Shown here one piece after another: positions 1 through 64,000 of a DNA stretch of 64,000 nt. The notes under the pieces were generated by a model that worked only from the letters and a program-made list of their open reading frames with translations, did not search any database and was not told the DNA's origin. The number at the start of each line of letters is the position of its first letter. Positions within the stretch are counted from its first letter, which is position 1. The DNA comes from Kiritimatiellia bacterium (GTDB lineage Bacteria; Verrucomicrobiota; Kiritimatiellia; RFP12; UBA1067). The position numbers and the translations under genes were made by a program. The stretch covers positions 34,474 to 98,473 of the forward strand of contig JAFSTA010000084.1 of the NCBI GenBank assembly GCA_017450695.1, read 5' to 3'.

Positions 1-48
1 AATCATCATTACGGGCGGATCTGTCCGCATGTCGTCGCGCTCGGAATC

Positions 49-3000
49 ATGATCATGCGGCGTCTGGCGGATCCGCTGCTGGAACAAAAATACCAAGAGG
101 AAAAGCGGCACTCCTGCCGGATTCAGAACATCGCGAATAGCGAGTATCTGCTGCGCAGTCCCCGCGGGACTCCCATGTTCATCTGCCTCTCCCTTTCCGA
201 AAACTGGCAATCGGAATTCTGGAAACAGAAAGAGATCAAGCTCGGCATTTACCTGATCGAAAAGAAAAATCCACCGGATGGGCAATCTCAATTATTTGCT
301 CCGCAAGCCATCCCCAAAGGCCGTCCGATCAAACTTAGCGACAACAACGAAAACCTTCTTTCGGTGATGGAGGATATTTGCGAAGGACCGGTCAAGGACA
401 GTATCAAGGTATCACAATCCGATTTCCTGAACATCTTGGAAAATGCATCAGGCGCGCGAATCGTATCCGGCAAACAAGCGCAATGGAAGATGGAAGCGGA
501 GGCCGTTCCCGTCGCGCTGATGGTCGATCTCGACCCTGAGACGGGAGAATTTCACATTTTCCCGCGCGCGGACTATCCCGGCTGGGAAGAGAACGATGTG
601 CAGAATTTTCTGGTTTCGGGGAATCGCGGGGTTGTCATCTCCCGTGGCCACATCTGGCGGATAAAAAACTTCCTGCCGCTTCCCTACCACTCCATTTACC
701 AGCGGGATGAAATCATACCGCGCGACCGCGTGGTCAACTTCTTAGACTGGGACTTGAAGGCCCTGCAACAAATCACTCCCGTTATCTTGAAAACCCCGCC
801 GGATCTCGTGGAGCGGATTCCGGGAAAGCCTACATTTACGTTGGAGCTCCACGGTTCACGTGCCTCCCTAAGAGCGGACCTGTACGCGACCTACGTGGAC
901 CACACCGTCACGGCTGGCGTAACGAGCGCGAAGGACGCTTTCGCCGTACCGGATCCGAGTGATATCCTGCGATACTATACCCGTAACCTTCAAGCGGAGA
1001 AGTCCGCCATCAGGCAACTTCTCAAAGCCGGATTTACGTTCCAGGAAGACGGGAAACTGGTCATCACCGAGTCAAGGGGCGTATTGAATTTTTTGGGAAG
1101 CGGGATGGCGCGGCTTCGTCGGATGGACTGGAAAACGAAGTTCTCCCCGAACCTGCAAGAGGTTGTGGATTCCCTGTCCGCGATCACGCCGGTTGTTGAA
1201 ATCCAGAAAGAGCGTCCCGGCTGGTTTGATGTGGGTTTCACCTTCGACCTGCCGAACGGAATGGGAAAAATTCCACCAGCCGAAATCCAATACGCGATCA
1301 ATCGGGGGGATGCGTTTCTGGAATACAACGGATCCACGATCCTGATCGACACCGATTCCATCGAGTCCATGCGTTCCGTTTTCAACGACAGCAACTGCCG
1401 CGAGAGTTCACGCCCCGGCCACTTCCGCATGAGCCAGGTGTACGCGCCGTTCATCCAGTCATCCCTCGAATCGATGGAGGGGATCGATGTCGATCAACCC
1501 GCGGACTGGCGCAAGAAGGCAAGCCTGTACAATCACGACAAGAACACGCGATTCTGTCCGATTCCGCTCGAACACGGTCTTGACCAGATTCTGCGACCCT
1601 ATCAGAAGCAGGGTGTTTACTGGATGCGCTTCCTGGAGGAATCGGGACTGAACGGTCTGCTCGCCGACGAGATGGGACTGGGAAAGACGCTCCAGACATT
1701 GACTTGGCTCAGCCTCAAGCGAATCGATAACGAGGCGAACGGGAAACCGGCGATTGTCATCTGCCCCACCAGCCTGGTCGGCAACTGGGCGCTGGAAGCA
1801 GAGAAATTCGTTCCTCATCTGAAACGGCTAGTCATCAACGGACCTGACCGAAACGCGCTTTTCGAGCAGATTCCACAGCACGACTTGGTCATCACATCCT
1901 ACGCGCTCATTCGCCGCGACATGGAGAACTACCTCCCCTATCAGTTTTCCGTTGCGGTTCTGGATGAAGCACAGCACATCAAGAACCGCACCACGCAAAA
2001 CGCGATCGCGGTCAAACAAATCAACGCCCGCAACAAGCTGGTCCTGACCGGCACGCCGATTGAAAACGGAGTTGCCGACATCTGGTCAATCATGGACTTC
2101 CTGATGCCCGACTATCTGGGTAACTACAATGCCTTCCATGTCAACTACGAACAACCGTTGATGGATAACCCGCAGGAGAACGTGGAGATTCAGGAGAAAC
2201 TGCGGAGAAAACTCCAACCGTTTATCCTGCGCCGCGTGAAGAAGGATGTCGCGAAAGATCTCCCGGACAAAATCGTCAAGGTCCAGTACTGCCAGATGAC
2301 GCAAGACCAGGAGCAACTGTACAACGAAGTGCTGGCGGAATACCGGCAGAAGATCAAGGATATGGTGCAACAGAAGGGATTCGAGAAATCGAAGTTTGAG
2401 ATTTTGGCAATGCTCATGAAACTGCGCCAGATCTGTTGTCACCTGTGGCTTCTCAAAGACCGTACGCGAAAACCAGGAGAGGAGCCATCCTCGAAAATGG
2501 ACTCTTTCTTGGAATTGATGGACGAGGCGATCGACGGAGGGCACCGGATTCTCGTATTCAGCCAGTTCGTCCAGATGCTGCAGCTGATCCGCGACGAACT
2601 GGAGAAGCGTCAGATTTCCTACTGTTACCTCGACGGATCGACAAACAACCGTTTGGAGCAATGCCAGCGTTTCAACCAAACGCCGTCGATTCCCGTCTTC
2701 CTGATCAGCCTCAAGGCGGGCGGAACGGGATTGAACCTGACCGGTGCGGACATGGTCGTACACTTCGATCCTTGGTGGAATCCCGCCGTGGAGGATCAGG
2801 CGACAGACCGTGCGCACCGCATCGGGCAGAAACGGACGGTGTACAGCGTGAAACTGATCACGCAGCACTCAGTCGAAGAACGCGTGTTAGCCATGCAACG
2901 GAAAAAGCAAGCGATTATCAACGCGACGATCGACACGTCGGATGCAGCTGTACTCTCCAAGCTAACCTTCGACGACCTCAAAGACTTGCTCGGACTGTGA
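49..3000 (+). CDS. SNF2/SWI2-family DEAD-like helicase with ~500 aa N-terminal extension of unknown function
   Basis: 983 aa ORF. Helicase motif I LADEMGLGKTLQTL, DEAQHIKN (DExH box), C-terminal helicase motifs LKAGGTGLNLTGAD and DPWWNPAVEDQATDRAHRIGQ typical of the SNF2 family. Confidence 0.85.
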   Translation: MIMRRLADPLLEQKYQEEKRHSCRIQNIANSEYLLRSPRGTPMFICLSLSENWQSEFWKQKEIKLGIYLIEKKNPPDGQSQLFAPQAIPKGRPIKLSDNNENLLSVMEDICEGPVKDSIKVSQSDFLNILENASGARIVSGKQAQWKMEAEAVPVALMVDLDPETGEFHIFPRADYPGWEENDVQNFLVSGNRGVVISRGHIWRIKNFLPLPYHSIYQRDEIIPRDRVVNFLDWDLKALQQITPVILKTPPDLVERIPGKPTFTLELHGSRASLRADLYATYVDHTVTAGVTSAKDAFAVPDPSDILRYYTRNLQAEKSAIRQLLKAGFTFQEDGKLVITESRGVLNFLGSGMARLRRMDWKTKFSPNLQEVVDSLSAITPVVEIQKERPGWFDVGFTFDLPNGMGKIPPAEIQYAINRGDAFLEYNGSTILIDTDSIESMRSVFNDSNCRESSRPGHFRMSQVYAPFIQSSLESMEGIDVDQPADWRKKASLYNHDKNTRFCPIPLEHGLDQILRPYQKQGVYWMRFLEESGLNGLLADEMGLGKTLQTLTWLSLKRIDNEANGKPAIVICPTSLVGNWALEAEKFVPHLKRLVINGPDRNALFEQIPQHDLVITSYALIRRDMENYLPYQFSVAVLDEAQHIKNRTTQNAIAVKQINARNKLVLTGTPIENGVADIWSIMDFLMPDYLGNYNAFHVNYEQPLMDNPQENVEIQEKLRRKLQPFILRRVKKDVAKDLPDKIVKVQYCQMTQDQEQLYNEVLAEYRQKIKDMVQQKGFEKSKFEILAMLMKLRQICCHLWLLKDRTRKPGEEPSSKMDSFLELMDEAIDGGHRILVFSQFVQMLQLIRDELEKRQISYCYLDGSTNNRLEQCQRFNQTPSIPVFLISLKAGGTGLNLTGADMVVHFDPWWNPAVEDQATDRAHRIGQKRTVYSVKLITQHSVEERVLAMQRKKQAIINATIDTSDAAVLSKLTFDDLKDLLGL

Positions 3001-3039
3001 AGTAAGAGTCCGAGTTCTTACCTATCAGGTCAATGTTAG

Positions 3040-3148
3040 CCCGTCGCCCGCACTTACGCGGGAATGTAAATGAAGGTAAGTTTGTCTCACGCAAGGACCC
3101 CAGAACGAAACAAGGCAACAATCGGGGAAGCGACACTCTTGTCGCTTC
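3040..3148 (+). repeat. Intergenic repeat family R2, copy a (gggaatgNaaatgaNggtaa...tttgtctcNcgcaa...caatcggggaagcgacactcttgtcgcttc, ends in 9-bp-stem hairpin)
   Basis: Near-identical ~100 bp segment recurs at 13785..13895. Contains the perfect hairpin GAAGCGACA-ctct-TGTCGCTTC and a cccgc..gcggg hairpin. Confidence 0.7.
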
Positions 3149-3540
3149 ATCCGGTTGGGTGGTTAGGTGTTGTGTCGTTCCCGCGCAAGCGCGGGCAGAG
3201 CGCATGCTTATGGGTTGGCGGGCAAGGAAATGCGGTCGCGAGGGAATGCGCCCCGATTCGGGCAACGAGGACGTTACCCCTCCCATTCGATGTGTACCCT
3301 GTGTTCTCCGCGCCCCTGCGTGAAACAAACTCGCCCGCATGTGCATTTCCATGCCGGTATGAGCGGATGGATGGACTTCGTTCTGTTTTCACGCCGAATG
3401 CAGTTTTGTCTTGCCCTACCCGTTTTTTTTCGCTATTGTCATCGCGTAAGATGTTTTGGGGGTGGATGCATTCGCCAGGGTCGGAGCAAGAGACAAGCTC
3501 CGGGCGGATCGTGTCGGAACCTCCTGATCGAGGAGTCAGA

Positions 3541-4989
3541 ATGCAACCTACAGTTTCTTTGGGAATGAATCGCCGGCAGTTTGTCGGCGCGATGTCGGCA
3601 ACGGCGGCTCTCGCCGGAATGCCCGGAATCCTCCGTGCGCAGGAAGCGCCGGCGGTTGATCCGAAAATCGTCGGAGCGAACAACCGTGTGCGTGTGGCGT
3701 GCGTCGGTTTCTCCGACCGCTTCCGCAGCTCGCTGCTCCCCTGCTTCCTCGGAAACGCCAAGGACCTTAACTTCGATCTCGTCGCCGTGGCGGACCTGTG
3801 GAAGAAGCGCCTGAATGAAGAAGCCATTCCGAAACTGAAGGAGAAGACAGGCCATGACATCGTCGGATACCGCAGTGATGTCGAGCTGTACGAAAAGGGC
3901 AAGGACATCGACGCCGTGATCATTTCAACGGCTGACTTCCAGCACGCGCAGCACGCCGCCCACGCGGTGAACGCGGGGAAAGACGCCTACTGCGAAAAAC
4001 CGCTCGCGGAAGACATGTACTCCGCGAATATGCTGAAGGACGCGGTGGATGCCAAGCGCAACGCGGGCTTCGCCCCCGGCGCCGTCCTCCAGATCGGCTC
4101 GCAACGCCGCAGCGGCAAATCCTATCAGGCTGCCAAGGAGTTTCTCAACTCCGGCGCGTTCGGCGACATCAGCTACGTTGACCTGCGCTGGAATGTCAAC
4201 CAGCCCGGCCGCTGGCGCCGTCCCGAGAAACTGATCCAGTCCCTCAAGAAGGAGGACATCGACTGGGATCTGTGGCTGCTCGACCGCGATCCGAAGACCT
4301 ACCCGTTCGATCCGCGCAAGTATCTGGAGTTCCGCCTCTTCTGGCCTTTCTCCTCCGGAACTCCCGGACAGTGGATGTGCCACCAGATCGACACCGTCGC
4401 CTGGTTCACCGGTTATGCCTACCCGACCAGCGCGGTCTCTTCCGGCGGTCTCTACCAGTGGGTCGATGGGCGTGTGAGCTACGACACCTTCACGACCGTC
4501 CTCGAATATGGTCAGAGCGGTGTCAAGGGGAAGGGCTTCCAATGCGTCTTCCAGAGCCACCAGCACAATTGCGGCGGCGGCTCGAACCCCAACCGTGAAT
4601 CGCCGATCGAGAAATACTTCGGCCCCAAAGGGTGCGTCGATATGGGACGCAAGATGGTCACGAACGAGGGCGTCGAAGGGAAGAAGTGGGAGGAGAAGCC
4701 GCTGCCTGCCCCGCAGGAAGCGGTCGTCACCAGCGCCAATACCGGCGCCGATAACCTGACCAACGCCCATATGCGTAACTGGATGGAGTGCGTCCGCGCC
4801 AGGAAGAACCCGAACGCCCCGATCGAGGCCGGGTACTCCCACGCGATCGCCCTCATCATGGCGAACGCTGCCGCCCGTACCGGATGCCGCGCGACTTTCG
4901 ATGAGTCGAAGCGCGAAGTAATCGCCGGCGGCAAGGTCTTCAAGGGGTACGAGTCCCGCAGCAAGGGCTGGTTCAGCTCCCTCTTCTAG
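3541..4989 (+). CDS. Gfo/Idh/MocA-family NAD(P)-dependent oxidoreductase, Tat-secreted
   Basis: Twin-arginine signal MNRRQFVGAMSATAALAGMPGILRAQEA. Rossmann N-terminus VRVACVGFS, Gfo/Idh/MocA-like core. GAGGAG RBS 8 nt upstream of the ATG at 3541. The 5' 470 nt of the listed ORF 3070.. is repeat sequence, not coding. Confidence 0.75.
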   Translation: MQPTVSLGMNRRQFVGAMSATAALAGMPGILRAQEAPAVDPKIVGANNRVRVACVGFSDRFRSSLLPCFLGNAKDLNFDLVAVADLWKKRLNEEAIPKLKEKTGHDIVGYRSDVELYEKGKDIDAVIISTADFQHAQHAAHAVNAGKDAYCEKPLAEDMYSANMLKDAVDAKRNAGFAPGAVLQIGSQRRSGKSYQAAKEFLNSGAFGDISYVDLRWNVNQPGRWRRPEKLIQSLKKEDIDWDLWLLDRDPKTYPFDPRKYLEFRLFWPFSSGTPGQWMCHQIDTVAWFTGYAYPTSAVSSGGLYQWVDGRVSYDTFTTVLEYGQSGVKGKGFQCVFQSHQHNCGGGSNPNRESPIEKYFGPKGCVDMGRKMVTNEGVEGKKWEEKPLPAPQEAVVTSANTGADNLTNAHMRNWMECVRARKNPNAPIEAGYSHAIALIMANAAARTGCRATFDESKREVIAGGKVFKGYESRSKGWFSSLF

Positions 4990-5018
4990 TCCAATTCCGA
5001 GACGTACGTCCCCTCCCT

Positions 5019-5048
5019 CCGGAAACGTCGGTGTTTCGACGTTTCCGG
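5019..5048 (+). terminator. Perfect 12-bp-stem hairpin (CCGGAAACGTCG-gtgttt-CGACGTTTCCGG) followed by a T-run; probable terminator of the oxidoreductase gene
   Basis: Inverted repeat read directly, 30 nt after the stop at 4989. cgtcgttttt follows downstream. Confidence 0.5.
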
Positions 5049-5094
5049 ATTTCCGCCGGGGCGTCGTTTTTCATTCACAAAACGGTTTCATACC

Positions 5095-5997
5095 ATGACG
5101 CGCAGAACATTTAAGACAACACTTGCCGCCGCCGGCATGACCGGCGCGATGCATCACACCCTCGCCGCCGAGGCGGCGAAACCGAAGTTCCTCTTCGGGG
5201 CTTGCCAGGGACTGGACAAGGCGGCGAGAATGAAGACCGCCGGGTTCGACTTCATCGAACTAGGCGTAGGCGGTACGCTCCGCCCCCGCGATTCGGACGA
5301 GGCCTTTAAGCCGCAGCTTGAGAAATTGCTGGCCAGTCCGCTGCCGATCCGTTCGTGCAACGGTTTCCTGCCCGGCGACCTCAAGCTGACCGGACCGAAT
5401 CCCCGTCAAGACGAGGCTCTCGCCTATGCGGAGAAGGCTTGCCGCCGCGCGGACCTGATCAACATGACCACGATCGTCTTTGGCAGCAGCGGCGCACGCA
5501 ACGCCCCCGAAGGTTTCGACATCGAAAAAGCGAAGGCGCAGTTCATCGACTTCTGCCGGAAGCTTGGCGACCGTATCGCGGATTGCAAGGTAACGGTGGT
5601 GCTGGAGCCGCTGAACAAGAAGGAGGCCAATTACCTCCGGACGGTTCTGGAGGGAGCGGAGATGGTAGATGTCATTAACAAACCCCGTATCCAGCTTCTC
5701 GGCGACTTCTACCACATGCGATGCGAGAAGGAGACCGCCGATTCATTCCGCAAGGCAGGCGCGAAGATTCGTCACTGCCATATCGCGGAGCTGAATGGTC
5801 GCGTCTGCCCCGGAACGCACGGCGAGGACTTCTCGGACTACTTCACCGCACTCCGTGAAATCGGCTATACCGGCGGCATCTCCTGCGAATGCGGGTGGCC
5901 ACAGAAGAAACAGAACGACGGGACAAAGACACCGCCCATTGAGGAGCTGTGGGCCAAAGCCCTCGAAACCATGCGGAAACAGGCGTTGGGCGCCTAA
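5095..5997 (+). CDS. Sugar phosphate isomerase/epimerase (xylose isomerase-like TIM barrel), probable Tat/Sec signal
   Basis: 300 aa. N-terminal MTRRTFKTTLAAAGMTGAMHHTLAAEAA. Composition and length fit the AP-endonuclease-2 / xylose-isomerase-like TIM barrel. Family assignment is from overall pattern, not strong motifs. Confidence 0.5.
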   Translation: MTRRTFKTTLAAAGMTGAMHHTLAAEAAKPKFLFGACQGLDKAARMKTAGFDFIELGVGGTLRPRDSDEAFKPQLEKLLASPLPIRSCNGFLPGDLKLTGPNPRQDEALAYAEKACRRADLINMTTIVFGSSGARNAPEGFDIEKAKAQFIDFCRKLGDRIADCKVTVVLEPLNKKEANYLRTVLEGAEMVDVINKPRIQLLGDFYHMRCEKETADSFRKAGAKIRHCHIAELNGRVCPGTHGEDFSDYFTALREIGYTGGISCECGWPQKKQNDGTKTPPIEELWAKALETMRKQALGA

Positions 5998-6004
5998 TGT
6001 AACC

Positions 6005-6032
6005 TGGTGGACGGGGCTTTCCCCGTCCACCA
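6005..6032 (+). terminator. Perfect hairpin TGGTGGACGGGG-cttt-CCCCGTCCACCA just after stop of 5095..5997
   Basis: 12-bp stem read directly. No strong T-tract, so it may be a stabiliser or a factor-dependent terminator. Confidence 0.4.
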
Positions 6033-6219
6033 AGGCACTACCCACTATCAGCCACCAGCTTGCCGATAAGTTCAAGGTTGGGTGGTTCGGTGGTTGGTTA
6101 GTTAGCTGGTACACTTGGAGGTGACAGTGTTCAGTTTGGACAACGAGTCTCGTTTTTCGGATCTGCTGCCCGCAGCAGATGCTTATGCGGCTCTGTTGCG
6201 GAATGATGTCACCTCTTCC

Positions 6220-7590
6220 TGCATGGAGCCGAATGCTCTGTTCCGTTCCGGTTTCGCCTGGACGGAACGGCACTTGCAGTGCCTCTGGTTCGACTCCCGC
6301 TACCGTCCTTCCTTCTTTCCCCAACCCGGCGGCGAAACCGTAGAAGTGCTGGATCCCGGGGAATGGAATCTGGAAGCGGGACCGGACTTCCTGGATGCCA
6401 CGCTACGAATCAATCCAGGCAATCGCCATCTTCGCGGAGACATTGAGGTACACGTGCGTCCTACGGACTGGGATTCGCATCGTCATGCGAACGATTCCCG
6501 GTACGAACGGGTCATCGCCCACGTCACCTGGTTTTCCGCCCCGCCGGCGCGCACCCTGCCGACACACGTTGTTCAGCTTCCACTGGCGGAACGGATGGCA
6601 TTCCGTCCGGATGTCTCACTAGACGACATCGACCTAAAGGCTTACCCGCATGCGATCCTGCCCGAAACGCCCCGTCCCTGCGAACCGCTTTTGCACGGAC
6701 GGATGGATGAGGCGGCTTACCTGCTCGCATCCGCCGGCCAGTATCGCCTTCGTACCAAAGCCGCGCGTATCGCGCACCGGCTACTCCAAATCGGCGACCG
6801 CGAGCAAGTCTTTTACGAAGAGGTCATGGCCGCGTTGGGATACAAGTACAACCAAGGCCCCTTCCGCGCCATCGCGAAACTCCTGCCGTTTTCGGAAATC
6901 CGTTCCCTCCCGAAGGAAACCCGGTACGCGCGTTTTTTGGGTTGCGGGAAATTGCTGCCGCAACCGGATATCTTGCCCGACGAAGAGGGCAAATCTTGGA
7001 TCCGTTCCCTCTGGGACCAATGGTTCCTAGAAAGTTGCGAAACGATTGCCGATGAAGTCCAGTGGCGCACCAGCAATCTCCGTCCGCAGAATACTCCCGT
7101 GCGGCGGCTCGCGGCAGGTGCCTGCCTTTTCACAGGAACCCCCACCCTGCTGGAGGCAATCGATTTCTTCCGGGACGAACAGGGGGAACGGTGGCAGTCG
7201 CTTGCGCTGGACACGATTGTCGAGCGGTGCGACTGGGAGTTCTTCCGTCACCGACTCGCCTTCTCTTCCCTGCCGAACAACGAACAAAATCACGCCCTGA
7301 TGGGCGCGGCACGGGCTGCCGCCATCGTCACCAATATCGTATTGCCACTCTCCGTGGCGGAAGGTTGGCTTCCGCCCCATGCGATCGATCACATTCCACC
7401 GGAAGACATCTCCGCCCCGATGAGACGTGTCGCCCTGTACCTGTTCGGACGCGACCACAACCCTGCGCTCTACGCCACGAACGGACTCTACCAGCAAGGT
7501 CTCCTCCAAATCTATCTGGACTTCTGCCTCACGGCAAAACCCGATTGTGACGGATGCCCCCTCGTCCAAGCCTTGTTCGACCGAATGTAG
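6220..7590 (+). CDS. DUF2851-like hypothetical protein (C-terminal CDGCP motif)
   Basis: The pattern GETVEVLDPGEWNLEAGPDFLDATLRI...GDIEVHVRPTDWDSHRHANDSRYERVIAHVTWF matches my recollection of the DUF2851 conserved core. ATG at 6220 puts the LQCLWF motif near the N-terminus. An upstream TTG at 6115 is an alternative start. Confidence 0.45.
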   Translation, partial: CMEPNALFRSGFAWTERHLQCLWFDSRYRPSFFPQPGGETVEVLDPGEWNLEAGPDFLDATLRINPGNRHLRGDIEVHVRPTDWDSHRHANDSRYERVIAHVTWFSAPPARTLPTHVVQLPLAERMAFRPDVSLDDIDLKAYPHAILPETPRPCEPLLHGRMDEAAYLLASAGQYRLRTKAARIAHRLLQIGDREQVFYEEVMAALGYKYNQGPFRAIAKLLPFSEIRSLPKETRYARFLGCGKLLPQPDILPDEEGKSWIRSLWDQWFLESCETIADEVQWRTSNLRPQNTPVRRLAAGACLFTGTPTLLEAIDFFRDEQGERWQSLALDTIVERCDWEFFRHRLAFSSLPNNEQNHALMGAARAAAIVTNIVLPLSVAEGWLPPHAIDHIPPEDISAPMRRVALYLFGRDHNPALYATNGLYQQGLLQIYLDFCLTAKPDCDGCPLVQALFDRM

Positions 7591-8182
7591 GTGGACAACC
7601 GGTAGATAGCTGACAGCCTTGAGCTTCTCGCTGTCACCGACAGCATGCCATACGGGAATGTTCAGGAAGGCAAGTTTTGTTTTGTCGCACGCGAAACCGC
7701 CGAGACGAAAAGAAAAAAGTGGCGGGTACTCCGTCGCGACCGCAATGCCTAACACGCTTGACCGACTGAACACGCCTTGCCAACTTATAAACGAGACCGT
7801 GTAAGCGGTTGGGAGTTCGAGGAAATGCCCCGTCCGCTTGCCAAGCAAGCAACTACGCAAAAAAACGGCGATTAAAGGGGGAAACCTTCAATCGCCGCCA
7901 GGGAGGACATATATTATTCAACAGCTATGCTTTTCGCATGAGCAGTCATTGGGGGAATGCTGCTCCAAGCTGCCGGTCCCGCAACCTTTCGGTTGCAAAA
8001 GACGGTGACATTTTAATCTTTCACGAGTTGTTTGTCAAGAGAGAAAAATTAAATTTTTGTAAGAAATCGATAGCAGGTGGAGGGATGGGACAGGAAACGC
8101 ATAAAGGATAAGTTATGTTTTGCCTCACAGGGTGGGACGCACCTGTCGCGTCCGCACTGCTTCACACGCGCAACCGGCCAAC

Positions 8183-8340
8183 TGATAGGCAAGGCAATCT
8201 TAGCAAAAGGACAACAACTTCAACAATGGAGAGACAACATACTTGTGGTCGTCGCGCAACCGTGCGACGTTTCTCATCCGGCTCGCGGTTGCCAGCCGTC
8301 CATTTTGAAGTTGTTCCGAAGTTGTCTGTGTTGTTTTCCA
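8183..8340 (+). repeat. Intergenic repeat family R1, copy a (~150 bp: ctgataggc...aacaac..tggtcgtcgcgcaaccgYgcgac...tcatYcggctcRcggttgcNagccgtcc...ttgttc)
   Basis: Direct repeat of 13578..13760. The two copies flank the CotH giant gene. Reverse-orientation copy at 56748..56845 and partial copies at 57075..57125 and 57405..57462. Confidence 0.75.
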
Positions 8341-8603
8341 ATTCCTTCCATGAATGGTTGGGCGGCCAGGTGGTTGGGGTAAATGGTTAATGGTTAAATA
8401 ATCAAATCGTCGTTGACGCGACTTGAAATCGGCACACCGGATGAACAAAGGTGGACACTGGCGTAAAAGCTACAAGCTGACACCTATAAGCTCCAGGTTG
8501 GGTGGTTAGCCCCAAGCCACACGCAGGTGAATACGGGCGGAGCATTTCCCCTTGCAAGATGTCTCACGAACCGCTATACTTTTTCGTGTTGGGAGTTGTG
8601 GAT

Positions 8604-11600
8604 ATGAAAACACATTCTTCTTTTTTGCCTTTTTTCGTTTGGTCTGTCGTGGTATTTCCGTTTCTCGCATCCGCGACAATCGTCATCAATGAGGTACAGT
8701 CGTCGAACGACTCAACCTGCCGCGATGAATACGGCATGTCTTCGGATTGGGTCGAACTGTACAATACCGGCACTACGAACGTGGATTTGAGCGGATGGGG
8801 TGTAAGCGACAAGACCTCCAAGCCATTCAAATGGATCTTCCCGTCCGGCGCGACAATCGCGGCGCAAAGCCATCTGCGACTCTTCGCATCGGGCAGGGAT
8901 GTCGTGGAGTCGCAGGAGGTGGAGGGAATCGATCCTTCGACCTTTTCGTCCAACCTTGTCCTGTGGCTGAGCGCGGACGACTTCTCGTCCACTGCGAACG
9001 GTACCAGCGTGACAAACTGGTATGACCGGAGCGGCTACGGGAACCACGCCACCCAATGTCTCGCTCGTGCGCCGTCCGTTCAGCTGCAGGCGGTGAACGG
9101 TCATGCCGCGCTCTCCTTCAAGCGTTCTTCCAAGCAGCACTTTTTGTTGCCGAAGGCTTTTCATGGTCTCTCTTCCCTCTCGAACAGCACGATCATGGTG
9201 GCATGCAAGTGGAACGGGGCTGTGACTTCTGGCATTTTCGGTCAGTGGACTTCGGGCACCTCGACGCAGAATGCCCATTTCGAAATCCAATCCGGCGGCA
9301 CCTTGCGGTGGCGGGTTGCGAACAGCGACCTGAAGGTCAACGCAGCCGTCACCTCCGGCACGTGGATGAACCTGGCCGCGATCACCGACTGCGATCGCGA
9401 GACTCCGATGCTCTCGCTCGTAAAGGATGGGCAGCTGTTGCAGAGTCTCGAAAAGTCGATTGGCCAGCAGAACTTTTCGATTGCCGACCTGATTTACCTG
9501 GGTGACTCTTGCGAGGCGTCGGATTCCTCGTCCGGACGGTATTTTGACGGTTCGATCGCGGAGGTCGTCATTCTTAACCGCGCGTTGACCGCAACTGAGT
9601 GGGAACGGCTCTCGCAATACTTCATCGACAAGTACGGCGCGGATATCCGCACGAACTACCATCTCAGTTTCAAGCTGGGGGCGGAAGGCGAGACATTGAC
9701 CGTCACACAACCGGACGGCACGCTCTCCGACCAGGTGACATTCGGGGCGATTCCCTGCGACGCCTCCTACGGGCGTTCCCCCAGCGGCGGCGAGGATTTC
9801 GCTTGGTTCGCCGAACCAACTCCGGGGGCCGCCAATTCGGAAACCGCCTACGACGCGCCGCTGGCCCCCGTCCAGTTCTCCGTCGAGCGCGGATTGTACG
9901 AGGAACCGATTTCGCTGACGCTTTCCCATCCCGATCCAGAAGCCGCAATCTTCTATACCCTGGACTACTCCGAGCCGTCCGTCTCAAACGGAACCCGATA
10001 CGCGGGCGAGACGATCGCCATCAGCCACACAACTGTCGTGAGAGCGTATGCAGACAAGCCCGGCACCCTGCCGTATCGCTCCATCCAGACGCATTCGTAC
10101 ATTTTCCTCTCGGATGTTCCTCAGCAGACAGACATACCGGCGGGATGTCCGTCGGTCTGGACATCAGGCGGCAGCACACCCGCTTCTTACGGAATCAGCA
10201 CACAGGTTGTCGCAACCGCCGAGGACGTGATCAATCTGACGAACGCCTTGCGGCAGCTCCCGATTCTCTCGCTCTCCCTCGCGGCGGAGAAAGTGTTCGG
10301 TTCTTCCGCAGGTGTCTATTCTCACGCGGCGGACAGTTCGCTGGAAGAGGCCGTTTCCGCCGAATGGCTCACCAACGGTGTCGGGTTCGTACAGACAGAC
10401 GCCGGACTGAAGGCGCAAGGCGCCGCCAGCCGGAATTTTTCCAGTACGCCGAAAAAACCGTTGCGCCTCTGCTTCCGGGGACGTTACGGAGCGGGAAAAC
10501 TCAAGACGCCCGTTCTCCAGGATATCGGGTATTCCTGCGACGAGTTCAACACGCTGGTCCTTCGTGCCGAGTACAACAACTCGTGGGTCCACCGCGAAGC
10601 CCCGCAACGCCTCCGAGGTTCGAACGTCCGCGACCAGTGGATGCGGGACACACAAGGCAAGATGAGCGGATACCAGTCCCACGGCAATCACGTCCACCTG
10701 TTCATCAACGGTCGTTACTGGGGAATTTACAATGTCGCCGAACGAATCGACGCCTCTCTTGCAGCCACCCTTTTCGGAGGGGATAAAGAAGAGTATGACG
10801 GCCTTGCCTATGACGGCGACACAGGCTCGATTAAAGCGCGCGATGGCGATACCACATCGTGGAACGCCCTGATGACGCTTCTGTCTGCCGACTTGACACT
10901 GCGCGAGAACTATCAGGCTGTCGCGCAGCGGGTTGACCTACCCGCATTCGCCGACTACATGCTGCTGAACTTCTTTGGTGGCAACCAAGACTGGCCGCAC
11001 AACAACTTCGCGATGGTCTGTTCCCGTTTGGAGGGGGGCAAGTTCTACTTCTGCTGTTGGGATGTCGAACGGACGCTGGAGGGTGTTTCCGACAACCGCC
11101 TCTCCGCCTCCTTCAGTATCGGCCCGAAAAAGTTGCATGACCGTTTGCTGACCTCTCCCGAATACAAGATGCTTTTTGCGGACCGCGCACACAAGCACCT
11201 GTTCAATGGCGGCGCCCTTACCGTCGAATCCATGATTCCCCGATACCGTGCGCTTGCGGACAAGTTGGAACCGGCTATATTCGCCGAAGCCGCCCGCTGG
11301 GGAAGCTATCGGCTTGAAAACGGATCCGCCTCGCAGGGGTATGGCCTGGAGGAATGGATCGCCGAACGTGACCGTGTCCTCAACACATACCTGCCGCAGC
11401 GTCCCGCCCAATTCATCACGCAACTCCAAACCGCCGGGCTTTATCCCACAGTCGAAGCGCCGGAGATTTCGGAAAGCGCGAACGGTTTCCAGAAACAGGT
11501 CACCATTTCAATTCCCGCCGGAACGCAAGTCTATTACACACTGGACGGAACCGATCCCCGCGTGGCTTTCTCCGGCGGCACCTCCGCAACCGCCTTGGCT

Positions 11601-13478
11601 TACACGCAACCGTTCACGGTTTTGACCGAGACGCTGGTTCAGGCGCGCGCCCTTTCGGGCACGACTTGGAGTGCCTTGTCGGAATACACCGTGGAAGTGG
11701 CGCAAGACCATGCTGTCTTCCTTTTGCCCGACGAGGGAAATTGGGACAAGAACGCAAACTGGAGTACGGGAACCTACCCCAACGGTGCGGGTGTTTGGGC
11801 TGAGATTCCCGCGCCGACCACGCTTGATTCGGAAGGAAAGAGAAATGTCCGAATCAACAAGTCCGCCATCACGGTTGGGCGGCTCGACCTCTTCAACGGC
11901 TCGGCGACCAACCGCGTCTGCAACAAGAAGGACGCCGCTGCCGGAACCACGCTGACATTCAACGGCGGAGATGCCCCCGCCTTGGTCACTGTACCAAACA
12001 ATGAAAGCGGCATGGCTGTCATCGAGGTGAATTACGGCGTCATCTTGGCAAACGAGCTACGCCTTGTGGTCAGTAACCTGACGGGAAATGCCGAGTACGG
12101 CGCACTCCGTCTGCAACAGGCGTGGAGCGGTCCGGGCGGTCTCACGAAGGAGGGACCCGGCGTCTGCTCCGTCACCGGCGGAGACAAAACCTATACCGGC
12201 GACACGCGGATTCGCGAGGGTGTGATGACGTTCAGCGCGAAATCCATCCCGACAGCCACGCGCTCCTTCACGGTCGAGCCGGGTGGTCAGCTTCGCCTGA
12301 ACCCAGGAAACGCGACCTACCGTTTTCCCTGTTCGCTGTCGATCAGCGGATACGGGCGTGATCCCGCACTGGGCGCCGGTCTGGATTCGGAGGGAGCCTT
12401 GCGTCTTTCTTCGAAAGATTCCTCCGATTCCATCGTCGGCATTGAAACGCCCGTACTGCTCACCGGAAATGCGGGTATCCACGTCTCTGGCGTCTGCAGC
12501 TCCATGACACTTGCGCAGGGTGTTCGTGGAACGAACGAACTGAGGAAGACGGGAGAAGGAACGCTCACGCTCGCCGGCACCATCGATCTCGGCGACGGTG
12601 CGGCGACAGTTGCCGACGGAGTGCTCGCCTGCTCTGGAACCGGTTCGGTCGCCTCCGTTACCGGTACTGGCACGGTTGCCTGTCTCGCCGGACAGATTTC
12701 GGTACACACGTTCGACAGCCACCTCCGTTTCGCCGCCCGCCTTGTGAATAGCGGTGCGGAAAACGCGACCGGAAACGGCTTCATCTTCCTTTCCGATCCG
12801 ACTTCCCTTCCGCATGAAATCGACGTGTATCTGTCAGATGCGGATGACTTGACAGGTGTGTATTACGGAGGACTCTGCGTACCGCTCCATTCGCAACTTG
12901 CCTCCCGGCTTGCAACAATCCAGACGCACGTCTATGTGCCGGACGTCTCCGGCGGACAACGCTTCGATGGCACCACATGGACAGCCGTCCCCGCCGTCAT
13001 CGCAGCAGAACCGGTTGCCGTCACCCTGAACGGAACCAACTGTCAGGCACGGGTACTCACCGTGACCCGCAATCCGGCTTCGGCAACTTCGTTCTCTTAC
13101 ACGCAATGGAAAGAAACCGTCTTTACACCCGCGCAGAATCAGGATGAACAGATCTCCGGTCCGCTGGTGGAGACGGGAAAAGTTCCGAATCTGTTCCGCT
13201 ATGCGTTCGGTATGACGCTAGAAGACCTGCCCGCAGACTTCTATCCGCGGTTGGAGATTACGGGCACGACTCGCCTGTACCGCTGGCGAATCAACCCGAC
13301 ACGCGACGACCTCCGTTATCTCGTCGAGGCTTCCACCCGCGTCGAGAACTGGAACGATGCCGAATGCCTCTTCGATTCAGACCGACAGATTCCCGAAACA
13401 GAGGATGGCTGGGCGACTTTGACTGATACGCGCAACCTTCCCCAGCGCTTCTACCGCCTCAAAGTATTCCTCAAGTGA
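8604..13478 (+). CDS. Giant secreted CotH-kinase-family protein with lamin-tail (LTD), LamG/concanavalin-like, chitobiase-C/Fn3-like domains and C-terminal autotransporter-type beta-strand repeats
   Basis: Signal peptide MKTHSSFLPFFVWSVVVFPFLASA. LTD: IVINEVQSSND...SDWVELYNTGTTNVDLSGWGVSDK. CotH core: HVHLFINGRYWGIYNVAERID. LamG-like WMNLAAITD...YFDGSIAEVVILNRALTATEWERL. Repeats such as LRKTGEGTLTLAGTIDLGDG (TIGR02601-like). Confidence 0.8.
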   Translation: MKTHSSFLPFFVWSVVVFPFLASATIVINEVQSSNDSTCRDEYGMSSDWVELYNTGTTNVDLSGWGVSDKTSKPFKWIFPSGATIAAQSHLRLFASGRDVVESQEVEGIDPSTFSSNLVLWLSADDFSSTANGTSVTNWYDRSGYGNHATQCLARAPSVQLQAVNGHAALSFKRSSKQHFLLPKAFHGLSSLSNSTIMVACKWNGAVTSGIFGQWTSGTSTQNAHFEIQSGGTLRWRVANSDLKVNAAVTSGTWMNLAAITDCDRETPMLSLVKDGQLLQSLEKSIGQQNFSIADLIYLGDSCEASDSSSGRYFDGSIAEVVILNRALTATEWERLSQYFIDKYGADIRTNYHLSFKLGAEGETLTVTQPDGTLSDQVTFGAIPCDASYGRSPSGGEDFAWFAEPTPGAANSETAYDAPLAPVQFSVERGLYEEPISLTLSHPDPEAAIFYTLDYSEPSVSNGTRYAGETIAISHTTVVRAYADKPGTLPYRSIQTHSYIFLSDVPQQTDIPAGCPSVWTSGGSTPASYGISTQVVATAEDVINLTNALRQLPILSLSLAAEKVFGSSAGVYSHAADSSLEEAVSAEWLTNGVGFVQTDAGLKAQGAASRNFSSTPKKPLRLCFRGRYGAGKLKTPVLQDIGYSCDEFNTLVLRAEYNNSWVHREAPQRLRGSNVRDQWMRDTQGKMSGYQSHGNHVHLFINGRYWGIYNVAERIDASLAATLFGGDKEEYDGLAYDGDTGSIKARDGDTTSWNALMTLLSADLTLRENYQAVAQRVDLPAFADYMLLNFFGGNQDWPHNNFAMVCSRLEGGKFYFCCWDVERTLEGVSDNRLSASFSIGPKKLHDRLLTSPEYKMLFADRAHKHLFNGGALTVESMIPRYRALADKLEPAIFAEAARWGSYRLENGSASQGYGLEEWIAERDRVLNTYLPQRPAQFITQLQTAGLYPTVEAPEISESANGFQKQVTISIPAGTQVYYTLDGTDPRVAFSGGTSATALAYTQPFTVLTETLVQARALSGTTWSALSEYTVEVAQDHAVFLLPDEGNWDKNANWSTGTYPNGAGVWAEIPAPTTLDSEGKRNVRINKSAITVGRLDLFNGSATNRVCNKKDAAAGTTLTFNGGDAPALVTVPNNESGMAVIEVNYGVILANELRLVVSNLTGNAEYGALRLQQAWSGPGGLTKEGPGVCSVTGGDKTYTGDTRIREGVMTFSAKSIPTATRSFTVEPGGQLRLNPGNATYRFPCSLSISGYGRDPALGAGLDSEGALRLSSKDSSDSIVGIETPVLLTGNAGIHVSGVCSSMTLAQGVRGTNELRKTGEGTLTLAGTIDLGDGAATVADGVLACSGTGSVASVTGTGTVACLAGQISVHTFDSHLRFAARLVNSGAENATGNGFIFLSDPTSLPHEIDVYLSDADDLTGVYYGGLCVPLHSQLASRLATIQTHVYVPDVSGGQRFDGTTWTAVPAVIAAEPVAVTLNGTNCQARVLTVTRNPASATSFSYTQWKETVFTPAQNQDEQISGPLVETGKVPNLFRYAFGMTLEDLPADFYPRLEITGTTRLYRWRINPTRDDLRYLVEASTRVENWNDAECLFDSDRQIPETEDGWATLTDTRNLPQRFYRLKVFLK

Positions 13479-13531
13479 CAGCGGATGGATGATCCCCGTC
13501 TTCAGCCGAGTAGCAGGTAACAGAACAGAAT

Positions 13532-13553
13532 GAAGCGGCAGAAGTACCGCTTC
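13532..13553 (+). terminator. Hairpin GAAGCGG-cagaagta-CCGCTTC 54 nt after the CotH gene stop
   Basis: Same stem family (GAAGCGNCA/TGNCGCTTC) as hairpins in repeat families R2 and at 56855..56880. No T-tract. Confidence 0.35.
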
Positions 13554-13577
13554 ACCGAACGTCTCACTTAAAACTCG

Positions 13578-13760
13578 TAGCTGATAGGCGTGTTATCTTT
13601 TGCTTGGAGACAACCGTAACAACGAATCAACAACAAACTGGTGGTCGTCGCGCAACCGCGCGACGGGTATCTATCATTCGGCTCACGGTTGCGAGCCGTC
13701 CCGATTCAAGGTTGTTCTCGATGTTGTTTCTCGATGTTGTTCCTGTTGTTTCCTTTCTAC
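13578..13760 (+). repeat. Intergenic repeat family R1, copy b
   Basis: Aligns with 8183..8340 over ~150 bp with scattered substitutions. Confidence 0.75.
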
Positions 13761-13784
13761 CTTAGCTGTTGGCTTGTTGCGGGT

Positions 13785-13895
13785 AGCTTGTTACCCCGCG
13801 TTGTGCGCGGGAATGAAAATGAGGGTAAATTTGTCTCGCGCAAAGGGAAACAAGTCTCCCAATCGGGGAAGCGACACTCTTGTCGCTTCTACCTA
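13785..13895 (+). repeat. Intergenic repeat family R2, copy b
   Basis: Aligns with 3040..3148, including the terminal gaagcgacactcttgtcgcttc hairpin. Confidence 0.7.
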
Positions 13896-14079
13896 GCAAC
13901 AGAGCAGTGCGAAGCGGCAGGAGTGCCGCTTCCCCGAATGTCTCGCGCCGGACTCGGAACTTATAGGCAGGCTGGTTGGGCGGTTTACGCATCTCAGTCG
14001 CGACACCCTCTCCCATACTAAAGATCACCGTCAAAAAAATATCTTGCACTCGCCTCGAAAATCCCCTATTGTAAACTCA

Positions 14080-15270
14080 ATGAAAATCTTATGGATAGAT
14101 GTTGTTTCGGAGATGGGCGGGGCTCAGTACAGCCTGTTGGATGCATGCCGCAAGCTGGTTGCGTATCCTGATTTGGAAATCGCCGTTGCGCTTCCTCACG
14201 GACCTCTTTTCTCTCATCTGTCGGATGCAGGAATCACCTGTTTCCCGATTGAACCGATCCGTGCCCGGCGTAGAGGAAAGGGATTGTTCTCGACCCTTGC
14301 CAAGTTTTTCCGCGCACCCTCCGCGATCCACAAGATCATTCGCGCTTTCCGTCCCGATATCCTGCACGCGAACGCCCTTCCTTCCCTGTTGACGATTCGG
14401 AAGGAACGGAAGATACCGATTTTCTGGCATGTCCGTGACCTGCGTCAGCCCTACCCTCTCTTCCGCGAAGGCGCCTATCTGGCTACACGTATCATCGCCG
14501 CATCGCAATCAATCGAGGAGCACCTCGTCGAAAGCGTCTCCTCCAAAACTTTCTCCCGCATCAAACTCGTACGCAACGGAATCGACACGGACCGTTACGT
14601 CCCGCGCGATAATCGGGCGGCGCGTGACCGTTTCGGACTGCCGCAGGATGTTCCGCTGGTTGGGATGGTCGCGCACTTCATTCCGTGGAAACGTCATGAC
14701 CTCTTTCTAGAAACGGCCGCGCTCGTTCATGCACGGATTCCAGAAGCCCATTTTGTCCTGGCGGGACAAGATCTCTTCCATGAGAACGCCGCATACATCA
14801 ACACACTCCACAAGCAGGCAGAAACGCTCGGCATCGCAGATCGCGTGCATTTCATCGGGGATTGCCAAGCAACGGAAACACTCTTCCCGGCTTTCACCGT
14901 CCTGCTCCACCCGCCGGTCGGGGAACCCTTCGGGCGCGTGATCTGTGAAGCTCTCGCCTGCCAGGTTCCTGTTGTCGCGGCGGCATCCGCCGGACCGGAA
15001 GAAATCATCGCGGGAACAAACTCCCAAGCGGGAAACACCGGCCATCCGGGAATCCTGTGCGAACGCAAGACACCGGAGGATTTTGCCGACGCCGTCTGTA
15101 AACTGATCGAGGAGCCGCAGACGCGAACGCAAATGGGGACAATGGGGCGGCAAGTGGTCTGCGAGCGGTACAGCATTTCCCGTGTTGCGGAGGAATTGCA
15201 TAAACTCTACCAGACGACCCTGCATGAAATCGCAGAGGATCTCCGTCGCGCCACCAACAGCGACTCCTAG
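14080..15270 (+). CDS. Glycosyltransferase family 4 (GT4, RfaB-like)
   Basis: MKILWIDVVSEMGGAQYSLLD N-terminus (GT4 N-domain). C-terminal EPFGRVICEALACQVPVVAAASAGPEEII (the E-x7-E donor-binding region typical of GT4). Confidence 0.8.
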   Translation: MKILWIDVVSEMGGAQYSLLDACRKLVAYPDLEIAVALPHGPLFSHLSDAGITCFPIEPIRARRRGKGLFSTLAKFFRAPSAIHKIIRAFRPDILHANALPSLLTIRKERKIPIFWHVRDLRQPYPLFREGAYLATRIIAASQSIEEHLVESVSSKTFSRIKLVRNGIDTDRYVPRDNRAARDRFGLPQDVPLVGMVAHFIPWKRHDLFLETAALVHARIPEAHFVLAGQDLFHENAAYINTLHKQAETLGIADRVHFIGDCQATETLFPAFTVLLHPPVGEPFGRVICEALACQVPVVAAASAGPEEIIAGTNSQAGNTGHPGILCERKTPEDFADAVCKLIEEPQTRTQMGTMGRQVVCERYSISRVAEELHKLYQTTLHEIAEDLRRATNSDS

Positions 15271-15332
15271 TGTGCCATCCCGTGTGGTTACCCACCTCTT
15301 GAAACACCGGATCAGAAAAAAGGAAATGAATC

Positions 15333-17345
15333 ATGACGATCTTGTTGACATCCCTTGTCTTGGCAGCCTCTTGGCCACAGCCGACAGCCGAAATGAAACC
15401 GTGGGCATACAACTGGTGGATGGGTTCTGCCGTTGACAAAAAGGGATTGGAGTTCCAATGCTCCGAAATGGCAGACAAAGGGTTCGGAGGTTTCCATGTC
15501 ATTCCGATCTACGGCGCGAACGGTCCGGAAAACTGTTACCGCAAGCAATGGAAGGAACTGCTTTCCCCCGATTGGATCGAGGCATGGAACCTGGCGGCAC
15601 AAACCGCTCGTTCACGGGGTCTCGGCATCGACCTCACGATGGGGGCTGGCTGGTGCTTCGGTGGCCCGTGGATCGACAAGGAACACGCGGCCAGCTCCGG
15701 CATGAAGGTGAAACGTGCGGGCCCCGGCGGACAAGGCTATATGATCGACCCGTTTTCTCCGGCGGCGATGTCCAACCACGTGGCGCGTTTTGACGCCGTG
15801 TTCGGGAAAGGCGGTACGGCAGAACGTCCCCGCGCATTCTACCACGACAGCTACGAATACTACGGCGCGATTCCGAAACACGGGGAAGACGTGGATGAAT
15901 CGTTGCTCGCCTGTTTCCAGGTCTGGACCGACTGGTGCCGCGCAAACGGATACCTCTCGCGTAACGAGGCGCACGGCGCCCCGGCGAACTGGCTCGACTT
16001 CTACGCGCTTGCCGACATCCCCGAAACGGAAATGTTCGGCAAGAAAGACCGCGATATCCTAATCTCCAAATTCGCCTCTTCCGTCGCGCACGTCAAGGGC
16101 ACGAGGCTCGTCAGCGCCGAGAGCTGCACGTGGATCGACGAACATTTCTGCGAACGCCCCTCCGAAATCAAGGTTTTCCTCGACAAGCTTTTCCTCGCAG
16201 GGGTGAACCACGTCTTTTATCACGGGCTTTGTTATTCGCCGGTCGATGCTCCCTGGCCCGGATGGTGTTTCTACGCCTCGCTGGAGATGAACCCGCGCAA
16301 TCCGATCTGGCGCGAAGTCGCCGCAATCAACGCCTATGTGACGCGCTGCCAATCGATCTTCCAGACCTGGACTCCCGCGAATGACCTGCTGGTGGTGTGG
16401 GATCCGACTCGCTACCGCAAAAAGCCCGGCAACGCCTGTAAACAGATGAGCGTACACAACAACGACTGGTTCTACGGGGAACCGATCGGAAAGACCGCGA
16501 AACGCCTCTATGAAGCGGGGTTCTGTTTCGACTATGTTTCGCGGCGGCAGCTGCGCGAACTTTCTCTCGCGCGGTATGCAGAGACAATTGATCCGGAGAA
16601 GAACGAATGGCCGAAGATCGTGAAGCCTTGCCCATTCACAGCCGCGACCGGTATCCAGGCGACGCGCTGGACGAAAGACGGACAAACCCTCTACTTTGTC
16701 GTGAACACCAGTACTCAAGAAAAGGAAATCCATGCCGGAAAATCCTTCACCGTACTGAATCCGCTATCAGGGAAGATCTCGGAACAAACCTCTGTCCTGA
16801 TTTGTCGGAACCATTCCCTCTTCCTGATCGGCGACGGCTTCACCGTCTCCGATGCGACGAACGAGAAGCGGAACGAACGGGAAATCACGGGTGAATGGAC
16901 TGTGACACCTGTCGTCGGCGGCCCCGAAATGCCAACGCAGAAAACGCTTTCCTCCCTGGTCGGATGGGAGTCGTGGGACGATGCTTTCTCCGGCACGATG
17001 CGGTATGCCATCACCTTTGACGCATCCTCCACGTTCCAGAACCTTTCGCTCGGTGATGTCCGTGAAATCGCGCGGGTACGCCTCAATGGTCAAGACCTCG
17101 GCGTCTGTTTCATGCCGCCGTACCAATACGACATTCCTTCTGGCGCACTGAAGCGAAGCGGAAATCGTCTCGAAATCGAGGTCACGAACCTAGGCGCCAA
17201 TCGTCTGCGCTGGAACGACAGGAACGGCGTAAACTGGAAATACTTCTCCGACATCAACATCGTCGGAAGCAATTACAAGAAGCTCGACGCCTCCACCTGG
17301 CGTCCCCTGCCGTCCGGGCTGCTCGGCCCTGTCACAATCTGGTGA
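15333..17345 (+). CDS. Secreted putative glycoside hydrolase (family not assignable; galactose-binding-like C-terminal domain)
   Basis: Signal peptide MTILLTSLVLAASWPQP. N-terminal KPWAYNWWMG motif. C-terminal RLNGQDLGVCFMPPYQYDI resembles GH sugar-binding beta-sandwich domains. Possibly GH106-like, but that is only a weak recollection. Confidence 0.45.
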   Translation: MTILLTSLVLAASWPQPTAEMKPWAYNWWMGSAVDKKGLEFQCSEMADKGFGGFHVIPIYGANGPENCYRKQWKELLSPDWIEAWNLAAQTARSRGLGIDLTMGAGWCFGGPWIDKEHAASSGMKVKRAGPGGQGYMIDPFSPAAMSNHVARFDAVFGKGGTAERPRAFYHDSYEYYGAIPKHGEDVDESLLACFQVWTDWCRANGYLSRNEAHGAPANWLDFYALADIPETEMFGKKDRDILISKFASSVAHVKGTRLVSAESCTWIDEHFCERPSEIKVFLDKLFLAGVNHVFYHGLCYSPVDAPWPGWCFYASLEMNPRNPIWREVAAINAYVTRCQSIFQTWTPANDLLVVWDPTRYRKKPGNACKQMSVHNNDWFYGEPIGKTAKRLYEAGFCFDYVSRRQLRELSLARYAETIDPEKNEWPKIVKPCPFTAATGIQATRWTKDGQTLYFVVNTSTQEKEIHAGKSFTVLNPLSGKISEQTSVLICRNHSLFLIGDGFTVSDATNEKRNEREITGEWTVTPVVGGPEMPTQKTLSSLVGWESWDDAFSGTMRYAITFDASSTFQNLSLGDVREIARVRLNGQDLGVCFMPPYQYDIPSGALKRSGNRLEIEVTNLGANRLRWNDRNGVNWKYFSDINIVGSNYKKLDASTWRPLPSGLLGPVTIW

Positions 17346-17538
17346 TCCGCGGCTTCTCGCCCCGGAAAACTCAATCAGTGGCACTCGCAATTCCCCTGTT
17401 GATACTCTTAGCCGAAAAGATCACAAAGGCTGAATGGCTTTTGGCTTTTAGCCCCCGCTCACGCCATGCGCGAGTGATTCGATTCATGCTGTACGCACGC
17501 CGGAGGTTGAAGTTTTAGCCGAGGTTGAAATGGCATTG

Positions 17539-17589
17539 TGATTTGTGACATTGTTGGCATTTGTGAACATTTGAGATTTGTGAACAATG
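17539..17589 (+). promoter_or_regulatory. Three direct repeats of ATTTGTGA(A)CA spaced ~17 bp, ~170 bp upstream of the FGE-paralog cluster
   Basis: gtgATTTGTGACAttgttggcATTTGTGAACAtttgagATTTGTGAACAatg read directly. The TGTGA half-site resembles CRP/FNR-type operators. Confidence 0.3.
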
Positions 17590-17756
17590 AAGTTCTAGAC
17601 GAGCTGGTAGCGGGTAGCTGTCGGATGAGAGCTACCGACCACAGCAGCTAGACTTCCCGCCGCTATGCGTTTGACAAGAGCGGCGCAAAAATGATATGGT
17701 AGATACGTCCATTTGATCAACTGTATCTTCGCTTTGAGGCGAAAGGAACATACCGT

Positions 17757-19088
17757 ATGAACAGAACGATCCTGATCCCGACGTTCATGATGCTATTCAC
17801 CGCAACGGCGTTCTCCGTCCCCGGTGTCTCCGCTGTCGAGGTGTTTCCGCCCGACCCTGCGCTGGGCACGGTACGGGTTACCTACTCTCTCGCAAACCCG
17901 CCCGCCATTGTCACCGCCGAACTTTTCGAGAACGGCGTCGCACTGCCGGACGAGGCGCACACCTATCTCGACGGTGATGTCAACCGTTACGTCACCAACA
18001 CCGCCTGCTCCTTCACCTGGGATCCGCGTCACGCGTGGCCGGGACACAGGATGGACGGTACTCTCACGGTACGCGTCACGGCGCATACCTTAGCCGATCC
18101 GCCTCTCTATTGCGTGGTGGATCTCTCGCACGGTTCGGAAGGCGACGCATTCCCCCTGGAGTTCTACACCAGTTCCAACGCCGTGCCAGACGGCGTGACC
18201 GCCGAGTGTTACAAGCGGCAGAAACTCATCCTCCGCAAAATCCCACGCACGGGAGCGGATGGATTTCTGATGGGCGCCCCCGAGTTCGAGGGAAGCAGGG
18301 ACGCGATCCGCGAAAAACAGCATCGTGTGATTCTGACGCGAGATTTCTACATGGGCGTCTTCGAGGTGACACAAGAACAGTTCCGCCGCATCTGCGGCGA
18401 ACAAATCTTGGGCACGAGATTTCAGACGATACACACGGAAAACGCACCCGAAAACTACACCTCGATGAATCCCGTTCTGCCGATGGACACCAACAATTTC
18501 GCCATGATCCGCGGTTCGGTCGCCGACGGAATCGACTGGCCAGCGACCGGATACACGGTCAAGGAAAATTCTTTTATGGATATCCTGCGTCGCAAGACGG
18601 GCAATCTTCTGTTGTTCGACCTGCCGACTGACGCCCAGTGGGAATACGCGGCTCGCGCAGGTAACATGGGATCCTACCCTTCGGGTGACCTATGGATGTA
18701 CACGCAGGCGAACGGGGAATCCTGGAACGACGTGATTGAAAGGGGCAACTCGAACTACGTGGGGAAAATCGGCGCGTTTGTCAATTTTCAAGGATCCCAC
18801 ATCGGGTATCCCCTGCCCGTCGGATCGTTGCGTCCGAACGCATGGGGACTCTACGATGTCTGCGGCAACATCTACGAGCGTGTGCTAGACTGGGTGGATC
18901 GGCAAAACAGTCTGACGAATGCGGTGGATCCCGTCGGAACCGACGCGGAACATGTTTACCGCGTCTTCCGTGGAGGATCCTACAATTACAGTCTCGCCGA
19001 TATCCGCCTTCCCCGCCGTTCCGCCGAATCGCCCGACCGTTGCACCGGCTATATCGGATTTCGTATCGCCGCGACCATCGTTGAATGA
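17757..19088 (+). CDS. Secreted FGE-sulfatase-fold (SUMF1/PF03781) domain protein, paralog 1, with N-terminal ~130 aa beta-rich domain
   Basis: Signal peptide. FGE-fold motifs RTGADGFLMGAPEFEGSRDAIREKQHRVILTRDFYMGVFEVTQEQF, LPTDAQWEYAARAG, NAWGLYDVCGNIYERVLDW, RVFRGGSYNY, GFRIA. Only one Cys where active FGE has the CxxxxC pair. Confidence 0.75.
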   Translation: MNRTILIPTFMMLFTATAFSVPGVSAVEVFPPDPALGTVRVTYSLANPPAIVTAELFENGVALPDEAHTYLDGDVNRYVTNTACSFTWDPRHAWPGHRMDGTLTVRVTAHTLADPPLYCVVDLSHGSEGDAFPLEFYTSSNAVPDGVTAECYKRQKLILRKIPRTGADGFLMGAPEFEGSRDAIREKQHRVILTRDFYMGVFEVTQEQFRRICGEQILGTRFQTIHTENAPENYTSMNPVLPMDTNNFAMIRGSVADGIDWPATGYTVKENSFMDILRRKTGNLLLFDLPTDAQWEYAARAGNMGSYPSGDLWMYTQANGESWNDVIERGNSNYVGKIGAFVNFQGSHIGYPLPVGSLRPNAWGLYDVCGNIYERVLDWVDRQNSLTNAVDPVGTDAEHVYRVFRGGSYNYSLADIRLPRRSAESPDRCTGYIGFRIAATIVE

Positions 19089-19100
19089 GGAGAACGTGAC

Positions 19101-20402
19101 ATGAAAAAATGTGAAATCATCTTCCTTTGCCTCTGCGTAACCAGTCTTCTTGCCAACACGCCTTCGATTGAAACCGTGGAGCTTTCTCTCTCCGCCCGTC
19201 CCGGCGAAGTGGTCGTCAACTACACGCTCGCCAACCCGCCAGCCATCATCACGGCCGCGTTTACGGCAAACGGCGAACGACTCCCCGACACCGCGAGCTG
19301 GTACATGTTGGGTGATGTCAACACGATCGTCACCAATTCCTCCGGTTCGTTCACCTGGAATTATCGGAACACGGTCACGAACCTGGAGACACCCAACCTC
19401 TCCGTCACGCTCACGGCGTGGACACTTGAGGCACCTCCGTTATACTGCTGCATCGATCTTTCCGAGGGACCGAACGCAACGGCCTATCCGTTGGAGTTCT
19501 ACACCAGTTCCAACGCCGTACCGGGAGGTGTCCCCTCCGACACGTACAAAACGGGCAAGATGCTTTTCCGGCGAATTCCGCGTAGCAGCGACGACGGGTT
19601 CACGATGGGATCGCCCGCCAGCGAATCGGGACGCAACGCCGCACGAGAGGCCCAGCGCAACGTGGTACTGACACACGACTTCTACCTGTCCGTCTATGAA
19701 TGTACGCAAGAGCAATGGCAGCGCATCACGGGAAGTTACGGGTTTTCCCACCTTGTGGATGAGATCTCCACCTGGCCGTTCTCTCCGCGGCGTCCGGCGG
19801 AGAATGTGAGCGTCGTCAACATTCGGGGATCTCGCGGCGAGGGCGTCAACTGGCCATCCACAACCAACCATGTCGCATCCGGATCCGTTGCGGGAAAGCT
19901 ACGCGCACGAACCGGCAACATCTACCTTTGGGACCTGCCGACAGAGGCGCAGTGGGAGTACGCCTGCCGCGCCGGCACGACGGGCAGCAGTTACGACGCC
20001 ACGCTTTCCCTCTCCGAAATGGCGGTGTACGGCAGGAATCAGGGCCTCGACAAACCTCCGTCCGTCGATGGCACCCAGATCGTCGGCACCAAGGTTCCCA
20101 ACGCATGGGGACTCTACGACATGCTTGGTAACGTAATGGAATGGTGTAACGACTGGCGTCAGGAAGACACCTCCAACCTACCCCGCGTCAACCCCGTCGG
20201 TCCCAACGAGTTCACGGACGCACAAGGAGTCTATTACCGCATCGCGCGCGGCGGTGGACACAATTACAGCAGCGGTTCCGTGCGTCCCGCGCACCGGAAC
20301 TCTTGGGATGACACCAAATGTAATCAGGCATGGGGATTCCGCTTCTCCGCGACGCTCGGTGCGCACTGGGACACCTCCACCACGCCCCCCACTCTCTACT
20401 AA
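19101..20402 (+). CDS. Secreted FGE-sulfatase-fold domain protein, paralog 2
   Basis: Same architecture as 17757..19088 (VVNYTLANPPAIITAAF N-domain; NAWGLYDMLGNVMEWCNDW; RIARGGGHNY; GFRFSATL). Starts 12 nt after paralog 1. Confidence 0.75.
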   Translation: MKKCEIIFLCLCVTSLLANTPSIETVELSLSARPGEVVVNYTLANPPAIITAAFTANGERLPDTASWYMLGDVNTIVTNSSGSFTWNYRNTVTNLETPNLSVTLTAWTLEAPPLYCCIDLSEGPNATAYPLEFYTSSNAVPGGVPSDTYKTGKMLFRRIPRSSDDGFTMGSPASESGRNAAREAQRNVVLTHDFYLSVYECTQEQWQRITGSYGFSHLVDEISTWPFSPRRPAENVSVVNIRGSRGEGVNWPSTTNHVASGSVAGKLRARTGNIYLWDLPTEAQWEYACRAGTTGSSYDATLSLSEMAVYGRNQGLDKPPSVDGTQIVGTKVPNAWGLYDMLGNVMEWCNDWRQEDTSNLPRVNPVGPNEFTDAQGVYYRIARGGGHNYSSGSVRPAHRNSWDDTKCNQAWGFRFSATLGAHWDTSTTPPTLY

Positions 20403-20413
20403 GGACCTCCGAC

Positions 20414-21655
20414 ATGAAACACCCGATGATGATTTTCCTCTGTGCGGTAACCTTCTCCGCGTCCGCACTTGATTTACCCGAAATCCTCGATGTTTCCCTC
20501 GGGCACAAACTTCCCGCTTCCCGATCGCTGGTGGTGGACTACACCCTGACGAACGGCCCGGCCATCGTCACAGCCACCTTCTTTACCAACAACATCCCTT
20601 TGCCGGACAACGTTGTCACCTCGCTCACCGGAGACATCTGCCGGATCGTGACGAACGGCGCATGCCGTTTCGTCTGGGACGCGCCGACGGACTGGCCCGG
20701 GCATCAAGGTATCCTCCCGCTGACGAAGGTAACGATTGCAGCGCACCCACTCTACTTTCCGCCGCGTTATTGTCATATCGACCTCTCTGGCGGAACAGGG
20801 GCAACCAGCTACCCGCTTTATTTCTACGAGTCCAGCAACGCCATTCCAGGCGGCGTCGAAAGCGACCGCTACAAAACGACGGATCTGCTGCTGCGCAAGA
20901 TCGACCGCACGGGATCGGGCGGCTTCCTGATGGGGTCGCCCCCGTGGGAGTCCAACCGCAACTCCAGACGCGAACGCCAGCACACGGTTGTCCTGACGCA
21001 AGACTACTTCATGGGCGTCTATGAGGTGACCGTCGGGCAGTGGCAGCGCGTGATGGGAACCAGCGTACAGCCCAACCACACGGGCGACGAACGATACCCG
21101 ATGGAGAAAGTGACCTACGGCGAATGTCGCGGGGCGCGTTCGGAAAACATCGACTTCCCGACCACGGGCTTGCGCGTCTCACCCTCCTCCTTCGCGGGCG
21201 TCCTCAGGCAAAAGACGGGTAACATCTATCCCTTCGACCTGCCGACCGAAGCGCAGTGGGAGTATGCGGCACGCGCCGGTATCCTCGATTCTTTTTCCGA
21301 CGGTTCCACGATGGGCTGGCGATCCGCCACACAGCAGAGGGGAAAAGTGCATTTCAACACGAACTCGACAATCGTCGTCGGCAGTTACCTGCCCACGCAA
21401 TGGGGACTCTACGATGTACAGGGGAATGTGGTCGAATGGTGCCGCGACTGGCTGCTGGACGAGAACCTCCCCGACGCGACGGATCCGGTCGGTCCGTATG
21501 AACAGCAAACCTATCGCTCCGCGCGCGGCGGGCATTGGGATCACGCCATCTACGAGCTTCGCTTCGCGCGACGCAATGCGTGGAACGACACCTCGCGGTA
21601 TAGCACGTTCGGGTTCCGTCTCAGCGCCACCATCATCCCCATCCCGTCCGAATAA
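20414..21655 (+). CDS. Secreted FGE-sulfatase-fold domain protein, paralog 3 (no Cys in the catalytic-loop position)
   Basis: Signal peptide MKHPMMIFLCAVTFSASA. LVVDYTLTNGPAIVTATFF N-domain. TQWGLYDVQGNVVEWCRDW; RSARGGHWDH; GFRLSATI. Starts 11 nt after paralog 2's stop; an upstream in-frame ATG at 20330 overlaps paralog 2 and is unlikely to be the start. Confidence 0.7.
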   Translation: MKHPMMIFLCAVTFSASALDLPEILDVSLGHKLPASRSLVVDYTLTNGPAIVTATFFTNNIPLPDNVVTSLTGDICRIVTNGACRFVWDAPTDWPGHQGILPLTKVTIAAHPLYFPPRYCHIDLSGGTGATSYPLYFYESSNAIPGGVESDRYKTTDLLLRKIDRTGSGGFLMGSPPWESNRNSRRERQHTVVLTQDYFMGVYEVTVGQWQRVMGTSVQPNHTGDERYPMEKVTYGECRGARSENIDFPTTGLRVSPSSFAGVLRQKTGNIYPFDLPTEAQWEYAARAGILDSFSDGSTMGWRSATQQRGKVHFNTNSTIVVGSYLPTQWGLYDVQGNVVEWCRDWLLDENLPDATDPVGPYEQQTYRSARGGHWDHAIYELRFARRNAWNDTSRYSTFGFRLSATIIPIPSE

Positions 21656-21689
21656 GAAAGCAGCAGACCGCAGTTATCCCATCACGCAA

Positions 21690-22010
21690 TGCCCCCGAGA
21701 TTGGGAGGGGCAACGTCCTCGTTGCCCGAATTGGGAGGGTCGCGCCCCGTCGCGACCGCACTGCCCTTGCCTTCGCTGCGGGGAGTCTCGGAGTTGGGGA
21801 GGGTCGCGCCCCGTCGCGACCGCACTGCCCTTGCTTTCGCTGCGGGGAGTCTCGGAGTTTGGGAGGGGCGCGCCCCGTCGCGACCGCACTGCCCTTGCTT
21901 TCGCTGCGGGGAGTCTCGGAGTTTGGGAGGGTCGCGCCCCGTCGCGACCGCTACTGCCCTTGCTTTCGCTGCGGGGAGTCTCGGAGTTTGGGGCGCGCTC
22001 CGTCGCGACC
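21690..22010. repeat. Tandem repeat: ~4.5 copies of a 61-62 bp unit (tgggagggtcgcgccccgtcgcgaccgcactgcccttgctttcgctgcggggagtctcggagtt) with a leading GGGGCAACG..CGTTGCCC hairpin
   Basis: Units read directly and differ by 1-3 SNPs. Each contains the palindrome GTCGCG-cccc-gt-CGCGAC. Related copies (family R3) at 56917..57050. The ORFs listed on both strands here are repeat artefacts. Confidence 0.85.
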
Positions 22011-22102
22011 GCATTGCTTAACCACCTAACTACCACCTAACCAGCCCCCCCTCCCTCAACACCTCTCTTGCGGTCTGTGGTAAAATTCAGTATAATGCCG
22101 CC

Positions 22103-22588
22103 ATGTTTTTCCGAAACAAGAAACGACTACCCCACTCCGTGGAGAAACGGCTGTTCCTCGTTTTGGTTTGCGCGTGCAGTTGGCTTGTACCCGGATGCCA
22201 TTCGCGTCCGACGCCGCCACCGAACCGCAAGCCCATCACGATGACCGTGGTTGTCACGGGATATTGCAGTTGCGGCGAGTGCTGTAACTGGCACTATTCG
22301 TGGTGGGGATTCGGTCCGGCGACAATTTCCAAAGGACCGAACGCGGGAAAACGGAAGAAGGTCGGGCTGACCGCCAGCGGAGTCCAAGCGAGTCCTGGAA
22401 CGATCGCCGCCGACACTTCCGTCATCCCGATGGGATCGATTCTGTACGTCCCCGGATACGGATACGGGAAAGTGCAGGATCGGGGTGGTTCTGTGATCGG
22501 AAAGCACATTGACCTTTGGTTTCCCTCCCATGACCAGGCGAAAAAATGGGGGAAGAAAACATTGACGGTGAAAATCTGGAAACCGTGA
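22103..22588 (+). CDS. 3D-domain (MltA-like) lipoprotein
   Basis: Lipobox-like LVLVCACSWLVPGC. 3D-domain signature VVVTGYCSCGECC...ADTSVIPMGSILYVPGYGYGKVQDRGGSVIGKHIDLWF. Confidence 0.75.
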   Translation: MFFRNKKRLPHSVEKRLFLVLVCACSWLVPGCHSRPTPPPNRKPITMTVVVTGYCSCGECCNWHYSWWGFGPATISKGPNAGKRKKVGLTASGVQASPGTIAADTSVIPMGSILYVPGYGYGKVQDRGGSVIGKHIDLWFPSHDQAKKWGKKTLTVKIWKP

Positions 22589-22616
22589 CACGTCGTTGCG
22601 GAATTAGGACAGCGAG

Positions 22617-24335
22617 ATGAACGAAGAGAAAAAGTTGGAAGGGTCGGACACGAGCCGGCATTTTTTGAAGCAGTGGATTGCGGAGGATGTCGCAGCCGGA
22701 AAAAACGGTGGCGCCGTCGTCACCCGTTTCCCGCCTGAGCCGAACGGATACATCCACATCGGACACGCCAAGGCTGTGAGTATCGATTTCGGCATGGCCA
22801 GCGAATTCGGAGGTGTCTGCCACCTGCGCATGGACGACACGAACCCGGCGAAGGAATCAGACGAATACGCGGAGAATATCCAGCGGGATATCCACTGGCT
22901 GGGATACGACTGGAAGGAGTGCCTCTACAGCGCCTCAGAGATGTTCGAGCAGATGTATTCGATCGCCGAGAATCTGATCCGCAACGGGCAGGCATACTGC
23001 TGCAACCTGACGCAGGAAGAGTGGAAGGAGTATCGCGGCGTCCCGGAACGTCCCGGTACGCCCAGCCCTTCCCGCGACACCCCGCCCGAACGGAATCTGG
23101 AGATCTTCCACCGGATGAAGGCGGGCGAGTTCGCGGATGGGGAATGGTGCGTTCGCGCGAAGATTGACATGGCCTCGCCAAACATCCATTTCCGCGATCC
23201 CGTCATCTACCGTATCCGCCACGTTCCGCATTACCACAAAGGCGACGAATGGTGCATTTATCCGATGTACGATTTCGCGCACCCGATTGAAGACGCGCTC
23301 GAAGGCGTCACGCACTCCATGTGTACGCTTGAGTTCGAGGTTCACCGTCCCCTGTATAACTGGGTGATCGACCGCATGGACGAGATGGGGCTGTTGCGCG
23401 AACACAACGGCGTGAAAATCCGTCCGCAGCAGCGCGAGTTCGCACGGTTGAACTTGAACTACACCGTGATGAGCAAGCGCAAGCTGTTGCAGCTGGTTGA
23501 GGAAAAACGTGTTTCCGGCTGGGACGACCCGAGGATGCCGACGGTCTGCGGATTGCGTCGGCGCGGCTACACGCCCAAATCCATCCGCGATTTCTGCGAA
23601 CGGATCGGTGTTTCCAAATACGAAAGCGAAACGGATCTCTCCCTGCTGGAATACTGCGTGCGCGACGACCTCAACAAAACCTCGCAGCGCCGCATGGTCG
23701 TGCTCGACCCGGTCAAGGTCGTGATCGACAACTGGCCAGCCGGGAAAGTGATCGAGGTGGAAGTCGCGAACAACCCGGAGAATCCAGAGGACGGAACGCG
23801 CAAAATCCCCTTCAGCGGAGAGGTGTGGATCGAACGCGCCGATTTCATGGAAGTGCCGGAAAAGAAATTTTTCCGACTCGCCCCGGACCGTGAGGTGCGT
23901 CTCCGCGCCGCCGCGCTCTTCACCTGCAAAAGTCTGGTCAAGGACGAGAACGGCAAGATCATCGAGATTCACGGAACCTACGACGAATCCGCCGAGTACG
24001 GGAATCCCGCCGACGGCAGGAAGATCAAGGGGACGATTCACTGGGTCAGCGTCCAACACGCGAAGCCGATTGAAGTCAGGCTTTATGATCGGCTCTTCAC
24101 CGTCCCGAATCCTCTCGACCAGGGAGATCAGGACTTCATCCAGTTCTTGAATCCAGATTCGTTGAAGGTCGTCACCGGATACGCGGAACCGTCCGTTCTC
24201 GATGCGAAGCCAGGTGAACGCTTCCAGTTCGAGCGTGTCGGTTACTTCTGCGCCGACAGCGAAGACTCGAAGCCGGGGATACCGGTCTTCAATCGGACAG
24301 TCACCCTGAAAGATTCCTGGGCAAAGGGCAAGTAA
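22617..24335 (+). CDS. glnS: Glutaminyl-tRNA synthetase
   Basis: Class I HIGH motif FPPEPNGYIHIGHAKA, VMSKRK (KMSKS), GlnRS-specific regions (RIRHVPHYHKGDEWCIYPMYDFAHPIEDALEGVTHSMCTLEF). Confidence 0.9.
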   Translation: MNEEKKLEGSDTSRHFLKQWIAEDVAAGKNGGAVVTRFPPEPNGYIHIGHAKAVSIDFGMASEFGGVCHLRMDDTNPAKESDEYAENIQRDIHWLGYDWKECLYSASEMFEQMYSIAENLIRNGQAYCCNLTQEEWKEYRGVPERPGTPSPSRDTPPERNLEIFHRMKAGEFADGEWCVRAKIDMASPNIHFRDPVIYRIRHVPHYHKGDEWCIYPMYDFAHPIEDALEGVTHSMCTLEFEVHRPLYNWVIDRMDEMGLLREHNGVKIRPQQREFARLNLNYTVMSKRKLLQLVEEKRVSGWDDPRMPTVCGLRRRGYTPKSIRDFCERIGVSKYESETDLSLLEYCVRDDLNKTSQRRMVVLDPVKVVIDNWPAGKVIEVEVANNPENPEDGTRKIPFSGEVWIERADFMEVPEKKFFRLAPDREVRLRAAALFTCKSLVKDENGKIIEIHGTYDESAEYGNPADGRKIKGTIHWVSVQHAKPIEVRLYDRLFTVPNPLDQGDQDFIQFLNPDSLKVVTGYAEPSVLDAKPGERFQFERVGYFCADSEDSKPGIPVFNRTVTLKDSWAKGK

Positions 24336-24349
24336 AGCTTCGCCTTTGC

Positions 24350-24441
24350 GTTGCTTTCCCTCCCTTTTTGTCTCTTCTTATCGCTTTTTATCCCTTCTTT
24401 CCCTTCCTGTCCCTTTTGATCGCTTCCTATCCCTTCCCCAT
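24350..24441. repeat. ~90 bp polypyrimidine (CT-rich) tract with reiterated tatcccttc units between convergent glnS and pgk
   Basis: ttgctttccctccctttttgtctcttcttatcgctttttatcccttctttcccttcctgtcccttttgatcgcttcctatcccttcccc read directly on the + strand. Confidence 0.8.
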
Positions 24442-24458
24442 TCAAAAGACAAAAAAAC

Positions 24459-24489
24459 GGGGACAGCTGAGCGTCCCCAGCTGTCCCCG
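24459..24489. terminator. Bidirectional rho-independent terminator (GGGGACAGCTG-agcgtcc-CCAGCTGTCCCC) with an A7 run on the + strand side
   Basis: Perfect 11-bp stem. On the minus strand the stem is followed by TTTTTTT, so it terminates pgk and probably glnS too. Confidence 0.7.
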
Positions 24490-24540
24490 TTCAAGGTTCT
24501 CACACGTCGAGAGGGGTGTTTCCCGGTGTGCGTTCTTCAC

Positions 24541-25830
24541 TTATTTGTCATTCAGGGCAACAACGCCCGGAAGCTGTTTTCCTTCGAGGTATTCGAGGGA
24601 GGCACCGCCGCCCGTGGAGATGTGCGACATCTTCTCGGCGAGACCGGATTTCTTGACTGCGCTGACGCTGTCGCCACCGCCGATGATGGACATTCCGCCG
24701 TTTGCCTTGACCTCGGCGACCGCCTCGCAAATCCCGAACGTGCCCTTGGCAAGAGGCGGGAATTCGAAGCAGCCCATCGGGCCGTTCCACACGACCGTCT
24801 TGGCGGACTTGATCGCGTTCGAGAAAAGCTCCACCGTCTTCGGTCCGATGTCGAGTCCCATCCAATCGCCGGGGATGTCGCCCTCGGAAATGCGGATCTG
24901 GATGTCAGAGGCATCCTTCTCGGCGGGGAACTTGTCGGCGATCGCGGCATCGACCGGCAGCAGGAACTGGATGCCTTTTGCGGCAGCCGTCTCTAGCATC
25001 TCCTTCGCGTAGGCGATCTGCTCGTCTTCGCAAAGCGAGGTGCCGATTTTCTGCCCCTTCGCCTTCAGGAATGTATAGGCCATACCGCCGCCGATGATGA
25101 TCGTATCGACCTTCGTGAGAAGGTTCTTGACCACGGCCAGCTTGTCGGAAACTTTCGCACCGCCGAGAATGGCGACGAACGGACGAACCGGATTTTCCAC
25201 CGCATCGCCCAGGAACTTGATTTCCTTTTCCAGCAGGAAACCGGAAACCGCGACAGGGAGGTACTGTGCGATCACGGCCGTCGAGGCGTGCGCACGGTGA
25301 GCCGTGCCGAACGCATCGTTGCAGAAGATGTCGCCGTAAGAGGCAAGCTTCTTCGCCATCGCTTCGCGATCCGCCTTCAGCTTCGCCTTCTTCTCCTGAT
25401 ACTCTTCCTCGGTCAGGTGGATGTCCTTCTTCGGATCGTCCTTCTTCACCTTGCCGTCTTCCGCCTTGTAGAAACGGGTGTTTTCCAAGAGCAGAACTTC
25501 GCCGGGGCGCAATGCCGCAACCGCGTCGTCAGCCGCCATGCAGTCAGGAGCGAACCCGACAGTCTGCCCAAGGCACTTGGAGAGATGATCCGCGACCGGC
25601 TTCAGGGAGAATTCGGCTTCGTACCCCTTTCCCTTCGGACGACCGAGGTGGGACATCAGCACCAGACTCGCGCCCTGATCCAACACGTACTTGATGGACG
25701 GCAGAGCCGCCTGGATGCGCGTGTCATCCGTAATCGTCCCGCTTCCGTCTTTCGCCATCGGCACATTGAAGTCCACGCGCATCACAACGCGCTTCCCTTT
25801 CAACTCAACATCTCTCAATGTCTTTTTCAT
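24541..25830 (-). CDS. pgk: Phosphoglycerate kinase
   Basis: N-terminal LKGKRVVMRVDFNVPM, hinge/C-domain motifs GGGMAYTFL, NGPMGCFE, SIIGGGDS. At 429 aa it is slightly long, with an internal insertion (KEEYQEKKAKLKADREAMAKK). Confidence 0.9.
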   Translation of the reverse strand: MKKTLRDVELKGKRVVMRVDFNVPMAKDGSGTITDDTRIQAALPSIKYVLDQGASLVLMSHLGRPKGKGYEAEFSLKPVADHLSKCLGQTVGFAPDCMAADDAVAALRPGEVLLLENTRFYKAEDGKVKKDDPKKDIHLTEEEYQEKKAKLKADREAMAKKLASYGDIFCNDAFGTAHRAHASTAVIAQYLPVAVSGFLLEKEIKFLGDAVENPVRPFVAILGGAKVSDKLAVVKNLLTKVDTIIIGGGMAYTFLKAKGQKIGTSLCEDEQIAYAKEMLETAAAKGIQFLLPVDAAIADKFPAEKDASDIQIRISEGDIPGDWMGLDIGPKTVELFSNAIKSAKTVVWNGPMGCFEFPPLAKGTFGICEAVAEVKANGGMSIIGGGDSVSAVKKSGLAEKMSHISTGGGASLEYLEGKQLPGVVALNDK

Positions 25831-26172
25831 CGACCTGTTCCTTTCAAAAAAGTTCTTGTATCATAGCGAATCCAGCACTCTCTGTCCAGTATGGAATTTC
25901 AAGAAAAGAAGAACCGCACCTGTTCCCCAACCACTGTACCCGGTGTGCCCCGCCCCCTCAAAAAAAGTCGTCCGGGGATCAATCGGATGCCACTTGAATC
26001 GGTGCTTCAAAAATAACTTGTCAGATGCGCAAGGATACGCGATATTATTCTTGTTGTAAGATTATTCTTGTTGTAAGTACGTATGCCCCATCCCCAGATG
26101 GCGTCAGGCGCGGGTGCGCTTGACGGTCAGAGGCGAATGGGTTTTGCAAAAACCTCACCGGAAAAACAAGCC

Positions 26173-27240
26173 ATGAATATCATGAACCTTCTCCCAGGCT
26201 GCGGCAACGAATACAAGGCCTGTCTGCACACCCATACGACAGTCTCCGATGGCGATTACTCGCCGGCGGAAATCAAGAAAATCTACCGGAAAGCCGGCTA
26301 TTCGGTTGTCGCCTTCACCGACCACGAGCTGCTGCGCCGCCACGATGACTTGGCCGACGATTCATTCCTCCCCCTCGCGGGGCATGAAGTCGCCCTATGG
26401 TCGCACAAGTACGACCGGGGGGAGCCAAAGCCGTACGACCGCGTCCATTTGAACCTGATTGCCACGAGGCCCGGTCTTGACGCGCAGCCGTGGCTGGACG
26501 CCCGCCAGTGCGCCCGCTACGCGAAGCGGGACGACGGCAGCTACACACCGCGAAAACCCGAGAAATGCACGGACGCGGAGGTGGCCGCCGCGAGGCTGGA
26601 GAAGCACGTCAGGGAGCATCCCGACAAGTCGCGCTACTTCGACGCGGAGACAGTCCGCGCCCTGGTCCGTGAAGCCCGCGAGGCAGGTTTTCTCGTCGCG
26701 CTCAATCACCCGGTATGGTCGTACCTGTCCCTTGCGGACGCTGACGACTTCGAGGGGCTGTGGGCCGTCGAGGTTTACAACCGCAACAGCGAACTCGCCC
26801 CACCGTACGACAGCGAGCGCGACGACTTCTACGACGCGCTGCTGCGGGGCGGACGGAATCCGGGGGTTTGTTGCCTCGCGACCGACGACGCGCACACGAA
26901 AGGACATCTTTTCCACGGCTGGGTTGTGATTCGCGCGCCGCAACTGGACCTGCCGTCCATCGCTGCGGCACTGGAGAAGGGGTGTTTCTACTCCTCAACT
27001 GGCCCGACGCTGCAGTCGGCCCGGTTGGAAGGGAATGTCGTGCGCGCGGAGACCTCACCGTGTAAAACCGTCCGCATTATCGACGCGCAGGGCGTCGTTG
27101 GCATGCAGACGGCATCAGTGGACGAACAAAGCGACTGGGAGTTCAAGCTTGGCCGTGAACCTCACGGCTATGTCCGCATGGTCGCAGAGGCCTTACATGG
27201 AACCAAGGCGTGGACAATGGCCCGACCGGTACCGGCCTGA
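26173..27240 (+). CDS. PHP-domain (polymerase/histidinol-phosphatase-like) metal-dependent phosphoesterase
   Basis: CLHTHTTVSDGDYSPAEIKKIYRKAGYSVVAFTDHE (PHP motif I/II), later LNHPVW and DDAHT motifs. Start chosen at MNIMNLL (26173). An upstream ATG at 26083 is possible. Confidence 0.6.
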   Translation: MNIMNLLPGCGNEYKACLHTHTTVSDGDYSPAEIKKIYRKAGYSVVAFTDHELLRRHDDLADDSFLPLAGHEVALWSHKYDRGEPKPYDRVHLNLIATRPGLDAQPWLDARQCARYAKRDDGSYTPRKPEKCTDAEVAAARLEKHVREHPDKSRYFDAETVRALVREAREAGFLVALNHPVWSYLSLADADDFEGLWAVEVYNRNSELAPPYDSERDDFYDALLRGGRNPGVCCLATDDAHTKGHLFHGWVVIRAPQLDLPSIAAALEKGCFYSSTGPTLQSARLEGNVVRAETSPCKTVRIIDAQGVVGMQTASVDEQSDWEFKLGREPHGYVRMVAEALHGTKAWTMARPVPA

Positions 27241-27746
27241 CTCTACTTCCCCTACCCGTCGGCATGAGCGGCAGAACACTACAACCATGAAGGGAACGTG
27301 AACGACCGTTGCGTGTGGATATCGCGCCGTTGCGGCGTCCACGCCCTCGCAATGTCCGCACCGACGCCGAAATTTACCCTTTATGGACAGACACGAACTA
27401 CCAGTTAACGGCACTCGGTTCCGTCGCTCTGGGACTTTCTGGAAATTTGTGTCGCCACCGGATGGTTACGCTTCGCCCTCGTCTGTATAGGTCACGTCCG
27501 TTCAGGGTATTTCGGAACGGTAGCCGTGACCGCCTGATTCCGTGTATTCCTATTCCGTGGTTTCACCCGGAAAAAGATTTCCGAATCCCGTCACACACGG
27601 CGTTGCCATGAGCGGGGAATAACGGTCAACAGCTCAAGAGATAGACGAGGGAGTTCTCGACTTTCCAGACGGTGAGGGTGCCTGTGTCACATCACCTCTT
27701 CACCGTTTCCTCGTTTTCCCGATGGCGGAGACAGCCGTCCTTTGGG

Positions 27747-28688
27747 TTACTTTTTCCCGGCGCGGAATTCGTCCGCGAGCTTGAACAGCGTCTCCGGATA
27801 ATCCGTGGTGAAGTGGTCGAAGCCCAAATCCCAGAGCTTGCGGTAAACCTCTTCGTTCGTACCCTCGGTCCACGTGACCGTCTGCGCGGAAACACCATGC
27901 TTGTGGAGCAGTTCCACCGCACGTTTCAGGAACGGGGTGGTCGGGCAGAACGGATCCTGTCGGCGCAGATCTGTACGAACATGAATCTGCACCTGGTCGA
28001 TGCCATCAAATCCAGTCGCCGCCATTTCATCCAGCCGCTGCTGCACAAACGCCTCGGTCTTCTGGATGTTCGCCTCATCGACCACTCTCGGGAAGTTTCC
28101 GAGCCAGACCATCGAACGCCCCTTCGGCGCGACCGTGCGCCAACGGGGAATCAGTCGCCAGTTGGAGGAACAGTAATAAACCTGCTCGATCACCCCGAAC
28201 TGGTTCGCGAGCTTGGCGATCAATTCGGGTGGCGCACCTTTCTCATCGACGTACAGCAGACGCTCGGGACGTCCTTTCATCGAGGCGAAAATCGCCTCCA
28301 TTGTCGAAAGGCGCGTCGAGGCGTATTCTTTTCCAAGGTACGATCCCGTATCGACATCGCGAACTTGATCCCACGTCAGATCCTTGATCTTCGTGTTGGC
28401 AAGTTCCGGCGTGATTCCGCGTCCGATCCGACGAAGGTTATCGTCATGCATCGCAATCGCAACACCATCCTTCGTCAGGCGTGCGTCCGCCTCCGGGGCC
28501 ATCCCGTGCCCCCAGCACCAGAGGAAAGTCTCCAGCGAATTGTCGGGTTTCGACTTGGCGCCGCCGCCACGGTGAATCTGGCAGCGGTAGAGTCCCTTTT
28601 CGCGGGGAATCCACGCGGGCTTTTCCCACTGTCCAGCAAACGCAGCAACCGTCGCGGCGAAGAAAGCCGCTATCATCATCTTCTTCAT
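27747..28688 (-). CDS. Glycerophosphodiester phosphodiesterase (GDPD) family protein, secreted
   Basis: Signal peptide MKKMMIAAFFAATVAAFA. GDPD catalytic N-terminus QIHRGGG...PDNSLETF, later DGVAIAMHDDNLRR. Confidence 0.75.
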   Translation of the reverse strand: MKKMMIAAFFAATVAAFAGQWEKPAWIPREKGLYRCQIHRGGGAKSKPDNSLETFLWCWGHGMAPEADARLTKDGVAIAMHDDNLRRIGRGITPELANTKIKDLTWDQVRDVDTGSYLGKEYASTRLSTMEAIFASMKGRPERLLYVDEKGAPPELIAKLANQFGVIEQVYYCSSNWRLIPRWRTVAPKGRSMVWLGNFPRVVDEANIQKTEAFVQQRLDEMAATGFDGIDQVQIHVRTDLRRQDPFCPTTPFLKRAVELLHKHGVSAQTVTWTEGTNEEVYRKLWDLGFDHFTTDYPETLFKLADEFRAGKK

Positions 28689-28784
28689 GTTTCTTCTCCT
28701 TCATTGAGTCCGCCCGAATGAATCGGAGCGTTCGTGTTGATTGAAAGTGAGCTGTCGTTTTCCCGTGACTTCTGACGGTGACGG

Positions 28785-30704
28785 TCATGGGAGAAACAGC
28801 CCGACAACCTCCAGGTGCGCGTCGCGCATCTCCTTCCACAAATCGCGGTAGGGGCGGTCCGTCACCGAAAGCAACCCCGTGTTGTAGCTCTCGCCGCCTT
28901 TTCCCTGGAAGAAGCGTCCCGTCGCCGACTGGTCAACGAGGGTGAACCATTCCGTGCCCACGACAAAGCCGAGAGACGCGGCGGTCTTCACATACCGGCG
29001 GTACGTCATTCCCCTCTCCCGTTGCGTCGGCAGGTCGAAAGTGAAGGGTCTCGTATTCGCCTCCTTTCCCGCCGAATAGAAGAACTCGCTCCAAATCTGC
29101 GGCTTGCCCCCGCTCCACTCGTAGATTCGGCGTGCAAAAGCCGGATCCACTTCGCGCGTATAGTAGTTGATGCTGATCGCATCCAAGTACCGTCCGGCCA
29201 CGCGGCAAAGCGCCTCGCGGTCGGCTGTAGATGGCATCCAGCGGTTGCCGATCAACAGGTGGTGTGGATCACAGGCCCGAAAGGTTTTCACGATCAGGGA
29301 GTAATACTTTTCCAGAAACTCGACGGCAAAATCCTCGGGGGACTTGCCGGACGCTTGAAACGCGCGTTTCGCCGCCCAGCTGTCATCCAGCGCGGGAATC
29401 GCCCGGGGAATCGCCTCCATCGCCTGTTCATTCTCCAGGAAATACCCGATCAGCAACGCGCTGTTCACGTCTGTGCGCACGGATTCCATCGCCCCCTCCA
29501 CAGCACGAACCGTCTCCGGATCGTACGGATCGAAGACACCGCGGACCGTCGGGATTTTCCTCACGCCGGAGAGCGGAAGAATCTTCACATACGGAAAGTA
29601 CGCCTGCCGCGCCGCATCCGGAACTTCGCCGAACGCGCCCATCGAATTGAATCCCGCCTGACGAACCCGCGCGATGTTCCGCAACGCAGTCGCCGTGATG
29701 TCGAACGAGCCGTACTTGCGGACAAGGTTCGCGCGATAGTGGGAAACGGCCCGCGTACTCCAGTACGATTCATCCGTCTTCCACGCGGCGGCGAAGGCGC
29801 CCTCATGCGGCGGAATCCACTCGTAGGCGTCCTCGCGTCCGGTCACGTCCGTCAAATCGTCGCCCCCGCCGAAGACGCAGACACCCAGATGGAAAAACGC
29901 ATTCCCGGCTGGATCAACCAGGAACCAGCGCGTACCGCCGCCAGCCAGGACAAGTTTCTCCAGATGGAAATACCCCGTGTGTTTCAGGCCGAACTTCATT
30001 CCCGTCCCCAGAATCCCGCCGAAGGCGTCCAGCTTATACCCCTCCGCAGCGAGCTTTCCCGCAAAGTCCAGCGAACGGTAATACCCGTCCTCCGACTTCA
30101 CATCCGCCTTCAACTCCGACTCTTCCGAGATTTTCCCCGGGAAATCACGAGAGACTTGCCCGAAGCGATCCAGCAGGCGAGCCTTTCCTGCCGCCGGCAC
30201 GAACGAATAGGTCATCTCCCATTCCATCATCCCGGCGGGCAGGAAGATGCGATACTCGAAGGTATTCCAGTTCCACTTGCGGTTGTCCTGCACCTCGAAG
30301 TACGTACCGACAGGGAAACCGAGCGCCAACGACTCCTTGTTGAGATCCCGGACGGCGATCTCGCGTCCGTTTCCTTGAAACAGCTTTTCACTTGCGCCGA
30401 GCGCGAACGGGAACGCCCCCTCCCGTTCATCGACGCGCCAGCCGCCGCCGGAAATAAAACTGGTCGGCACCAGCATGGACAAGAGCATCTGATTCGGCTT
30501 GGCGTCCGCAACCTGAAACCGGACCCTCCCCTCGGAAACGGACAACGTCGCGTTTCCGCGCTGGCACTCGATGCGAAATGTCCCAGCAGACGGGCAATCG
30601 AAGACGACGCAACGACCGTCGATCTTGGCTTGAAATGCGGCTGCCGTCCCACACACGAACACACACGCAAACGCGCACACTCTAAGAATCATCCGTCTCA
30701 TCAC
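28785..30704 (-). CDS. Secreted hypothetical protein, possible TIM-barrel glycoside hydrolase
   Basis: Signal peptide MMRRMILRVCAFACVFVCGTAAA. Internal NYY / IWSEF-type motifs suggest a GH clan-A-like barrel. No family can be named from sequence alone. Confidence 0.35.
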   Translation of the reverse strand: MMRRMILRVCAFACVFVCGTAAAFQAKIDGRCVVFDCPSAGTFRIECQRGNATLSVSEGRVRFQVADAKPNQMLLSMLVPTSFISGGGWRVDEREGAFPFALGASEKLFQGNGREIAVRDLNKESLALGFPVGTYFEVQDNRKWNWNTFEYRIFLPAGMMEWEMTYSFVPAAGKARLLDRFGQVSRDFPGKISEESELKADVKSEDGYYRSLDFAGKLAAEGYKLDAFGGILGTGMKFGLKHTGYFHLEKLVLAGGGTRWFLVDPAGNAFFHLGVCVFGGGDDLTDVTGREDAYEWIPPHEGAFAAAWKTDESYWSTRAVSHYRANLVRKYGSFDITATALRNIARVRQAGFNSMGAFGEVPDAARQAYFPYVKILPLSGVRKIPTVRGVFDPYDPETVRAVEGAMESVRTDVNSALLIGYFLENEQAMEAIPRAIPALDDSWAAKRAFQASGKSPEDFAVEFLEKYYSLIVKTFRACDPHHLLIGNRWMPSTADREALCRVAGRYLDAISINYYTREVDPAFARRIYEWSGGKPQIWSEFFYSAGKEANTRPFTFDLPTQRERGMTYRRYVKTAASLGFVVGTEWFTLVDQSATGRFFQGKGGESYNTGLLSVTDRPYRDLWKEMRDAHLEVVGLFLP

Positions 30705-31122
30705 AGGCTATCCTTTCCCAGCAACAATTCACCTTACGGGAGTAAATTATAGCAAACCCAAGCCCATCCTGCAATTTGTTGTTTTCGGGGCAAGAGGAAG
30801 TGGGCGCATCTGCGTTTTTCACCGTGATCCATGTAGATACCTGCGATACCGAACGCGGAGATTGAACCTCACGCAAAGTCCGCAAAGTTCGCAAAGGGAA
30901 GGAAGGCGGCCACTTCGCGTACTTGGCGAACTTGGCGTGAGACCATGACATGAAAACTTCTGGGTTTAAACACGGCAGACCTTTGTTGAATTATACAGAT
31001 GCGCCCAGAGGAAGTTCTGAGTTGCCGCGTCCCCGTTCGGTTGTACGGCATGGTATGTCGCGCCACAGGACGAACCGCGAAAAATAAGACGGAAAAATAC
31101 GCCGCCAACCGACCGCTACCAG

Positions 31123-31755
31123 CTACTCCTGGTAGGTTTGAAAAACGAGGAGCGGACCGCCGAGGAAGGTGATGCGGAATTCGTTGGCGAACGACTCGTT
31201 CAAGGCGGCCTGCCACCAGCGCGTGAACGCCACGTTCTCCACGGAGTACTTTAACCCTTCCGTATAGACGCGCAGGCCCGGCGTGAATGAAAACAGGGAG
31301 ACCTGTTGTCCGGGGAAGGACGGAAAGACGGTTGATTTTCGAATGGCGGTGAAGACACCGGTGTCCGTGTAGAGCCGCACAGTCGCCTTTTCCTGAAAAT
31401 CGGCCAGCAACGATAGATTGCCCAGCGTGTGGTCCTCACGCCCGCCCGTCGCGCCGAGAATCGCGAGGTCCCGCCAATTTCGCTTGACGCAAAAGCGAAA
31501 CGCCTTCGACAGGTCATTGGTATTCTGATCCGTGTCGGATACGATTCGCTCCGCGTACTTCTCGCGTAGGGTTTCGTCCAGGCTATCCAGATCCCCGACG
31601 ATTCGGGTTGGCTCCAATCCGAACGCGCGCAGTTTCGCGGCGGAGCCGTCGCAACAGACGATGCGGATCGCGCCGCGCAACAGGCCGAGCGGAATGGGAT
31701 GACGCGGGAAATCCCCGTTAGCCAAAATCACGGTCTCACTTGGAACGATCATCAT
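31123..31755 (-). CDS. Thiamine diphosphokinase (thiamine pyrophosphokinase)
   Basis: ILANGDFP...IVCCDGSA...IVGDLDSL...DTDQNTNDLSKA...ILGATGGREDHTLGNL is the canonical TPK catalytic-domain motif set. Overlaps the upstream ArnT-like gene by 20 nt. Confidence 0.8.
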   Translation of the reverse strand: MMIVPSETVILANGDFPRHPIPLGLLRGAIRIVCCDGSAAKLRAFGLEPTRIVGDLDSLDETLREKYAERIVSDTDQNTNDLSKAFRFCVKRNWRDLAILGATGGREDHTLGNLSLLADFQEKATVRLYTDTGVFTAIRKSTVFPSFPGQQVSLFSFTPGLRVYTEGLKYSVENVAFTRWWQAALNESFANEFRITFLGGPLLVFQTYQE

Positions 31756-33337
31756 GGCGTCTCCGGTAAATCTGAAGCGGCGTTTGGTTCTGCCCGAAGT
31801 CAGGTACGGTCTTCACCAACTCGTACCGTTCCCGAATCGCGTTCAGAAAAACCTGCCGCTCGTCATCCGGAACCGGATCGGTCACGGGAGAGCGGATCGA
31901 CCAACTGTAGCCGCTGAACGCGCAGACGGCGGCGGGTGACGACTTCAAGAGCGACAACAGCGTTTCGGTATTCACGACGTGGTTCGACGCCGCTTCCTCC
32001 ACATTCAACTCGGGAAAATACGAAAACGGTCCCATTTCCAGACCGCGAGGCAACGAGAGCCCCGTCTCCACAGCCAGATAGGCGTCTTGCGTCAGCAACT
32101 CACCTTTCGCGTCGGCGAGCGCCGCGATCTCCCTGCCGGTCTCCCGCAACAGGGACAAATCCGACTGTTTGCGCATCACCGTCCAGAAGCGGTCTTGGCG
32201 GATAACGAACCAATCCTGCAACAACGGCGATCCGAAGGAGACAAGCAGAACGGTCGCGACGGAAACCAGAGAGACCCAGGAACGTCCCGTTCGCGTCTCG
32301 GCCATCTCTGCCAGCCAGGTGGCAGCGGAAATACAAAAGAGTCCCATCACGGGAACCTGATAATCGTCATACGGATGCGGGCTGCACAACTGGAAGGTGA
32401 AGACAACCCCCGCCGCAAGGAAGCAACCCCAACGCCAGAAAGACCGCGCCCCCGAAGAATCCGATTCGGATGTCCCCTGTCCGCTTCCCTTCCCTTTCGA
32501 CGCGTGCCACAGCAGAACCGCCAGCGACAGGATCGCCAGCGCCGCATACCCGCGCACAATGCGGGAAACGGAACCCGCCATCAGCATCAGATTACGCCCG
32601 CCGCGCGAGACATGGAAGGTTTGGGCATAGAGAAGCTCCTCTTTCGCAACGAGCAACGGGATCCCGTACACCAGCGCGACGCCGAGCGTCCCTCCGATCC
32701 CGAACCAGAACCACGACATCCCGCCAGCCCTGCGTCGCTGGAAGAGGAGGACGAATGCCACCACCGGCAAAATCAAAATGAGCGAGATGCGTGTACCCGC
32801 CGCCAACGCCAGCAGAAAACCGCCCAGGAAAGAACAACAGATCGAGCGCACCGAATTTCCATCGCACCAAGTCAGCGCGAGAAAACCCGCGAGAATCAAA
32901 AGCGCACCGAGTGAATAAGTCTTGGGAATCGTGGTGAAATAAACATGGTAGAGGTTGCAGGCGGTCAACGCAAAGGCGATGACCCCCGCCACGCAACGGC
33001 ATTCGCGACGCACCAGACGGGAAGCGAGAACCCCCGTAACCACGGCGCCAAAAATTCCCAGACACGCCGTCAGCACCCGTCCGCCCAACACGCCAGCCTG
33101 TCCCCAAAGGCCATGCAACGAACCATACACGGTCGGCAGAACAGGTCCCTGCGTGAAGAAGAAATCACGGTAGGGAAAGCGACCGTTCGCGACCATCCGC
33201 GAGGCGTACAGATACCAACCCTCGTCTTGATTCAGCGCACCGAACCAGACTGAAAAACCGTACAGGCAAAAGGCGGCAGCCACGGAAAGCGTCCCCGCGA
33301 TCCAAACACCCTTTTCAGACAAAAAACGGGAAATCAT
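31736..33337 (-). CDS. ArnT/PMT-family (GT39/GT83-like) integral-membrane glycosyltransferase
   Basis: N-terminal LNQDEGWYLYASRMVANGRFPYRDFFFTQGPVLP (the DE..Y / periplasmic-loop signature of the dolichyl-phosphate-mannose / undecaprenyl-phosphate-sugar transferase family). ~12 predicted TM helices. Confidence 0.65.
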   Translation of the reverse strand: MISRFLSEKGVWIAGTLSVAAAFCLYGFSVWFGALNQDEGWYLYASRMVANGRFPYRDFFFTQGPVLPTVYGSLHGLWGQAGVLGGRVLTACLGIFGAVVTGVLASRLVRRECRCVAGVIAFALTACNLYHVYFTTIPKTYSLGALLILAGFLALTWCDGNSVRSICCSFLGGFLLALAAGTRISLILILPVVAFVLLFQRRRAGGMSWFWFGIGGTLGVALVYGIPLLVAKEELLYAQTFHVSRGGRNLMLMAGSVSRIVRGYAALAILSLAVLLWHASKGKGSGQGTSESDSSGARSFWRWGCFLAAGVVFTFQLCSPHPYDDYQVPVMGLFCISAATWLAEMAETRTGRSWVSLVSVATVLLVSFGSPLLQDWFVIRQDRFWTVMRKQSDLSLLRETGREIAALADAKGELLTQDAYLAVETGLSLPRGLEMGPFSYFPELNVEEAASNHVVNTETLLSLLKSSPAAVCAFSGYSWSIRSPVTDPVPDDERQVFLNAIRERYELVKTVPDFGQNQTPLQIYRRRHDDRSK

Positions 33338-33710
33338 CGTTCATCCTTTCTTGTCCCAGTATAACAAAAATCCGCCTCTCTGAACAGTCCCCAGATTCCG
33401 TGTTGAGCCGAGTAAGCGCATTGAGCCGGACATTCTGGATATGCAATGCGGACGCGACGCTTTTGAAAAATGAAATCATGATGAAACCAAACGATGCCAT
33501 CCCCGATTGTTGGCTTGACCCTAAAAGGTTGAAATGATAGATTGGGGTGGATTTTGGAAGTCACAGGTATTTCCCGTCATTTGCGGAGGAGTCCGGCACG
33601 GGCGGATAACCGATTCGCTTGGGTACTGCTCCGTGATGTGGGGATAGTAGATTGGTTTTGGGAGAAGCCTCGGCTTTCTCTCTTGGGTGTTGCCGGAAGG
33701 ATAAGGTGGT

Positions 33711-36700
33711 ATGTCATACAAATTGTTTGCGCAGGTGTTTGCGGCGGTTGCGGGAATTTGCATCTCGACGACGCCGTCGTTCGGCGGGCTGGTGGCGAAG
33801 TGGGACTTCAACAACTACGATCCGACGAACCCGACGGCGACGAACATCCTCGCGGCGACTGTCGGCGACGCGGGTAAGCCTTGTTATTATTACGTGAACA
33901 ATTCACCCAAGTGAACCGCGCTCGTGACGGATGGCACGCTCGGGCAGATGTACGTGGTTGCGCCCGACTATACCGGTTCTGATGCGGTCGTCACCAATGC
34001 CGCCGCAGGTCTCGGGGAAGGCAACTACGCCATCGCGATTCCGAAGTACTCGCATGTCGCCCTGCCGATTCCCGATGCCGTGAAGAACCACGTCTGGACG
34101 ATGAAGATACGCTTTTACCGGGCGGACTCGTCCTTCGAGACCCTGTTCAACCGCAACGGTAACACGACCGACGGGGATCTCTTCATCCGCAACAACAGAA
34201 CCGTCAGCGGAAAACTGGCGGACAGCGTCGGCGGCGGCAAGTTCGCCGGGTCCAACAATTACAAGACTCCTGTTTCGAGCGGTGTCTGGCACACGCTGAC
34301 GATCTCCGTCGGCGAGCAGCGCTGGGACGTGTACCTGGATGAAACGACGTTGTGTACGTACAATAACAGCGGAGAGCGGAAAACCTATTTCGCCGACAGC
34401 GACGAACCCCTCAAGGATATCGACGGAGTCGGCCATCTTCTCCTGTGCGCCGACGACGACGGCGAGGACGGGCTTCTGTACATCGACTACGTGGAGCTGT
34501 ACGACGAGGCGTCCGTTTACGAGGGCAAGCTGCCGCACTACTCGAAGGCGGGCTTGATGGGCGAGTGGACGTTTCCCGTCGCCAATCCCGTCAAGGCGAC
34601 AGTCGGGCGCGACCTCGTGAAGCATACGCATGACGGACAAACCGTCAGCTTTGCCGAGGCGACAGACGGCGTTCTTCCCGGCGACGGGTACGTCCGCGCC
34701 GGGCGGTACAACGACTTCATCTGCTACCACGGACTTCCGGCCAACAGCAGTTACACCGTGGTGATGGACGTTCGCGTGCCGCGCAATCCCAACGGTACGC
34801 AACAGTGGCATTCCCTGTTCTCGGCGAACGATTCGCAGGACGCATCCGTCTTCATTCAGTACAAGAACAGCAAGCTCAACATCCGCTCCTCCGGCGACAA
34901 GACCGTCGCAATGGGTGTCGCGTTTGACGAATGGCGCGCGTCGCCATCGCGTACACGAACAATATCAAAAAAATCATGTACGTGAACGGCAAGATGAACC
35001 ACGAAAGCACCGTGCGCCAGGACCGCATGAAGACAACCAAAGGCGGACACTTCTCCCTTCTCGGCGACAATGACGGCGAGGATTTCGAAGTCGATATCTC
35101 CTACGCGGCAATCTACGACCGCATGTTGACGGCAGCCGAGATCGCTGAACTCCATTCGCGTCCGCTCGCGCAACGCGCAGACGAGTCGTTCGTGCCCACG
35201 CTCGCCCCTGCGGGCGTGTGGGTGGCCGACGGCAACGGCGGCCTGGCGACCTCGAAGGGGATGCCGCTCACAGCGGTGGGCAACGGCTACACCTGGACGC
35301 GCACAGCGGTGACGAATGTCGCCACGTATGTCGCCGACATCACGCTTCCCGCCGTGCAGACGGACGGCGGCGTGCTGGCCATGAACGTGAGCGGCGTCGC
35401 CTCCGGCATCTACGGCACGGGCAGCACCTACTCCGGCAGTTTCACCACGACGACCTCCGCCGGCAATTTCCTCGCCAACACCACGGTGGGCAAGTGGGGT
35501 TACTGGACCGAGAACGCACTCGACCGCACGTACCCGCACCGTGTGGCGGTAACATGGGCGGCGAACGGACGCGTCCACTACTATGTTGACGGACGTCCGT
35601 GGGGACAGATCACTCCCACGGACGGCGACACTTCGCTCCAGCCATCGGACACGATGACGTTCCTGGACGGTCTCGCGTCGGGCGTGACGAGGTTCGCCGC
35701 CTACGACGCGACGTTGACGCCAGATGAGGTGGCCGCGCTCGGCGGCGCGGGCACGTCTTTCTCCGGCAACGCGCCCAACGCGCCGACGGTTTCGGCGACG
35801 GTTCCAGCCGATCCCGTGAAGGCGCTCGTCGATCCCGTGACGTTCACCGTGTCGGGAACGCATCCGGACGGCGAGTACATCTCGTTCGCGATCGACTTCG
35901 GCGACGGCACGGGAGACTGCACGTCCGAACTCGTCCCCTCCGGTTCGTCCGTGACGTTCTCGCACAAGTACATCGCCGTCGGGACGATGACGCCCCGCGT
36001 AAAGACGATCTCGCAGAACGACGTGGAAAGCGCGTGGACATCGCTGGCGACGCCGTTCGAGGTCGTGAGCGTCTCCGTCGCGGCTCGCGACGTACTGCTC
36101 ACCTGGCCGTGGCAGCAGAACGTCTATACGAACCGCTTCACGATTATGTGCGAGGGCGTGAAGGACACGGAGGACGCGACGCGCTGGGACGGCCTGGAAG
36201 TGCAGTACGGCGCGGGCTACGCGCAACATGCAACGATGTCGCGCGTGGAGGGGAACGGAACCACATGGATCTACACCGCGCACATCACAATCGACGGCGC
36301 GGACGGACAGACCATCCCCTACCGCCTCGGATACTATGGTCTTCCGCTCACATTCGACGACCCGGCAGACGACACCGCCGGTACGGTGAAGTTGTGGTCG
36401 CAAGACGAGAACGAGTCTTTCACATGCGCCATTTGGGGTGACAACCAGCAGGGTGGAAATACCTACGACTGGGGTTCCGACAAGTTTCTCTACGTGACAC
36501 GCCTTTTCGAACACATGGTTTCGCAAGACGTCGATTTCGGCATCTCGACGGGCGACATGGCGTCCAACGCAAACTACGCGAACGAGATACGTCCCTGTAT
36601 CCTCGACCGCACGGACGCGATCTTCGGCCGCACGCGTCCCTACTATGTGGCGTGGGGCAACCACGACACGGGCTTTCCCGCGAACAAGCCGTACTTCGAG

Positions 36701-39700
36701 ACGGGCGCCGTGGACGAACCCGCCTACGGCACGAGCGCATCGGGCAACTACTACCTCTATCGCGGGAACGTTCTCTTCATTTTCATCGACAACGGTCTGA
36801 TGACCGCCGCCGCCACGCAGACCTGGCTCGCGGACCTGCTCGCCACGGATCGCGCCCGCGCGGCGAAGTTCCGCATCCTCGCGCAGCACGTCCCGTTCTG
36901 GCTTGAGTGCTGGGGCGGACACAACAGTATCGCGCTCCTCGAAACCGCGAAGGCGGGAGGAATCGACCTGGTACTCTCCGGCCATATGCATGGATACGAA
37001 CGTATCCACAAGGACGGCATCGTACAGCTCACGAACGGAGGTGCCGGGTATCTCGACCATCTCGAATCCGTGTCCGTCAGCTACGGCGACGCCACGTTCA
37101 TCGGCGGGCACAGGGACGTGCCCTACCTTTGGGCGCGGCAAAAGAGCACGGACGAGACGAACGTGATCGGACCGGCCGAGCCCGTGCGAATGGGTTGCAT
37201 CCAGAGTTACGGCGAGCTGAAGGTGGACGGCGCGACGCTCACCTACACCGCGCACGGCTTCCACGCGGACGGCAGCTACATCGGCGTGTTCGACGAATTC
37301 TCCCTCACCTCGCGCACCGTCATAGCGACGGCGCCCTCGCCGTCCTCTTCCATCACCTGCGCCGATCCCTCGACCTTCGCGCAGTTCACCTCCGCGTCCG
37401 TCACGAACGCGAAGTGGAAGGAGTACAAGGACGCGGTCGGCGAAGCGTTCACCTACGCGGAAGGCGCGGGCGCCGATCCGGTCGTGAACGTCTCGAAGAA
37501 CGAAATCGAGAAGTTCCTCGTCTGGCTCAACGGCGCAAACGGAGACTACCGTCTGCCGACCGCAGGCGAACTCGAGACGGTGTTCGGCGGTGAACTGCGG
37601 CGTGATGTCGCGGAGTGGACCTCGTCCGTCGATCCCCGCACGGGGTGGTGCCGCATTCTCGGTTCTCCCTTGTGCGCGGCGGACGGCACGTGGTGCCGCG
37701 AAGCAGACAAGCCATCCATCGCGACGGCGGGCTGCCATGCGAACTACCTCGGTTTCCGTCTCGCCACCGGTGCGGCTCCGGCGGAACCGGCGGCGCCCGG
37801 CGCGTCGCTCGCGCCCGCACTCGCGTCTCTGGAACAGATTGCCGCCCCCGCTGCCGTCTATAAGTGGCAGAATAATACCCTCGTCGATATTACGGCGGAG
37901 TGGACGAATCCCGCATCCGACCTCTCTTACCAGGTTCCGGTAATCTTCACGGGCAAGGGCGTGATCTCGAACAACCCGACGGCATTCAACGTCACGTTCC
38001 ACGCCGGACTGGCCGCGCCATATTCGACACAACTCGTCAAGAGCGGCGAAGGCGCACTTACGGTCAAGGGCGTGGTCAAAGGCGGCGTGTGCGACTCCGA
38101 GGGCGGATGGGTAATCGCCTCCGAGGGACCGCTCTCGTTCGAGGATGTCGTGTTCGCCGGGCAGGGCGTACAGTTCCGTTCGGGCGACCGCGCACTGCTG
38201 CTGAAGGGCGACAACGACTTCTCCGGCGCGGACATCTTCCTCAACGGCGCGAACAACAACTGCACGAACTACGTAGCCTCTTCAACGCCAGCGACATTCC
38301 GTGCGCGGCGCATAACGAACAAGGGCGCGAATCCGTCTGGCATTGGCGAGAACCTCTCTCTGATCCTCTCCAAGGACATTCGGTTCAGTGGCGGGTACAC
38401 GATGCACATCGATGGTTCGCTGGACGCGGAGGCGTTCAACATGTTCACCAATAACGACCCGTGGCTGTTCGGAGCCGGCACATTGCGCGTCGGGTATTTC
38501 GGGACGTACGACCACTCGTGGATTCGGCTCGCCGTGTCGAACGCCGTATTCACCACGGCGCGTCCGCTCCGCTCCAACCATGAGAAATACTATTCAGGCG
38601 TTCTTCGTGGCAGGGGATGTCGTGCGCCTGTCCTCCACCTGCGACTGGGAGATCGGCGAGAAAGACAACTTCGGAAAACCCGTTTACATTCTTGCGAATA
38701 CCACGCATGCCGCCCGTCCTAAGCTCGTGATCGAGGGGACGCACGACGTCCTCTATGCGCCTACAGCATCCGTCGGATCCTACGACACCACGAGTAGTTA
38801 CACCGCCCCCTGGGACGTAGAAATGGCCGGAACAGGGACCGTAACGGTCAAGACGCCGACGCAGGGCGACATCAACGTGTCGAACGGCACGGTGAAGATT
38901 TCCGCCCTGCCGTGTGCAGGGATTACCTCGACCTCCGGCACCGGCAATTGGTCGATCGACGAAACGCTCTCACTTTCGGCGGGGCAGATCGTCCACGGCG
39001 CGTTCGCGACGGGCGGTACCCTCTCCTTCGACTTCGGCGCGAACGGTGCCGGCGAATATGCCGTGCTGGAGGGGTGCGGGCTTTCGGAGGGAGACATCAC
39101 GGTGACGACCTCACTCGACGGCGACAACCAATACACCGTGAGCCGCGACTGGTCCGGCGGGAACCTCACACTGACACTCATGCCCGTCGGCGCTCGGATC
39201 GCCGAATGGACAGGCGGCGGCACGGCCGAGAATCCGTTCGACACGGCGAACTGGCGCGTGACGGACGGAACAGGAACGGAGATTCCAGGCGCCGTGCCGA
39301 ACGCCTCCACGTTCATCCGCCTCGCCGGCGCAACGGCGCTCAGCTTCCCGCAGACGGAGGGATTCACCTACGCCGGGCTGATGCTCACGGATGGCGTCTC
39401 GCTCGTGGCCGACTGCGACTGGAGCGGACTTGGCACGGTCGCGTTCCGCGACGGCACGTGGATCGACCTGCTGGGGCACCGTCTGGACATCACCGGTTTC
39501 ACGGGCGTGACGGCGGGCATGGCAGGCGTGACCGATTCGACGATGGACGCGGAGCATCCGGGCGAACTTCACATCCGCGTCGCGGAAGATGCGACCTTCA
39601 CAAATGACAAAGTCGCGCTGAACGGCAATCTTCGCCTCGTGAAGGAAGGCCTGGGCACGTTTGTGGCGACCAAGGCGAACCAAAAATACACCGGAGGCAC

Positions 39701-40562
39701 GGAAATCGTTGCGGGGACTTTGAAATGCGGGGCGAAGTCGTCTTCCTGGCCTTTTGGCGGAGACGGCAACAAGAATGAGGCGTCGCAGATTATTACCGTC
39801 GATAGAGGAGCCACGCTCGACATCAACGGGATGACGGCTTTCGGCTACATAACGATCGTGTTCAACGGCGGAACGGTGAAGGGTGCCTCGACGCAGTTCA
39901 ACTGCGCAAAGCGGCTTACCGACGATTCGTATCTTGAAGTGACGGGGGACATGAAGTTTCAGACCCATCCGCTCGTCTTGGACAGGCATACCCTCGAAGT
40001 GTCGATAACCTCGGCGAAAAACCTCATATTCGACTCGTGTTCACCAGAGGGCCCCGGCAAGATCGACATCAAGTCCGGCGGTTATCTGCTGATGCAGAAC
40101 ATTGAACATGTTGCGACGAACGTGGACTTCGTCGTCGGCAGCGCGTTGAAAATCAACACCGCATCGAGCGTACACGACTACGAGGCTGTATTCAACGGCA
40201 ACTACAACCTCGGGGCTGCGGCGCTGAACGTACACGGTACTTTCAAGCCGTCCGCGCACGACTGCTTCTACGGCTGCACGATGATGGACGGCTCGACCAT
40301 CGACCTGACAAACCGCACCACGCCGCTTCCGCTCACGTCCGCGTTCACCGACAGCGGCTTGAAGACGCTCTCGTTCGCGAACGGCGCGACCATCCGGGTG
40401 AAGGTGGACGGCAGGTCATTCTCCGGACGGACCGTGAAGGTCATGTCGTGGAATGAACCACCGGCGAACGTCACGTTCGTTTCCGCTGGCAACGGTACGG
40501 TCAAGGCGGAAGCAGACGGCCTCTACTTTGTCAAGGGTGGCACCGTCTTGAGTATCCACTAG
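33711..40562 (+). pseudogene. ~6.8 kb giant surface-protein gene (LamG x2, calcineurin-like metallophosphatase, FGE-fold domain, autotransporter-type beta-strand repeats) interrupted by an in-frame TGA (33912..33914) and two frameshifts (~34935..34945 and ~38560..38600)
   Basis: ORFs 33711..33914 (signal peptide MSYKLFAQVFAAVAGICISTTPSFG) and 33924..34985 are in the same frame, separated by one TGA. A LamG domain is split between frame 0 (..AMGVAFDEW) and frame +2 (RVAIAYTNNIKKIMYVNG..) at a gcgcgcg run. Metallophosphatase motifs GDMASN / GNHD / GHMHGYER. FGE-fold motif DYRLPTAGELETVFGG...GFRLATG. The last segment, 38578..40562, carries repeats such as LVKEGLGTFVATKANQKYTGGTEIVAGTLKCGA. It may alternatively be 3-4 separate genes, or reflect assembly indels. 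Confidence 0.5.
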
Positions 40563-40564
40563 GG

Positions 40565-40715
40565 CAGTGCGGCGCGTTCGGTTGTGCGGCATATCCGCCC
40601 GCACCGCAAAGCGAGCCCCCCACCCTCACGTGTGGGCGGGCAGTGCGGCGCGTTCGGTTGTGCGGCATATCCGCCGCACCGCAAAGCGAGCCCCCCACCC
40701 TCACGTGTGGGCGGG
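40565..40715. repeat. Tandem direct repeat, 2 x ~75 bp, immediately after the giant gene stop
   Basis: cagtgcggcgcgttcggttgtgcggcatatccgcc(c)gcaccgcaaagcgagcccccaccctcacgtgtgggcggg occurs twice. Each unit has the GTGCGGC..GCCGCAC and CCCAC..GTGGG hairpins. Confidence 0.8.
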
Positions 40716-42101
40716 GGAGCGGTCGCGGGTGAGTACCTGCGAGCGGTAGATTGTCCAGCCGTTTCCGAGCCAGTAGGTCATGCCGCACACCCACATGGTC
40801 GGCAGCAGCAACTGGTGATTGCCGGAAATCTCGCTGACCATGATGATCGCCGCCAGTGGCGTTCGAACGGTCGCGGCAAGGAATCCCGCCATCCCGACCA
40901 GCGCGAAAGCCCCCGGATGGATGCCGATCATAGGGAATATCTTCTGCATGACCAACCCGAACGCAGCCCCCAGCGTGGAACCGGACACCAGCGCGGGACC
41001 GAACAATCCGCCGCTCGCGCCGGAACCGACGGTAAACGAGGTCGCTACAATCTTTCCCAAAAAGATCAGCAGGAGCGTCCCCAGCGTCATCGCGCCGTAC
41101 TGGTTCACCAAGGGGCTATCGACCACCAACGCGCCCTGGATCACGCCGTATCCCGCCCCCAGGATCTCCGGAACAAAGTAGCCGATGATCCCCGTGACGA
41201 GCCCGCCGAATCCCGGCTTCAGCCAGTCCGGCATATCCCAGCGACGGAACGCCTGTTCCGTCTTTCGGAAAATCAGGATGTAGAGTTTCGCGCCCAGCGA
41301 GACCACCAGCGCCAGCAACACAAAGAGAACCAGCTTGATCGGGTTGTCAAATCCCCAGTCCGGCATCGCGAAGAAAGATTGCCAGCCGAAGAAAAAGCAG
41401 AAGATCGCATACGCAATGGTCGAGGCCATCAGCGACTGGATGACGACCTCATACTCGATGTCCAGTCCGCTGTAAAGAATCTCCGCACCAAAGAGCGCCC
41501 CCGCCAACGGCGCACGGAAGATTGCGCCGACACCGGCAGAAAGTCCCGCCACCATCAGGACTCTCCGTTCCGCCGCCTTTACGTGAAAGAGGTTTCCGAG
41601 CAAAGAACCGCACGCGCCCGCGATCTGTGTAATCGGGCCTTCCGATCCCGCAGAACCGCCCGAACCGATCACGATGGAAGAGGAGACCGCCTTGACCGGG
41701 ATGATCTTCCACGACATGTCCCCTTCCTTGTGGTGGAACGAGAAGATGCAGGAGTCCGTGCCGTGTCCGGCGGCATCCGGCGCAAACCACTTGATGAGGA
41801 TCGAGCTGATCACGCCGCCGAAAATCGGGAGGATGACCAGCATCCAGCGGATCGGTTCACCGGGATCCTTCACTTCTGGAAAGCAGCTCCGCTCGCCCGC
41901 CACGGGAATCGAATAGAGGTTTCCGAGCGATTCCATCAGGTAATGGCGGGAAACGTCGAGCAGCCAATAGAAGCCGGAGGCGGCAAGTCCCGAAGCGACG
42001 CCTACAACCGCGCAGAGGACGAAAATACGCCCGGTCTTGACGGAGATGCCTCCGCCGCCGACCCAAAACTTCAACCACTCGAAGGTAAAACGCTTGAACA
42101 T
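40701..42101 (-). CDS. ClC-family voltage-gated chloride channel / H+-Cl- antiporter
   Basis: ClC selectivity motifs GSGGSAGSEGP (GSGIP/GREGP region) and GGLFGPAL (GxFxP). ~10 TM helices. Confidence 0.85.
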   Translation of the reverse strand: MFKRFTFEWLKFWVGGGGISVKTGRIFVLCAVVGVASGLAASGFYWLLDVSRHYLMESLGNLYSIPVAGERSCFPEVKDPGEPIRWMLVILPIFGGVISSILIKWFAPDAAGHGTDSCIFSFHHKEGDMSWKIIPVKAVSSSIVIGSGGSAGSEGPITQIAGACGSLLGNLFHVKAAERRVLMVAGLSAGVGAIFRAPLAGALFGAEILYSGLDIEYEVVIQSLMASTIAYAIFCFFFGWQSFFAMPDWGFDNPIKLVLFVLLALVVSLGAKLYILIFRKTEQAFRRWDMPDWLKPGFGGLVTGIIGYFVPEILGAGYGVIQGALVVDSPLVNQYGAMTLGTLLLIFLGKIVATSFTVGSGASGGLFGPALVSGSTLGAAFGLVMQKIFPMIGIHPGAFALVGMAGFLAATVRTPLAAIIMVSEISGNHQLLLPTMWVCGMTYWLGNGWTIYRSQVLTRDRSPAHT

Positions 42102-42119
42102 TGGCTCGCGACCGAAAGC

Positions 42120-43529
42120 CTACTCGTCGCCCCCGTCCGTCGCGCGCCTTCTGCGCGGCATTTTTTCAGGACGCGAACGAGCCTTGAGGAAAATCACGAC
42201 GGGAGCCCCCTCCAAACCGAACCGTTCGCGGATGGCCCGGCGCAGGAACTCCAGATAATTCTGCGTCATCAGTTTCGGATCGTTGACGAACATCCGAATC
42301 GTCACGGGGGCGACACAGACCTGCAGCGCGTAGTAAATGCGGAGGCGTTTCCCGAACCGCATCGGCGCGACCGCGCGTTTGGTCGCCTCCTCGATCGTCC
42401 GGTTCAGCATCCCCGTCGGCAACTTCATCCGCGTCTGCGCCGCCACATGGTCGATCACCTCGATACTCTTGCGCACATTCTGTCCAGACTTGGTGGAGGT
42501 GAAGACGAGCGGGCAATAGGACAAGAACGGCATCATCGTCCGAATGACCTCTTCCGCTTTTTTCTGGGCAATCCCTTTCGCAATCGCCAGATCCCACTTG
42601 TTCATCAGGACCACGCATCCCTTGTTGTTGTCGGAGATCAGTCGCGCGATTCGCTTGTCCTGCACCGTAGGACCGATCTCGGACTCCATGACCAGCACGA
42701 CGATGTCCGCCTTCTTCACGCTCTCCTCGGCGCGGAAGAGGCTGAACCGCTCAACCGCGCTGTCGCACTTGTGGCGGTTCCGCATTCCCGCCGTATCGAC
42801 AAAGACGTAGTGGCGCGCCTGGGGGCCCTCCCCGATCGCGAACGGGACCTCGATCGAGTCGCGCGTGGTTCCCGCGATGTCGGAGACGATCAGGCGTTCG
42901 CCATTCAGCAGTCGGTTGATGTACGAGGATTTCCCCGCGTTGGGGCGTCCCACGACCGCCACGCGCAGCGGTTGCACCACTGTCTGGTTGACCTCCTCCG
43001 GAAGATACGGCAACACGGCGTCCATCAACGCGCCGACTCCCGAACCGTGCGCGGCGGAGATGTTGAAAGTCGGTAACCCCAGCTTCGAAAACTCCAGCGC
43101 GTTCGCCTCATGGCTCGGCAGGTCGCACTTGTTCACCGCCAGCAGCAGCGGCACGTCCGCCTTGCGCAACATGCCGGCCACTTCCTCGTCCAGCGGCTGG
43201 ATCCCGGTCTGAACATCCACGACAAGCACCGCCACGCTGGCATCCTGAAGCGCGGCCGCCACCTGGTCGCGGATCTCCTGTCCGAATGAGGACGGCTGCG
43301 ACGTAAGCATAATCCCGCCCGTGTCGATCAAGTGGAAACGGTTGTTGTTCCACGACACCTCGAGCATCAGCCGGTCGCGCGTCACGCCGCTCTCATCATG
43401 CACAATCGCAATCCGACGCCCGGCAATCCGGTTGAACAGCGCGGACTTGCCGACATTGGGGCGTCCCACGATGGCGACCACCCTGCCCTTCTTCGTTTTG
43501 GGCGTCTGTATTTCTTCTTGCGTTTCCAT
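42120..43529 (-). CDS. der: Ribosome-biogenesis GTPase Der (EngA), tandem GTPase domains + KH-like domain
   Basis: Two G-domains: VAIVGRPNVGKSALFNRI..DTGG and VAVVGRPNAGKSSYINRL..DTAG. C-terminal KH-like domain. Confidence 0.9.
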   Translation of the reverse strand: METQEEIQTPKTKKGRVVAIVGRPNVGKSALFNRIAGRRIAIVHDESGVTRDRLMLEVSWNNNRFHLIDTGGIMLTSQPSSFGQEIRDQVAAALQDASVAVLVVDVQTGIQPLDEEVAGMLRKADVPLLLAVNKCDLPSHEANALEFSKLGLPTFNISAAHGSGVGALMDAVLPYLPEEVNQTVVQPLRVAVVGRPNAGKSSYINRLLNGERLIVSDIAGTTRDSIEVPFAIGEGPQARHYVFVDTAGMRNRHKCDSAVERFSLFRAEESVKKADIVVLVMESEIGPTVQDKRIARLISDNNKGCVVLMNKWDLAIAKGIAQKKAEEVIRTMMPFLSYCPLVFTSTKSGQNVRKSIEVIDHVAAQTRMKLPTGMLNRTIEEATKRAVAPMRFGKRLRIYYALQVCVAPVTIRMFVNDPKLMTQNYLEFLRRAIRERFGLEGAPVVIFLKARSRPEKMPRRRRATDGGDE

Positions 43530-43536
43530 AACTCCA

Positions 43537-45291
43537 CTAGTCCTTCAAAGCCCGGAGAATCCGGTGACGAATCATGCGGCGAAGGCAGAAGAACGCCAAA
43601 ACCAGCAACGTGATGCAGAGGCAGAAAAGGACGAGCGAACCGATCGCCGTCACGCCGCCGGCCGCAAAACCTTCCTTCATCCACTTGTTCAGATTGGCGA
43701 GGAACAACTCGAAGACCGCCGTGCCGCTGGTCACCAGCATGAAGACCATCGGCAACAGGCAGATCCAGAAGTTCCGGTGGTTCTTCAGGAGCCAGAGCGA
43801 AGCGGTCAATAACGTCAGCGCCGCCAGCATCTGGTTGGCGGACGCGAACATCGTCCACAGGTTCCCCGCCATCGACGGATTGAGCACCAGCAGGTAAAAA
43901 CCGATGGCGATCACCACGCCCGTCGCGAAGTACATGTTCTTGTTCAGACGAACCAGCAGACCGCTCTTCTCCGTCTTCTCTTTCTGGGCCGCATCGGTCG
44001 TAGAGGCTGTGGACCAAATTTCCTGCCAGACGAACCGCGCCAGACGGGTACAGGCGTCAACGGAGGTCATCAGGAAGGCCGCCACCGCCAACAGCATGAA
44101 ACTCTGCGCCGTGTTTTCGGGAATGCCGAGTTTCCCGCAGAACGAAGCGAGTCCCTTGGCGAAGAGGACAACCGGCTTGCCCTCGGCAAGTCCCGCCATC
44201 AGCTGATCCTGCGAAAGCCACGCCACGGAGATCAACGCGAGGAGCGCGACGACACCTTCCAGCAACATGCAGCCGTACCCGACGGGACGGATATGCGCTT
44301 CGGAATCCAGTTGCTTGGAAGTCGTGCCGCTCGCCACCAGCGCATGGAATCCGGAACACGCGCCGCACGCGACGGTCACGAACAACAGCGGGAACAGGTT
44401 CTGCGTCACGCCCTTCGCGTTCACGACGGAGACACCCGAAAACGCATGGATGTGGAAGGTCGGACAGACGATCAGGACACCGACAAGCCCCAGCGCGAGC
44501 ATCGCGTAGAGCAGGTAGCTGTTCAAGTAGTCGCGGGGCTGGAGCAACAGCCAGACCGGCAGCGTCGAGGCGACAAAGCAATACACGAAGAGGATCATCA
44601 CCCATATGTTCTTGCTGACTTCAGGCGTGACACCGAAGAGCTGGGTCAGATCGCACGGGAAGATCACACCGATCCACACCAGGAAGAAGAGCAACGGCAC
44701 GAAGACGAAACTCGCCGCGAAGACATTCCAGCGGAACTTATAGACACAGATGCCGAAAAGTGCGGCCTCGAAAATTCCAAGCAGCGATGAAGTCGCGACT
44801 TCGGGATTGGAGACGAACGCGTCGGCGACCTGCCCCGTGAAGACCGCCATCACCAACACCAGTGCCGCGAAACAGAACATGAGGAAGATCATCTTGCCGG
44901 GACGCCCCAGCACCTCCTCGATCACAGAACCGATCGATTTTCCCTGATGACGAACCGAGAGGAAGAGCGTCACCATGTCATGCATCGCGCCGATGAAAAT
45001 ACACCCCAGCACGATCCAGAGAACGACAGCAGCCCATCCGAACTGCGCCGCCAGCACAGGACCGATGATCGGTCCGGCACCCGCAATCGCGGCGAAATGA
45101 TGACCGAACAGCACCATCGGGTGCGCCGGCACATAGTCGATCCCGTCCCGCATCGCGTGGGCGGGCGTCGGAATTTTCGGATCCACGCCCAGTTTCCTCG
45201 CGACGAAACTGGAATAAAAAAAGAAAGCCAACAGAAAACACGCACAACCAAGCAGCAACAACACAGCACCGTTCATTTTCCAAATCTCCAT
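43537..45291 (-). CDS. cstA: Carbon starvation protein A (peptide/pyruvate transporter family)
   Basis: N-terminal LGVDPKIPTPAHAMRDGIDYVPAHPMVLFGHHFAAIAGAGPIIGPVLAAQFGW is the conserved CstA signature. 584 aa polytopic membrane protein. Confidence 0.85.
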   Translation of the reverse strand: MEIWKMNGAVLLLLGCACFLLAFFFYSSFVARKLGVDPKIPTPAHAMRDGIDYVPAHPMVLFGHHFAAIAGAGPIIGPVLAAQFGWAAVVLWIVLGCIFIGAMHDMVTLFLSVRHQGKSIGSVIEEVLGRPGKMIFLMFCFAALVLVMAVFTGQVADAFVSNPEVATSSLLGIFEAALFGICVYKFRWNVFAASFVFVPLLFFLVWIGVIFPCDLTQLFGVTPEVSKNIWVMILFVYCFVASTLPVWLLLQPRDYLNSYLLYAMLALGLVGVLIVCPTFHIHAFSGVSVVNAKGVTQNLFPLLFVTVACGACSGFHALVASGTTSKQLDSEAHIRPVGYGCMLLEGVVALLALISVAWLSQDQLMAGLAEGKPVVLFAKGLASFCGKLGIPENTAQSFMLLAVAAFLMTSVDACTRLARFVWQEIWSTASTTDAAQKEKTEKSGLLVRLNKNMYFATGVVIAIGFYLLVLNPSMAGNLWTMFASANQMLAALTLLTASLWLLKNHRNFWICLLPMVFMLVTSGTAVFELFLANLNKWMKEGFAAGGVTAIGSLVLFCLCITLLVLAFFCLRRMIRHRILRALKD

Positions 45292-45372
45292 TCCCTGCCT
45301 TGAGCGGCAAGCGCAAGAATTTAGCTTACTCTTTTATTCCTTCGGTGTCAATTGCATTCGCCCGGCGGTGGG

Positions 45373-45420
45373 TAATCGGTCAGTGAGCGGGGCTGGCGCC
45401 CGCGCTCGCTGACCGATTAC
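45373..45420. promoter_or_regulatory. 18-bp-arm inverted repeat (GTAATCGGTCAGTGAGCG-N12-CGCTCGCTGACCGATTAC, one mismatch) ~80 bp upstream of the cstA start
   Basis: Read directly. It lies in the divergent region between cstA (-) and the Type III mod gene (+). Confidence 0.4.
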
Positions 45421-45799
45421 AAGTTGTGCTTGAAAAGACAACAGCTTCTGCTATGATAAGAGCGTTCTTTGGCGGTTGACCGCCGAGGAAAGACAAAATC
45501 CGGAAACTGACCGGGGTCGTCAAGCGACGTATGGAAGCCGACACCCCTCTCCACCTCCGGAGGTTAAGATTGTGGCATCAACGCTACATCGTCGTTCAGC
45601 AGAAATACGACCAATGTTTTTAATCCAGAACGACGTGTAAGTGATGATGCGTCCGTAAGGGCGCATTATCTTTATATGTATTCTGGATGGGCCTTTGGTC
45701 GGGCTTCTGCTGAGTGCATGAAAGGAAATGCGCTCTTTTTATGTATGTGACCAGGGGGGGTCCACGGCATTCGCAAGCGCACTATGCTGGAGGGGCGGG

Positions 45800-47871
45800 A
45801 TGGTTGCCGCCGGAATGGACATGGCGCAAAAAAGTTTGATCGGCGAACTGCCGAAGATTCTGGAAGAGGGTAAACGCGAGGCAGGAAGAATTCTGGAGCG
45901 ACTCTCGGACAACGTGAAAGTCGGACTTCAAACAAACGAGCTGGTACTCCCCGCGAAAGATGTGGACGGTCTCTTCAAGGGGCAGATGCCGACACTGGGT
46001 TCTTCGACAGGATTTACAGGATTAACAGGATTTGAGGCGGCCTCCCCTATGCCCGAAAATCCTGTCAAGAACAGTCCCTGGATCAACCGACTCATCTACG
46101 GAGACAACCTCCTCGTGATCCAGGCGTTGCTGGCGGGTGATGAAAAGACAAGTCTCCCTTCCTTGCGCGGCAAGGTCGATCTCGTCTATATCGATCCGCC
46201 CTTCGACTCCAAGGCCGACTACCGCACGAAAATCCACTTGCCCGGCACGGACATCTCGCAGAAACCGACTGTCATCGAGCAGTTCGCCTACTCCGACACG
46301 TGGAAGGACGGAACGGCAAGCTACCTCCGCATGATCTGCCCGCGCCTCATCCTCCTCCAGGAACTCCTCGCCGACACTGGATCCATCTACGTTCACCTCG
46401 ACTGGCACGTCGGCCACTACGTCAAAATCCTGATGGATGAGATTTTCGGGAAGGAGAATTTCAGGAACGAGATAGTGTGGTATTACAATAATAAAATGAG
46501 TGGTGCGGTTGTGAGTCATGATTTTGTATGTGAGCATGACACATTGTTTTTCTACTGCAAAACAAAGCAAAACCATTTTAATGAAATAAGGGAAGATAGG
46601 GATATACCAGTGAAACAAAGCAAGCGGGTGAAGATCGACGGGAAAAATATGAGGGCAAGAGATGCTGATGGAAACATGATATATGAAATCTCATTTGACA
46701 AGAAAGTCAAAGATGTTTGGACTATTCCATATATCGCATCAACCTCTAAAGAGCGTGTGGACTATACCACCCAGAAACCCGAGGCCTTGTTGGAGCGCAT
46801 CATCAAGGCATCATCGAACGAGGGAGATTTGGTGCTGGATGTCTTCGCGGGGAGCGGGACGACAGCGGCGGTGGCGGAACGGCTGGGGCGACGTTGGATT
46901 TCGGTGGATATCGGGAAGCCGTCGGCGTTGATCCAGCGAAAACGCTTCATCGACAATGAGGTGAAGCCATTCCTCTACCAGTCGGTCGGCGACTACCAGA
47001 AGGAGGCCTTCGGTGCATCGCGGCTGTTCCGTCGGATCGGCGACTTGTGTGAGGTCGTACTGAAACTCTACGGCGCGGAACCGTTTCCGGTGGAAAACTG
47101 CCCGACGCGCAACGCGGGGCAGATTCGCGAGTCGCGGACGCTCGTCCTGGTCGATAGCCCGAACAAACTCACGAATGCGGCAAGCGTGAAACGGGCGGCG
47201 GAAGCAAAGAACACGGCACTCGGCGGCGGCTGGTCGAAGGTGGTTCTCTTGGGCTGGAATTTCGCGTGGGACATTTCACAGGCAGCGCAGATGTACAAGG
47301 ACGTCGAGGTACTGGTGATTCCGCCAGATCTGATGGACGCGCTGAAAAAGCGCGGTTTTGCAGATCTCGCGGCAAACGGCAAGGTTCGTTTCTCCTCACT
47401 GCAGTATCTGTCGCTCAAGGATGTGCGGAGAGAGAGAGGATCGCATCTCACGCAGAGGCGCGGAGAGGTGGGGAATGCAAGGAAATTAACGGATTGGAGG
47501 TCTCGGCGGACTCTGCGCCTCAGCGTGAGGAAAATATGGAACGCATCATTGTCGAACTGGGCAACTACGTGCTGTTGTCACCGGACAACATTCCTTTAGA
47601 CGATAAGGACAAGGAGATCTTGGCGAAAATCGCGAAGGAAGACCCGCTGGCACTCATCGAATACTGGAGCGTCGATCCGGACTACAACGGCGAAACATTC
47701 CGCAGTCTCTGGCAGGACTACCGTGAGAACACGGGGAATGACGACGATCCCGACCATTGCGTATTCACGGCGGAGATTGTCGTGCCGAAAAAGCCGAAAG
47801 GTACTCGTGTCGTATGCGTAAAGGCTGTCGATGTCTTCGGCTTCGAGAGCGTGGCAACGGTGAGAGTGTAA
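45800..47871 (+). CDS. mod: Type III restriction-modification Mod subunit (beta-class N6-adenine/N4-cytosine DNA methyltransferase), frameshifted near 47427..47440
   Basis: Motif IV DPPF in [12 protein letters not shown]. AdoMet motif [15 protein letters not shown]. The reading frame switches from +2 (ORF 45728..47599) to +1 (ORF 47266..47871) at a (GA)5 run, ggAGAGAGAGAGga. The C-terminus continues in the other frame (..[20 protein letters not shown]). Central 46440..46760 is markedly AT-rich, a probable target-recognition domain. Confidence 0.7.
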
Positions 47872-47883
47872 GGAGAACTGGCA

Positions 47884-50830
47884 ATGGCGAAGAAAAGCAC
47901 GGCAATGAACACAGGACGGATTCCGTTGGAGTTCGCGAAACGAGTAAGCGAAGCAGCGGAGGCGGCATACGGAAACGGTTCGATGGCGCACGCGGTCTCA
48001 CCCGTCACGCGAGAACTGCTGAAATACTGGTTCGAGGAACCGTTCACGGATCGTCCGCTCAACTTCCACGAAGGACAGAAGCGGGCTATCCTGAACGCCA
48101 TCTACCTGCACGAGGTCATCGGCGCGGCGAACATGACGGATGCCTGGGCGAAAATCGGTCCAGAGCTACTGGAAACGGAGAACGGCGCGGTGATGGCGGA
48201 ACTCTCCAAAGACAAATACGCCTACCCGAAATACTGCGTGAAGATGGCAACGGGAACGGGGAAGACATGGGTAATGCATGCACTTCTGATCTGGCAGTAC
48301 CTGAACGCACGATATCCCGTCAAGGGGGCGGTGACGCCGTCCCCGTCGTTTGTGAAAAACTTCCTCTTCGTGGCACCGGGGCTGATCGTCTATGAGCGGC
48401 TGCTTGACGCCTTTTGCGGCAAGCGAATCGACGGCGGCGAGATGCGGGATTTCACGACGAGCGACATCAAAAGCTGCGAGTCACTTTTCGTGCCTCCGCA
48501 GTATCGTGATGCGCTGTACGCTTTCCTCCAAAACTCACTGGTACGCAAGGAGGATTTCGGTCGCAAAGTGACAGGTGACGGAACGTTGGCGGTCATGAAC
48601 TGGCATACGTTTCTGGGCGAGGAGGAAGGTTCGCCTTCCGAGGATTCGGGGGCGGAGTCCCCATCCGTTTGCACCGATGACGGCAAGGGAATTCTCGACG
48701 AGCTCCTTCCCGCGAAGCCGGGAATAGCGGCTGGTAACGCCCTGGAGTCGCTGGACGCCTCATTCCTGCGCGGCGGAAGACTTGATTTCCTAAAGGACTT
48801 GCCCGATCTGATGCTCGTAAACGACGAGGCGCACCATGTGCATGGAGGAACAAAAGACGAGGAAGAAGTCAAGTGGCAACAGGGAATCGACGCGTTGGCG
48901 AAAGGGAAACGGTTCATTCAGCTCGACTTCTCGGCGACACCATACGAACCATCCGGGAGCGGGCGCAACGCGCAACAAGCGCGAGGACTATTTTCCGCAC
49001 GTAATGGTCGATTACGACCTCCCCGCCGCAATCCGGGCGGGGCTTGTGAAGACCATCATCATCGACGAACGCAAGGAGTTGGCGAACGAGCTTGTCGATC
49101 TGGACTACAAAGCCGTCCGGGACGGGCGGCACGTAGTGGGACTGAGCGATGGACAACGGCTGATGTTACGGGCCGGGTTGGCAAAACTCCGGTATCTCGA
49201 AAAGGAGTTCGCATCGTTAGATGAAGCGAAGCGGCCGAAGATGATGGTGGTCTGCGAGGACACGGGCGTAACACCGCTCGTCTCCGATTTTCTGCGAGAG
49301 GAAGGACTTTCCGACGACGACATTCTGACGGTTGACAGTAACAGGCAGGGAGATGTCGGAGAGAAGGAATGGAACAAGATGAAGGGAAAACTCTTCGCGG
49401 TTGACAAGCGCGAAAAGCCACGCGTCATCATCTCCGTTCTCATGCTCCGTGAGGGATTCGATGTCAACAACATCTGCGTCATCGTGCCACTCCGAGCATC
49501 CAACGCGCAGATTCTGTTGGAGCAGACACTAGGACGCGGGCTACGCCTCATGTGGCGGGAACCGGAATACAGAGAAACCAAGGATAAGGCGAGGGATCAA
49601 TTAATCGTAGAAAAGGTCGAGCCTTGCGCGGTGTTAGACTTCCTTTACATCATCGAGCATCCGGCGTTCAAGGAATTCTACGACAATCTCGTTGCACAGG
49701 GACTCGTTGGAACGCAGAAAACGAAAGACAGAGACGGTGGCGGGAAAGACGACCTCGTTCATTCCGTCCTCAAGGAAGACTACGAGAATTGGGACATCTT
49801 TTGGCCGCTGGTGCGGAGAGAAAGCGAGGAAATCCTATCTGATGAAGCCCTTCCCCAAGAAGGCTTGGAACCTTTCACACTCTATCCGCTGTCGCGGTTA
49901 CGTGAAATCTTCGCGAGACCGGGCGAGGTATTCGTGGGGAAAGAACTACTTGTCCGGACGACATTCGGCGAGTACCGGGTTCATGCGAATCTCTTCAATG
50001 CCACATGCTACAACGAGTACATTCAAGGCATCGTCGATTCGATTTCTCGCCGATTCATGCGTATTGCAGGAAAGCAGACAAGTGCAATGCCCGCCTTGCA
50101 GATACACTTAGCAAAGATTGCCGCGGTGGTGGACAGGTTCATTCGGGAACGGCTGTTCAATGAGCCGTTCGACCCATTTAGCGGAAATGACTGGAAGATT
50201 CTCCTCTGTCGCAATGGAACCATCACCAACCATATCGTCAAGCAGGTGGGTGAACTGGTTTATTGGATTGAAAACAAAACGCTCAAGACTCAAGCAGATG
50301 TCGATCGACTTTGGTTCTCCAGCGTGCGCGACTTCGTCGTTCGGAAAGGTGCGTCGCTTGAACTGACGAAAACGATCTACACGCGCACCGGTTATCCGAC
50401 GAAGGGGGGCGGGCTGGAGAAGGATTTTATGGAGTTCATCGACCGCGACGGCGGAGTGGAGAGGTTCGTCAAAGTCAACGAGGCAAAACACATCTTCGCA
50501 CGGATTGCCTATCTTCGCACAGATGGACTGATGGGCGAGTACATTCCCGATTTCCTTGTCGTGACGGAAAAACACGTCTGGCTGGTGGAAACAAAGGCTG
50601 AAAAGGACAAGGATGATGGAAACGTGCAGGCAAAGCGAAACGCAACAGTACAGTGGTGCAAGGGTATCAATGCTCTGGAGAAAGAAGATCGAATGAACCG
50701 AACATGGAGTTATCTGCTTCTGACGGACAAGGATTTCTATGCCTATCAAGATGGAAATGCCACATTCCATGATTTGTGCAGGTTTTCTGAAGTCACGGAG
50801 TCGGGGTTAAAGGGCGAGTTTACGTTCTGA
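47884..50830 (+). CDS. res: Type III restriction-modification Res subunit (SF2 helicase/endonuclease), frameshifted near 48945..48985
   Basis: Walker A ATGTGKTWV, DEAH box LMLVNDEAHHV, motif III FSATP in frame +1 (ORF 47884..49224). The rest (KREDYFPHVMVDYDLPAAIRAGLVKT ... to 50830) is in frame +2 (ORF 48836..50830). Starts 10 nt after the mod stop. Confidence 0.7.
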
Positions 50831-51002
50831 TTCACGAAATCCACTTCCCCGTTGATGATCTAACTCTGTGATAATCTCGAAACCGCAGATTACAGAGTGC
50901 TTGGCGCTTCGCGCCAGCTGAAAAGCTGAGAAGCGAAAGGAGGGCAATAGGATTACCTCGCGTAAAGGCGTCGAGTCGCCCAATCGAGAAGAGAGAACGC
51001 GC

Positions 51003-51050
51003 GGATTAGGTCGATTTAAAGCCTCCGAAGGAGGCGATTTAACCATTTCA
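51003..51050. repeat. Intergenic repeat family R4 (gatttaaaGCCTCCgaaGGAGGCgattNaaccatttca), copy a
   Basis: Second copy at 57234..57282 with the same GCCTCC-gaa-GGAGGC hairpin. Confidence 0.7.
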
Positions 51051-51259
51051 CCTAAGTTCCTCAGTTGGACACTTTGAAATGAATCATGCTGCTTTGGATT
51101 TTTCAGACTTTCACCATTTGGATGAATCGTTTTTCTGTGTGTGCGGGGGGGCGAAAAGCCCTGTTTACGGTACTTTCTCTGTGTACTCTGCGCACTCAGC
51201 GGCTCTGCGTGAGAACCCAAACGAGGAATCGAGGTTTAATCCGTTCTTGTGCCAAGTCC

Positions 51260-53347
51260 TCATGCGTTCACGCTTGTTCCGAAGAGAAGCAAGCCGAGTG
51301 AGGAGACGGTCGCTTCTTTCGCGATGGCGTCGGGTTCCCTCCCCGCCTTTCGCAATGCGGTCGCTGTCGGGTTTCCGAGAACGACAACCTTCTTTCCGGT
51401 CAACCGATCCGCCCCGAATTGGTTCAGGAAGGATTCGACTGCCGAAGCGCTTGCGAAAAATACGGCATCGAATCTCGGCAGGTTGTCATACCGAACCTCT
51501 TCGTTGCGATAGAGGATGCAGTCGGTAACGGTTGCGCCTCGTTCACGCAGTGCGCCCGCCACGCTCTCCCCCGCCTTCTCGGAACGGAAACGTAAAATCC
51601 GCTGTCCGTTCCAATAGCCGTCTGACAATGTGGCGATGAGTCCTTCCGCGCTAAAGGATTCCTTCGGCATCCAGTCGGCGTGCAAGCCCGCCGTTTCCAG
51701 TTCCGACGCGCATCCGGGACCACAAACTATCAATTTCGGAACCTGGCGCAGATCGAACGATTCGGATCGCAACAGTTCCAGAAAGATCCGTACCGCGCTT
51801 GGGGAAGTGAGCACAACCCAGTCGTACGAATCCAGCGAACGGATCTCCTCACGCGCACGGGATTCGGCCCGGAGACGGATCAACGGACGCGCAAGCGGGA
51901 CGCCTCCCAGATCGCGTACCGAAAGTTCGGCTTTGGGCAGAATGGATTCGCTACAGGTCAACAGCACGCGCATCCCGTCCAGACCACCCGCTGCGCTTCG
52001 ATATCCGCCCGCGGCTGGAGAACCGATCAGGATCAGTCCCGGAGCCTCTTCCCCTTCACTCGGATGCAAGGTAGCCAAAGTTCCGCGAACGATTTTCTCC
52101 TCCTCGCCGCCTGCCTGATACACGATGGCGGCAGGTGTCTCCGGTGACCACCCCTCACCGATCAGACGACGCGCGACGTCCTCCGCGAGCTTGACGGACA
52201 TGAAGAGAACGAGCGGGAAACGACTCCGTTCCTCGATCCCGACATCCGCATTCCCGCCCCCTTCCGCACGAGGCGTCATCACGGTGAACCCGCGTGACTC
52301 GCCGCGTTTGGTCAAGAGCATCCCCGTGCCGGTCGTGGCCGCAACCAGCGCGCTGACACCGGGAAGCACACGATACGGGATCTGTAATTCATCGAGCCTG
52401 CCGATCTCTTCGGACAAACGCCCGAAGAGGCCGGGATCGCCGCCCTTCAACCGAACGACGCGAAGCCCCTGCCGCGCGTACTCCGCGATCAGCTCCGTAA
52501 TCTCGGACTGCGGCATCGAATGTCCCCCGCAACGCTTCCCCACAAAGACTGCCTGTGCCTGCGGCGGCAACTCGCGCAACAACCGTTCGTCCATCAGCTG
52601 GTCGTACAGGCAGACATCCGCCTGACGCAGCTCTTTCAGTCCGTCCCATGTGATCAGTCCGGCGGAACCGACCCCCGCGCCAACGAAACGAACCGCCTTG
52701 ACGAAGCAAGAACGAAGCCGCATCCATTCCGGGTTCCCTTTGCGGAAGGTGACTGCCAACCGGCCTTGCGCCAGAGGCGTCGGCAACCGGTCAAGCGGAA
52801 TCCATTCTGTGATGCGCTCGGAAAGCCCCAGTCGTTTCAGTGCGGCGCCCGCCATAATCACGACATCGAAATCCCCCGCGTCGAGTTGTGCAATCCGAGA
52901 AGGAATGCTGCCGCGAATGGGACGGATCACGGCATCGGGGAACTCGGAATTGACGTATGCTTCCCGGCGGTCGCTGCTAACGCCGATGACCGGGCGCGAC
53001 AACGAGGCGCGGGATTCCCCGGAACGCAGCACAAGGCAATCGCGCGCGTCCTCGTACCAAGGGAGCCAGAACCAATCAAGCCGCGGATTCGGCAACGGGT
53101 AGGAAAGGTCCTTCGCGCTGTGGACGGCAAGGTCGATCATACCTGATAAAACCGCCTCGTCCAAATCACGCGAAAAGAAATCGGCCGGGGCGGTACGGAG
53201 ACTGCTCGCCAAATCACGGTCCCCCGGCGAAGAGAACGGGATCGTTTGGAAAGAGAGGAACGGAAAGAGACCGATGATGCGGTTCAAGGCATCTTGCGTC
53301 TGCGCCAGAGACAACGCGCTTCCGCGCGTGCCGACTTTCCACTGCAT
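51260..53347 (-). CDS. Tetrapyrrole triple fusion: HemC-like (hydroxymethylbilane synthase domains 1-2 only) + uroporphyrinogen-III C-methyltransferase (CobA/SUMT) + uroporphyrinogen-III synthase (HemD)
   Basis: N-terminal WKVGTRGSALSLAQT...AVHSAKDL...VIMAGAALKRLGL...PLAQGRLAV (HemC domains 1-2; the domain-3 cofactor Cys region is absent). Middle VRFVGAGVGSAGLITWDGL...VVRLKGGDPGLFGR...LPGVSA (SUMT). C-terminal DWVVLTSPSAVR...AVFFASASAVE (HemD). Confidence 0.75.
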   Translation of the reverse strand: MQWKVGTRGSALSLAQTQDALNRIIGLFPFLSFQTIPFSSPGDRDLASSLRTAPADFFSRDLDEAVLSGMIDLAVHSAKDLSYPLPNPRLDWFWLPWYEDARDCLVLRSGESRASLSRPVIGVSSDRREAYVNSEFPDAVIRPIRGSIPSRIAQLDAGDFDVVIMAGAALKRLGLSERITEWIPLDRLPTPLAQGRLAVTFRKGNPEWMRLRSCFVKAVRFVGAGVGSAGLITWDGLKELRQADVCLYDQLMDERLLRELPPQAQAVFVGKRCGGHSMPQSEITELIAEYARQGLRVVRLKGGDPGLFGRLSEEIGRLDELQIPYRVLPGVSALVAATTGTGMLLTKRGESRGFTVMTPRAEGGGNADVGIEERSRFPLVLFMSVKLAEDVARRLIGEGWSPETPAAIVYQAGGEEEKIVRGTLATLHPSEGEEAPGLILIGSPAAGGYRSAAGGLDGMRVLLTCSESILPKAELSVRDLGGVPLARPLIRLRAESRAREEIRSLDSYDWVVLTSPSAVRIFLELLRSESFDLRQVPKLIVCGPGCASELETAGLHADWMPKESFSAEGLIATLSDGYWNGQRILRFRSEKAGESVAGALRERGATVTDCILYRNEEVRYDNLPRFDAVFFASASAVESFLNQFGADRLTGKKVVVLGNPTATALRKAGREPDAIAKEATVSSLGLLLFGTSVNA

Positions 53348-53454
53348 GGGTCACCTCCTCAGATTGGCGTTGCCGAAAGTATGGGGAAAAGAAAAAGGGA
53401 GACACGGATTTTGAAACAAAATTCGTGTCCCCCACAAAACAGGAACGAGAGGAA

Positions 53455-53664
53455 CTACGCCATCTCGCGCATCAGACGACGGGAGCGATTGCGGATACGG
53501 GCACGCGCGGACTTCTTGCGCGCCTTTTCGCACGGCTTCTCGTAGTAGCGGTTGTTCCGCAACTGCTTGAGCAGCCCTTCCTTATCCATGATTTTCTTCA
53601 GACGCTTGAGCGCGCGCTCAACCGTCTCACCCTTCTTCAACCGGATCTGGATCACGTCATTCAC
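53455..53664 (-). CDS. rpsU: 30S ribosomal protein S21
   Basis: 69 aa, MNDVIQIRLKKGETVERALKRLKKIMDKEGLLKQLRNNRYYEKPCEKARKKSARA, a close match to the bS21 consensus. Confidence 0.9.
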   Translation of the reverse strand: MNDVIQIRLKKGETVERALKRLKKIMDKEGLLKQLRNNRYYEKPCEKARKKSARARIRNRSRRLMREMA

Positions 53665-53837
53665 CCCCTTTCAGTCACAAAGTGAAAAGTTAGTATAGAG
53701 AAAATACAGCCTGGAGTCAACCCGAATTTTTTTGAATTTTCGCACGGATTCCCATGCTTTCTCCTTTGATTTCGTGATTGTCTATGCTAAAATAACCCTG
53801 TTGTTCGGTAGTGTATCCATCAGCAAAGGAGGTTGCC

Positions 53838-54311
53838 ATGCCCGAGACCGCCAACAAGATTTTATTCTGTACAGATTTTTCGCAAAATGCGCTTCAGTCG
53901 TTTTCCTATGCGATTCGCGCCACTAAGGAGATTCCCGACGCGCAGCTGGTTCTCTTCCACACGATGCCGGAACCAGACGCGCAATTCTGGAAAGGGTACA
54001 TCTTGGATTCGGATGACGCCATGACGGAGATGAAGCAAAAGATCCACGAGAAGATCGATGCGGAGTATCGCCCGCTCCTGCCACCAGACTGCCCGATGGA
54101 AGTCGTGCTGACCACCGGCGACGCACCGGAGGAGATTCTGCATTACGCGAACCGGGAGAATGTCCGGATGATCGTACTCGGCAGACAAGGGAGCGGCATG
54201 ATCTCCCAATGGCTGATGGGGAATGTCACAGCCCGCGTCGTCCGCAAGGCGAACTGCCCCGTCCTCGTCGTCCCCTTCTCCTTCATCGAAAAACAGAAGC
54301 AGGCCAAATGA
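53838..54311 (+). CDS. Universal stress protein (UspA family)
   Basis: ILFCTDFSQNA...LVLFHTM and C-terminal MIVLGRQGSGMISQWLMGNVTARVVRKANCPVLVVP (Usp ATP-binding tail). AGGAGG RBS upstream. Stop overlaps the next start (ATGA). Confidence 0.75.
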   Translation: MPETANKILFCTDFSQNALQSFSYAIRATKEIPDAQLVLFHTMPEPDAQFWKGYILDSDDAMTEMKQKIHEKIDAEYRPLLPPDCPMEVVLTTGDAPEEILHYANRENVRMIVLGRQGSGMISQWLMGNVTARVVRKANCPVLVVPFSFIEKQKQAK

Positions 54312-55501
54312 TCGGAATCTCGAAGCTTTATCTAGGTACCGTCGAAGTATCCGACCCGTTGCGGTACGGACGTGCGTCCGGCAAACTTCCGAGTCACCTG
54401 CTCCAGTTCTCGAAGGACAAGAAACCTGTCGTCGTGTGGAATGTCACTTCGCGCTGCAACCTGAAATGCGAACACTGTTACGCCGCAGTCCCGAAAGTCC
54501 AGCCGGAGTTGACCGCCGAACAGGCGTTTGCGGTTTTGGACGATCTCGCCGGGTTCGGAGTTCCTGTTGTGTTGTTCTCCGGTGGCGAGCCATTCACCCG
54601 TCCCGATATCCTCGACCTCGCCCGTTATGCGGCCTCGAAGAAGTTACGCGTCGTGTTCTCGACCAACGGGACGCTGATCACGCGCGAAGTCGCGGAGGAA
54701 ATCCAGAAGATCGGCGTTTCGTATGTCGGCATCAGCATCGACGGCGGGCAAGCGGTTCACGACCGTTTCCGTCGCATGGAAGGAGCCTTCCAAGCCGCGC
54801 TCAACGGGATCCGGAACTGCCGCGACGCAGGAATCAAGATCGGTCTCCGCGTCACGATCACTCGTGACAACGTGCAGGAAATCCCGGCGGTGTTCGACCT
54901 CATGGAAACGGAGAAGGTGCCGCGCCTCTGCCTCTATCACCTTGTCTATTGCGGACGCGGCGCGGAAATCGCCGACCATGACCTCACGCCTGAAGAACGT
55001 CGCGCCACGGTGGATCTCATCATCGACCGGACAAAACGCCTGCACGACCTCGGATTCCAGACCGAAGTGTTGACAGTCGATAACCATTGCGACGGTCCCT
55101 ATCTCTATCTGCGGATGTTGCGCGAGGCAAACCCGCGCGCCGGCGATGTATTGTCGCTCCTCCAGATGAACGGCGGCAACAGCACGGGACTCGGGATCGG
55201 CTGCATCAGCTGGGACGGAACCGTCTATCCCGACCAGTTCTGGCGCAACAAACCGCAGGGCAACGTGCTGGAGAAACCATTCAGTGAAATCTGGGGAAAA
55301 CCGCCGGAGGATTCCCTCCTCTGGCAGTTGCGCCACCGGAAGGAACGGATCACCGGACGTTGCGCGAACTGCCGCTTCCATTCCGTCTGCAACGGCAATT
55401 TCCGCGCACGTGCGGAAGCCGCCACGGGTGACATCTGGGCAAGTGACCCGACATGCTATCTAACGGATGAAGAAATCCGAGAACAAGCAACAACCATGTA
55501 A
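54308..55501 (+). CDS. Radical SAM / SPASM-domain enzyme of the NirJ/AhbC/AhbD (heme d1 / alternative heme biosynthesis) family
   Basis: CX3CX2C cluster VVWNVTSRCNLKCEHCY, FSGGEP, STNGTLI, SPASM-like GIGCISWDGTVYPDQFW and CANCRFHSVCNGNFRARAEA, C-terminal DPTCYL. This set matches my recollection of NirJ/Ahb-type proteins rather than anSME. Confidence 0.6.
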   Translation: MIGISKLYLGTVEVSDPLRYGRASGKLPSHLLQFSKDKKPVVVWNVTSRCNLKCEHCYAAVPKVQPELTAEQAFAVLDDLAGFGVPVVLFSGGEPFTRPDILDLARYAASKKLRVVFSTNGTLITREVAEEIQKIGVSYVGISIDGGQAVHDRFRRMEGAFQAALNGIRNCRDAGIKIGLRVTITRDNVQEIPAVFDLMETEKVPRLCLYHLVYCGRGAEIADHDLTPEERRATVDLIIDRTKRLHDLGFQTEVLTVDNHCDGPYLYLRMLREANPRAGDVLSLLQMNGGNSTGLGIGCISWDGTVYPDQFWRNKPQGNVLEKPFSEIWGKPPEDSLLWQLRHRKERITGRCANCRFHSVCNGNFRARAEAATGDIWASDPTCYLTDEEIREQATTM

Positions 55502-55515
55502 CAGGAGACAACACG

Positions 55516-56598
55516 ATGACACAAGACAGAATCCGTGGATCCTTGATCGGCGGGGCGATCGGGGACGCACTCGGATATTCCGTGGAATTCGACTCACTCG
55601 GTTCCATCCGGTCCAAGTACGGCGAACGCGGCATCACGCGTCTGGATACGACATACTCCCTGCATTCGGGCGCGAACGGCAAGGCGGTGATTTCCGATGA
55701 CACGCAGATGACTCTCTTCACCGCGTGCGGTCTGCTCAACGCCAAACGACAGGACCTCCCGTTTCTGGAAGCGATCAAGCAAGCCTATCTGGAATGGTTC
55801 GAAACGCAAACAAGCCGGAATACAAGCCATCAACCGGAATGCTGGATCCGCGATGTGCCCGAACTAAACCACCACCGCGCCCCCGGTTTGACCTGTATGT
55901 CCGCCCTCCGCGAAATCGCACAAGGTGCCCCGCACGGCAACAACGACAGTAAGGGGTGCGGCGGCGTCATGCGTATTGCCCCCATTCCTCTTTTCGCCGT
56001 TCCAGAACGCCGCATGGACATTTTGGAGTCAGACCGCTTGGCCGGAGATGCCGCCGCCCTCACGCACCGCCATCCCCTTGGGTACCTCTCGGCGGCGATG
56101 GCCGCGCATGTCATCTATCTGCTCGTCCAGGAATCCTCCCCGACACGCCAGACGCTGGAGGACGCGATCGCCGATGCGAATCTGGCAATGCGTACTCTCT
56201 ACCCGAAACAAGCCCGTTACGTGGAAACACTGGAAGGCCTCTCCAAGCAGGCGGTCGCTCTCGCGGCAAACGCCGCCCCCGACATCGAGAACATCAACGT
56301 GCTGGGCGAAGGCTGGGTCGGCGAGGAAACGCTGGTAATCGCACTGTATTGCTCACTCCGTCATTTTGACAGTTTCGAGAATGCGATGATCGCCTCCGTG
56401 AATCATGGAGGAGACAGCGACAGCACCGGCGCCGTTGCGGGGAACATCCTGGGCGCCGCACTCGGATACCAAGCCATCCCCTCCTTCTACACGGATGATG
56501 TCGAGTTGCACGATCTGATTCTTCAGATGGCCGACGACCTCTATACCGGCACAATCTCCGGCAACGGAAAAACGGGGAGTGGTGTAGCCAGCAGCTAG
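55516..56598 (+). CDS. ADP-ribosylglycohydrolase family protein (DraG/ARH-like)
   Basis: N-terminal RIRGSLIGGAIGDALGYSVEF (ADP-ribosylglycohydrolase signature). Later GDSDSTGAVAGNILGAALG (metal-binding motif). 14 nt after the radical SAM gene. Confidence 0.8.
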   Translation: MTQDRIRGSLIGGAIGDALGYSVEFDSLGSIRSKYGERGITRLDTTYSLHSGANGKAVISDDTQMTLFTACGLLNAKRQDLPFLEAIKQAYLEWFETQTSRNTSHQPECWIRDVPELNHHRAPGLTCMSALREIAQGAPHGNNDSKGCGGVMRIAPIPLFAVPERRMDILESDRLAGDAAALTHRHPLGYLSAAMAAHVIYLLVQESSPTRQTLEDAIADANLAMRTLYPKQARYVETLEGLSKQAVALAANAAPDIENINVLGEGWVGEETLVIALYCSLRHFDSFENAMIASVNHGGDSDSTGAVAGNILGAALGYQAIPSFYTDDVELHDLILQMADDLYTGTISGNGKTGSGVASS

Positions 56599-56747
56599 GA
56601 TACGCACGATCCACCGTACGAAGCGGCACCGGGACTCGTCTCATATCCCGCATGTCGCTTGTCCTTTGCCTCACACGGAGGCGCGAAGAATGGGAGGGGC
56701 AACGTCCTCGTTCCCCGAATTGGGATGGTCACGTTCGCCTCTCCTCC

Positions 56748-56845
56748 TTGAATCGGGACGGTTCGCAACCGCGAACCGGATAAGAACCGTCGCGCGGTTA
56801 CGCGACAACCGCCAGCGTGTTGTTGTCGTTGTTGTCCTTGCCTAT
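56748..56845 (-). repeat. Intergenic repeat family R1, reverse-orientation copy c, embedded in a ~700 bp repeat-dense region (56660..57470) that also holds R3 and R4 units and gaagcggcactcctgccgcttc hairpins
   Basis: cttgaatcgggacggttcgcaaccgcgaaccg...accgtcgcgcggttacgcgacaacc...cttgcctatcag is the reverse complement of the R1 consensus. Confidence 0.7.
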
Positions 56846-56916
56846 CAGTTCCGAGCAAACCGTTCGGGGAAGCGGCACTCCTGCCGCTTCACGGAGGTGT
56901 AATTGTCTTTTGTCTC

Positions 56917-57050
56917 ACGCGGAAAATGGGGAGGGTCCCGCCCCGTCGCGACCGCGTAGGCAGAGCGGATATTGCTTTCGCTATGGGGAGTCTCGGAGTT
57001 TTGGAGATAGGGTGTCGCGAAGAACGGGAGGGTCGCGCCCCGTCGCGACC
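56917..57050. repeat. Repeat family R3 (gggagggtcNcgccccgtcgcgaccgc ... ctttcgctNNggggagtctcggagtt), two units
   Basis: Shares the 27 bp core and the gggagtctcggagtt tail with the tandem array at 21690..22010. Confidence 0.7.
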
Positions 57051-57233
57051 GCGTAGGCAGGGCAGGAAGGATTAGGAAACAACAGGGACAACATCGAGAA
57101 CAACTTCAATCGAGACGGCTCGCAACATTCCAAATTCCGAGTTCTGGGTGATCCGTTCGGGAAAGCGGGGAAAGTTAAATCGCTTCGCTTTGAAATGGTT
57201 ACATGGTTAAATGGACGAGCCGCCGAAAACGGG

Positions 57234-57282
57234 GCGGATCAGGCTGATTTAAAGCCTCCGAAGGAGGCGATTGAACCATTTC
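57234..57282. repeat. Intergenic repeat family R4, copy b
   Basis: ctgatttaaagcctccgaaggaggcgattgaaccatttca, matches 51003..51050. Confidence 0.7.
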
Positions 57283-57557
57283 ATCTTTTAACCATCCAAA
57301 GCCGCGCCGCGTCAGGCTTTCGTGGTCGCGCCCAGCGCCCTATTCCGTGTGTTCCGTATATTCCGTGGTTTTGTCCAACAGAGGAATCCAGGTTCAAGGA
57401 AGGGATGGGGAAACAACGGGACAACATCAAGAACAACTTGAATCGGGACGGCACCAGCATAACTCGCTTCCCTACGCATCTCGTTCAAGATTGACGCGGC
57501 TGGCGAAAACCGATAGACTAAAGTTCGCATTTTGAAACTGTACCTGAACCAGAAAGG

Positions 57558-58580
57558 ATGATTCACATGACTCGCAAAATGTTTTTAGGCTCTCTTTCCG
57601 CAGATGCCGCCTCCGTGGCAATTCCCGACATCTCGTTCGCGAAACCGACGAAGCTGGAGGACATCCGCGCAATCCTGCTTCACCTCGGGTCGAACATGTG
57701 GGACACCTACTCCACCAAACTGAAACTGGACGAGACGATCTGGCGGAAAGCGACCGAGTACATCAAGAACAAGGGCATGAACCTCTTGCTCATCGATGTC
57801 GGCGAAGGTGTTGTTTATCCGAGTCATCCGGAACTGGCGGTCGCAGGATCCTGGTCGCCCGACAAGCTCAAAGCGGAACTCGCGCGACTACGCGGCATGG
57901 GACTGGAACCGATCCCGAAACTCAATTTCTCAGCGACGCACGACGCCTGGCTCAAGGACTACCAGCGTATGCTTTCAACCAAACCGTACTATCAGGTCTG
58001 CCAAGATGTCATCCGTGACCTTGCGGAGCTTTTCGACCATCCGCGTTTCATCCATCTTGGATACGACGAAGAAACGGCCGGTCACCAATGGGCGCAACAG
58101 TATGTGGCTATCCGCAAAGGCGAGTTGTGGTGGCACGATTTCCTTTGGTTTGTGAGCACGACGGAAAAGGCGGGAATGCGTCCGTGGATCTGGAGTGACT
58201 ATGGATGGCATCATCCCGAATTCATCTCCCGTTGCCCGAAAAGCGTCCTGCAAACCAACTGGTACTATGACGAGGACGGAGAAGGATTCGATCTCGCCAC
58301 AGTCAAGAAGCCCTACTTGAGACTCTTCGTGGAACTCGAAAAGGCGGGTTTCGACCAGCTTCCCGGCGGATCGAACTGGGCAAGTTCCTACTGGCGCAAC
58401 AAGGGACTGAAAACCAACACCACTTCGATCGGTGGATTGGTCAAGTTCTGCCGCGAGCACATCAGCCCGGAATTGCGCAAGGGATTCCTTCTGGGATCTT
58501 GGGTACAATGTGACAATGAAAAGAATCTAGGCATCATCCAAGAAGGCGTCGATCTCCTCGCCGCCGCGCTGAACTCCTGA
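57558..58580 (+). CDS. Hypothetical secreted protein, possibly TIM-barrel hexosaminidase-like
   Basis: N-terminal hydrophobic segment. The FIHLGYDEE motif vaguely resembles the GH20 H-x-GGDE catalytic motif. Otherwise no assignable family. Confidence 0.3.
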   Translation: MIHMTRKMFLGSLSADAASVAIPDISFAKPTKLEDIRAILLHLGSNMWDTYSTKLKLDETIWRKATEYIKNKGMNLLLIDVGEGVVYPSHPELAVAGSWSPDKLKAELARLRGMGLEPIPKLNFSATHDAWLKDYQRMLSTKPYYQVCQDVIRDLAELFDHPRFIHLGYDEETAGHQWAQQYVAIRKGELWWHDFLWFVSTTEKAGMRPWIWSDYGWHHPEFISRCPKSVLQTNWYYDEDGEGFDLATVKKPYLRLFVELEKAGFDQLPGGSNWASSYWRNKGLKTNTTSIGGLVKFCREHISPELRKGFLLGSWVQCDNEKNLGIIQEGVDLLAAALNS

Positions 58581-58624
58581 TTCCCGGTTGCCGTCCCTGT
58601 CAGAAACAAAACGAGGCTTGAAGG

Positions 58625-59506
58625 ATGAATGACTCACCCGTGAACGAGATACAAAAGCAAAAGCAGATTCAACAGTCGAACGACAAACGGCTGGTACGTC
58701 GGATTGTTCTCACGTTTGTCGTGCTGACACTGGTGATCTTCCTCGCATTCGGGTTCCTGCTACGGGGATATCTGAAGTCTGCCGACAACGTCAACGGACT
58801 TCACGCCGCCTACGAAACGCGCCTCACCGAGTTGCGGCAGGAACTGGTGCAACAACGGAACACCTACGAGCAGAAAATCGCGAGCGATATCGATCTGCAC
58901 CATCGCCAAACGGAAGCGCTGGAACGCCAGGCATCCGAACTGATCGCGAATCTTCAACGCCAGCACTCCAACGCTCTCGCCGAATGCGGGACGCAGATCG
59001 AGGATCTTCGGTTGGAAAACAACCGGCAACGCGACAACGCACGCGCCCGCCTGAACCGGTTCGCGGAAAAGTTTTCCGTGATGGAGGAGAATCTGCGCGG
59101 GTATGAACAGACAATCGAAAACCAAGAGGCGCGTCTGGCGGCGCAGGAAAAACAAATCGGTTCCTGGAATTTCCTTTCCAATCAAGTGACCGAAGCCCGA
59201 CGGAATCTAGTCGAGCTTCAGAAGTCAACGCTTGAATCAAACGACGCACTGGCCCGTACCAAACAGGAACAAGCCGATCTTTCCGCCGCCATCGAAAAAC
59301 TCAAGGTCGAAAAGGCGGAATGGGAGAAACAGACCCGTGACGCACAGGCTCAAACCGAAAACGTCAAAAAATCACTGGACGATTTGCGCCGGGAGGAACG
59401 GGAACTACTGCAAAAGGTAGATCAACTGCGCAACGAGGTCAAACGCATCCAAGACAACCAACTCATTCCCCCCGTCACTCCGGTCGTCCCCCCGAAAGTT
59501 CCATAA
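58625..59506 (+). CDS. Membrane-anchored coiled-coil protein (single N-terminal TM helix, ~230 aa heptad-rich region, Pro-rich tail)
   Basis: TM helix IVLTFVVLTLVIFLAFGFLL, then Q/E/R/L-rich heptad sequence (ENLRGYEQTIENQEARLAAQEKQI...), ending PPVTPVVPPKVP. Confidence 0.5.
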   Translation: MNDSPVNEIQKQKQIQQSNDKRLVRRIVLTFVVLTLVIFLAFGFLLRGYLKSADNVNGLHAAYETRLTELRQELVQQRNTYEQKIASDIDLHHRQTEALERQASELIANLQRQHSNALAECGTQIEDLRLENNRQRDNARARLNRFAEKFSVMEENLRGYEQTIENQEARLAAQEKQIGSWNFLSNQVTEARRNLVELQKSTLESNDALARTKQEQADLSAAIEKLKVEKAEWEKQTRDAQAQTENVKKSLDDLRREERELLQKVDQLRNEVKRIQDNQLIPPVTPVVPPKVP

Positions 59507-59639
59507 GGGGCGTGTTAAGCGTGTCAAGCCGAGAAGCGGGGAAGCTGATAGGATGAGAAGGAAGGCGGTAGGGAGGAGTGTACAATCAATAGCTATCGAT
59601 GGCAATCGACTGCAATCGATTGCCGTACCACCTAACCAC

Positions 59640-59712
59640 CAGCTTCCCAGCCTCTCAGCCTCTCAGCTGGCGGCGTTAGCCGTCCCGCCTCTCAGCCTCT
59701 CCGCTGGCGGCG
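59640..59712. repeat. 2 x ~38 bp tandem repeat with GGCGGC-gtta-GCCGCC hairpins downstream of the DUF2723 gene. The ctcagctggcggcg motif recurs at 62660..62700
   Basis: gcctctcagctggcggcgttagccgtcc / gcctctccgctggcggcgttagccgccc read directly. Probable terminator region for 59713..61287 (-). Confidence 0.5.
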
Positions 59713-61287
59713 TTAGCCGCCCGGCACAATACGATACAGTACGCCTTCCGGACGGAAACGGTAGCGTCCGGAAAGAAGCACCTCTTCACAGGGCGTATAA
59801 CCGGAAACGGGTGAAACGATGTATGCCTTGCGCCCATTGGGAATCTCTTCCAAAAGCGACTTCATCTCATCCGGGGAAATACGATCTTGGAATGAAATGA
59901 TCCGTCCGCAAAGCGAACGCCCACCCGCCTCAGCAGCCTGTAAAGGTGCCGCAGCCGTGTTGTCCGCCACGATGATATCGTTCGATCCCAACCGCATGTC
60001 GGCAACCGATTGAACGAACCGACGCACGGAGTTTTCCGTGTGCTTCCACGGGAGAATCCAGTAGGAGACCTCCTGACGGAACGGTAGCTGGCGCAAACGG
60101 TTCATCCCGAAATCGTGAAGTGTCAACGCCTTCGTCAGAACCAGCGGAACGAGGATGGCGAACGAGAAGGAAAGTAACGCATACTGGATGCCCCGCGTTC
60201 GGGAAAGCTCCAAACGATCCACGCCAAGTCCCACCCAGACACTCAACAACCCAGCCGTCGGGAGAATGAAGGTGGCCTGATCGGGAACGAAGTAACGAAT
60301 CCAAAAGAGCAGATGCAGAACGGTCAGGCACCCCAGAACAATCCGAAAGGTATGCCCCTCTACCCTGTCCTTTTCATTCGCGCCCTTTTTCCGTGTCAAC
60401 GGTGCGATAGCGAACAGCCACGCCGGATTCAGAAAGCCGATTCCCGCCAACGCAAAGTTGGAGAGAACCAATCCCCAGCGGATCGGTCCCGTCCCCATGA
60501 CGACAAACTCGAATTCACGCCCGAACAGCAGACTCTTGACCGTCTCCCAAAACATTCCCGTCGTACGCCACTCTTCTCCGAAGAGAAAGAGCAACGGGGC
60601 GGCCCCGATACACCAGCCGACCGCCATCGGCAACATCCCCTTCCACAACCCGATACGGGTGCGGAGAAGAAACCAGATGGCGAAGGGCGCAAGTACCGCC
60701 AAATCCAAAAAGGCGAAATCGTGAATCGAGGCATGCATCCCGTTCACGAGGAAAAGAATCGACAGCCACCGGAACGGTCTGGACGTCTCCAGCAACCGGA
60801 CAACGCAGTACAGTTCAACCGCAAGGCTGGCGAGGGACCAGGTATAAACCTCGGCCATGCAAGACATCCACCAGACCATCTGCGAAAATCCGAGGAGTGT
60901 GACCGAAATCCACGCGCCCGCGTATCGTCCCGTCACGCGACGAATACACGAAAAGATAAACGAAAGCGCAAGAGCCATTCCCAGACCGCTGGTGAAATTG
61001 ATTGCATAGACCCGCCCGGAAAAGACGGTTTCCGGATTCGCGCCGAAGAGGTTTAGCAGCCAGGCAGTTCCAACCGACAGTCCCTGAGCAATCGCGATAT
61101 ACAGTGGATGGGCGCGCGCGATACCCGATGACCAGCGGTAATCACCTGACAACACGCGGAACTGGAATTCGCCGCTATCCTGCCAGCTCAACCCTCGTTG
61201 CGCGGTAAGAGAGTAAACCAAGAGAAAAAACGCAAACACGCCCCAAGCACAAGCGAAACAGATGCGCTGATTGTTTTTCTCTGTCAT
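59713..61287 (-). CDS. DUF2723/TMEM260-like polytopic membrane protein (GT-C-fold glycosyltransferase-like)
   Basis: N-terminal LSWQDSGEFQ motif characteristic of the DUF2723 family. ~11 TM helices in the first 400 aa, soluble C-terminal domain. Confidence 0.5.
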   Translation of the reverse strand: MTEKNNQRICFACAWGVFAFFLLVYSLTAQRGLSWQDSGEFQFRVLSGDYRWSSGIARAHPLYIAIAQGLSVGTAWLLNLFGANPETVFSGRVYAINFTSGLGMALALSFIFSCIRRVTGRYAGAWISVTLLGFSQMVWWMSCMAEVYTWSLASLAVELYCVVRLLETSRPFRWLSILFLVNGMHASIHDFAFLDLAVLAPFAIWFLLRTRIGLWKGMLPMAVGWCIGAAPLLFLFGEEWRTTGMFWETVKSLLFGREFEFVVMGTGPIRWGLVLSNFALAGIGFLNPAWLFAIAPLTRKKGANEKDRVEGHTFRIVLGCLTVLHLLFWIRYFVPDQATFILPTAGLLSVWVGLGVDRLELSRTRGIQYALLSFSFAILVPLVLTKALTLHDFGMNRLRQLPFRQEVSYWILPWKHTENSVRRFVQSVADMRLGSNDIIVADNTAAAPLQAAEAGGRSLCGRIISFQDRISPDEMKSLLEEIPNGRKAYIVSPVSGYTPCEEVLLSGRYRFRPEGVLYRIVPGG

Positions 61288-61467
61288 TCCCTGAACCCTG
61301 TCTATCCGTTCTGAGTTCCCGGCTTGGGCTGTTACCGGTACCGTGCGTTCCGGGCTCCGCTACCGCCTCGACCAAGTTCCCCTCCATTACATTCCCGTGC
61401 ATGACGCGGGCGGCGGGTCAAAAAGAAGGGGGCGCGACCGAAACCGCGCCCCGAGAGCCTAGGAAAA

Positions 61468-62187
61468 TCAGACAGATCTCTTCGCATAGCGGAAGGATGC
61501 CTTGCCCCAGTTCAGCAACTTTTCCGTAACGGCCTGGGTGTAGGCGGCACGACGATTCTGGTAGTCCAGATAATAGGCGTGCTCCCAGACATCGACACAC
61601 AGCAACGGCGTCACGCCTTTCTCCGTCAAAGGGGTGTCCGCATTGGAGGTTGATTCAATCACCAGTTTATTGTCGCGCACCAGCAGCCAAGCCCAACCGC
61701 AACCGAACCGCTTGTTCGCCGACTCGGCCAAGAGCCGCGCGCAATTTTCCACGCTTCCAAACGTCTTCGACAACACCTCGCCCAACGCCTTCGACGGCTT
61801 GCCACCGCTTCCGGCCGGCGCCAGTGAATCCCAGTAGAACGTGTGGTTCCAGATCTGCGCGGCGTTGTTGAAGAAGGGGGCCGCATTGTCGGCCTTGGAA
61901 GCCACAATGATTTCCTCCAGCGTCATACCCGCGTATTTCGATCCCGGCAACATCGCATTCAACGCGGCGACATAACCGGTATGGTGCTTGCCATAGTGAA
62001 AACCGATCGTTTCCGCTGAAATGATCGGCGCGAGCGAATTCTCGGCAAAAGGAAGTTTCGGCAACAAGATGATACGGTTCGCCGGTTTCGGCGCCGTCTC
62101 CTGCTTCGTCGCATCAGCACCAACCACGCTCGCAGCTGCCGCCACGGTCGCCGTCTCGATAAAGTTCCGTCTTGAGATTGTATCCAT
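61468..62187 (-). CDS. Fe/Mn-family superoxide dismutase with twin-arginine signal peptide (periplasmic)
   Basis: Tat motif SRRNFIETATVAAAASVVGA. SOD motifs LPKLPFAENSLAPIISAETIGFHYGKHH and DVWEHAYYLDYQNRRAAY. Start set at MDTIS (62187); the upstream ATG at 62283 is less likely. Confidence 0.85.
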   Translation of the reverse strand: MDTISRRNFIETATVAAAASVVGADATKQETAPKPANRIILLPKLPFAENSLAPIISAETIGFHYGKHHTGYVAALNAMLPGSKYAGMTLEEIIVASKADNAAPFFNNAAQIWNHTFYWDSLAPAGSGGKPSKALGEVLSKTFGSVENCARLLAESANKRFGCGWAWLLVRDNKLVIESTSNADTPLTEKGVTPLLCVDVWEHAYYLDYQNRRAAYTQAVTEKLLNWGKASFRYAKRSV

Positions 62188-62696
62188 AACACCACTCTCC
62201 TTTTCTGGCAACTCGTCACAAGTCCGATTCCAATTGCCGTAACGCCAATTAGCATAGCGTTTTCCATCCCCGTCCTCAACCACAAAAATCAGTTTTCTCA
62301 GATTTGGGGCGCATCACCGTTTTTCACCCATGCTTGAGTGGAATTTGGACACAACCACAGACAACTTTGTTCTGTCGCCCCTTCAGGGCTTGGTGGATGA
62401 TTGTGCCGTTGCCGGGGTTGTGCTTCGCTTACCCCGTCTGTACAGTTCACGCCCTTTCAGGGCTTTCCTCCACCACCTCGAAGACCGATCGCGTAAGGAC
62501 AGTCGGCGCACGACAGCCGACAGCATTCCACCTAACCACCCAACTAAACCGCAGACCTACACGGACGCGCCTCGCTGACGCTTGCGCATTTCCAAACCAG
62601 GGCGGGCGTGAGCGATGCCTGTCTGTGAACGTCCGTGGTTCCTTTTCCTACCCCCCAACCCGCCAGCGGCTTCTCAGCTGGCGGCGACAGCCGCGC

Positions 62697-63791
62697 CTAC
62701 AAAATCAGCATGCAGTCGCCATAGCTGAAAAACCGGTAGCGTTCGCGAATCGCTTCCTGATAGGCGCGGAAGATCAAATCTTTTCCCGCCAGTGCGCTGA
62801 CCATCATGATCAGGGTGGATTGAGGCAGATGGAAATTCGTCAGCATCGCATCGATCGTCTGGAAACGGTAAGGGGGATAAATGAAAATCGAGCTAGAGCC
62901 GCTTTCCGCGACCACCTCTCCTCCATGCACGGCTGCAACCGTTTCAAGCGTCCGTACGCTTGTGCTGCCGATGGCGACCACTCGACCGTGCCGTTCCCGA
63001 CACGCGCGAATCGCCTCCGCTGTTTCACTCGGCACCTGATACCGCTCCGCATCCATTCGATGTTCTTCCACGGTATCCGTCTTGACCGGTTTGAAGGTGC
63101 CGGGACCGACATGCAACGTCACCGCTACGCGGCGCACGCCTTTGCTGTCAAGCCGCTGAAAAATTTCTTCGGTGAAATGGAGTCCTGCCGTCGGGGCTGC
63201 CACCGCACCGACTTCCCGTGCGTAAATCGTCTGGTAACGTTCGCGGTCAAGCCTTGCCTGTTCCGGGTCGTTCCCATCCCGATGGATATAAGGCGGGACC
63301 GGCGTCAAACCAATCTCGTCCAGCACTTCCATCAAAGGCCGATCCGAAGCGAAGACAATCGACCACACGCCGTCGTCCTGCCGTTGCGAAACCTCCGCAT
63401 ACAATTTTCCATTCCCGAAATCGGCGAGCAATCCTTCGCGCACACGCCGTCCCGATCCGCTGATGCACTTCCAACACACTTGTTCAGACGCGCGCCGAAT
63501 CAGCGGACTCGCGACCCGCTCCGGCATCGGCAACGGTTCCAGCAAGAGGAATTCGACAAAGCCCCCCGTGTCCTGCCATGCGCCCTGCAGACGCGCGGGA
63601 AACACCTTGGTGTCGTTCACGACCAGCAGATCGTCGGGTGTCAAATAATCCACGATATCCGCGATATGGCGGTGGCAGATACTCCCGTCGCGACGATCCA
63701 CGACCATCATCCGCTCGGTGCCCCGCACGACGGGCGGCTCCTGCGCAATCAACTCTTTGGGAAGATCGTAATCGAATTCGGATGTCTTCAT
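62697..63791 (-). CDS. queA: S-adenosylmethionine:tRNA ribosyltransferase-isomerase
   Basis: MKTSEFDYDLPKELIAQEP N-terminus, later VAAPTAGLHFTEE and AVTLHVGPGTFKPV (QueA signatures). 364 aa. Confidence 0.9.
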   Translation of the reverse strand: MKTSEFDYDLPKELIAQEPPVVRGTERMMVVDRRDGSICHRHIADIVDYLTPDDLLVVNDTKVFPARLQGAWQDTGGFVEFLLLEPLPMPERVASPLIRRASEQVCWKCISGSGRRVREGLLADFGNGKLYAEVSQRQDDGVWSIVFASDRPLMEVLDEIGLTPVPPYIHRDGNDPEQARLDRERYQTIYAREVGAVAAPTAGLHFTEEIFQRLDSKGVRRVAVTLHVGPGTFKPVKTDTVEEHRMDAERYQVPSETAEAIRACRERHGRVVAIGSTSVRTLETVAAVHGGEVVAESGSSSIFIYPPYRFQTIDAMLTNFHLPQSTLIMMVSALAGKDLIFRAYQEAIRERYRFFSYGDCMLIL

Positions 63792-63812
63792 CTGCGTCCC
63801 TGAAGTCCGTCA

Positions 63813-64000
63813 CCGCTTCAAAATCGTGTCACGCGCAATCCGCTTGGTCTCCGGATAATCGAGCGTGTAATGCAAGCCGCGGCTCTCTTTGCGCTGCCTC
63901 GCGCTGCACACGATGAGTTCCCCGACCAACGCAATATTCCGCAACTCCAACGTATCGGGCGTCACCAGATAGTCGAAATAGTACTCGCGGATTTCCTTGC
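63813..64000 (-). CDS. nadB: L-aspartate oxidase, C-terminal fragment (gene continues beyond window end)
   Basis: The reverse-complement translation ends ..[43 protein letters not shown] is the conserved C-terminal motif of NadB / fumarate-reductase flavoproteins. Confidence 0.6.

Follow-up and report, generated by a model that had tools for sequence, protein, structure and literature searches.

The intergenic repeats of the window, the whole 64-kb stretch of DNA analysed, are best explained as REP/BIME mosaics of Kiritimatiellae associated with a RayT-type transposase, with the recurrent GGTTGGGTGGTT motif as an accessory array and not a promoter; a probability of about three in four is given to this reading. 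The host would be a ruminant-gut Kiritimatiellae bacterium with BIME-like REP mosaics in the intergenic regions downstream of its genes. Two REP superfamilies, class 1 and class 2, dominate, and both are widespread in the clade. Other modules, namely families A, F, J and K, a C/G composite and a TTGCCTATCAG box, would be gathered around the REPs. The GGTTGGGTGGTT motif itself would be a G/T simple-sequence array of short period (4/8 nt), next to REP clusters or surrounding them.

REP families, a probable cognate transposase and the surrounding modules

Self-BLAST of the intergenic DNA returned repeats at 3001-3541, 7591-8603, 13479-14079, 21656-22102, 50831-51259, 56599-57557 and 59507-59712, bearing out the mosaic repeat families proposed by the sequence-only reading. 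Repeat families J and K, at 62284-62696, were found through matches to L113 and L116.

Class 1 repeats consist of GGGG followed by GAAGCG-NNN-loop4-NNN-CGCTTC, a 22-nt palindrome with a 9-bp stem. Their stems are the GAAGCGNCA/TGNCGCTTC stems previously noticed to recur, and these are true REPs. They were found at 3124-3148 (plus strand, GGGGAAGCGACACTCTTGTCGCTTC, headed by GGGG, with a CTCT loop on a 9-bp stem), at 13532-13556 (minus strand, variant GGTGAAGCGGTACTTCTGCCGCTTC), at 56866-56890, and in an inverted, REPIN-like doublet at 13865-13935, where an A-type copy (13865-13889, plus strand) and a G-type copy (13911-13935, minus strand) are separated by a 21-nt spacer. All five window copies are intergenic. 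Inverted doublets are also present at many related loci, and class 1 repeats occur in at least 77 stretches from at least 19 assemblies. The stem covaries: among 165 copies, pair 1 is G-C in 108, A-T in 50 and non-Watson-Crick in 7, and pair 3 is A-T in 133 and G-C in 31, with one mismatch. In 146 of the 165, the GGGG head is found on one side only.

At five related loci, class 1 REPs stand on both sides of a gene for a Y1 (IS200-like, RayT-type) transposase. The ORF at 2383-3009 of L029, which has REP doublets on both sides, matches the Pfam family Y1_Tnp (PF01797) with an E value of 1.8e-9, and members of its family are named 'REP element-mobilizing transposase RayT' by JGI. Its homologues in L109, L110 and L111/L112 (54-69% identity) are likewise flanked on both sides, by REPs of the GGGGAAGCG type. 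L109 and the contigs of the window strain (L079/L113) derive from one metagenome sample, and over 30-31 nt the L109 REPs match window copies at 96-97% identity. As no RayT gene is present in the 64-kb window, the linkage to RayT rests on the relatives and on this same-sample contig. Class 1 would comprise the cognate repeats of the transposase, whose probable target on single-stranded DNA is the hairpin together with its unpaired G-rich foot, and which may thereby spread copies; RayT-driven mobility is presumed in the genome of the window. The REP/BIME-like character suggested earlier is thus upheld by the covarying stems, the inverted doublets and the REP-flanked Y1/RayT genes.

In class 2 repeats, a hairpin of 6-8 bp comes after a GGGAGGG head; its stem sequence varies, with compensatory variants among the stems. 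A perfect hairpin of at least 6 bp follows GGGAGGG in 97 of 188 cases (52%), versus 1-9% for control heptamers. As an exact 27-mer, class 2 was found in 28 metagenome contigs of 47-65% GC. The window holds at least nine copies, all intergenic. The E variant GGGAGGGG-TAACGTCCTCGTTGCCC at 3256-3288 (minus strand) is 94-97% identical to copies at 21702 and 56688; the E variant at 21700-21727 (plus strand, GGGAGGGGCAACGTCCTCGTTGCCC) has the same hairpin at the orthologous site of RGIG6996. A degenerate class 2 tail, CTCCGTCGCGACCGCAATGCCTAAC, assigned to family D9, lies at 7720-7753 (plus strand). Also counted under the GGGAGGG-head family is a tandem array of about 4.4 copies of a 64-nt unit, each with GGGAGGGTCGCGCCCCGTCGCGACCGC, at 21731-22013 (plus strand).

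REPs and other modules are intermingled in a dense mosaic at 56690-57126, which comprises an E variant (56690-56716), a box CCTATCAG (56841-56848), the class 1 copy at 56866-56890, class 2 copies at 56929-56955 and 57026-57052, and a family G arm (57064-57126); two strain SNPs, at 56731 and 57097, fall within it. The family A module (GGGAATG.AAATGA.GGTAA.TTTGTCTC.CGCAA) is found at 3057-3094 (plus strand), with a second copy at 13806-13843 and a related one at 7655-7700. Family F, with a GCCTCC-GAA-GGAGGC hairpin and a TTTAACCAT tail, occurs at 51001-51053 (plus strand) and again at 57234-57286. Family J is represented by a hairpin element of about 90 nt at 62554-62640 (minus strand).

The composite (C/G) element at 8209-8345 (plus strand), probably the repeat labelled R2 in the sequence-only reading, consists of ACAAC-rich and GTTGT-rich arms that pair around two inner hairpins, CGTCGCGC-AACC-GTGCGACG and GGCTCGC-GGTT-GCCAGCC. 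Of the two marks of a MITE, terminal inverted repeats and target-site duplications, the element has pairing arms that could correspond to the first, and target-site duplications were not identified. Further copies lie at 13606-13757 and, truncated and reversed, within the dense mosaic at 56746-56840; right-arm fragments are found at 57064-57126 and 57397-57452. The stability of the RNA folds (z of -4.1 and -4.2) and a compensatory C-G to T-A change in the inner hairpin between copies are what a family of structured small-RNA genes would display, in place of mobile DNA. That the composites at 8209-8345 and 13606-13757 are such genes is nevertheless very unlikely, as copies are found in either orientation, other repeats cut one of them short (56746-56840), isolated arm fragments remain (57064, 57397), no promoter or terminator was found, and no Rfam family matches; the orthologous L119 spacer also lacks the 8209-8345 copy.

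The G/T motif and the neighbouring promoters

The eight intergenic sites at which the GGTTGGGTGGTT motif had been reported were all located, five of them close to the 15-mer and three looser relatives. With at most 2 mismatches, GGTTGGGTGGTTMGG has 5 matches versus 0.34 expected, a count reached in 0 of 100 shuffles; with at most 3, it has 15 versus 3.55 expected, again equalled in 0 of 100. The 8-mers GGTGGTTA and GTTAGGTG each occur five times in the 8.8 kb of intergenic DNA of the window and not once in its 55 kb of coding DNA. At least three copies follow in the next 9.8 kb of the same contig, and the motif is also present in two close relatives. The motif is therefore commoner than base composition predicts and is not restricted to the window.

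The site coordinates were corrected; that at 8485-8500 had to be moved to 8496-8510, and that at 62518-62532 to 62528-62553. Site 1 (GGTTGGGTGGTTAGGTG, 3153-3169, plus strand) lies 4 nt past a class 1 REP, with a putative -35 element (3411-3416) about 245 nt downstream and the true ATG (3542) 375-390 nt downstream. Site 2 (6058-6106, plus strand) is a box GCTTGCCGATAAGTTCAA followed by a GGTT array, GGTTGGGTGGTTCGGTGGTTGGTTAGTTAGC, at 6076-6106; from the end of the array it is 10 nt to the SD and 20 nt to a GTG start at 6127, which a 487-residue homologue (P0241) supports. Site 3 (8483-8510, plus strand), with a box CCTATAAGCTCCA and then GGTTGGGTGGTTAGC at 8496-8510, is 41 nt upstream of the -35 element of the 8552-8580 promoter. 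Site 4 (13960-13985, plus strand), with a box CTTATAGG, a linker and GGTTGGGCGGTT at 13974-13985, is 58 nt upstream of a putative -35 element at 14044. Site 5 is a loose GGTT/ATGGTTAA array at 8353-8400 (plus strand). Site 6, a looser array with 3 mismatches (TTAACCACCTAACTACCACCTAACCAGC, 22018-22045, minus strand), is 22 nt upstream of a conserved promoter, TTGCGG-17-TATAAT (22068-22096). Site 7 carries the reverse motif CCGTACCACCTAACCACCA at 59623-59641 (minus strand), between convergent genes, with two 37-nt hairpin repeats coming next (59647-59720). The reverse motif of site 8 (62528-62553, minus strand) lies at the end of the family J hairpin element, in a joint feature spanning 62528-62640; it is situated in the queA-sodA spacer, upstream of sodA and on its sense strand. 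A longer context, proposed to be shared by three plus-strand sites, (TTGCC)GATAAGTTCAA/CCTATAAGCTCCA, is clear at two of them (6058-6075 and 8483-8495) and loose at the third (13960-13973); it also occurs outside the window.

The sequence-only reading had considered that GGTTGGGTGG could be a conserved promoter or sigma-factor element. Six of the eight sites precede a gene whose sense strand is the G/T strand of the motif, and the absence of the motif from coding DNA is also in keeping with a promoter or alternative-sigma-factor element of the downstream genes. The distance from the motif to the start codon, however, ranges from 18 to about 390 nt (about 20 nt for site 2, about 95 nt for sites 3 and 4, and 375-390 nt for site 1), and both orientations are found, site 6 being inverted and site 7 lying between convergent genes. 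Sigma-70-like hexamers are present downstream of the motif at 8552-8580 and, as judged by eye, at 3411-3439, 14044-14072 and 22068-22096.

The comparison with two close relatives bears on the same question. There, the sites at 8353-8400 and 8496-8510 are absent, that at 6076 is displaced and that at 22018 is rebuilt, and the promoters are conserved. The L119 spacer measures 507 nt, versus 1014 nt in the window; it is devoid of any mosaic module and retains the promoter and an sRNA-like block. The block that it shares with the window (from 8545) begins at the -35 element, leaving site 3 just outside. In L116, the array has been rebuilt beside an unchanged TTGCGG-17-TATAAT. Since orientation and distance vary, and arrays are lost, moved or altered beside promoters that are kept, the promoter or sigma-factor role is not supported and is considered highly unlikely.

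Turnover and possible roles of the arrays

Indirect evidence of mobility comes from mosaic modules that are present or absent at orthologous positions of relatives. The RGIG6996 spacer orthologous to 447 nt of the window is 208 nt long; it has the REP E hairpin and the promoter as in the window, with different arrays and no 64-nt array. Of similar bearing, family K was found at non-orthologous sites. Among near-identical strains, no REP indels were seen besides those of the 64-nt array, which has 3, 4 or 5 copies, and no insertion polymorphism of a single REP was detected.

If the GGTTGGGTGGTT motif is an accessory array, it would grow, shrink and relocate fast, outside promoters, and would have no sequence-specific function. 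A counter-point is that about 8 of 10 placements have the G/T strand directed towards the downstream gene. Relatives also have G/T arrays in the two corresponding spacers, which could mean that the arrays have some selected role. They might serve as protein-binding or boundary modules, much like the linker that IHF binds in E. coli BIMEs, and be retained beside REP clusters for promoter insulation or nucleoid organisation. Similarly built arrays, with GGTTAGGT, GTGGTTCG, CCTAACAC or GTTAAGCT units, adjoin REP clusters in several species (as in L019, L014 and L116), they stay in those two spacers despite sequence turnover, and the conserved TTGCCTATCAG box often stands ahead of them. Such a role is nonetheless judged unlikely: the position, length and orientation of the arrays are not fixed, sites 3 and 5 are missing from L119, no binding protein is known, and generic G/T-rich tracts are not enriched (107 observed versus 103-153 in local shuffles).

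A structural role was also considered, in which the motif would fold on single-stranded DNA or RNA into a two-tetrad G-quadruplex resembling the thrombin-binding aptamer, GGTTGGTGTGGTTGG. The pattern GG-N1-3-GG-N1-3-GG-N1-3-GG fits seven of the eight sites, and four-GG patterns number 18 in intergenic DNA versus 6.2 ± 2.5 in shuffles, their density in coding DNA being half the intergenic one. With G4 energies, ViennaRNA predicts a quadruplex in the MFE structure of three of the eight sites. Two-tetrad quadruplexes are of marginal stability, however; site 3 lacks a fourth G run, the GTTAAGCT or CCACTAAC units of related species cannot form one, and the strand orientation is not uniform. A quadruplex function would therefore be quite improbable, and the arrays are preferably regarded as accessory to the REP mosaics.

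Relation to known repeat systems

The closest parallels are with the REP/REPIN systems of Escherichia coli, Pseudomonas fluorescens and Stenotrophomonas and their RAYT (RayT, TnpA-REP) transposases. Palindromes of 22-27 nt with a one-sided, unpaired conserved foot, dispersed intergenic copies (in the window, five of class 1 and at least nine of class 2), inverted doublets, compensatory stem changes and a location downstream of genes are common to both, as is a Y1/HUH transposase gene between repeats (REPtron), found here in the loci of relatives and not within the window. The foot differs, being GGGG or GGGAGGG instead of GTAG, and so does the host, a member of the Kiritimatiellae (PVC superphylum) from the ruminant gut. 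Another difference is that one REP sequence is common to many species-level MAGs, spanning 47-65% GC.

Enterobacterial BIMEs and the Neisseria mosaics (dRS3/Correia clusters) similarly combine REP types in alternating orientation with non-palindromic linkers, and their module content varies between related genomes. The BIME architecture, oppositely oriented REPs with recurrent linkers, is present in the window; at the sequence level there is no relationship, neither the PU nor the linkers of E. coli being present, and the linkers of the window include short-period G/T arrays and the TTGCCTATCAG box.

GTAG- and CGTC-tagged REP superfamilies have been described, including GTAG REPs of the PVC bacterium Opitutus terrae (Di Nocera et al. 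2013, PMC3733652). Their architecture, dimer organisation and occurrence in the PVC superphylum are matched here. As a terminal GTAG or CGTC tag is absent from the window REPs, whose heads are (T)TCGGGG and GGGAGGG, these would represent additional tag classes.

In related MAGs, class 1 copies seem in some cases to be located within ORFs, signal-peptide-like N-termini among them. In this they would resemble the Rickettsia palindromic elements (RPEs), from which the window copies of class 1 differ by their intergenic location.

Repeat modules of the intergenic DNA

The window has a GC content of ~57%. Its genes encode an SNF2 helicase, a GFO/IDH/MocA oxidoreductase, a CotH/PATR protein of 1,624 aa, three FGE-sulfatase paralogues, GlnRS, PGK, a type III restriction-modification pair, a HemC/HemD/methylase fusion, SodA and QueA. 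An exact-sequence protein look-up matched GlnRS and QueA, and returned nothing for three other proteins. The closest GlnRS matches were sequences annotated as Kiritimatiellae MAGs; the nearest genome by this protein is RGIG6996 from sheep rumen (GCA_017544725.1), with 97% amino-acid identity. Contigs at least 99.9% identical to the window occur in three ENA metagenome assemblies and belong to its strain group. Sheep, goat and cattle metagenomes (ERZ27256819, ERZ28653690, ERZ28019071) contain this species. A tRNA search found none in the window.

Self-BLAST of the intergenic DNA and a repeat finder revealed a dense mosaic of shared modules, in agreement with the several repeat families described in the sequence-only reading. 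All repeat-bearing spacers of the window lie between co-directional or convergent genes, and its divergent spacers gave no self-BLAST repeat match.

The GAAGCGNCA/TGNCGCTTC stems form a palindrome of 22 nt whose loop is 4 nt long and which is extended by GGGG on a single side (class 1 REPs). A degenerate pattern with the variable stem positions left free, run on one genome per species, was found in at least 77 stretches from at least 19 assemblies, almost all of them ruminant-gut Kiritimatiellae, Lentisphaerae or Verrucomicrobia MAGs. In 165 copies from the fetched DNA, three pairs of the inner stem show compensatory changes: pair 1 is G-C in 108, A-T in 50 and non-Watson-Crick in 7, and pair 3 is A-T in 133, G-C in 31 and mismatched in 1. 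The one-sided GGGG head is present in 146 of these copies. Copies are often paired head-to-head with a spacer of 10–45 nt, which is the REPIN arrangement, and such doublets commonly combine an "A-type" and a "G-type" stem, as at 13865–13935. Covarying palindromes, one-sided head and inverted doublets bear out the earlier proposal that these stems are REP/BIME-like.

The second class has a GGGAGGG head followed by a hairpin of variable stem, with variants that include GGTCGCG, GGACGCGC, GGCCGCG, GGTCGCAA and GGGCAACG. Among 188 GGGAGGG heptamers, 97 have a perfect hairpin (6 bp or more) after them, versus 1–9% for control heptamers. An exact class 2 27-mer, GGGAGGGTCGCGCCCCGTCGCGACCGC, was retrieved from 28 JGI metagenome contigs with GC contents of 47–65%, none of which is syntenic with the window. 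A class 2 tandem array with a 64-nt unit occupies 21731–22013. It has three, four or five copies among contigs at least 99.9% identical (L078, the window and L080), and contig L079 stops within it; the array thus marks strains and is a point at which assemblies break. The near-identical strains otherwise differ by two SNPs only, both in repeat-dense intergenic DNA. For annotation, it matters that REP hairpins yield spurious ORFs in addition to breaking assemblies and marking strains.

A composite element (8209–8345 and 13606–13757), probably the R2 for which a test for a structured small RNA had been suggested, has ACAAC and GTTGT arms that fold around two inner hairpins. The fold is stable (z about −4), but the element also occurs truncated, inverted and as lone arm fragments, and for this reason it fits mobile DNA better than a small RNA gene. 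The intergenic families A, C/G (the composite), E and F were absent from the sampled loci of more distant species.

Further repeats were noted. Family J (~95–100 nt, with an internal inverted repeat) is found at 62554–62640, where the copy ends in the GGTT motif, and in the contig continuation ~2.4–2.9 kb past the window end (L113, 6925–7480), where five tandem-like copies appear by eye to adjoin a tRNA-like sequence. Short families at 3291–3326, 51180–51225, 30867–30942 and 17533–17590 comprise TCTCCGCG..CTGCGTGAGAA-type boxes, an inverted CGCAAAG/CTTGGCG repeat and ATTTGTGAACA tandem units; the last three regions match the other-species loci L023, L075 and L026/L047.

Linkage of class 1 REPs to RayT

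There are good descriptions of REPs, REPINs, RAYTs and BIMEs in the literature. For the PVC bacterium Opitutus terrae, REPs with a GTAG tag were reported (PMC3733652), and a broad survey of RayT-like families exists (PMC6006769). Full-text literature searches returned no description of REP/RayT systems in Kiritimatiellae. The GGGG and GGGAGGG heads match neither the GTAG nor the CGTC tag of the known REP superfamilies.

No gene for a transposase, an integrase or RayT lies within the window. All ORFs of the fetched loci were probed with two sequences of Y1 transposases, one from IS200 and the other E. coli RayT, which served solely as probes. The single match, at locus L029, is a 208-aa protein assigned by Pfam to Y1_Tnp (PF01797, E 1.8e-9), with NHVH and YI..N motifs, and its gene is flanked on either side by sets of class 1 REP doublets. 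A database search returned 1,183 relatives, several labelled "REP element-mobilizing transposase RayT" by JGI. When three of them (54–69% identity) were fetched with their flanks, all three had GGGGAAGCG-type REPs on both sides. REP stems differ from one RayT lineage to another. One of these three RayT loci, L109, stems from the sample that also yielded the strain of the window, and its REPs are 96–97% identical to the window copies over 30–31 nt, including the CCCCGATTG tail.

From the known mechanism of the RayT family, class 1 REPs would be spread by their own RayT, acting on single-stranded hairpins with a G-rich foot. They would pile up downstream of genes, in positions that tolerate insertions, and with accessory modules would build up the mosaics. 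This biology is expected from the REPs of other phyla and is of low surprise. The Kiritimatiellae, abundant and uncultured bacteria of the ruminant gut, thereby gain a defined REP/RayT system, and two new head types common to many species are added.

Some class 1 copies are apparently inside ORFs (L003 ~7400–7470; L016 ~1040–1110; L072 ~950–1060 and ~5470–5570; L050/L064), some of them in signal-peptide-like N-termini such as MKVVFLAMVIFGEAALLPLL, and for one the coding context is conserved across species. They recall the Rickettsia palindromic elements, which are in-frame. In several related species (L041, L044, L045, L052, L053, L062 and L075), a class 1 REP doublet is enclosed in a MITE-like element whose termini are inverted repeats (ACCGGTCACTCA.CTGCATCC...); no such element was seen in the window. 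A ~100-nt REP-bearing module common to two species flanks different putative cargo, identified from motifs by eye: an AAA ATPase and a RloB-like protein in one, a Fic-domain protein in the other (L039 1650–4150 and L031 1880–4100). As the neighbourhood is glycosyltransferase/O-antigen-like, these loci suggest a variable island bounded by repeats.

GGTT arrays and orthologous spacers

The GGTT motif is commoner than base composition predicts. The 15-mer GGTTGGGTGGTTMGG has 5 matches in the window with at most two mismatches (0.34 expected) and 15 with at most three (3.55 expected), counts that none of the shuffles attained. The 8.8 kb of intergenic DNA contain the core 8-mers GGTGGTTA and GTTAGGTG five times each, and the 55 kb of coding DNA have neither; this absence speaks against a Chi or KOPS-like skewed octamer. 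Five of the eight sites initially listed are close matches; those at 8353–8400, 13974–13985 and 22018–22045 are looser GGTT-rich arrays, and two coordinates were 10–15 nt off. The first site falls within a long ORF (3070–4989) and is nevertheless intergenic, since the gene truly starts at ATG 3542, which has GAGGAG ahead of it and a twin-arginine signal after it.

The motif also occurs outside the window, with at least three more copies in the 9.8 kb of continuing contig. Two of these are preceded by a TTGCC(T/G)AT(C/A)AG(Y)TCAA box, so that the longer upstream context seen at some window sites recurs. This box also stands ahead of class 1 and class 2 REPs and is therefore a general junction module. 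G/T richness as such does not exceed that of local shuffles; the special feature is the periodic GGTT-type arrays. The exact motif GGTTGGGYGGTT has no match in ~640 kb of other-species loci, and was initially read as species-specific. This was revised after comparison with looser arrays and closer relatives: related species have similarly built arrays, whose units of period 4 or 8 include GGTTAGTT, GTGGTTCG, CCACTAAC and GTTAAGCT; these arrays typically separate a REP cluster from the promoter that follows.

The interpretation is decided by the orthologous spacers. The spacer between the FGE-sulfatase and 3D-domain genes measures 208 nt in RGIG6996 versus 447 nt in the window. Both have a REP E hairpin (a class 2 variant), a C/A array of period 8, and the start region together with the promoter TTGCGG-17-TATAAT. 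The C/A array differs in length and sequence, and RGIG6996 lacks the 64-nt array. It has an additional G/T array, GGTAGCTGGGTGGTTAGGTAGTTGGGTAGTTAGGTGGTTGG, on the opposite side of the REP, and its two arrays can base-pair with each other so as to enclose the REP (DNA fold −33.3 kcal/mol, z −3.6). In the relative L119, whose flanking genes are 80–85% identical to those of the window at the nucleotide level, the GGTT array upstream of the DUF2851 gene directly follows the upstream stop codon, versus a position beside the SD in the window. The following spacer, of 507 nt in L119 and 1014 nt in the window, aligns solely over a 199-nt sRNA-like block and the giant-gene promoter (8545 onward). This L119 spacer has neither of the motif sites 8353–8400 and 8496–8510, nor the composite element, nor the REP-like modules. 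Modules are thus present or absent between relatives.

A promoter or sigma-factor element had also been proposed for the GGTT motif. The relatives speak against it, keeping their promoters while motif sites are absent, shifted or altered; the motif is unsuited as a promoter model, and a false lead is removed. The −24/−12 spacing of a sigma-54 element does not match. The motif fits the GTTRRRY of integron attC sites, but an integrase is lacking, attC symmetry is absent from the arrays, and the flanking genes are housekeeping genes each with its own promoter. A Rho rut site on the C/A strand fails as a general explanation, as most sites have the G/T strand as the sense strand.

Most likely, the GGTT arrays behave like fast-evolving simple sequence attached to REP mosaics. 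A selected role is possible, through protein binding, a boundary function or a two-tetrad G-quadruplex; a G4 pattern fits seven of the eight sites and is three-fold enriched over shuffles. It seems quite unlikely that the short-period G/T arrays (GGTTGGGTGGTT here; GTGGTTCG, GTTAAGCT and CCACTAAC units in relatives), rather than being passive simple sequence, form with the TTGCCTATCAG box a functional boundary element that the whole clade retains on the promoter-proximal edge of its REP clusters. Such an element might act through a dedicated protein that binds DNA or RNA, or by pairing as arms around REPs, and would shield promoters from read-through or from REP hairpins.

Candidate small RNA and promoters

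A candidate small RNA of ~145 nt lies on the minus strand at 7857–8038. It has a promoter, TTGACA-17-TAAAAT (8038–8010, 11 of 12 matches), and an intrinsic terminator at 7899–7864 followed by a T run. The predicted fold has an energy of −61.5 kcal/mol (z −5.6), with an unpaired UCCUCCC between domains. The block is 90.5% identical to that of L119 without gaps, versus 80–85% for the flanking genes. All eight substitutions at paired positions keep the pair, one being compensatory, and none of 48 pairs is broken. Rfam gave no match over the whole window at gathering thresholds, and none in 7500–8700, candidate included, at E ≤ 1.

By eye, ATG starts were noted 7 and 6 nt after the putative −10 hexamers TATTGT and TATAAT (14067–14082 and 22091–22105), which suggests that the mRNAs of the GT4 glycosyltransferase and 3D-domain genes are leaderless. 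The second of these promoters, that of the 3D-domain gene, is conserved in RGIG6996 (locus L116). Putative −35 hexamers of this organism, also read by eye, tend to begin with TTGC.

Follow-up and report, generated by a model that had tools for sequence, protein, structure and literature searches.

Does the segment 33711..40562 of the 64,000-nt window (the whole stretch of DNA analyzed here) hold several genes or the remains of one large gene, and, if the latter, is it the gene or the assembly that is broken? Four consecutive ORFs lie here on the forward strand, as the earlier note had described: ORF1 at 33711..33914 (frame 0, 67 codons), ORF2 at 33924..34985 (frame 0), ORF3 at 34931..38722 (frame 2, 1,263 aa, starting at ATG) and ORF4 at 38388..40562 (frame 0). 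In the public record the pieces appear as three unrelated proteins, MBQ7188778-80, two of them "hypothetical", including a separate 67-aa entry for ORF1 (MBQ7188778.1), and one, ORF3, a "metallophosphoesterase" (MBQ7188780.1). The note had read them as one giant surface-protein gene, "decayed or mis-assembled". The observations below resolve this choice toward decay, as the same lesions are found in many independent assemblies of different samples. Very probably, 33711..40562 is a single recently inactivated pseudogene, resulting from an ordinary lineage-specific loss of a secreted-protein gene.

That the four ORFs constitute one protein follows from comparison with intact homologues of ~2,290 aa, which, aligned to the repaired protein, read straight through all three sites of interruption. 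Homologues encoded by one intact ORF and spanning its entire length number at least 20 (2,262–2,310 aa; 79% identity for the closest), and 15 full-length matches (2,272–2,310 aa) have 99–100% query coverage and 62–79% identity. In GTDB genomes the homologue is uninterrupted in one frame at 17 out of 17 loci (tblastn single-frame HSPs). All complete homologues found are encoded by one ORF and begin with a hydrophobic, signal-like N-terminus; none has these segments as separate intact genes. When joined, the fragments yield 2,283 aa, and apart from the three lesion sites the frames are open over 2,283 codons. Ruminant-gut Kiritimatiellae carry this family in several copies per genome, related genomes having up to four paralogues, and it is apparently restricted to gut Kiritimatiellae.

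The lesions were placed to the base by nucleotide alignment with the closest relative, the intact gene L004, in addition to the alignment with 20 proteins; family-conserved residues flank all three sites. Fragment 1 (33711..33914, coinciding with ORF1) carries the signal peptide and the conserved GLVAKWDFNNYD that begins the mature protein, AGLVAKWDFNNYDP being common to homologues right behind the hydrophobic N-terminus. It is ended by the premature stop, a TGA at 33912..33914 (lesion 1), which is in frame with both ORF1 and ORF2, as had been claimed, and is aligned to the near-invariant Gly of the GKG|TAL motif, in a loop of variable length; it would represent a GGA-to-TGA change at codon 68. 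Fragment 2 (33915..34934, frame 0) covers the LamG-like jelly-roll modules near the N-terminus and runs half-way through the LamG domain detected by Pfam; its end, ...GVAFDEW, corresponds to GV.F.EW[AM]RV of the homologues. Here one nucleotide is lost (lesion 2, 34932..34935), the window having GAAT-GGCGCGCG against GAATGGGCGCGCG (E-W-A-R-V) in L004, so that one G is missing from TGGG (GGG to GG) after 34934 and frame 0 passes into frame 2. The frame change suspected at the gcgcgcg run near 34940 is thus real, but the G is lost immediately before GCGCGCG, outside the run. Fragment 3 (34937..38593, frame 2) continues with the rest of LamG, another LamG-like region, the PKD domain, the purple-acid-phosphatase-like and FGE-like modules, and the start of the beta-helix. 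The second frame change, anticipated within 38560..38600, is an inserted T at 38593..38594 (lesion 3, T to TT), with ACTATTCAGG in the window versus CTA-CCAG in L004 (..YYQ/SYQ..), which returns the reading from frame 2 to frame 0. Fragment 4 (38595..40562, frame 0) encodes the C-terminal all-beta, beta-helix-like stalk and a short C-terminal tail.

The repaired protein has a recognizable modular layout. The LamG domain (Laminin_G_3, 34734..35146) is indeed split by lesion 2: ORF3 alone matches only positions 84–151 of the model, while residues 342–479 of the repaired protein match positions 14–151 of 151 across the junction (E 4e-12). It is followed by a PKD domain at 35819..36025, where the Pfam PKD_4 match is weak in the window sequence, 17 out of 21 family members match, and the family profile matches PDB 4xed and the ColH PKD domains (E 9e-08). 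This domain is present in the protein and absent from the earlier note. To place the modules relative to solved structures, the family profile and a fold search were needed; a search of the PDB with the single sequence returned nothing, and NCBIfam gave only spurious sub-threshold matches.

The calcineurin-like metallophosphatase of the note is confirmed (Pfam Metallophos E 2e-10, 41.8 bits versus the 21.5 cut-off) and belongs to a purple-acid-phosphatase-like module at 36092..37309, formed by an N-terminal beta-sandwich and a binuclear metallophosphoesterase domain. The motifs GDNQQG, GDMAS, GNHD, QH(V/Y)P (QHVP in the window) and GHMHGYER are found in this order and are invariant in 21 sequences. 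Plant-type purple acid phosphatases (PAPs; kidney-bean PAP, PDB 4dhl/2qfp; Pfam Metallophos PF00149) are both the best structural match and the best solved-structure sequence match for the module. The family profile matches kidney-bean PAP with E 5e-05, and the AlphaFold model, with pLDDT of only 66, matches plant PAPs in Foldseek with E 1.5e-14 and a target-normalized TM of 0.62 over ~490 alignment columns, which supports a predicted two-domain PAP fold (beta-sandwich plus alpha/beta sandwich). The two share this domain layout and the order and spacing of motifs (GD..., GDxx., GNH[DE], xxH, GH.H.YER), with GHMHGYER here and GHVHAYER in kidney-bean PAP. The differences are an identity of only 12–15% and the placement of the module mid-way in a 2,283-aa multidomain secreted protein. 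"Purple" PAPs are defined by the chromophoric Tyr metal ligand in GDxxY. Judging by motif register and spacing, this position is presumably occupied by Ser here (GDMAS, invariant in the family).

The FGE-fold domain reported earlier stands in part. A module at 37376..37774 with the FGE-sulfatase-like (C-type-lectin-like) fold matches only positions 49–142 of 255 of Pfam PF03781, scoring 17–19 bits versus the 23.3 cut-off in the window sequence, but 19 out of 21 family members match, the best with E 7.7e-07. With FGE-sulfatase and SUMF1-like proteins it shares the RLPT.[AG]E(L/W)E ... W ... GFR(L/V)A C-terminal core; in contrast to them, the match is partial and below the gathering cut-off. C1314 and C1342 in this region are invariant in the family, and AlphaFold confidence is below 50, too low to use. 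For this module a role in binding is more likely than formylglycine generation. Three complete FGE-sulfatase (PF03781) examples are present in the same window, at 17757..21655.

The C-terminus had been assigned PATR-type beta repeats. The match itself is weak (17.2 bits versus 27). For the C-terminal 656 aa AlphaFold confidently predicts an all-beta structure (pLDDT 87.4, pTM 0.83), whose best matches, all weak, are the passenger beta-helices of the autotransporters SepA, Hap and Hbp (E 3.5e-4, TM about 0.2). Like type Va autotransporter passengers (SepA, Hap, Hbp, pertactin) and PATR proteins of Verrucomicrobiota/PVC, the protein displays functional modules on a long C-terminal stalk of beta-helix-like build, starts with a signal peptide and matches PATR weakly. 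Unlike autotransporters, it has its enzyme modules N-terminal to the helix, the structural similarity is weak (as the above TM indicates), and no C-terminal beta-barrel translocator is detected by Pfam: the weak PATR match is the only family found on fragment 4, and beta-helix-like strands continue to the end of the model. The protein ends with the beta-helix and a short conserved tail of the hydrophobic-IVR type. Inside the beta-helix, a cassette of ~210 aa (39591..40220) has been swapped, being 37% identical to P0001, otherwise the closest relative, and 85% identical to P0003; dN is 0.455 in the C-terminal third versus ~0.09 elsewhere. The note's core reading, of one gene with three lesions and a LamG, metallophosphatase, FGE-like and beta-repeat layout, is right. 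Its description of the whole as an unusual enzyme-bearing architecture is fair, but it applies to the entire paralogous family of ruminant-gut Kiritimatiellae rather than to this locus.

The frame changes noted in the neighboring mod and res genes are real as well. The two genes code for the two subunits of a Type III restriction-modification system. In mod the frame is shifted by an extra dinucleotide (+2) in a (GA)5 tract at 47428..47437, and in res 7 bp are duplicated in tandem; other assemblies reproduce both changes. The five lesions of the window represent five different mutational types, four of them being slippage-type indels at short repeats (the G run, the T run, the (GA)5 tract and the 7-bp duplication). 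They are confined to three accessory genes that occupy ~12 kb of 64 kb, and by our arithmetic random placement would yield this with a probability of ~0.19^5 = 2e-4. No breaks were seen in the other genes of the window that were checked, housekeeping genes among them: the SNF2 helicase, class I Glu/Gln-type tRNA synthetase, PGK, Der, CLC, CstA, the Hem fusion, SOD and others are single ORFs or have undivided Pfam matches. Reassignment of TGA to a sense codon is rejected, since TGA is the commonest normal stop in the window and ends 11 out of 27 genes. Scans of the window for tRNAs and Rfam families were empty, and the promoter and terminator scan performed no better than on shuffled sequence.

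The lesions are true mutations and not sequencing or assembly errors, because they recur in independent assemblies of several biosamples. Reproducibility was judged at the level of assembled consensus, on biosample and Logan assemblies. ORF1 with the TGA is found on 16 contigs, which come from at least seven biosamples, three further assemblies and two Logan read-run assemblies. Lesion 2 is seen in three biosamples, with gapless identity in five contigs (L002, L003, L007, L008 and L009), and lesion 3 in two biosample assemblies and a Logan contig, identically in L002 and L003. L002, from a different biosample, carries all three lesions with four SNPs in 11.7 kb and no gaps; the Logan contig L003 is 100% identical across lesions 2 and 3; and lesions 1 and 2 are both present in L007–L009. 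At this consensus level the lesions are fixed across the population sampled from several animals, although a minority intact allele may persist within samples. The opposite reading, in which the organism has an unbroken gene and a systematic indel problem introduced the stop and the frame changes as consensus errors, could appeal to the short homopolymers at two of the lesions (GGG to GG, T to TT), to the two further frame changes in mod and res of the same window, and to the single study behind all supporting assemblies (sample names XIEF21-1, SAMN158298xx–158299xx), presumably from one sequencing platform. Errors would have to recur identically, however, at lesions 1 and 2 in separate assemblies of at least three biosamples, including contigs with MEGAHIT-style names and Logan assemblies, and to spare ~52 kb of other genes that show no visible frame break. 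Moreover, a substitution (lesion 1) and a 7-bp tandem duplication (res) are not typical of read errors. A platform-specific systematic error is excluded by argument only, from the substitution, the 7-bp duplication and the very short runs of 2–3 bases. On balance, an artefact is very unlikely.

Given real lesions, the gene could still be expressed in full if the TGA were passed by readthrough or by insertion of selenocysteine and if the –1 and +1 shifts were programmed, and the otherwise open frames over 2,283 codons together with the intact catalytic residues would fit such recoding. Yet the family needs recoding at none of these sites, and three separate events arising in one lineage are very unlikely. 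The TGA stands at a position of Gly in the homologues, not Cys or Sec, and is the main stop codon of the window; the 86 nt around and after it fold no better than shuffled sequences (z +0.87), with no SECIS-like fold downstream, and inspection by eye revealed neither a slippery heptamer nor a prfB-like +1 motif at either shift site. Selenocysteine incorporation and readthrough are rejected on account of the Gly of the homologues and the lack of a SECIS-like structure, and programmed recoding as a whole has next to no chance of being correct. Reversible phase variation would instead make the frameshifts ON/OFF switches of a variable surface antigen, with mod as a phase-variable regulator (phasevarion); it draws on the surface-type protein with a recombining cassette, the +2 unit in the (GA)5 tract of mod, and the GCGCGCG run adjoining lesion 2. 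The tracts at the lesions of the gene itself are only 2–3 bases (GG, TT), too short for high-frequency slippage, and the nonsense substitution cannot be reverted by slippage. In addition, the OFF lengths are identical in all assemblies and samples, both at the gene and at (GA)5, without length polymorphism, and we consider such switching as unlikely as an artefact. Finally, the fragments, especially the 1,263-aa "metallophosphoesterase", might have become independent functional genes: ORF3 has an ATG start and has lost none of its catalytic motifs, and NCBI annotates the pieces as separate CDSs. This gene structure, however, is found in no homologue; ORF3 begins in the middle of LamG and ends within the beta-helix, fragments 2–4 lie downstream of the only signal peptide, whereas the homologues all start with a signal-like segment, and the SNPs within the lineage are all nonsynonymous, one of them at an invariant Gly in ORF3. 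Such neo-functionalization is very unlikely too, if a shade less so than switching.

For the pseudogene, the inactivation looks recent, because there is no excess of amino-acid changes on its branch and the catalytic motifs are all retained: unique changes number 132, compared to 184 for the intact P0001. The dN/dS ratio versus L004 is 0.23–0.32. Between samples, all four SNPs inside the gene, a set of four only, are nonsynonymous (T637P, G1188V, I1215T and an Ala to Glu change), and G1188V falls on the family-invariant Gly in ORF3; together with the lack of excess change on the branch, this may reflect constraint relaxed after a very recent loss. An intact allele of the gene itself, with identity above 79%, was not found among the proteins searched; JGI metagenomes contain nothing closer than 70%, GTDB representatives reach 70% at most, and clustering at 90% identity leaves ORF1, ORF2 and ORF3 each as a singleton. 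No synteny was seen with the fetched family members, nine flanking proteins having no neighboring homologues except one weak GTPase match to Der. The locus does not differ materially from common bacterial pseudogenes derived from accessory genes for surface proteins or restriction-modification, with which it shares the intact homologues, several independent fixed lesions and possible signs of relaxed constraint, neighboring accessory genes (here mod and res) being likewise inactivated.

The ancestor would have been a Sec-exported protein of ~2,283 aa from the paralogous family of ruminant-gut Kiritimatiellae, with a signal peptide, LamG-like modules, PKD, the PAP-like binuclear metallophosphoesterase, the FGE/C-type-lectin-like module, the beta-helix stalk and the hydrophobic-IVR tail. 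From this domain content we infer a cell-surface or secreted phosphoester hydrolase held off the cell on the stalk, with the LamG, PKD and lectin-like modules possibly directing it to glycan or polymer substrates. In this lineage three independent mutations, a Gly codon changed to TGA at codon 68, a –1 in the G run and a +1 T, interrupted its frame. Lesion 1 alone cuts the signal peptide off from everything downstream, so that the later fragments, even if translated, could not be exported and the surface function was presumably lost. This loss was probably tolerated through paralogue redundancy, as related genomes carry up to four paralogues.

A wider reading takes the clustering of the five lesions as non-random and the intact family as something new. 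The lineage may be a present or past mismatch-repair-deficient mutator, or may be adaptively shedding surface and defence functions, e.g., a phage-receptor-like surface protein. Separately, the family could form a new class of stalk-displayed surface phosphoesterases acting on phosphorylated gut glycans. If true, this class would comprise ~2,290-aa proteins with a PAP-like enzyme devoid of the Tyr ligand, a lectin-like module and a beta-helix with a swappable 210-aa cassette, in up to four copies per genome. We consider this wider reading unlikely. Our literature search found nothing on the family or on pseudogene load in Kiritimatiellae, and this uncharacterized parent family might merit biochemical study.

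Biologically, this is one more routine case in which a paralogue of a large surface protein was lost, and the locus adds little to the study of its family. Its value is mainly in annotation, as MBQ7188778-80 should be one single pseudogene. It also demonstrates a read-free route for distinguishing gene decay from assembly error in MAGs, by the recurrence of the same lesions in independent assemblies, including those of Logan.

The region at 33711..40562 is, with high probability, a genuine pseudogene, recent, fixed and specific to this lineage, derived from one member of a multi-copy family. Its four forward-strand ORFs, 33711..33914 (67 aa, frame 0), 33924..34985 (353 aa, frame 0), 34931..38722 (1,263 aa, frame 2) and 38388..40562 (724 aa, frame 0), lie exactly where the earlier note had placed them, and the TGA at 33912-33914 ends ORF1 in frame with ORF2. 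Joining the four pieces yields a conceptual protein of 2,283 aa. Used as query against 5.8 billion protein clusters, it retrieved 15 proteins of 2,272–2,310 aa (62–79% identity, 99–100% query coverage) and farther full-length relatives with identity down to 40%, the sole 100% match being ORF3 (entry “MAG: metallophosphoesterase [Kiritimatiellae bacterium]”). As these single-ORF homologues match the joined sequence over 99–100%, the proposal that the four ORFs read as one gene is confirmed. The same holds for the proposed splitting of a LamG domain: ORF3 by itself matches only the C-terminal half of Laminin_G_3 (model positions 84–151 of 151), vs. positions 14–151 in the joined protein (residues 342–479 over the junction, E 4e-12). 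In ORF3 Pfam further detects calcineurin-like Metallophos (E 2e-10) as well as weak PKD and sub-threshold FGE-sulfatase matches; in ORF4 the match is to PATR and is weak. In NCBI, pieces of the pseudogene are present as three separate proteins (MBQ7188778.1, MBQ7188779.1, MBQ7188780.1; locus tags IJR99_05105, IJR99_05110; window 33711..38722), two named “hypothetical” and one “metallophosphoesterase.”

Lesions were placed by DNA alignment to L005 and to the closest intact relative (L004:3599-10483, encoding P0001; 83% nucleotide and 79% amino acid identity), and a 21-protein alignment added detail at the lesion sites. The TGA at 33912-33914 (+) falls in a loop of variable length and aligns with the near-invariant Gly of “..GKG|TAL..” (“NAG|TAL” in P0001); the long form of the loop, YVNNSPK*TAL in the window, recurs in several intact homologues as YA-SNKGKGTAL, and a single GGA-to-TGA transversion would be the simplest origin. 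At the second lesion, after 34934 (+), one G is absent (GAAT-GGCGCGCG vs. GAATGGGCGCGCG in L004), abolishing E-W-A-R-V. Thus the frame change that had been assigned to the gcgcgcg run at ~34940 is confirmed, but its position is not, the deletion being just before GCGCGCG, outside the run. The third lesion, expected within 38560..38600, is one extra T at 38593/38594 (+; ACTATTCAGG vs. CTA-CCAG in L004).

Both genes of the Type III restriction-modification system are broken as well. In mod (45728..47871, N6_N4_Mtase) the frame changes at a (GA)5 tract (47428-47437), and removal of one GA unit restores a plausible C-terminus. In res (47884..50830, ResIII helicase domain) there is a 7-bp tandem duplication, GCGCAAC-GCGCAAC, at 48963-48976; with one copy removed the gene reads ...PSGSGRNKREDYFPHVMVDYDL, the repaired reading also being given as ...ATPYEPSGSGRNKREDYFPHVMVDYDL.... 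Both lesions are identical in the Logan contig (Logan being assemblies of read runs) and in contigs from other samples, the res duplication being present in the Logan contig and two other assemblies. The OFF length of mod is the same in assemblies of three biosamples and one Logan run, among which we see no sign of active phase variation. Given the two lesions, the whole system is predicted to be inactive in this lineage.

The earlier note had left open whether the giant gene was decayed or mis-assembled; decay is upheld and mis-assembly is not, as the lesions recur in assemblies of other samples. Over 11,723 bp, a gapless alignment of the window with a contig from another biosample (SAMN15829943) shows 4 SNPs, and all three lesions are present in that contig. 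The Logan assembly of SRR12529377 is 100% identical over the second and third, while contigs from ERZ28019071 and ERZ28018698 (with names in MEGAHIT's k141 style) and SAMN15829890 have the first and second, gapless. The 67-aa ORF1 with its terminal TGA is found on 16 contigs, which together with the SAMN15829943 contig represent at least seven biosamples, three further assemblies and two Logan run assemblies. The TGA agrees with the standard code: more genes of the window end in TGA than in any other stop codon (11 of 27), homologues have Gly and not Cys at this position, and the sequence that follows shows no stronger folding than its shuffled controls (z +0.87). The five lesions in the window (a nonsense substitution, –1, +1, +2 and +7) are five mutational types, not one systematic error mode, and all fall within three accessory genes, ~12 of 64 kb; by our own arithmetic, random errors would be so placed with a chance of ~0.19^5 = 2e-4. 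Undivided Pfam matches are seen in the SNF2 helicase, the class I Glu/Gln-type tRNA synthetase, a HemC-methylase-HemD fusion, the radical-SAM protein, SOD, a glycosyltransferase and three FGE-domain proteins, and, according to the gene calls of the collection, PGK, GDPD, TPK, CLC, Der and CstA are single ORFs with the respective Pfam families. Hence we say that the giant-gene lesions are in all probability real, since they are reproducible, consistent with the standard code, mixed in type and confined to accessory genes. There is a small chance that the slippage-type knockouts clustered in the surface protein and the restriction-modification system reflect a mutator or adaptive-loss episode. 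Pseudogenization here is ordinary biology, and the remaining interest is in this possibility and in the uncharacterized family.

Among GTDB species representatives we found 17 family loci, all in Kiritimatiellae-type gut MAGs, mostly ruminant (goat rumen, sheep rectum and roe-deer omasum “RGIG” genomes, as well as RUG and UBA bins), and the homologue is one unbroken frame in all 17. The family is paralogous, as some genomes have three or four copies. The flanking genes of the window are common to none of the fetched relatives, any of which may be a paralogue rather than the strict orthologue. Directly upstream of an intact member, L010 (5959..7866, 635 aa) and L014 (6001..6891) have a separate gene with 54% identity to residues 1–300 of the family protein, suggesting that the N-terminal LamG module was duplicated and became a gene of its own.

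The family protein starts with a signal peptide and a conserved GLVAKWDFNNYD, followed by LamG-type jelly rolls (the family profile also hits lectin-like Hc domains of botulinum toxin), a PKD domain (PDB 4xed and ColH PKD, E 9e-08) and a two-domain phosphoesterase module with the motifs GDNQQG, GDMAS, GNHD, QHxP and GHMHGYER, invariant in the family. Its AlphaFold model (pLDDT 66) best matches plant purple acid phosphatases (PAPs; Foldseek E 1.5e-14, target-normalized TM 0.62). However, by motif register, the Tyr that makes true PAPs purple is Ser here, and so we call the module PAP-like. Next come a short FGE/C-type-lectin-like module (with a PF03781 match, limited to positions 49–142, in 19 of 21 members) and an all-beta C-terminal part of 656 aa with a confident model (pLDDT 87, pTM 0.83), whose best structural neighbours, albeit weak, are autotransporter passenger beta-helices. 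Autotransporter identity was rejected, since Pfam finds no domain at the C-terminus and hence no beta-barrel translocator. We infer only that the ancestor may have hydrolysed phosphoesters, as a protein secreted or displayed at the surface, with modules for binding carbohydrates or polymers carried on a stalk. Proteins P0001-P0026 share a C-terminal tail, DG(L/V)(Y/W).....(hydrophobic x3-4)(I/V)(R/K), matched by no Pfam or NCBIfam model, which could be a sorting or anchoring signal; the window copy (40540..40559) is degraded to ...GGTVLSIH.

Within the beta-helix, a 210-aa cassette (39591..40220, residues 1961–2170) has only 37% identity to P0001 (80–85% elsewhere) and 85% to P0003, another intact family protein (55–82% elsewhere). 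Two cassette types are spread over the family irrespective of overall relatedness, which points to exchange by recombination among paralogues or species, a frequent event in exposed surface proteins.

The window branch has 132 lineage-specific amino acid changes vs. 184 on the intact P0001 branch, pairwise dN/dS against L004 is 0.23–0.25 over the first 1,627 codons and 0.32 overall, and all invariant catalytic residues are kept. These observations indicate that purifying selection acted over nearly the whole history of the gene and that inactivation was recent. All four between-sample SNPs inside the gene are nonsynonymous (T637P, G1188V, I1215T and Ala to Glu at 38758), G1188 being invariant in the family, and the C-terminal ..IVR/IIR/ILK seen in 19 of 20 homologues is ..LSIH in the window. 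Constraint may have relaxed since inactivation, though four SNPs allow no more than a suggestion of it.

The gap at 40563..40715, which separates the pseudogene from the convergently oriented CLC channel gene, contains two tandem copies (period ~75 bp) of a GC-rich element that may be a terminator or REP-like; apart from these two, the window has no exact copy of its 40-nt core, GCACCGCAAAGCGAGCCCCCCACCCTCACGTGTGGGCGGG. The “first giant surface protein” (8502..13478, 1,658 aa) is intact and belongs to a different family, with LTD, LamG, CHB_HEX_C, CotH kinase-like, Fn3_assoc and PATR domains and a different C-terminus (...RFYRLKVFLK). Three consecutive genes at 17757..21655 (443, 433 and 441 aa) each have a complete FGE-sulfatase (SUMF1-like) domain, and 54209..55501 encodes a radical-SAM/SPASM protein, possibly of the anaerobic sulfatase-maturase type; both fit the sulfatase-rich lifestyle of Kiritimatiellae. 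Finally, three parts for consecutive steps of the tetrapyrrole pathway, HemC (porphobilinogen deaminase), a tetrapyrrole methylase domain and HemD (uroporphyrinogen-III synthase), are joined in a single 695-aa ORF at 51260..53347 (–), a three-way fusion that is uncommon.

Follow-up and report, generated by a model that had tools for sequence, protein, structure and literature searches.

In restriction-modification (R-M) systems of Type III, EcoP15I/EcoP1I type (Mod2Res), mod lies upstream of res, the Mod subunit shows the beta-class order of motif IV (DPPF), target-recognition domain (TRD) and motif I (FxGxG), and Res combines SF2 helicase motifs with a C-terminal PD-ExK nuclease. Such systems hemimethylate a short asymmetric site, and their ATP-dependent cleavage requires a pair of sites in inverse orientation. 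Phasevarions, such as those of H. influenzae (modA), Neisseria (modA/B/D) and Mycoplasma (GA[n]), carry a simple sequence repeat (SSR) in the mod open reading frame (ORF) and show allelic mosaicism of the TRD (PMC5909438). A published survey counted as SSRs tracts of at least 9 mononucleotides, at least 5 dinucleotide units or at least 3 units of longer repeats, and the GA[n] tracts of Mycoplasma mod genes hold 5-25 units (PMC5909438). Inactivation of Res is also known in phasevarions, some Haemophilus ones included (PMC1976455). Short palindromes within genes, at positions that form surface loops, have been described as Rickettsia palindromic elements, Coxiella QMITE and intragenic ERIC/BOX sequences (PMC10969869).

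The bacterium whose locus is described here is one of the Kiritimatiellae, known from the metagenome of a ruminant gut; the locus lies in a 64-kb window, the whole stretch of DNA that was analysed. It consists of a Type III mod-res pair with one frame change in each gene (Table 1). Both genes are on the same strand, and the mod stop codon (47869-47871) is followed by a 12-nt spacer containing GGAG and by the res ATG; the first-pass annotation had recognized this adjacency, but its gap of 10 nt is 12 nt by coordinates. The order mod-then-res recurs in the homologous loci inspected, one of which (L002) has an additional ORF between the genes. The canonical Type III motifs reported earlier were all located, including the Res helicase motif QTLGRGLR, and the mod and res products match Pfam N6_N4_Mtase (E 1.6e-47) and ResIII, respectively. 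The repaired Mod of 655 aa is matched over its full length by PADLOC MTase_III (residues 87-653 of 655, E 1.7e-75), follows the beta-class order (IV, then TRD, then I), and aligns end to end with homologues of 620-705 aa; Foldseek, run with a homologue model, ranks the EcoP15I Mod (4ZCF) first among structures. The repaired Res of 979 aa is recognized by PADLOC REase_III (E 8e-25), with weak Pfam matches to Helicase_C and RE_endonuc. In contrast with EcoP15I and EcoP1I, the system represents a divergent subfamily, and both of its genes are frameshifted. No solved structure is matched by the Res sequence, which reaches NCBIfam BPTD_3080 only below threshold (196 bits, cut-off 800). Intact ORFs were thus found for neither subunit, and the locus is a member of the Type III R-M systems by descent, pseudogenised.

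Table 1. Features of the mod-res locus, in coordinates of the window.
Feature	Coordinates	Strand	Basis or remark
mod, pseudogene (beta-class N6-adenine methyltransferase of Type III)	45821..47871	+	ORFs, Pfam, PADLOC, homologue alignment
Mod motif IV DPPFDS	46193..46210	+	invariant in alignments A1, A3
Target-recognition domain (TRD)	46469..46768	+	GC 0.373, hypervariable among homologues, type common to Bacteroidales alleles
Mod motif I FAGSGTT (AdoMet binding)	46844..46864	+	alignment A1
Loop-coding segment, FSSLQYL to NYVLLSPD	47390..47586	+	197 nt; contains the frame change
(GA)5 tract	47428..47437	+	codes R-R-E-R in the upstream frame; equals (AG)5 at 47429-47438
83-nt palindromic REP/MITE-like hairpin	47447..47529	+	arms 47447-47465 and 47511-47529; removal restores the mod frame
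res pseudogene (SF2 helicase and C-terminal PD-(D/E)xK nuclease)	47884..50830	+	ORFs, Pfam, PADLOC
Res helicase motif I ATGTGKT	48247..48267	+	
Res motif II NDEAHH	48820-48837	+	
Res motif III FSATP	48928-48942	+	
res frameshift lesion, tandem duplication GCGCAAC-GCGCAAC	48963..48976	+	7 bp, exact
Res nuclease motif IPDFLV ... LVETKAEK	50543..50605	+	weak Pfam RE_endonuc match

The frameshift that had been noticed in res between FSATP and KREDYFPHV (48977-49003) was traced to an exact 7-bp tandem duplication. Removal of one GCGCAAC copy gives DFSATPYEPSGSGRNKREDYFPHV, identical to the Res of a relative (L003), and the spacing at this site is exactly 24 residues in 76 of 76 matched homologue segments. 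The duplication splits helicase motifs I-III from the remaining helicase and the nuclease. A dead res is no argument either for or against phase variation, because loss of Res is known in real phasevarions (PMC1976455).

The AT-richness of the centre of mod, pointed out in the first-pass annotation, is borne out by windowed GC content. Values of 0.385-0.39 were obtained in 200-bp windows over 46400-46700, and the minimum of the 64-kb window (mean 0.579, sd 0.044) falls in the 300 bp from 46451 on (GC 0.363). Outside the TRD, Mod shares 92-97% identity with Kiritimatiellae alleles, and the TRD itself is unalignable to most of these alleles and resembles Bacteroidales TRDs. On the evidence of these alignments the TRD is mosaic, so that this part of the earlier proposal of a domain shuffled in from a low-GC donor stands; no recent donor was identified, the nearest TRD relative having about 70% DNA identity. 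A dip in GC at the TRD is found throughout the family (mean 0.117, above 0.05 in 54 of 56 loci), the largest being that of this locus (0.21). The intergenic region upstream of mod (45292-45820), part of which was previously described as low in GC, is only mildly so (0.531, against 0.579 for the window). For an island inserted beside cstA, also suggested before, support is weak: a relative with 89% identity in DNA ceases to be homologous at 45362, but its contig runs on for just 175 nt.

The mod gene is open in one frame from 45821 to about 47446 and in the -1 frame from about 47530 to its stop codon, and apart from this single shift it contains no lesion. By homology, the frame changes between ‘KDVR’ (~47426) and 47536. 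The first-pass annotation had placed the change within the (GA)5 tract; tract and frame change both exist, but the change cannot be pinned to the tract. The zone ~47426-47535 also holds an 83-nt hairpin that had gone unnoticed in that annotation. The affected segment encodes a loop that lies between two beta strands in a homologue model, where it is of low confidence and predicted to be disordered (pLDDT <50). This loop has 36-41 codons in 73 of the 74 homologues with an intact linker. Subtraction of the 83-nt hairpin from the 197-nt segment leaves 114 nt, or 38 codons, which falls within the homologue lengths and restores the frame, and the downstream ‘ENMER’ of the repaired loop then matches ‘ENKER’ of L004. 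We infer that insertion of the hairpin, and not slippage of the GA tract, caused the mod shift; a single event is involved, and parsimony favours it. Because 83 = 2 mod 3, the last 114 mod codons would be out of frame; the domain that they encode is conserved throughout the family.

The hairpin has 19-nt inverted arms (89% complementary) and a 45-nt interior, and folds with a dG of -44.4 kcal/mol (z -5.2). It is a member of a dispersed family of palindromic repeats with arms of the type CTCACGCAGAGGCGC... Within the window, the arm motif has five matches at up to 3 mismatches, where 0.01 would be expected, and at least 120 two-armed hairpins occur in public metagenomes; among the matches listed, these are 65-94 nt long with no bias towards multiples of 3. 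Among the sequences compared, no other full-length copy shares its interior. Family copies elsewhere are mostly intergenic, with a purine-rich 5' flank, a pyrimidine-rich 3' flank and a terminator-like look. The notion that copies often lie inside genes was rejected, long stop-free stretches beginning at the element and copies lying upstream of genes. No Rfam match at E <=1 was obtained over 45000-52000, and a literature search with the arm sequence returned no relevant paper.

The termini of the element cannot be fixed to the base. Of the family copies listed, 55% have a T immediately before the left arm and 54% an A immediately after the right arm; a T also precedes the left arm of the mod hairpin. 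The target-site duplication expected of a MITE was not found at the mod hairpin, nor was a link to a transposase found within the 64 kb of the window. The sole flanking direct repeat, GGAWCGCATC, was discarded for this role, since it matches at 9 of 10 positions with a spacing of 100 nt, chance alone would yield an estimated 0.7 or so of these pairs in 220 nt, and 100 = 1 mod 3 does not fit the frame shift. The idea that the GA tract was carried in with the element was likewise rejected, (GA)3 being present upstream in only 1 of 118 family copies listed.

The same Mod loop contains independent in-frame hairpin inserts in two relatives, L003 (84 nt) and L208 (54 nt). This surface loop has thus acquired palindromic repeats on three independent occasions, two of them in frame, and its acceptance of such elements speaks for the insertion. 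The L208 mod, which has its TRD broken by another inverted-repeat element and a further frame change downstream, is decaying too. The short palindromes within genes at surface loops, and the in-frame copies of L003 and L208 read as coding, resemble Rickettsia palindromic elements (PMC10969869). Unlike the latter, the family has an unrelated arm sequence, has most copies in intergenic, terminator-like settings and shows no target-site duplication at mod, and the copy in the window is out of frame and destructive.

The hairpin begins 9 nt downstream of (GA)5; no other dinucleotide in the 64-kb window is repeated 5 or more times. Under a first-order Markov model, 64 kb should hold 1.25 tracts of this kind; the existence of (GA)5 is unremarkable, its position is remarkable. 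No GA run of more than 3 units occurs in 74 homologue linkers, the longest having 3 units, and of 81 homologue mods only 4 have a qualifying SSR, which in each case differs in type and lies at another place in mod, so that no SSR is conserved at this site. These facts bear on two further readings of the shift, and they count against insertion in that the only (GA)5 in the window and the family lies this close to the hairpin and inside the shift zone, a coincidence of about 1% or less. Another point against insertion is that a phase-variable mod in the OFF state would likewise be intact but for one shift.

According to one of these readings, an 84-nt hairpin was earlier tolerated in frame, and a later slip from (GA)4 to (GA)5 inactivated mod for good, without acting as a switch. 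An 84-nt insertion fits the loop length equally well, with an ancestral loop of 37 codons; removal of one GA gives a continuous 682-aa Mod, the downstream frame being open through the hairpin element without a stop; and the in-frame hairpins of L003 and L208 show that such a state is viable. Such slippage, however, needs two events, together with an ancestral (GA)4 that is absent from all homologues, and the 83-nt length, defined by the inverted repeat, accounts for the shift alone. Fixed slippage is accordingly rated as unlikely, although it is the foremost of the rivals.

The second reading, that of the first-pass annotation, is a true phasevarion, in which (GA)n would be a reversible switch with the present copy OFF, (GA)4 or (GA)7 ON, and Res lost. 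The tract lies in the mod ORF exactly at the threshold of the survey (PMC5909438), a change of one or two units restores the full ORF, mod carries no other lesion, and TRD mosaicism and an inactivated res are shared with known phasevarions (PMC5909438, PMC1976455). Yet the tract has the minimum length, none of the 74 homologue linkers and no relative with the same TRD contains it, and the family has no SSR habit. The tract is located about 78% into the gene, in a 3' loop, whereas the tracts of phasevarions lie in the 5' part, and the OFF product would consequently retain the catalytic core and the TRD. Tract length could be compared only with two other records of the locus, Logan contig L001 and ENA scaffold L206, and both match the window at 100% identity. 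An SSR in a frameshifted mod is not sufficient for a phasevarion call here, because the hairpin insertion 9 nt away, a competing lesion that phasevarions lack, explains the same shift equally or better. Phase variation is therefore less likely than ordinary decay, and was given a low probability, below that of fixed slippage.

No near-identical intact mod allele was found among 5.8 billion proteins, in searches with both the full-length protein and its C-terminal half, and nothing exceeded 92% identity except P0017, whose contig is identical to the window. A codon-degenerate DNA scan of metagenome contigs with the left flank of the allele gave 0 matches, an exact look-up of CstA returned no other strains, and one of HemCD returned only the window's own scaffold.

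One or both frameshifts might also be artefacts of sequencing or assembly, absent from the real genome. The sequence is metagenome-derived, and errors arise easily at short repeats and GC-rich hairpins. Against this, L001 and L206 match the window over the locus with 100% identity (5,030 and 22,088 nt, respectively), and both lesions thus recur in more than one assembly record. Sequencing errors do not, moreover, typically take the form of a 7-bp duplication or of an 83-nt insertion of a repeat-family member. An artefact is considered very improbable.

Still more remote is programmed recoding, by which the GA run, an 8-nt spacer and the strong hairpin would shift the ribosome into the -1 frame, for example by +2 re-pairing of tRNA-Arg on AGA-GAG-AGA, so that full-length Mod would be made. 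The geometry is cassette-like, with the tract ending at 47438 and the stable hairpin starting at 47447, and the shift needed is indeed into the -1 frame. Canonical -1 programmed frameshifting was rejected, there being no X XXY YYZ slippery heptamer in the sequence. Recoding is further opposed by the relatives that bear hairpins and read through the loop in frame, by the break of res through an unrelated lesion without such a signal, and by the nature of the hairpin as a generic dispersed repeat.

The preferred reading, hairpin insertion, can be set out as follows. A Type III operon with a TRD type common to Bacteroidales alleles would have been inactivated recently by two independent ordinary mutations: the arrival of the 83-nt element in the loop that joins two beta strands towards the C-terminus of Mod, and the 7-bp duplication in res. 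The (GA)5 tract would be a bystander encoding Arg-Arg-Glu-Arg. This complete statement, with the insertion as the cause of the mod shift, is given about an even chance of being right, whereas the broader conclusion, decay of a Type III system as opposed to a working switch, is held with high confidence. The locus would thus provide no restriction, and methylation is probably absent as well, a truncated Mod being presumably inactive.

As it stands, the locus is a routine case of R-M decay and TRD shuffling. If (GA)n were a true switch, Mod would alternate between a full-length form with a loop of 27 residues encoded by the hairpin and a form truncated at the C-terminus, in a host from a non-pathogenic gut commensal phylum. 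It is a doubtful prospect, but a young, functioning (GA)n switch arising in a Mod surface loop beside a translated palindromic insertion would be the first phasevarion in Kiritimatiellae, joined to a widespread, uncatalogued hairpin family that repeatedly colonises this loop as Rickettsia palindromic elements do. The side results may prove weightier, namely the repeated insertions into one Mod loop and a hairpin family that is abundant in public metagenomes and lies outside Rfam.

As the first-pass annotation had proposed, the paired genes form a Type III mod-res operon, and this assignment is borne out by gene order, profile matches, structures and motifs alike. The first gene matches N6_N4_Mtase (Pfam, E 1.6e-47) and the second ResIII, with weak matches to Helicase_C and RE_endonuc. 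In PADLOC, a Type III methyltransferase model covers residues 87-653 of the repaired 655-aa Mod (E 1.7e-75), and one for Type III restriction enzymes matches the second gene (E 8e-25). Solved structures matched by sequence include the Mod subunits of EcoP15I, Mbo45V, and H. pylori, and EcoP15I Mod was the top Foldseek match for the AlphaFold model of a close intact Mod homologue. A motif search of mod and res found the expected Type III motifs complete, PD...ETK among them. The host belongs to the Kiritimatiellae, the named relatives of its Der GTPase being annotated as Kiritimatiellae, Kiritimatiellia, Kiritimatiellaeota or Verrucomicrobiota, and relatives of the locus come mainly from ruminant gut metagenomes. 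The two genes are adjacent in the family except in one relative, where some 270 codons free of stops lie between them (L002:3871-4680).

Features of the mod-res locus and of the associated repeats (window coordinates)
Feature	Position	Strand	Basis or detail
mod, upstream frame	ATG 45821 to 47599	+	ORF
mod, -1 frame	open from before 47266 to TAA 47869-47871	+	ORF
(GA)5 tract	47428-47437	+	sequence
83-nt hairpin	47447-47529	+	19-nt inverted arms CTCACGCAGAGGCGCGGAG and CTCTGCGCCTCAGCGTGAG; starts 9 nt downstream of (GA)5
mod-res spacer		+	12 nt, contains GGAG; sequence
res, first frame	ATG 47884 to 49224	+	ORF
res, +1 frame	48836 to 50830	+	ORF
arm motif site outside mod	~3305-3324	-	solo/partial arm of the same hairpin family
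arm motif site outside mod	51178-51216 (match at 51194)		solo/partial arm of the same hairpin family
arm motif site outside mod	56670-56689		solo/partial arm of the same hairpin family

The frameshift reported earlier in res could be pinned to a single lesion. The two res frames align end to end with intact Res homologues of 970-984 aa, and the frame changes between "...SGSGRNA" and "REDYFPHV". The DNA at this point, GGGCGCAACGCGCAACAAGCGC, contains an exact tandem duplication of GCGCAAC (48963-48969 and 48970-48976). Removal of one copy gives DFSATPYEPSGSGRNKREDYFPHV, identical to Res of the related locus L003, and a stop-free protein of 979 aa; the affected stretch has exactly 24 residues in all 76 matched homologue segments. 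The 7-bp duplication, which leaves helicase motifs I-III on one side and motifs IV-VI with the nuclease on the other, is a plain inactivating lesion.

The AT-rich core of mod is the TRD, a block hypervariable among homologues between motif VIII and motif X. GC content across mod is not uniform; the core (46469-46768) has a GC of 0.373, and the lowest 300-bp value of the window (0.363; mean 0.579, sd 0.044) is that of the stretch starting at 46451. Outside the TRD, protein identity to five Kiritimatiellae/Verrucomicrobia alleles (L002-L006) is 92-97% in the N-terminal part of Mod and 93-95% in its middle part, whereas inside it four of the five are unalignable and the fifth is 38% identical. 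Across most of the TRD, DNA identity is 0.55-0.78 to Bacteroidales alleles (proteins P0074 and P0084, of loci L082 and L085) and 0.3-0.57 to Kiritimatiellae alleles, an order that is reversed outside it. A GC dip in the TRD is general in the family (mean 0.117; above 0.05 in 54 of 56 loci); the dip of the window locus, 0.21, is the largest among these, and its TRD GC falls within the Bacteroidales range. Together these comparisons support the proposed exchange of the TRD with a low-GC lineage. At about 70% DNA identity, the nearest TRDs point to no recent donor.

Intact Mod homologues of 620-705 aa number in the thousands, the closest being 76% identical, and alignment with them places the mod frame change in the short, variable segment that separates the conserved FSSLQYL and NYVLLSPD. 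From F to D this stretch spans 36-41 codons in 73 of 74 intact-linker homologues and 197 nt in the window. It contains the (GA)5 tract and also an 83-nt hairpin that the first-pass annotation had not noticed, with a predicted fold of -44.4 kcal/mol (z -5.2 vs shuffles). The arm motif occurs five times in the window with at most three mismatches (0.01 expected). Sites 51194, just downstream of res, and 56670 are clearly intergenic; site 3305 is overlapped by a long ORF call, yet probably lies between two genes. Sites 3305 and 56670 also have a longer sequence in common, GGGAGGGGYAACGTCCTCGTT....

Public metagenome contigs contain at least 120 stretches with both arms inverted (L086-L205, e.g., L088:969-1043 and L097:5518-5589). 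Among the matches listed, the hairpins measure 65-94 nt and show no bias to multiples of three, are flanked by purine-rich 5' and pyrimidine-rich 3' sequence, and lie mostly upstream of genes, not within them. The family arms, CTCACGCAGAGGCGC and GCGCCTCWGCGTGAG, are composed of GCAGAGG/GCAAAGG sub-repeats. An Rfam search of window 45000-52000 gave no match at E of 1 or less, and a literature search for the arm sequence found no relevant paper containing it. Because the arm motif recurs in the window and in metagenome contigs, the hairpin in the mod loop is assigned to a dispersed family of REP/MITE-like hairpins.

Insertion of this hairpin into the Mod loop would have shifted the frame in one event, since 83 equals 2 modulo 3. 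Exact removal of the 83 nt bounded by the inverted repeats restores the frame, giving a 38-codon loop and a 655-aa Mod. The right boundary of the element is placed at the arm end because the sequence directly 3' of it, GAAAATATGGAACGC (ENMER), matches GAAAATAAGGAGCGG (ENKER) of the related locus L004. Alternatively, an in-frame 84-nt insertion may have been followed by slippage from (GA)4 to (GA)5, leaving a fixed lesion. The lengths fit equally well, the ancestral loop then having 37 codons (DVRRERIAENMER), and the element termini are not defined to single-base precision, with T preceding the left arm here and in 55% of the listed copies. The tract is the sole dinucleotide run of at least five units in 64 kb, the longest GA run among 74 homologue linkers has three units, and flanks of the hairpin family lack characteristic GA runs; its position in the shift zone, 9 nt from the insertion, would therefore be an uncomfortable coincidence for a bystander. 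Slippage, however, requires two events and an otherwise unseen (GA)4 ancestor, which favours insertion alone; we consider the latter the leading explanation, with about an even chance of being correct, and slippage rather unlikely. An indel elsewhere in the loop, an artefact or recoding takes up the remaining probability; an artefact of a single assembly is disfavoured, as all other records of the allele, a Logan contig (L001, SRR12529377) and an ENA scaffold (L206), are 100% identical to the window.

The in-frame state invoked for slippage is viable in relatives. The Mods of L003 and L208 (protein P0123) have independent hairpin inserts of 84 and 54 nt in the equivalent loop, both read through in frame, so that in-frame insertion is evidently tolerated there. 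In these two Kiritimatiellae-type mod genes the beta-hairpin loop with its insert lies at L003:9636-9833 and L208:2592-2759. In the L003 protein model the insert forms a disordered loop (residues 566-592, pLDDT <50) between strands 553-562 and 595-604. Such translated inserts are reminiscent of the Rickettsia palindromic elements.

The (GA)5 tract had been put forward as a possible phase-variation switch, or else as a fixed lesion or a sequencing error. In a survey of Type III mods in REBASE, GA[5] is the exact lower limit, and Mycoplasma mod genes have GA[n] tracts of 5-25 units (PMC5909438); the tract reaches this limit but does not exceed it. Variation in tract length is what defines such a switch, and the two other records of the allele, L001 and L206, match the window at every base of the locus. 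Haemophilus phasevarions that have lost Res are on record (PMC1976455), so the dead res is neutral evidence. Against a maintained switch, the tract lies about 78% of the way into mod and no relative has it, including one of the same TRD type, and SSRs occur in just 4 of 81 family genes, in every case of another type and at another position in mod. With a competing 83-nt insertion as well, phase variation is on balance less likely, and we regard a maintained GA switch as improbable. The sole further window repeat reaching published phase-variation length criteria is (GAAC)3 at 12529-12540. A G7 homopolymer (45754-45760) lies in the promoter/leader region, some 60 nt 5' of the mod start codon and between alternative in-frame ATGs (45728 and 45821), and is too short to be called a switch. 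In the Mod N-terminal variable region, three in-frame copies of the 9-nt repeat ACAGGATTT (46007-46033) encode TGFTGLTGF; the repeat is shorter in protein P0001, and the corresponding region of L004 holds repeats of the GCAGAGG type.

The evidence for the locus as an acquired island beside cstA is suggestive rather than decisive. The GC of the locus, 0.541, is close to the minimum among 5-kb windows (range 0.538-0.633), its intergenic flanks have 0.531 and 0.49, and in other genomes the family occurs in unrelated gene contexts. A relative at 89% DNA identity retains der-cstA. Homology to it ends at 45362, a position that lies 70 nt upstream of cstA and coincides exactly with the left boundary of the R-M region; however, the relative's contigs in two assemblies end 175 nt past the break (L209:1-175, compared with the window from 45363), which hints at a junction that is variable or repeat-rich.

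Decay is not confined to the window allele. The locus L208 is of the Kiritimatiellae type and shares the TRD type of the window allele. Its TRD is broken by an insertion of roughly 125 nt (L208:1600-1800) with terminal inverted repeats GAGGTAGTTGCAAAACC...GGTTTTGCAATTACCTC; its mod has a second frame change further downstream, and its res is called from a late start. Small palindromic elements and indels thus erode this R-M family repeatedly. The earlier observations are confirmed and refined: both the mosaic TRD and the assignment to Type III stand, and a Type III system inactivated in the recent past is the best reading of the locus. The more unusual by-products are that hairpins have inserted recurrently into one Mod loop and that the hairpin family is abundant.

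Follow-up and report, generated by a model that had tools for sequence, protein, structure and literature searches.

A HemC-CobA-HemD fusion of Kiritimatiellia and the short HemC subfamily without domain 3

Hydroxymethylbilane synthase (HMBS, HemC) is presented in reviews as a 35-kDa three-domain enzyme whose self-made, thioether-linked dipyrromethane cofactor is a hallmark of all tetrapyrrole biosynthesis. Bifunctional fusions of CobA and HemD have been described for Desulfovibrio vulgaris and clostridia. All solved HMBS structures in the PDB are three-domain, and in textbook HMBS chemistry the reaction depends on a dipyrromethane cofactor that a thioether bond attaches to Cys242, a residue of domain 3 (PMC7242693; PMC3945110). 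Our literature search on the fusion described here, on short HMBS and on chlamydial HemC returned nothing relevant and no report of short HemC activity.

Several known or related architectures resemble the protein studied here in part. CobA-HemD fusions, which we found in many phyla, have the same CobA-then-HemD order and the same domain boundaries, with hemC directly upstream in most genomes as a separate, full-length gene that includes domain 3. Full-length HemC-CobA-HemD reading frames from Blautia (L022, 830 aa), Eubacteriales (L025, 802 aa) and Treponema (L072, 833 aa) have the same enzyme order, and the HemC-HemD fusions P0225 and P0245 likewise join consecutive enzymes in that order; unlike our protein, both types keep domain 3 with its GGC cysteine motif and fall in the canonical HemC clade. 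The HemC part of our protein also resembles the chlamydial-type short HemC (NF002202 / PRK01066), which is ~43% identical to it, also lacks domain 3, and has the same lid and pocket and a place in the same neighbor-joining (NJ) clade. Unlike the fused module, this protein of ~220–240 aa stands alone, with hemD as a gene of its own beside it, and supplies a protoporphyrin-type route (hemE, hemF and hemY are nearby).

The fused gene and its neighbourhood

The protein was found in a 64-kb stretch of DNA from a Kiritimatiellia bacterium (the window), where one uninterrupted open reading frame encodes 695 aa (Table 1). A Pfam search matched PF01379 (aa 4–207, E 3e-42, profile 2–204/207), PF00590 (aa 221–427) and PF02602 (aa 477–684, E 2e-45, 155 bits, profile 7–229/231, a near full-length HEM4) in that order, so the arrangement of HemC domains 1–2, CobA and HemD proposed by an earlier sequence-only reading was borne out. 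Over aa 218–444, the CobA domain scored 202.4 bits with NF004790 and 191.6 bits with TIGR01469, above the respective cutoffs of 198 and 185, and it had Foldseek matches to CysG, SUMT and NirE. The HemD domain missed all NCBIfam HemD equivalog cutoffs, as is usual for this divergent family. The short HemC module corresponds to E. coli HMBS 4–219, that is, to domains 1 and 2, and stops at the 218–221 hinge. HMBS chains in the PDB align to it (fusion aa 4–203 to E. coli 7–207), and a Foldseek comparison of its AlphaFold model with 1PDA/1AH5 gave an rmsd of 2.1 Å for 208 superposed columns. By PF01379 and Foldseek the module thus contains the two-lobed, periplasmic-binding-protein-like fold of domains 1–2, with ~30% identity to canonical HMBS (E. 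coli, 1PDA; TIGR00212; PF01379 plus PF03900). The HemC motifs quoted by the sequence-only reading were approximately right, the actual strings being KVGTRGSALSLAQ, AVHSAKDL, RGSIPSRIAQL, IMAGAALKRLGL and AQGRLAV. A 100% identical protein is present in a Kiritimatiellae metagenome-assembled genome; since the identical copy lies on independently assembled contigs, the fusion is no product of misassembly or a frameshift, and it is a genuine gene joining three consecutive haem-precursor enzymes.

Table 1. Features of the fusion gene and its surroundings (positions in the window)
Feature	Position	Strand	Basis
HemC-short / CobA (SUMT) / HemD fusion, whole gene	51260..53347	(-)	ORF listing; three Pfam domains
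HemC-short module, aa 1-215	52703..53347	(-)	PF01379; PDB alignment; Foldseek; pocket residues; lid signature
CobA/SUMT (uroporphyrinogen-III C-methyltransferase) domain, aa 218-445	52013..52696	(-)	NF004790, TIGR01469, PF00590, Foldseek
HemD (uroporphyrinogen-III synthase) domain, aa 457-690	51278..51979	(-)	PF02602; several NCBIfam HemD models match
Shine-Dalgarno GGAGG, 6 nt upstream of fusion ATG at 53347	53354..53358	(-)	sequence
rpsU (ribosomal protein S21), directly upstream of fusion	53455..53664	(-)	gene call with PF01165, sequence
Sigma-70-like site TTGACT-17-TATACT, upstream of rpsU	53720-53692		sequence
ahbC (12,18-didecarboxysirohaem deacetylase, radical SAM/SPASM), 397 aa	54308..55501	(+)	TIGR04546; gene call

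The fusion gene is possibly co-transcribed with rpsU. Diverging from it at a distance of 961 bp is ahbC, which matched TIGR04546 over its full length (1–390/390) with 622.6 bits, slightly below the cutoff of 650; it marks the sirohaem-dependent haem route, which uses precorrin-2, and is also found upstream of the hem operon in three other Kiritimatiellia loci (L002, L006, L007). A type III restriction gene near the fusion, within the window, looks split into several ORFs. As already noticed from the sequence, tblastn detected no second hemC in the 64-kb window; hemA, hemB, hemL and a second ahb-like radical SAM gene were not found in the window either. In seven other Kiritimatiellia loci (L002–L008), a SirC-HemA fusion, the HemC'-CobA-HemD fusion (HemC' being the short form), hemB and hemL are contiguous on one strand, and SirC-HemA lies upstream of the fusion in L084 and L081.

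Domain 3 and the cofactor cysteine

Compared with canonical HMBS, the window protein lacks domain 3 (E. coli 222–313) and the Cys242 cofactor turn. No PF03900 match was obtained in the 695-aa protein, so that the module ends before domain 3 as the sequence-only reading had it, and the TIGR00212 hemC model was matched over profile positions 2–209 of 293 only, with a score of 147.9 bits against an equivalog cutoff of 164. A purpose-built HMM of domains 1–2 gave the module 143 bits, compared to 217–322 bits for canonical HemCs. Because CobA starts at aa 218, abutting the HemC helix without a linker at a junction that is seamless and conserved among homologues, there is no room for domain 3 in the fusion, and no counterpart of the dipyrromethane-carrying Cys242 was found in it.

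Were a separate small protein to supply domain 3 and its cysteine in trans, the textbook mechanism could be reconciled with the conserved pocket described below, and split enzymes are common. Against such a split enzyme, a purpose-built domain-3 HMM, whose positive controls scored E 1e-14 to 1e-29, gave only E>1 across the six-frame-translated 64-kb window and 15 Kiritimatiellia loci. A second scan detected nothing in six further short-HemC loci, one from Kiritimatiellia (L084), three from Planctomycetota (L085–L087) and two from Chlamydiota (L088–L089); the scanned short-HemC loci carried flanks of ±6 to 10 kb, and none of the hem operons examined contained a domain-3 gene. We regard a split HMBS as quite improbable.

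A relocated cysteine was considered within the fusion itself. C232 is present in 118 of 120 close homologues, the exceptions being the window protein and P0002, each of which has both C104 and C214; this exchange looked compensatory and is a single evolutionary event. The idea was rejected when it collapsed in a broader sample, where 43 of 65 diverse fusion representatives had no Cys at 104, 214 or 232. Donation of a cysteine by HemD (C542) was rejected likewise: this residue is invariant among close homologues but present in 33/65 diverse fusions, and its place is taken by A or I in the HemDs that accompany the planctomycete and chlamydial short forms. C246, found in 100% of close homologues and 78% of the broad set, lies three residues ahead of the SUMT Asp in a beta-strand of CobA ('ADVCLYD'); it is probably a core residue and was set aside as a chain anchor. 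Cysteines 246 and 542, and often 232, 273 and 465, are specific to Kiritimatiellia and replace V/I/A of CobA-HemD fusions. Other cysteines follow lineages: one at the E. coli 218 position occurs in 78% of stand-alone members and in the window protein (C214) and is missing from most Kiritimatiellia, and one at the E. coli 107 position occurs in 20/22 planctomycete short HemCs. Comparing fusions and stand-alone members, we found not one Cys conserved throughout the short HemC subfamily; 25 of 120 stand-alone short HemCs have none at the candidate positions, and one member (P0418) contains no Cys at all.

A short HemC subfamily in three phyla

The pocket of canonical HMBS is present in the module. 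The fusion protein has kept all 17 residues that we checked in the active site and cofactor pocket (R8, Q16, D43, F58, S77, K79, D80, S124, S125, R127, R128, R145, G146, R151, R172, Q194 and G195 in fusion numbering), among them the substrate-binding Arg and Asp residues whose retention the sequence-only reading had raised as a point to check. Catalytic Asp84 and the cofactor and substrate pocket are as in canonical HMBS (Arg11/131/132/149/155/176, Ser81/128/129, Lys83, Gln19/198). Across 120 Kiritimatiellia fusion homologues, 15 of the 17 positions are strictly invariant, R11 being conserved at ~97%; those found in 120/120 include, in E. coli numbering, D84, K83, S81, R131, R132, R149, R155, R176, Q198 and Q19. 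Hardly any variation was seen at the same residues, R11 included, among 120 stand-alone short HemCs. With a mean pairwise identity of 68.8%, the HemC module is under the same constraint as the CobA domain (69.1%); HemD averages 60.3%.

The active-site lid, on the other hand, differs from that of canonical HemCs, with GGKGLF(V/T)KELE replaced by DFF(S/T)RDLD and GDxx by GDRD. The subfamily signature, PGDRD ... DFF(S/T)RDLD, HSAKD and Gln at E. coli position 158, reads P41-G-D-R-D45, D56-F-F-S-R-D-L-D63, A78 and Q154 in the fusion protein, and occurs at frequencies of 0.8–1.0 in each of three short groups. These groups come from three PVC phyla: in Chlamydiota the short form stands alone adjoining hemD, in Planctomycetota it lies at the C-terminus of SirC-HemA, and in Kiritimatiellia it precedes CobA-HemD in the fusion. 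More than 120 protein clusters across Kiritimatiellia share the ~700-aa architecture; the window protein is 54–61% identical to clusters of this kind, and the architecture is kept over an identity range of 48–61%, so the module is not an isolated truncation. The Planctomycetota SirC-HemA-HemC' proteins (~700 aa; P0202, P0242, P0284), in which the short HemC of the same subfamily is joined to the upstream gene and the protein ends ~12 aa past the module, keep the Kiritimatiellia gene order of sirC-hemA, hemC', cobA-hemD, hemB and hemL.

In an NJ tree, where long-branch effects are possible, short forms were split from canonical HemCs in 98/100 bootstraps, and they have derived lid residues in common, from which it follows that loss of domain 3 is old and has been maintained. 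By sequence comparison, the short HemCs form a separate, monophyletic subfamily without domain 3, and the loss appears to precede the split of the three phyla. We rejected an origin of the fusion from a neighbouring hemC and cobA-hemD pair by recent loss of domain 3, since the module clusters with chlamydial and planctomycete short forms and not with canonical HemCs. The broken appearance of the neighbouring restriction gene might suggest that domain 3 is masked by a frameshift or misassembly, or that a recent deletion left a dead domain; such an artefact or decaying remnant is already refuted by the identical protein on independent assemblies, the architecture kept across >120 clusters, the conserved junction, the CobA-like constraint on the module and the age of the domain 3 loss.

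Gene order places the short form where an HMBS is expected. In three Planctomycetota loci (L085–L087), cysH, sulfite reductase, SirC-HemA-HemC', CobA-HemD, hemB and hemL follow one another, and chlamydial loci read rnc, radA, hemC', hemD, with hemE, hemF and hemY close by. The short form is the sole HemC within each Kiritimatiellia, Planctomycetota and Chlamydiota locus examined, and the Kiritimatiellia and Planctomycetota operons otherwise cover every step from Glu-tRNA to precorrin-2. Chlamydial genomes are not known to carry more than a single hemC.

These contexts bear on the possibility that the module is a non-catalytic domain that binds porphobilinogen (PBG) or hydroxymethylbilane, either to pass it on to HemD/CobA or to sense flux, with catalysis left to a canonical HemC encoded elsewhere in the genome. 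The missing domain 3 and Cys242, the lack of any conserved Cys and the TIGR00212 score below cutoff would all fit such a domain, and a pure binding role would conserve the pocket residues too. However, catalytic D84 and K83 do not vary, hem operons of two phyla that are otherwise complete have no HemC but the short form, and the chlamydial form occupies the place beside hemD where hemC is expected. Nor does a role purely as an appendage of HemD/CobA generalise, as the module is joined to HemD neither in Planctomycetota nor in Chlamydiota. We therefore consider a purely non-catalytic module unlikely. The binding, channelling or regulatory role proposed by the sequence-only reading is not supported as the sole role of an odd truncation, given an old subfamily with its catalytic Asp and pocket kept; channelling may additionally hold because three consecutive enzymes are fused.

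Proposed function and its meaning

We favour, with some confidence, the reading that the fusion is a trifunctional enzyme converting PBG to precorrin-2, with the N-terminal short HemC as the lineage's working HMBS. The invariant pocket, the CobA-like conservation and the position as the only HemC of the operons argue for this, and support comes from ahbC nearby and from NF002202, a 241-position NCBI equivalog named 'hydroxymethylbilane synthase' for the chlamydial short form. The window module is itself not an NF002202 equivalog, since it scored 129.9 bits against a cutoff of 251, compared to 224–252 bits for stand-alone members. The dependence of known HMBS chemistry on domain 3 and Cys242, the absence of a conserved Cys and the sub-cutoff scores with HemC models speak against a working HMBS. 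We infer that the fusion is catalytically active and is the sole HMBS of its genome. In the proposed route, the short HemC would convert PBG to hydroxymethylbilane, the C-terminal HemD would close this to uroporphyrinogen III, and the central CobA/SUMT would convert uroporphyrinogen III to precorrin-2, which would lead to sirohaem and, via AhbC and partners, to haem.

The subfamily lost domain 3 and Cys242 and remodelled its lid (PGDRD ... DFFTRDLD) while keeping the whole pyrrole pocket. How a short HemC might work is a matter of speculation. The conserved R127/R128/S125/K79 pocket may continue to hold the pyrroles, with a chain that has no fixed thioether anchor: it could be held there non-covalently, be begun on a cleavable link such as an ester to the invariant lid aspartate D45 or D56, or be anchored by lineage-specific cysteines, in the window protein C104 and C214. 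A bolder reading, which we put forward tentatively and hold to be somewhat less probable than its negation, is that short HemC is a mechanistically new HMBS that needs neither domain 3 nor a thioether-linked dipyrromethane primer and is the sole HMBS of Chlamydiota, many Planctomycetota and Kiritimatiellia; the chain could then be held non-covalently in the pocket or begin on a hydrolysable link, for example the ester to a lid aspartate. If this were true, the 'universal' dipyrromethane cofactor would not be universal.

The short HemCs, an unstudied and large group among porphobilinogen deaminases, are conserved without domain 3 or any conserved Cys and placed where the pathway's HMBS belongs in three bacterial phyla, chlamydial pathogens included. 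Should they prove active, the chain must be primed and released in another way than in the canonical enzyme. This would bear on enzyme evolution and on pathway annotation, as HMM cutoffs miss some short HemCs, and possibly on chlamydia-specific inhibition. The Kiritimatiellia fusion would be a natural single polypeptide leading from PBG to precorrin-2, and as such would interest studies of substrate channelling and the engineered production of sirohaem, B12 or haem.

Domain layout and distribution of the fusion

The domain searches bore out the sequence-only reading that HemC domains 1-2 are fused to CobA and HemD, that HemC domain 3 is missing and that the window holds no other hemC. PF01379, PF00590 and PF02602 all matched one uninterrupted ORF with a GGAGG ribosome-binding site 6 nt 5' of its ATG, and PF03900 (HemC domain 3) had no Pfam match in the 695-aa product. 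Among NCBIfam models, those for uroporphyrinogen-III C-methyltransferase (NF004790 and TIGR01469) exceeded their cutoffs over aa 218-444, and the hemC equivalog TIGR00212 covered the protein at profile positions 2-209 of 293 only, with 147.9 bits against a cutoff of 164. Alignment to PDB chains of hydroxymethylbilane synthase (HMBS) placed aa 4-203 on E. coli residues 7-207. Since E. coli HMBS consists of domain 1 (residues 1-99 and 200-217), domain 2 (105-193) and domain 3 (222-313), with the cofactor carried on Cys242 (PMC3945110), the HemC part ends at the 218-221 hinge; CobA starts two residues further on with no linker. An AlphaFold model (pLDDT 85, pTM 0.82) superposed on 1PDA/1AH5 at 2.1 A over 208 columns. 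A domain-3 HMM built from 18 canonical HemCs, with controls scoring 1e-14 to 1e-29, had no match (E>1) in the window or at 15 related loci, and neither a second hemC nor hemA, hemB or hemL was found within the 64-kb window.

Coordinates of the features discussed (window positions unless a locus or aa is given)
Feature	Location	Strand	Source or note
Fusion ORF, 695 aa	51260..53347	-	ORF listing
HemC domains 1-2, PF01379	aa 4-207		Pfam
Tetrapyrrole methylase, PF00590	aa 221-427		Pfam
HemD, PF02602	aa 477-684		Pfam
Universal stress protein gene	53838-54311	+
ahbC	54308-55501	+
Type III restriction-modification locus	45728-50830
N6/N4 DNA methylase	45728-47599
Res helicase/endonuclease ORFs	47884-49224, 48836-50830
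Fe-type superoxide dismutase	61468-62283	-
Full-length HemC-CobA-HemD	L022 3812-6301		Blautia
Full-length HemC-CobA-HemD	L025 9974-12379		Eubacteriales MAG
Full-length HemC-CobA-HemD	L072 1776-4274		Treponema MAG
SirC-HemA type gene	L081 3788-5260		NAD_binding_7 before HemA, no PF00745
SirC-HemA type gene	L084 8409-9905		NAD_binding_7 before HemA, no PF00745
SirC-HemA type gene	L085 8001-10145		NAD_binding_7 before HemA, no PF00745
SirC-HemA type gene	L087 8001-10133		NAD_binding_7 before HemA, no PF00745
hem and cytochrome genes	L084 137-7596		Pontiellaceae B1224

Fusion of short HemC (HemC', domains 1-2 without domain 3) to CobA-HemD is a class-wide architecture of Kiritimatiellia and not an accident. 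The window protein is 100% identical to a Kiritimatiellae MAG protein, and more than 120 clusters (54-61% identity, ~700 aa) have the same three Pfam domains; among their sources are the cultured Pontiellaceae B1224 and a chromosome of 6.1 Mb. When one genome was scanned for each species, 14 loci of this type (L001-L014) were recovered. This distribution, together with the identical protein on independently assembled contigs, excludes an artefact or decaying remnant. In most other phyla two adjacent genes matched, full-length hemC and then cobA-hemD. Three loci encode full-length HemC-CobA-HemD in single ORFs of 802-833 aa; as these retain domain 3, a three-enzyme fusion arose independently with canonical HemC.

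A subfamily of short HemCs

A search with aa 1-216 against 1.84 billion representative proteins, followed by classification of the matches with our own domain HMMs, returned about 57-65 Kiritimatiellia-type fusions, 22 proteins of ~700 aa with the short HemC at the C-terminus and several stand-alone short HemCs of 216-243 aa; the first canonical three-domain HemCs came at about rank 98. The C-terminal type, from Planctomycetota including Brocadiia, combines NAD_binding_7 (SirC), GlutR_N (HemA) and PF01379 and stops about 12 aa past the HemC module. Stand-alone short HemCs are abundant (1763 matches, from Chlamydiales, Rhabdochlamydiaceae and some MAGs labelled Verrucomicrobia) and scored 224-252 bits against the 241-position NCBIfam equivalog model NF002202/PRK01066 (cutoff 251). 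All three groups share derived residues absent from canonical HemCs, mostly in the active-site lid (E. coli 40-63): the lid motif PGDRD (E. coli V47R, I48D), DFFTRDLD where canonical HemCs have KGLFxKELE, HSAKD (M82A) and K158Q. Short and canonical forms separated in 98 of 100 bootstraps of a 208-column tree, which is neighbour-joining only and open to long-branch attraction. Because the short forms cluster apart, the window gene is read as an already-short HemC fused to CobA-HemD, and a recent deletion of domain 3 was rejected as its origin.

HemA (glutamyl-tRNA reductase) of Kiritimatiellia and Planctomycetota sits fused behind a SirC-like NAD_binding_7 domain. Its dimerisation domain, PF00745, was matched in canonical HemAs but not in these in the same search; with domain 3 missing from HemC, both enzymes of the PVC operon therefore appear to lack their usual C-terminal domain.

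Residue conservation and gene context

Retained residues, selection and gene context together predict that the HemC module is a working HMBS. The catalytic Asp and the substrate-pocket Arg residues, whose retention the sequence-only reading had proposed to check, are kept: D80 (E. coli D84, the catalytic Asp), K79 and S77, the cofactor-pocket residues S124, S125, R127 and R128, and the substrate and C2-ring residues Q16, R145, R151, R172 and Q194 show no variation in 120/120 fusion homologues and are kept by 115-120 of 120 stand-alone short HemCs. R8 (E. coli R11), also of the substrate/C2-ring set, falls in the same range among the stand-alone forms and is present in about 97% of the fusion family. 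In this family, the HemC module and CobA are conserved to an equal degree and HemD less so (mean pairwise identity 68.8%, 69.1% and 60.3%, respectively).

In Kiritimatiellia loci L002-L008, SirC-HemA, HemC'-CobA-HemD, hemB and hemL are contiguous on one strand, and three of these loci have ahbC (12,18-didecarboxysirohaem deacetylase) upstream. Planctomycetota have cysH, sirohaem sulfite reductase, SirC-HemA-HemC', CobA-HemD, hemB and hemL in this order, and Chlamydiota have rnc, radA, hemC' and hemD, with hemE, hemF and hemY nearby. The short-HemC operons cover all steps leading from Glu-tRNA to precorrin-2 or sirohydrochlorin, with no HemC in them other than the short form; that the module purely binds or regulates, with a canonical HemC elsewhere in the genome, we consider unlikely. 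Supply of domain 3 in trans is very improbable, as our domain-3 HMM found none in any flank of the short-HemC loci scanned. Short HemC has a different partner in each of two phyla, joined to the gene upstream in one and to that downstream in the other, and is unfused in a third; it therefore acts as an autonomous module, and CobA does not take the place of domain 3.

In the window the hem operon is dispersed, the fusion gene lying directly downstream of rpsU on the same strand. Besides the fusion gene, ahbC is the sole tetrapyrrole gene there, at a distance of 961 bp on the opposite strand (TIGR04546, 622.6 bits over the full length, cutoff 650), consistent with a sirohaem-dependent haem route using precorrin-2. 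The start of ahbC shares 4 nt with a universal stress protein gene, suggesting that the two are co-transcribed; they run divergently to rpsU and the fusion gene. In Pontiellaceae B1224, hem genes adjoin ResB and CcsA (system II cytochrome c biogenesis) and NrfH-like/multihaem cytochromes, indicating a real haem demand in these fermentative anaerobes.

The window also carries a type III restriction-modification locus with an apparently intact methylase; its Res gene, split into overlapping ORFs and several pieces in public gene calls, is probably a frameshifted pseudogene or phase-variable. An N-terminal twin-arginine (TAT) signal suggests that the superoxide dismutase is periplasmic, in a host that is probably an anaerobe.

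Anchoring of the pyrrole chain and relation to known HMBS

Canonical HMBS carries dipyrromethane thioether-linked to Cys242 (PMC7242693; PMC13564367). We found no cysteine conserved across the short-HemC subfamily and none common to the partner HemDs. Among stand-alone short HemCs, 94/120 have Cys at the E. coli 218 position and 12 have Ser there; among planctomycete forms, 20/22 have Cys at the E. coli 107 position; and 118/120 close homologues from Kiritimatiellia have C232, the two exceptions being the window protein and its sister P0002, which both carry C104 and C214. Neither candidate Cys is present in 25/120 stand-alone forms, one complete 238-aa short HemC contains no cysteine at all, and 43 of 65 diverse fusion representatives have Cys at none of 104, 214 and 232. 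With no subfamily-wide Cys and with one Cys-free member, the subfamily as a whole is unlikely to rely on a fixed thioether anchor. Residues known only for holding the cofactor rings are kept, so pyrroles presumably still occupy the pocket. We favour a pyrrole chain that would either be held non-covalently or begin on a bond that can be cleaved, for instance an ester to D45 or D56, two of the new invariant lid aspartates; alternatively, lineage-specific cysteines may serve as anchors.

Kiritimatiellia fusions show a cysteine pattern of their own at aa 232, 243, 246, 273, 465 and 542, with C246, C542, C232, C273 and C465 standing where other CobA-HemD have V/I/A. C246 occurs in 100% of close homologues and 78% of the broad set, and the CobA strand of many diverse fusions contains a CxxC motif, C(D/E)VCLYD. 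A redox or metal-binding role is possible.

Compared with canonical HMBS, the window protein lacks two defining features, domain 3 and Cys242, but has the fold and the pocket. Its module belongs to the short-HemC subfamily, whose chlamydial branch NCBI already models as HMBS, and lies outside that chlamydial equivalog, NF002202 (129.9 bits against 251). In databases these proteins appear as 'hydroxymethylbilane synthase' or as 'uroporphyrinogen-III C-methyltransferase'; the literature searched yielded no paper on a domain-3-less HMBS or a HemC'-CobA-HemD fusion, and the PDB HMBS chains searched included no short HemC. The fusion itself makes a logical three-step enzyme; the surprise is the predicted existence of a widespread HMBS that lacks the cofactor-bearing domain.
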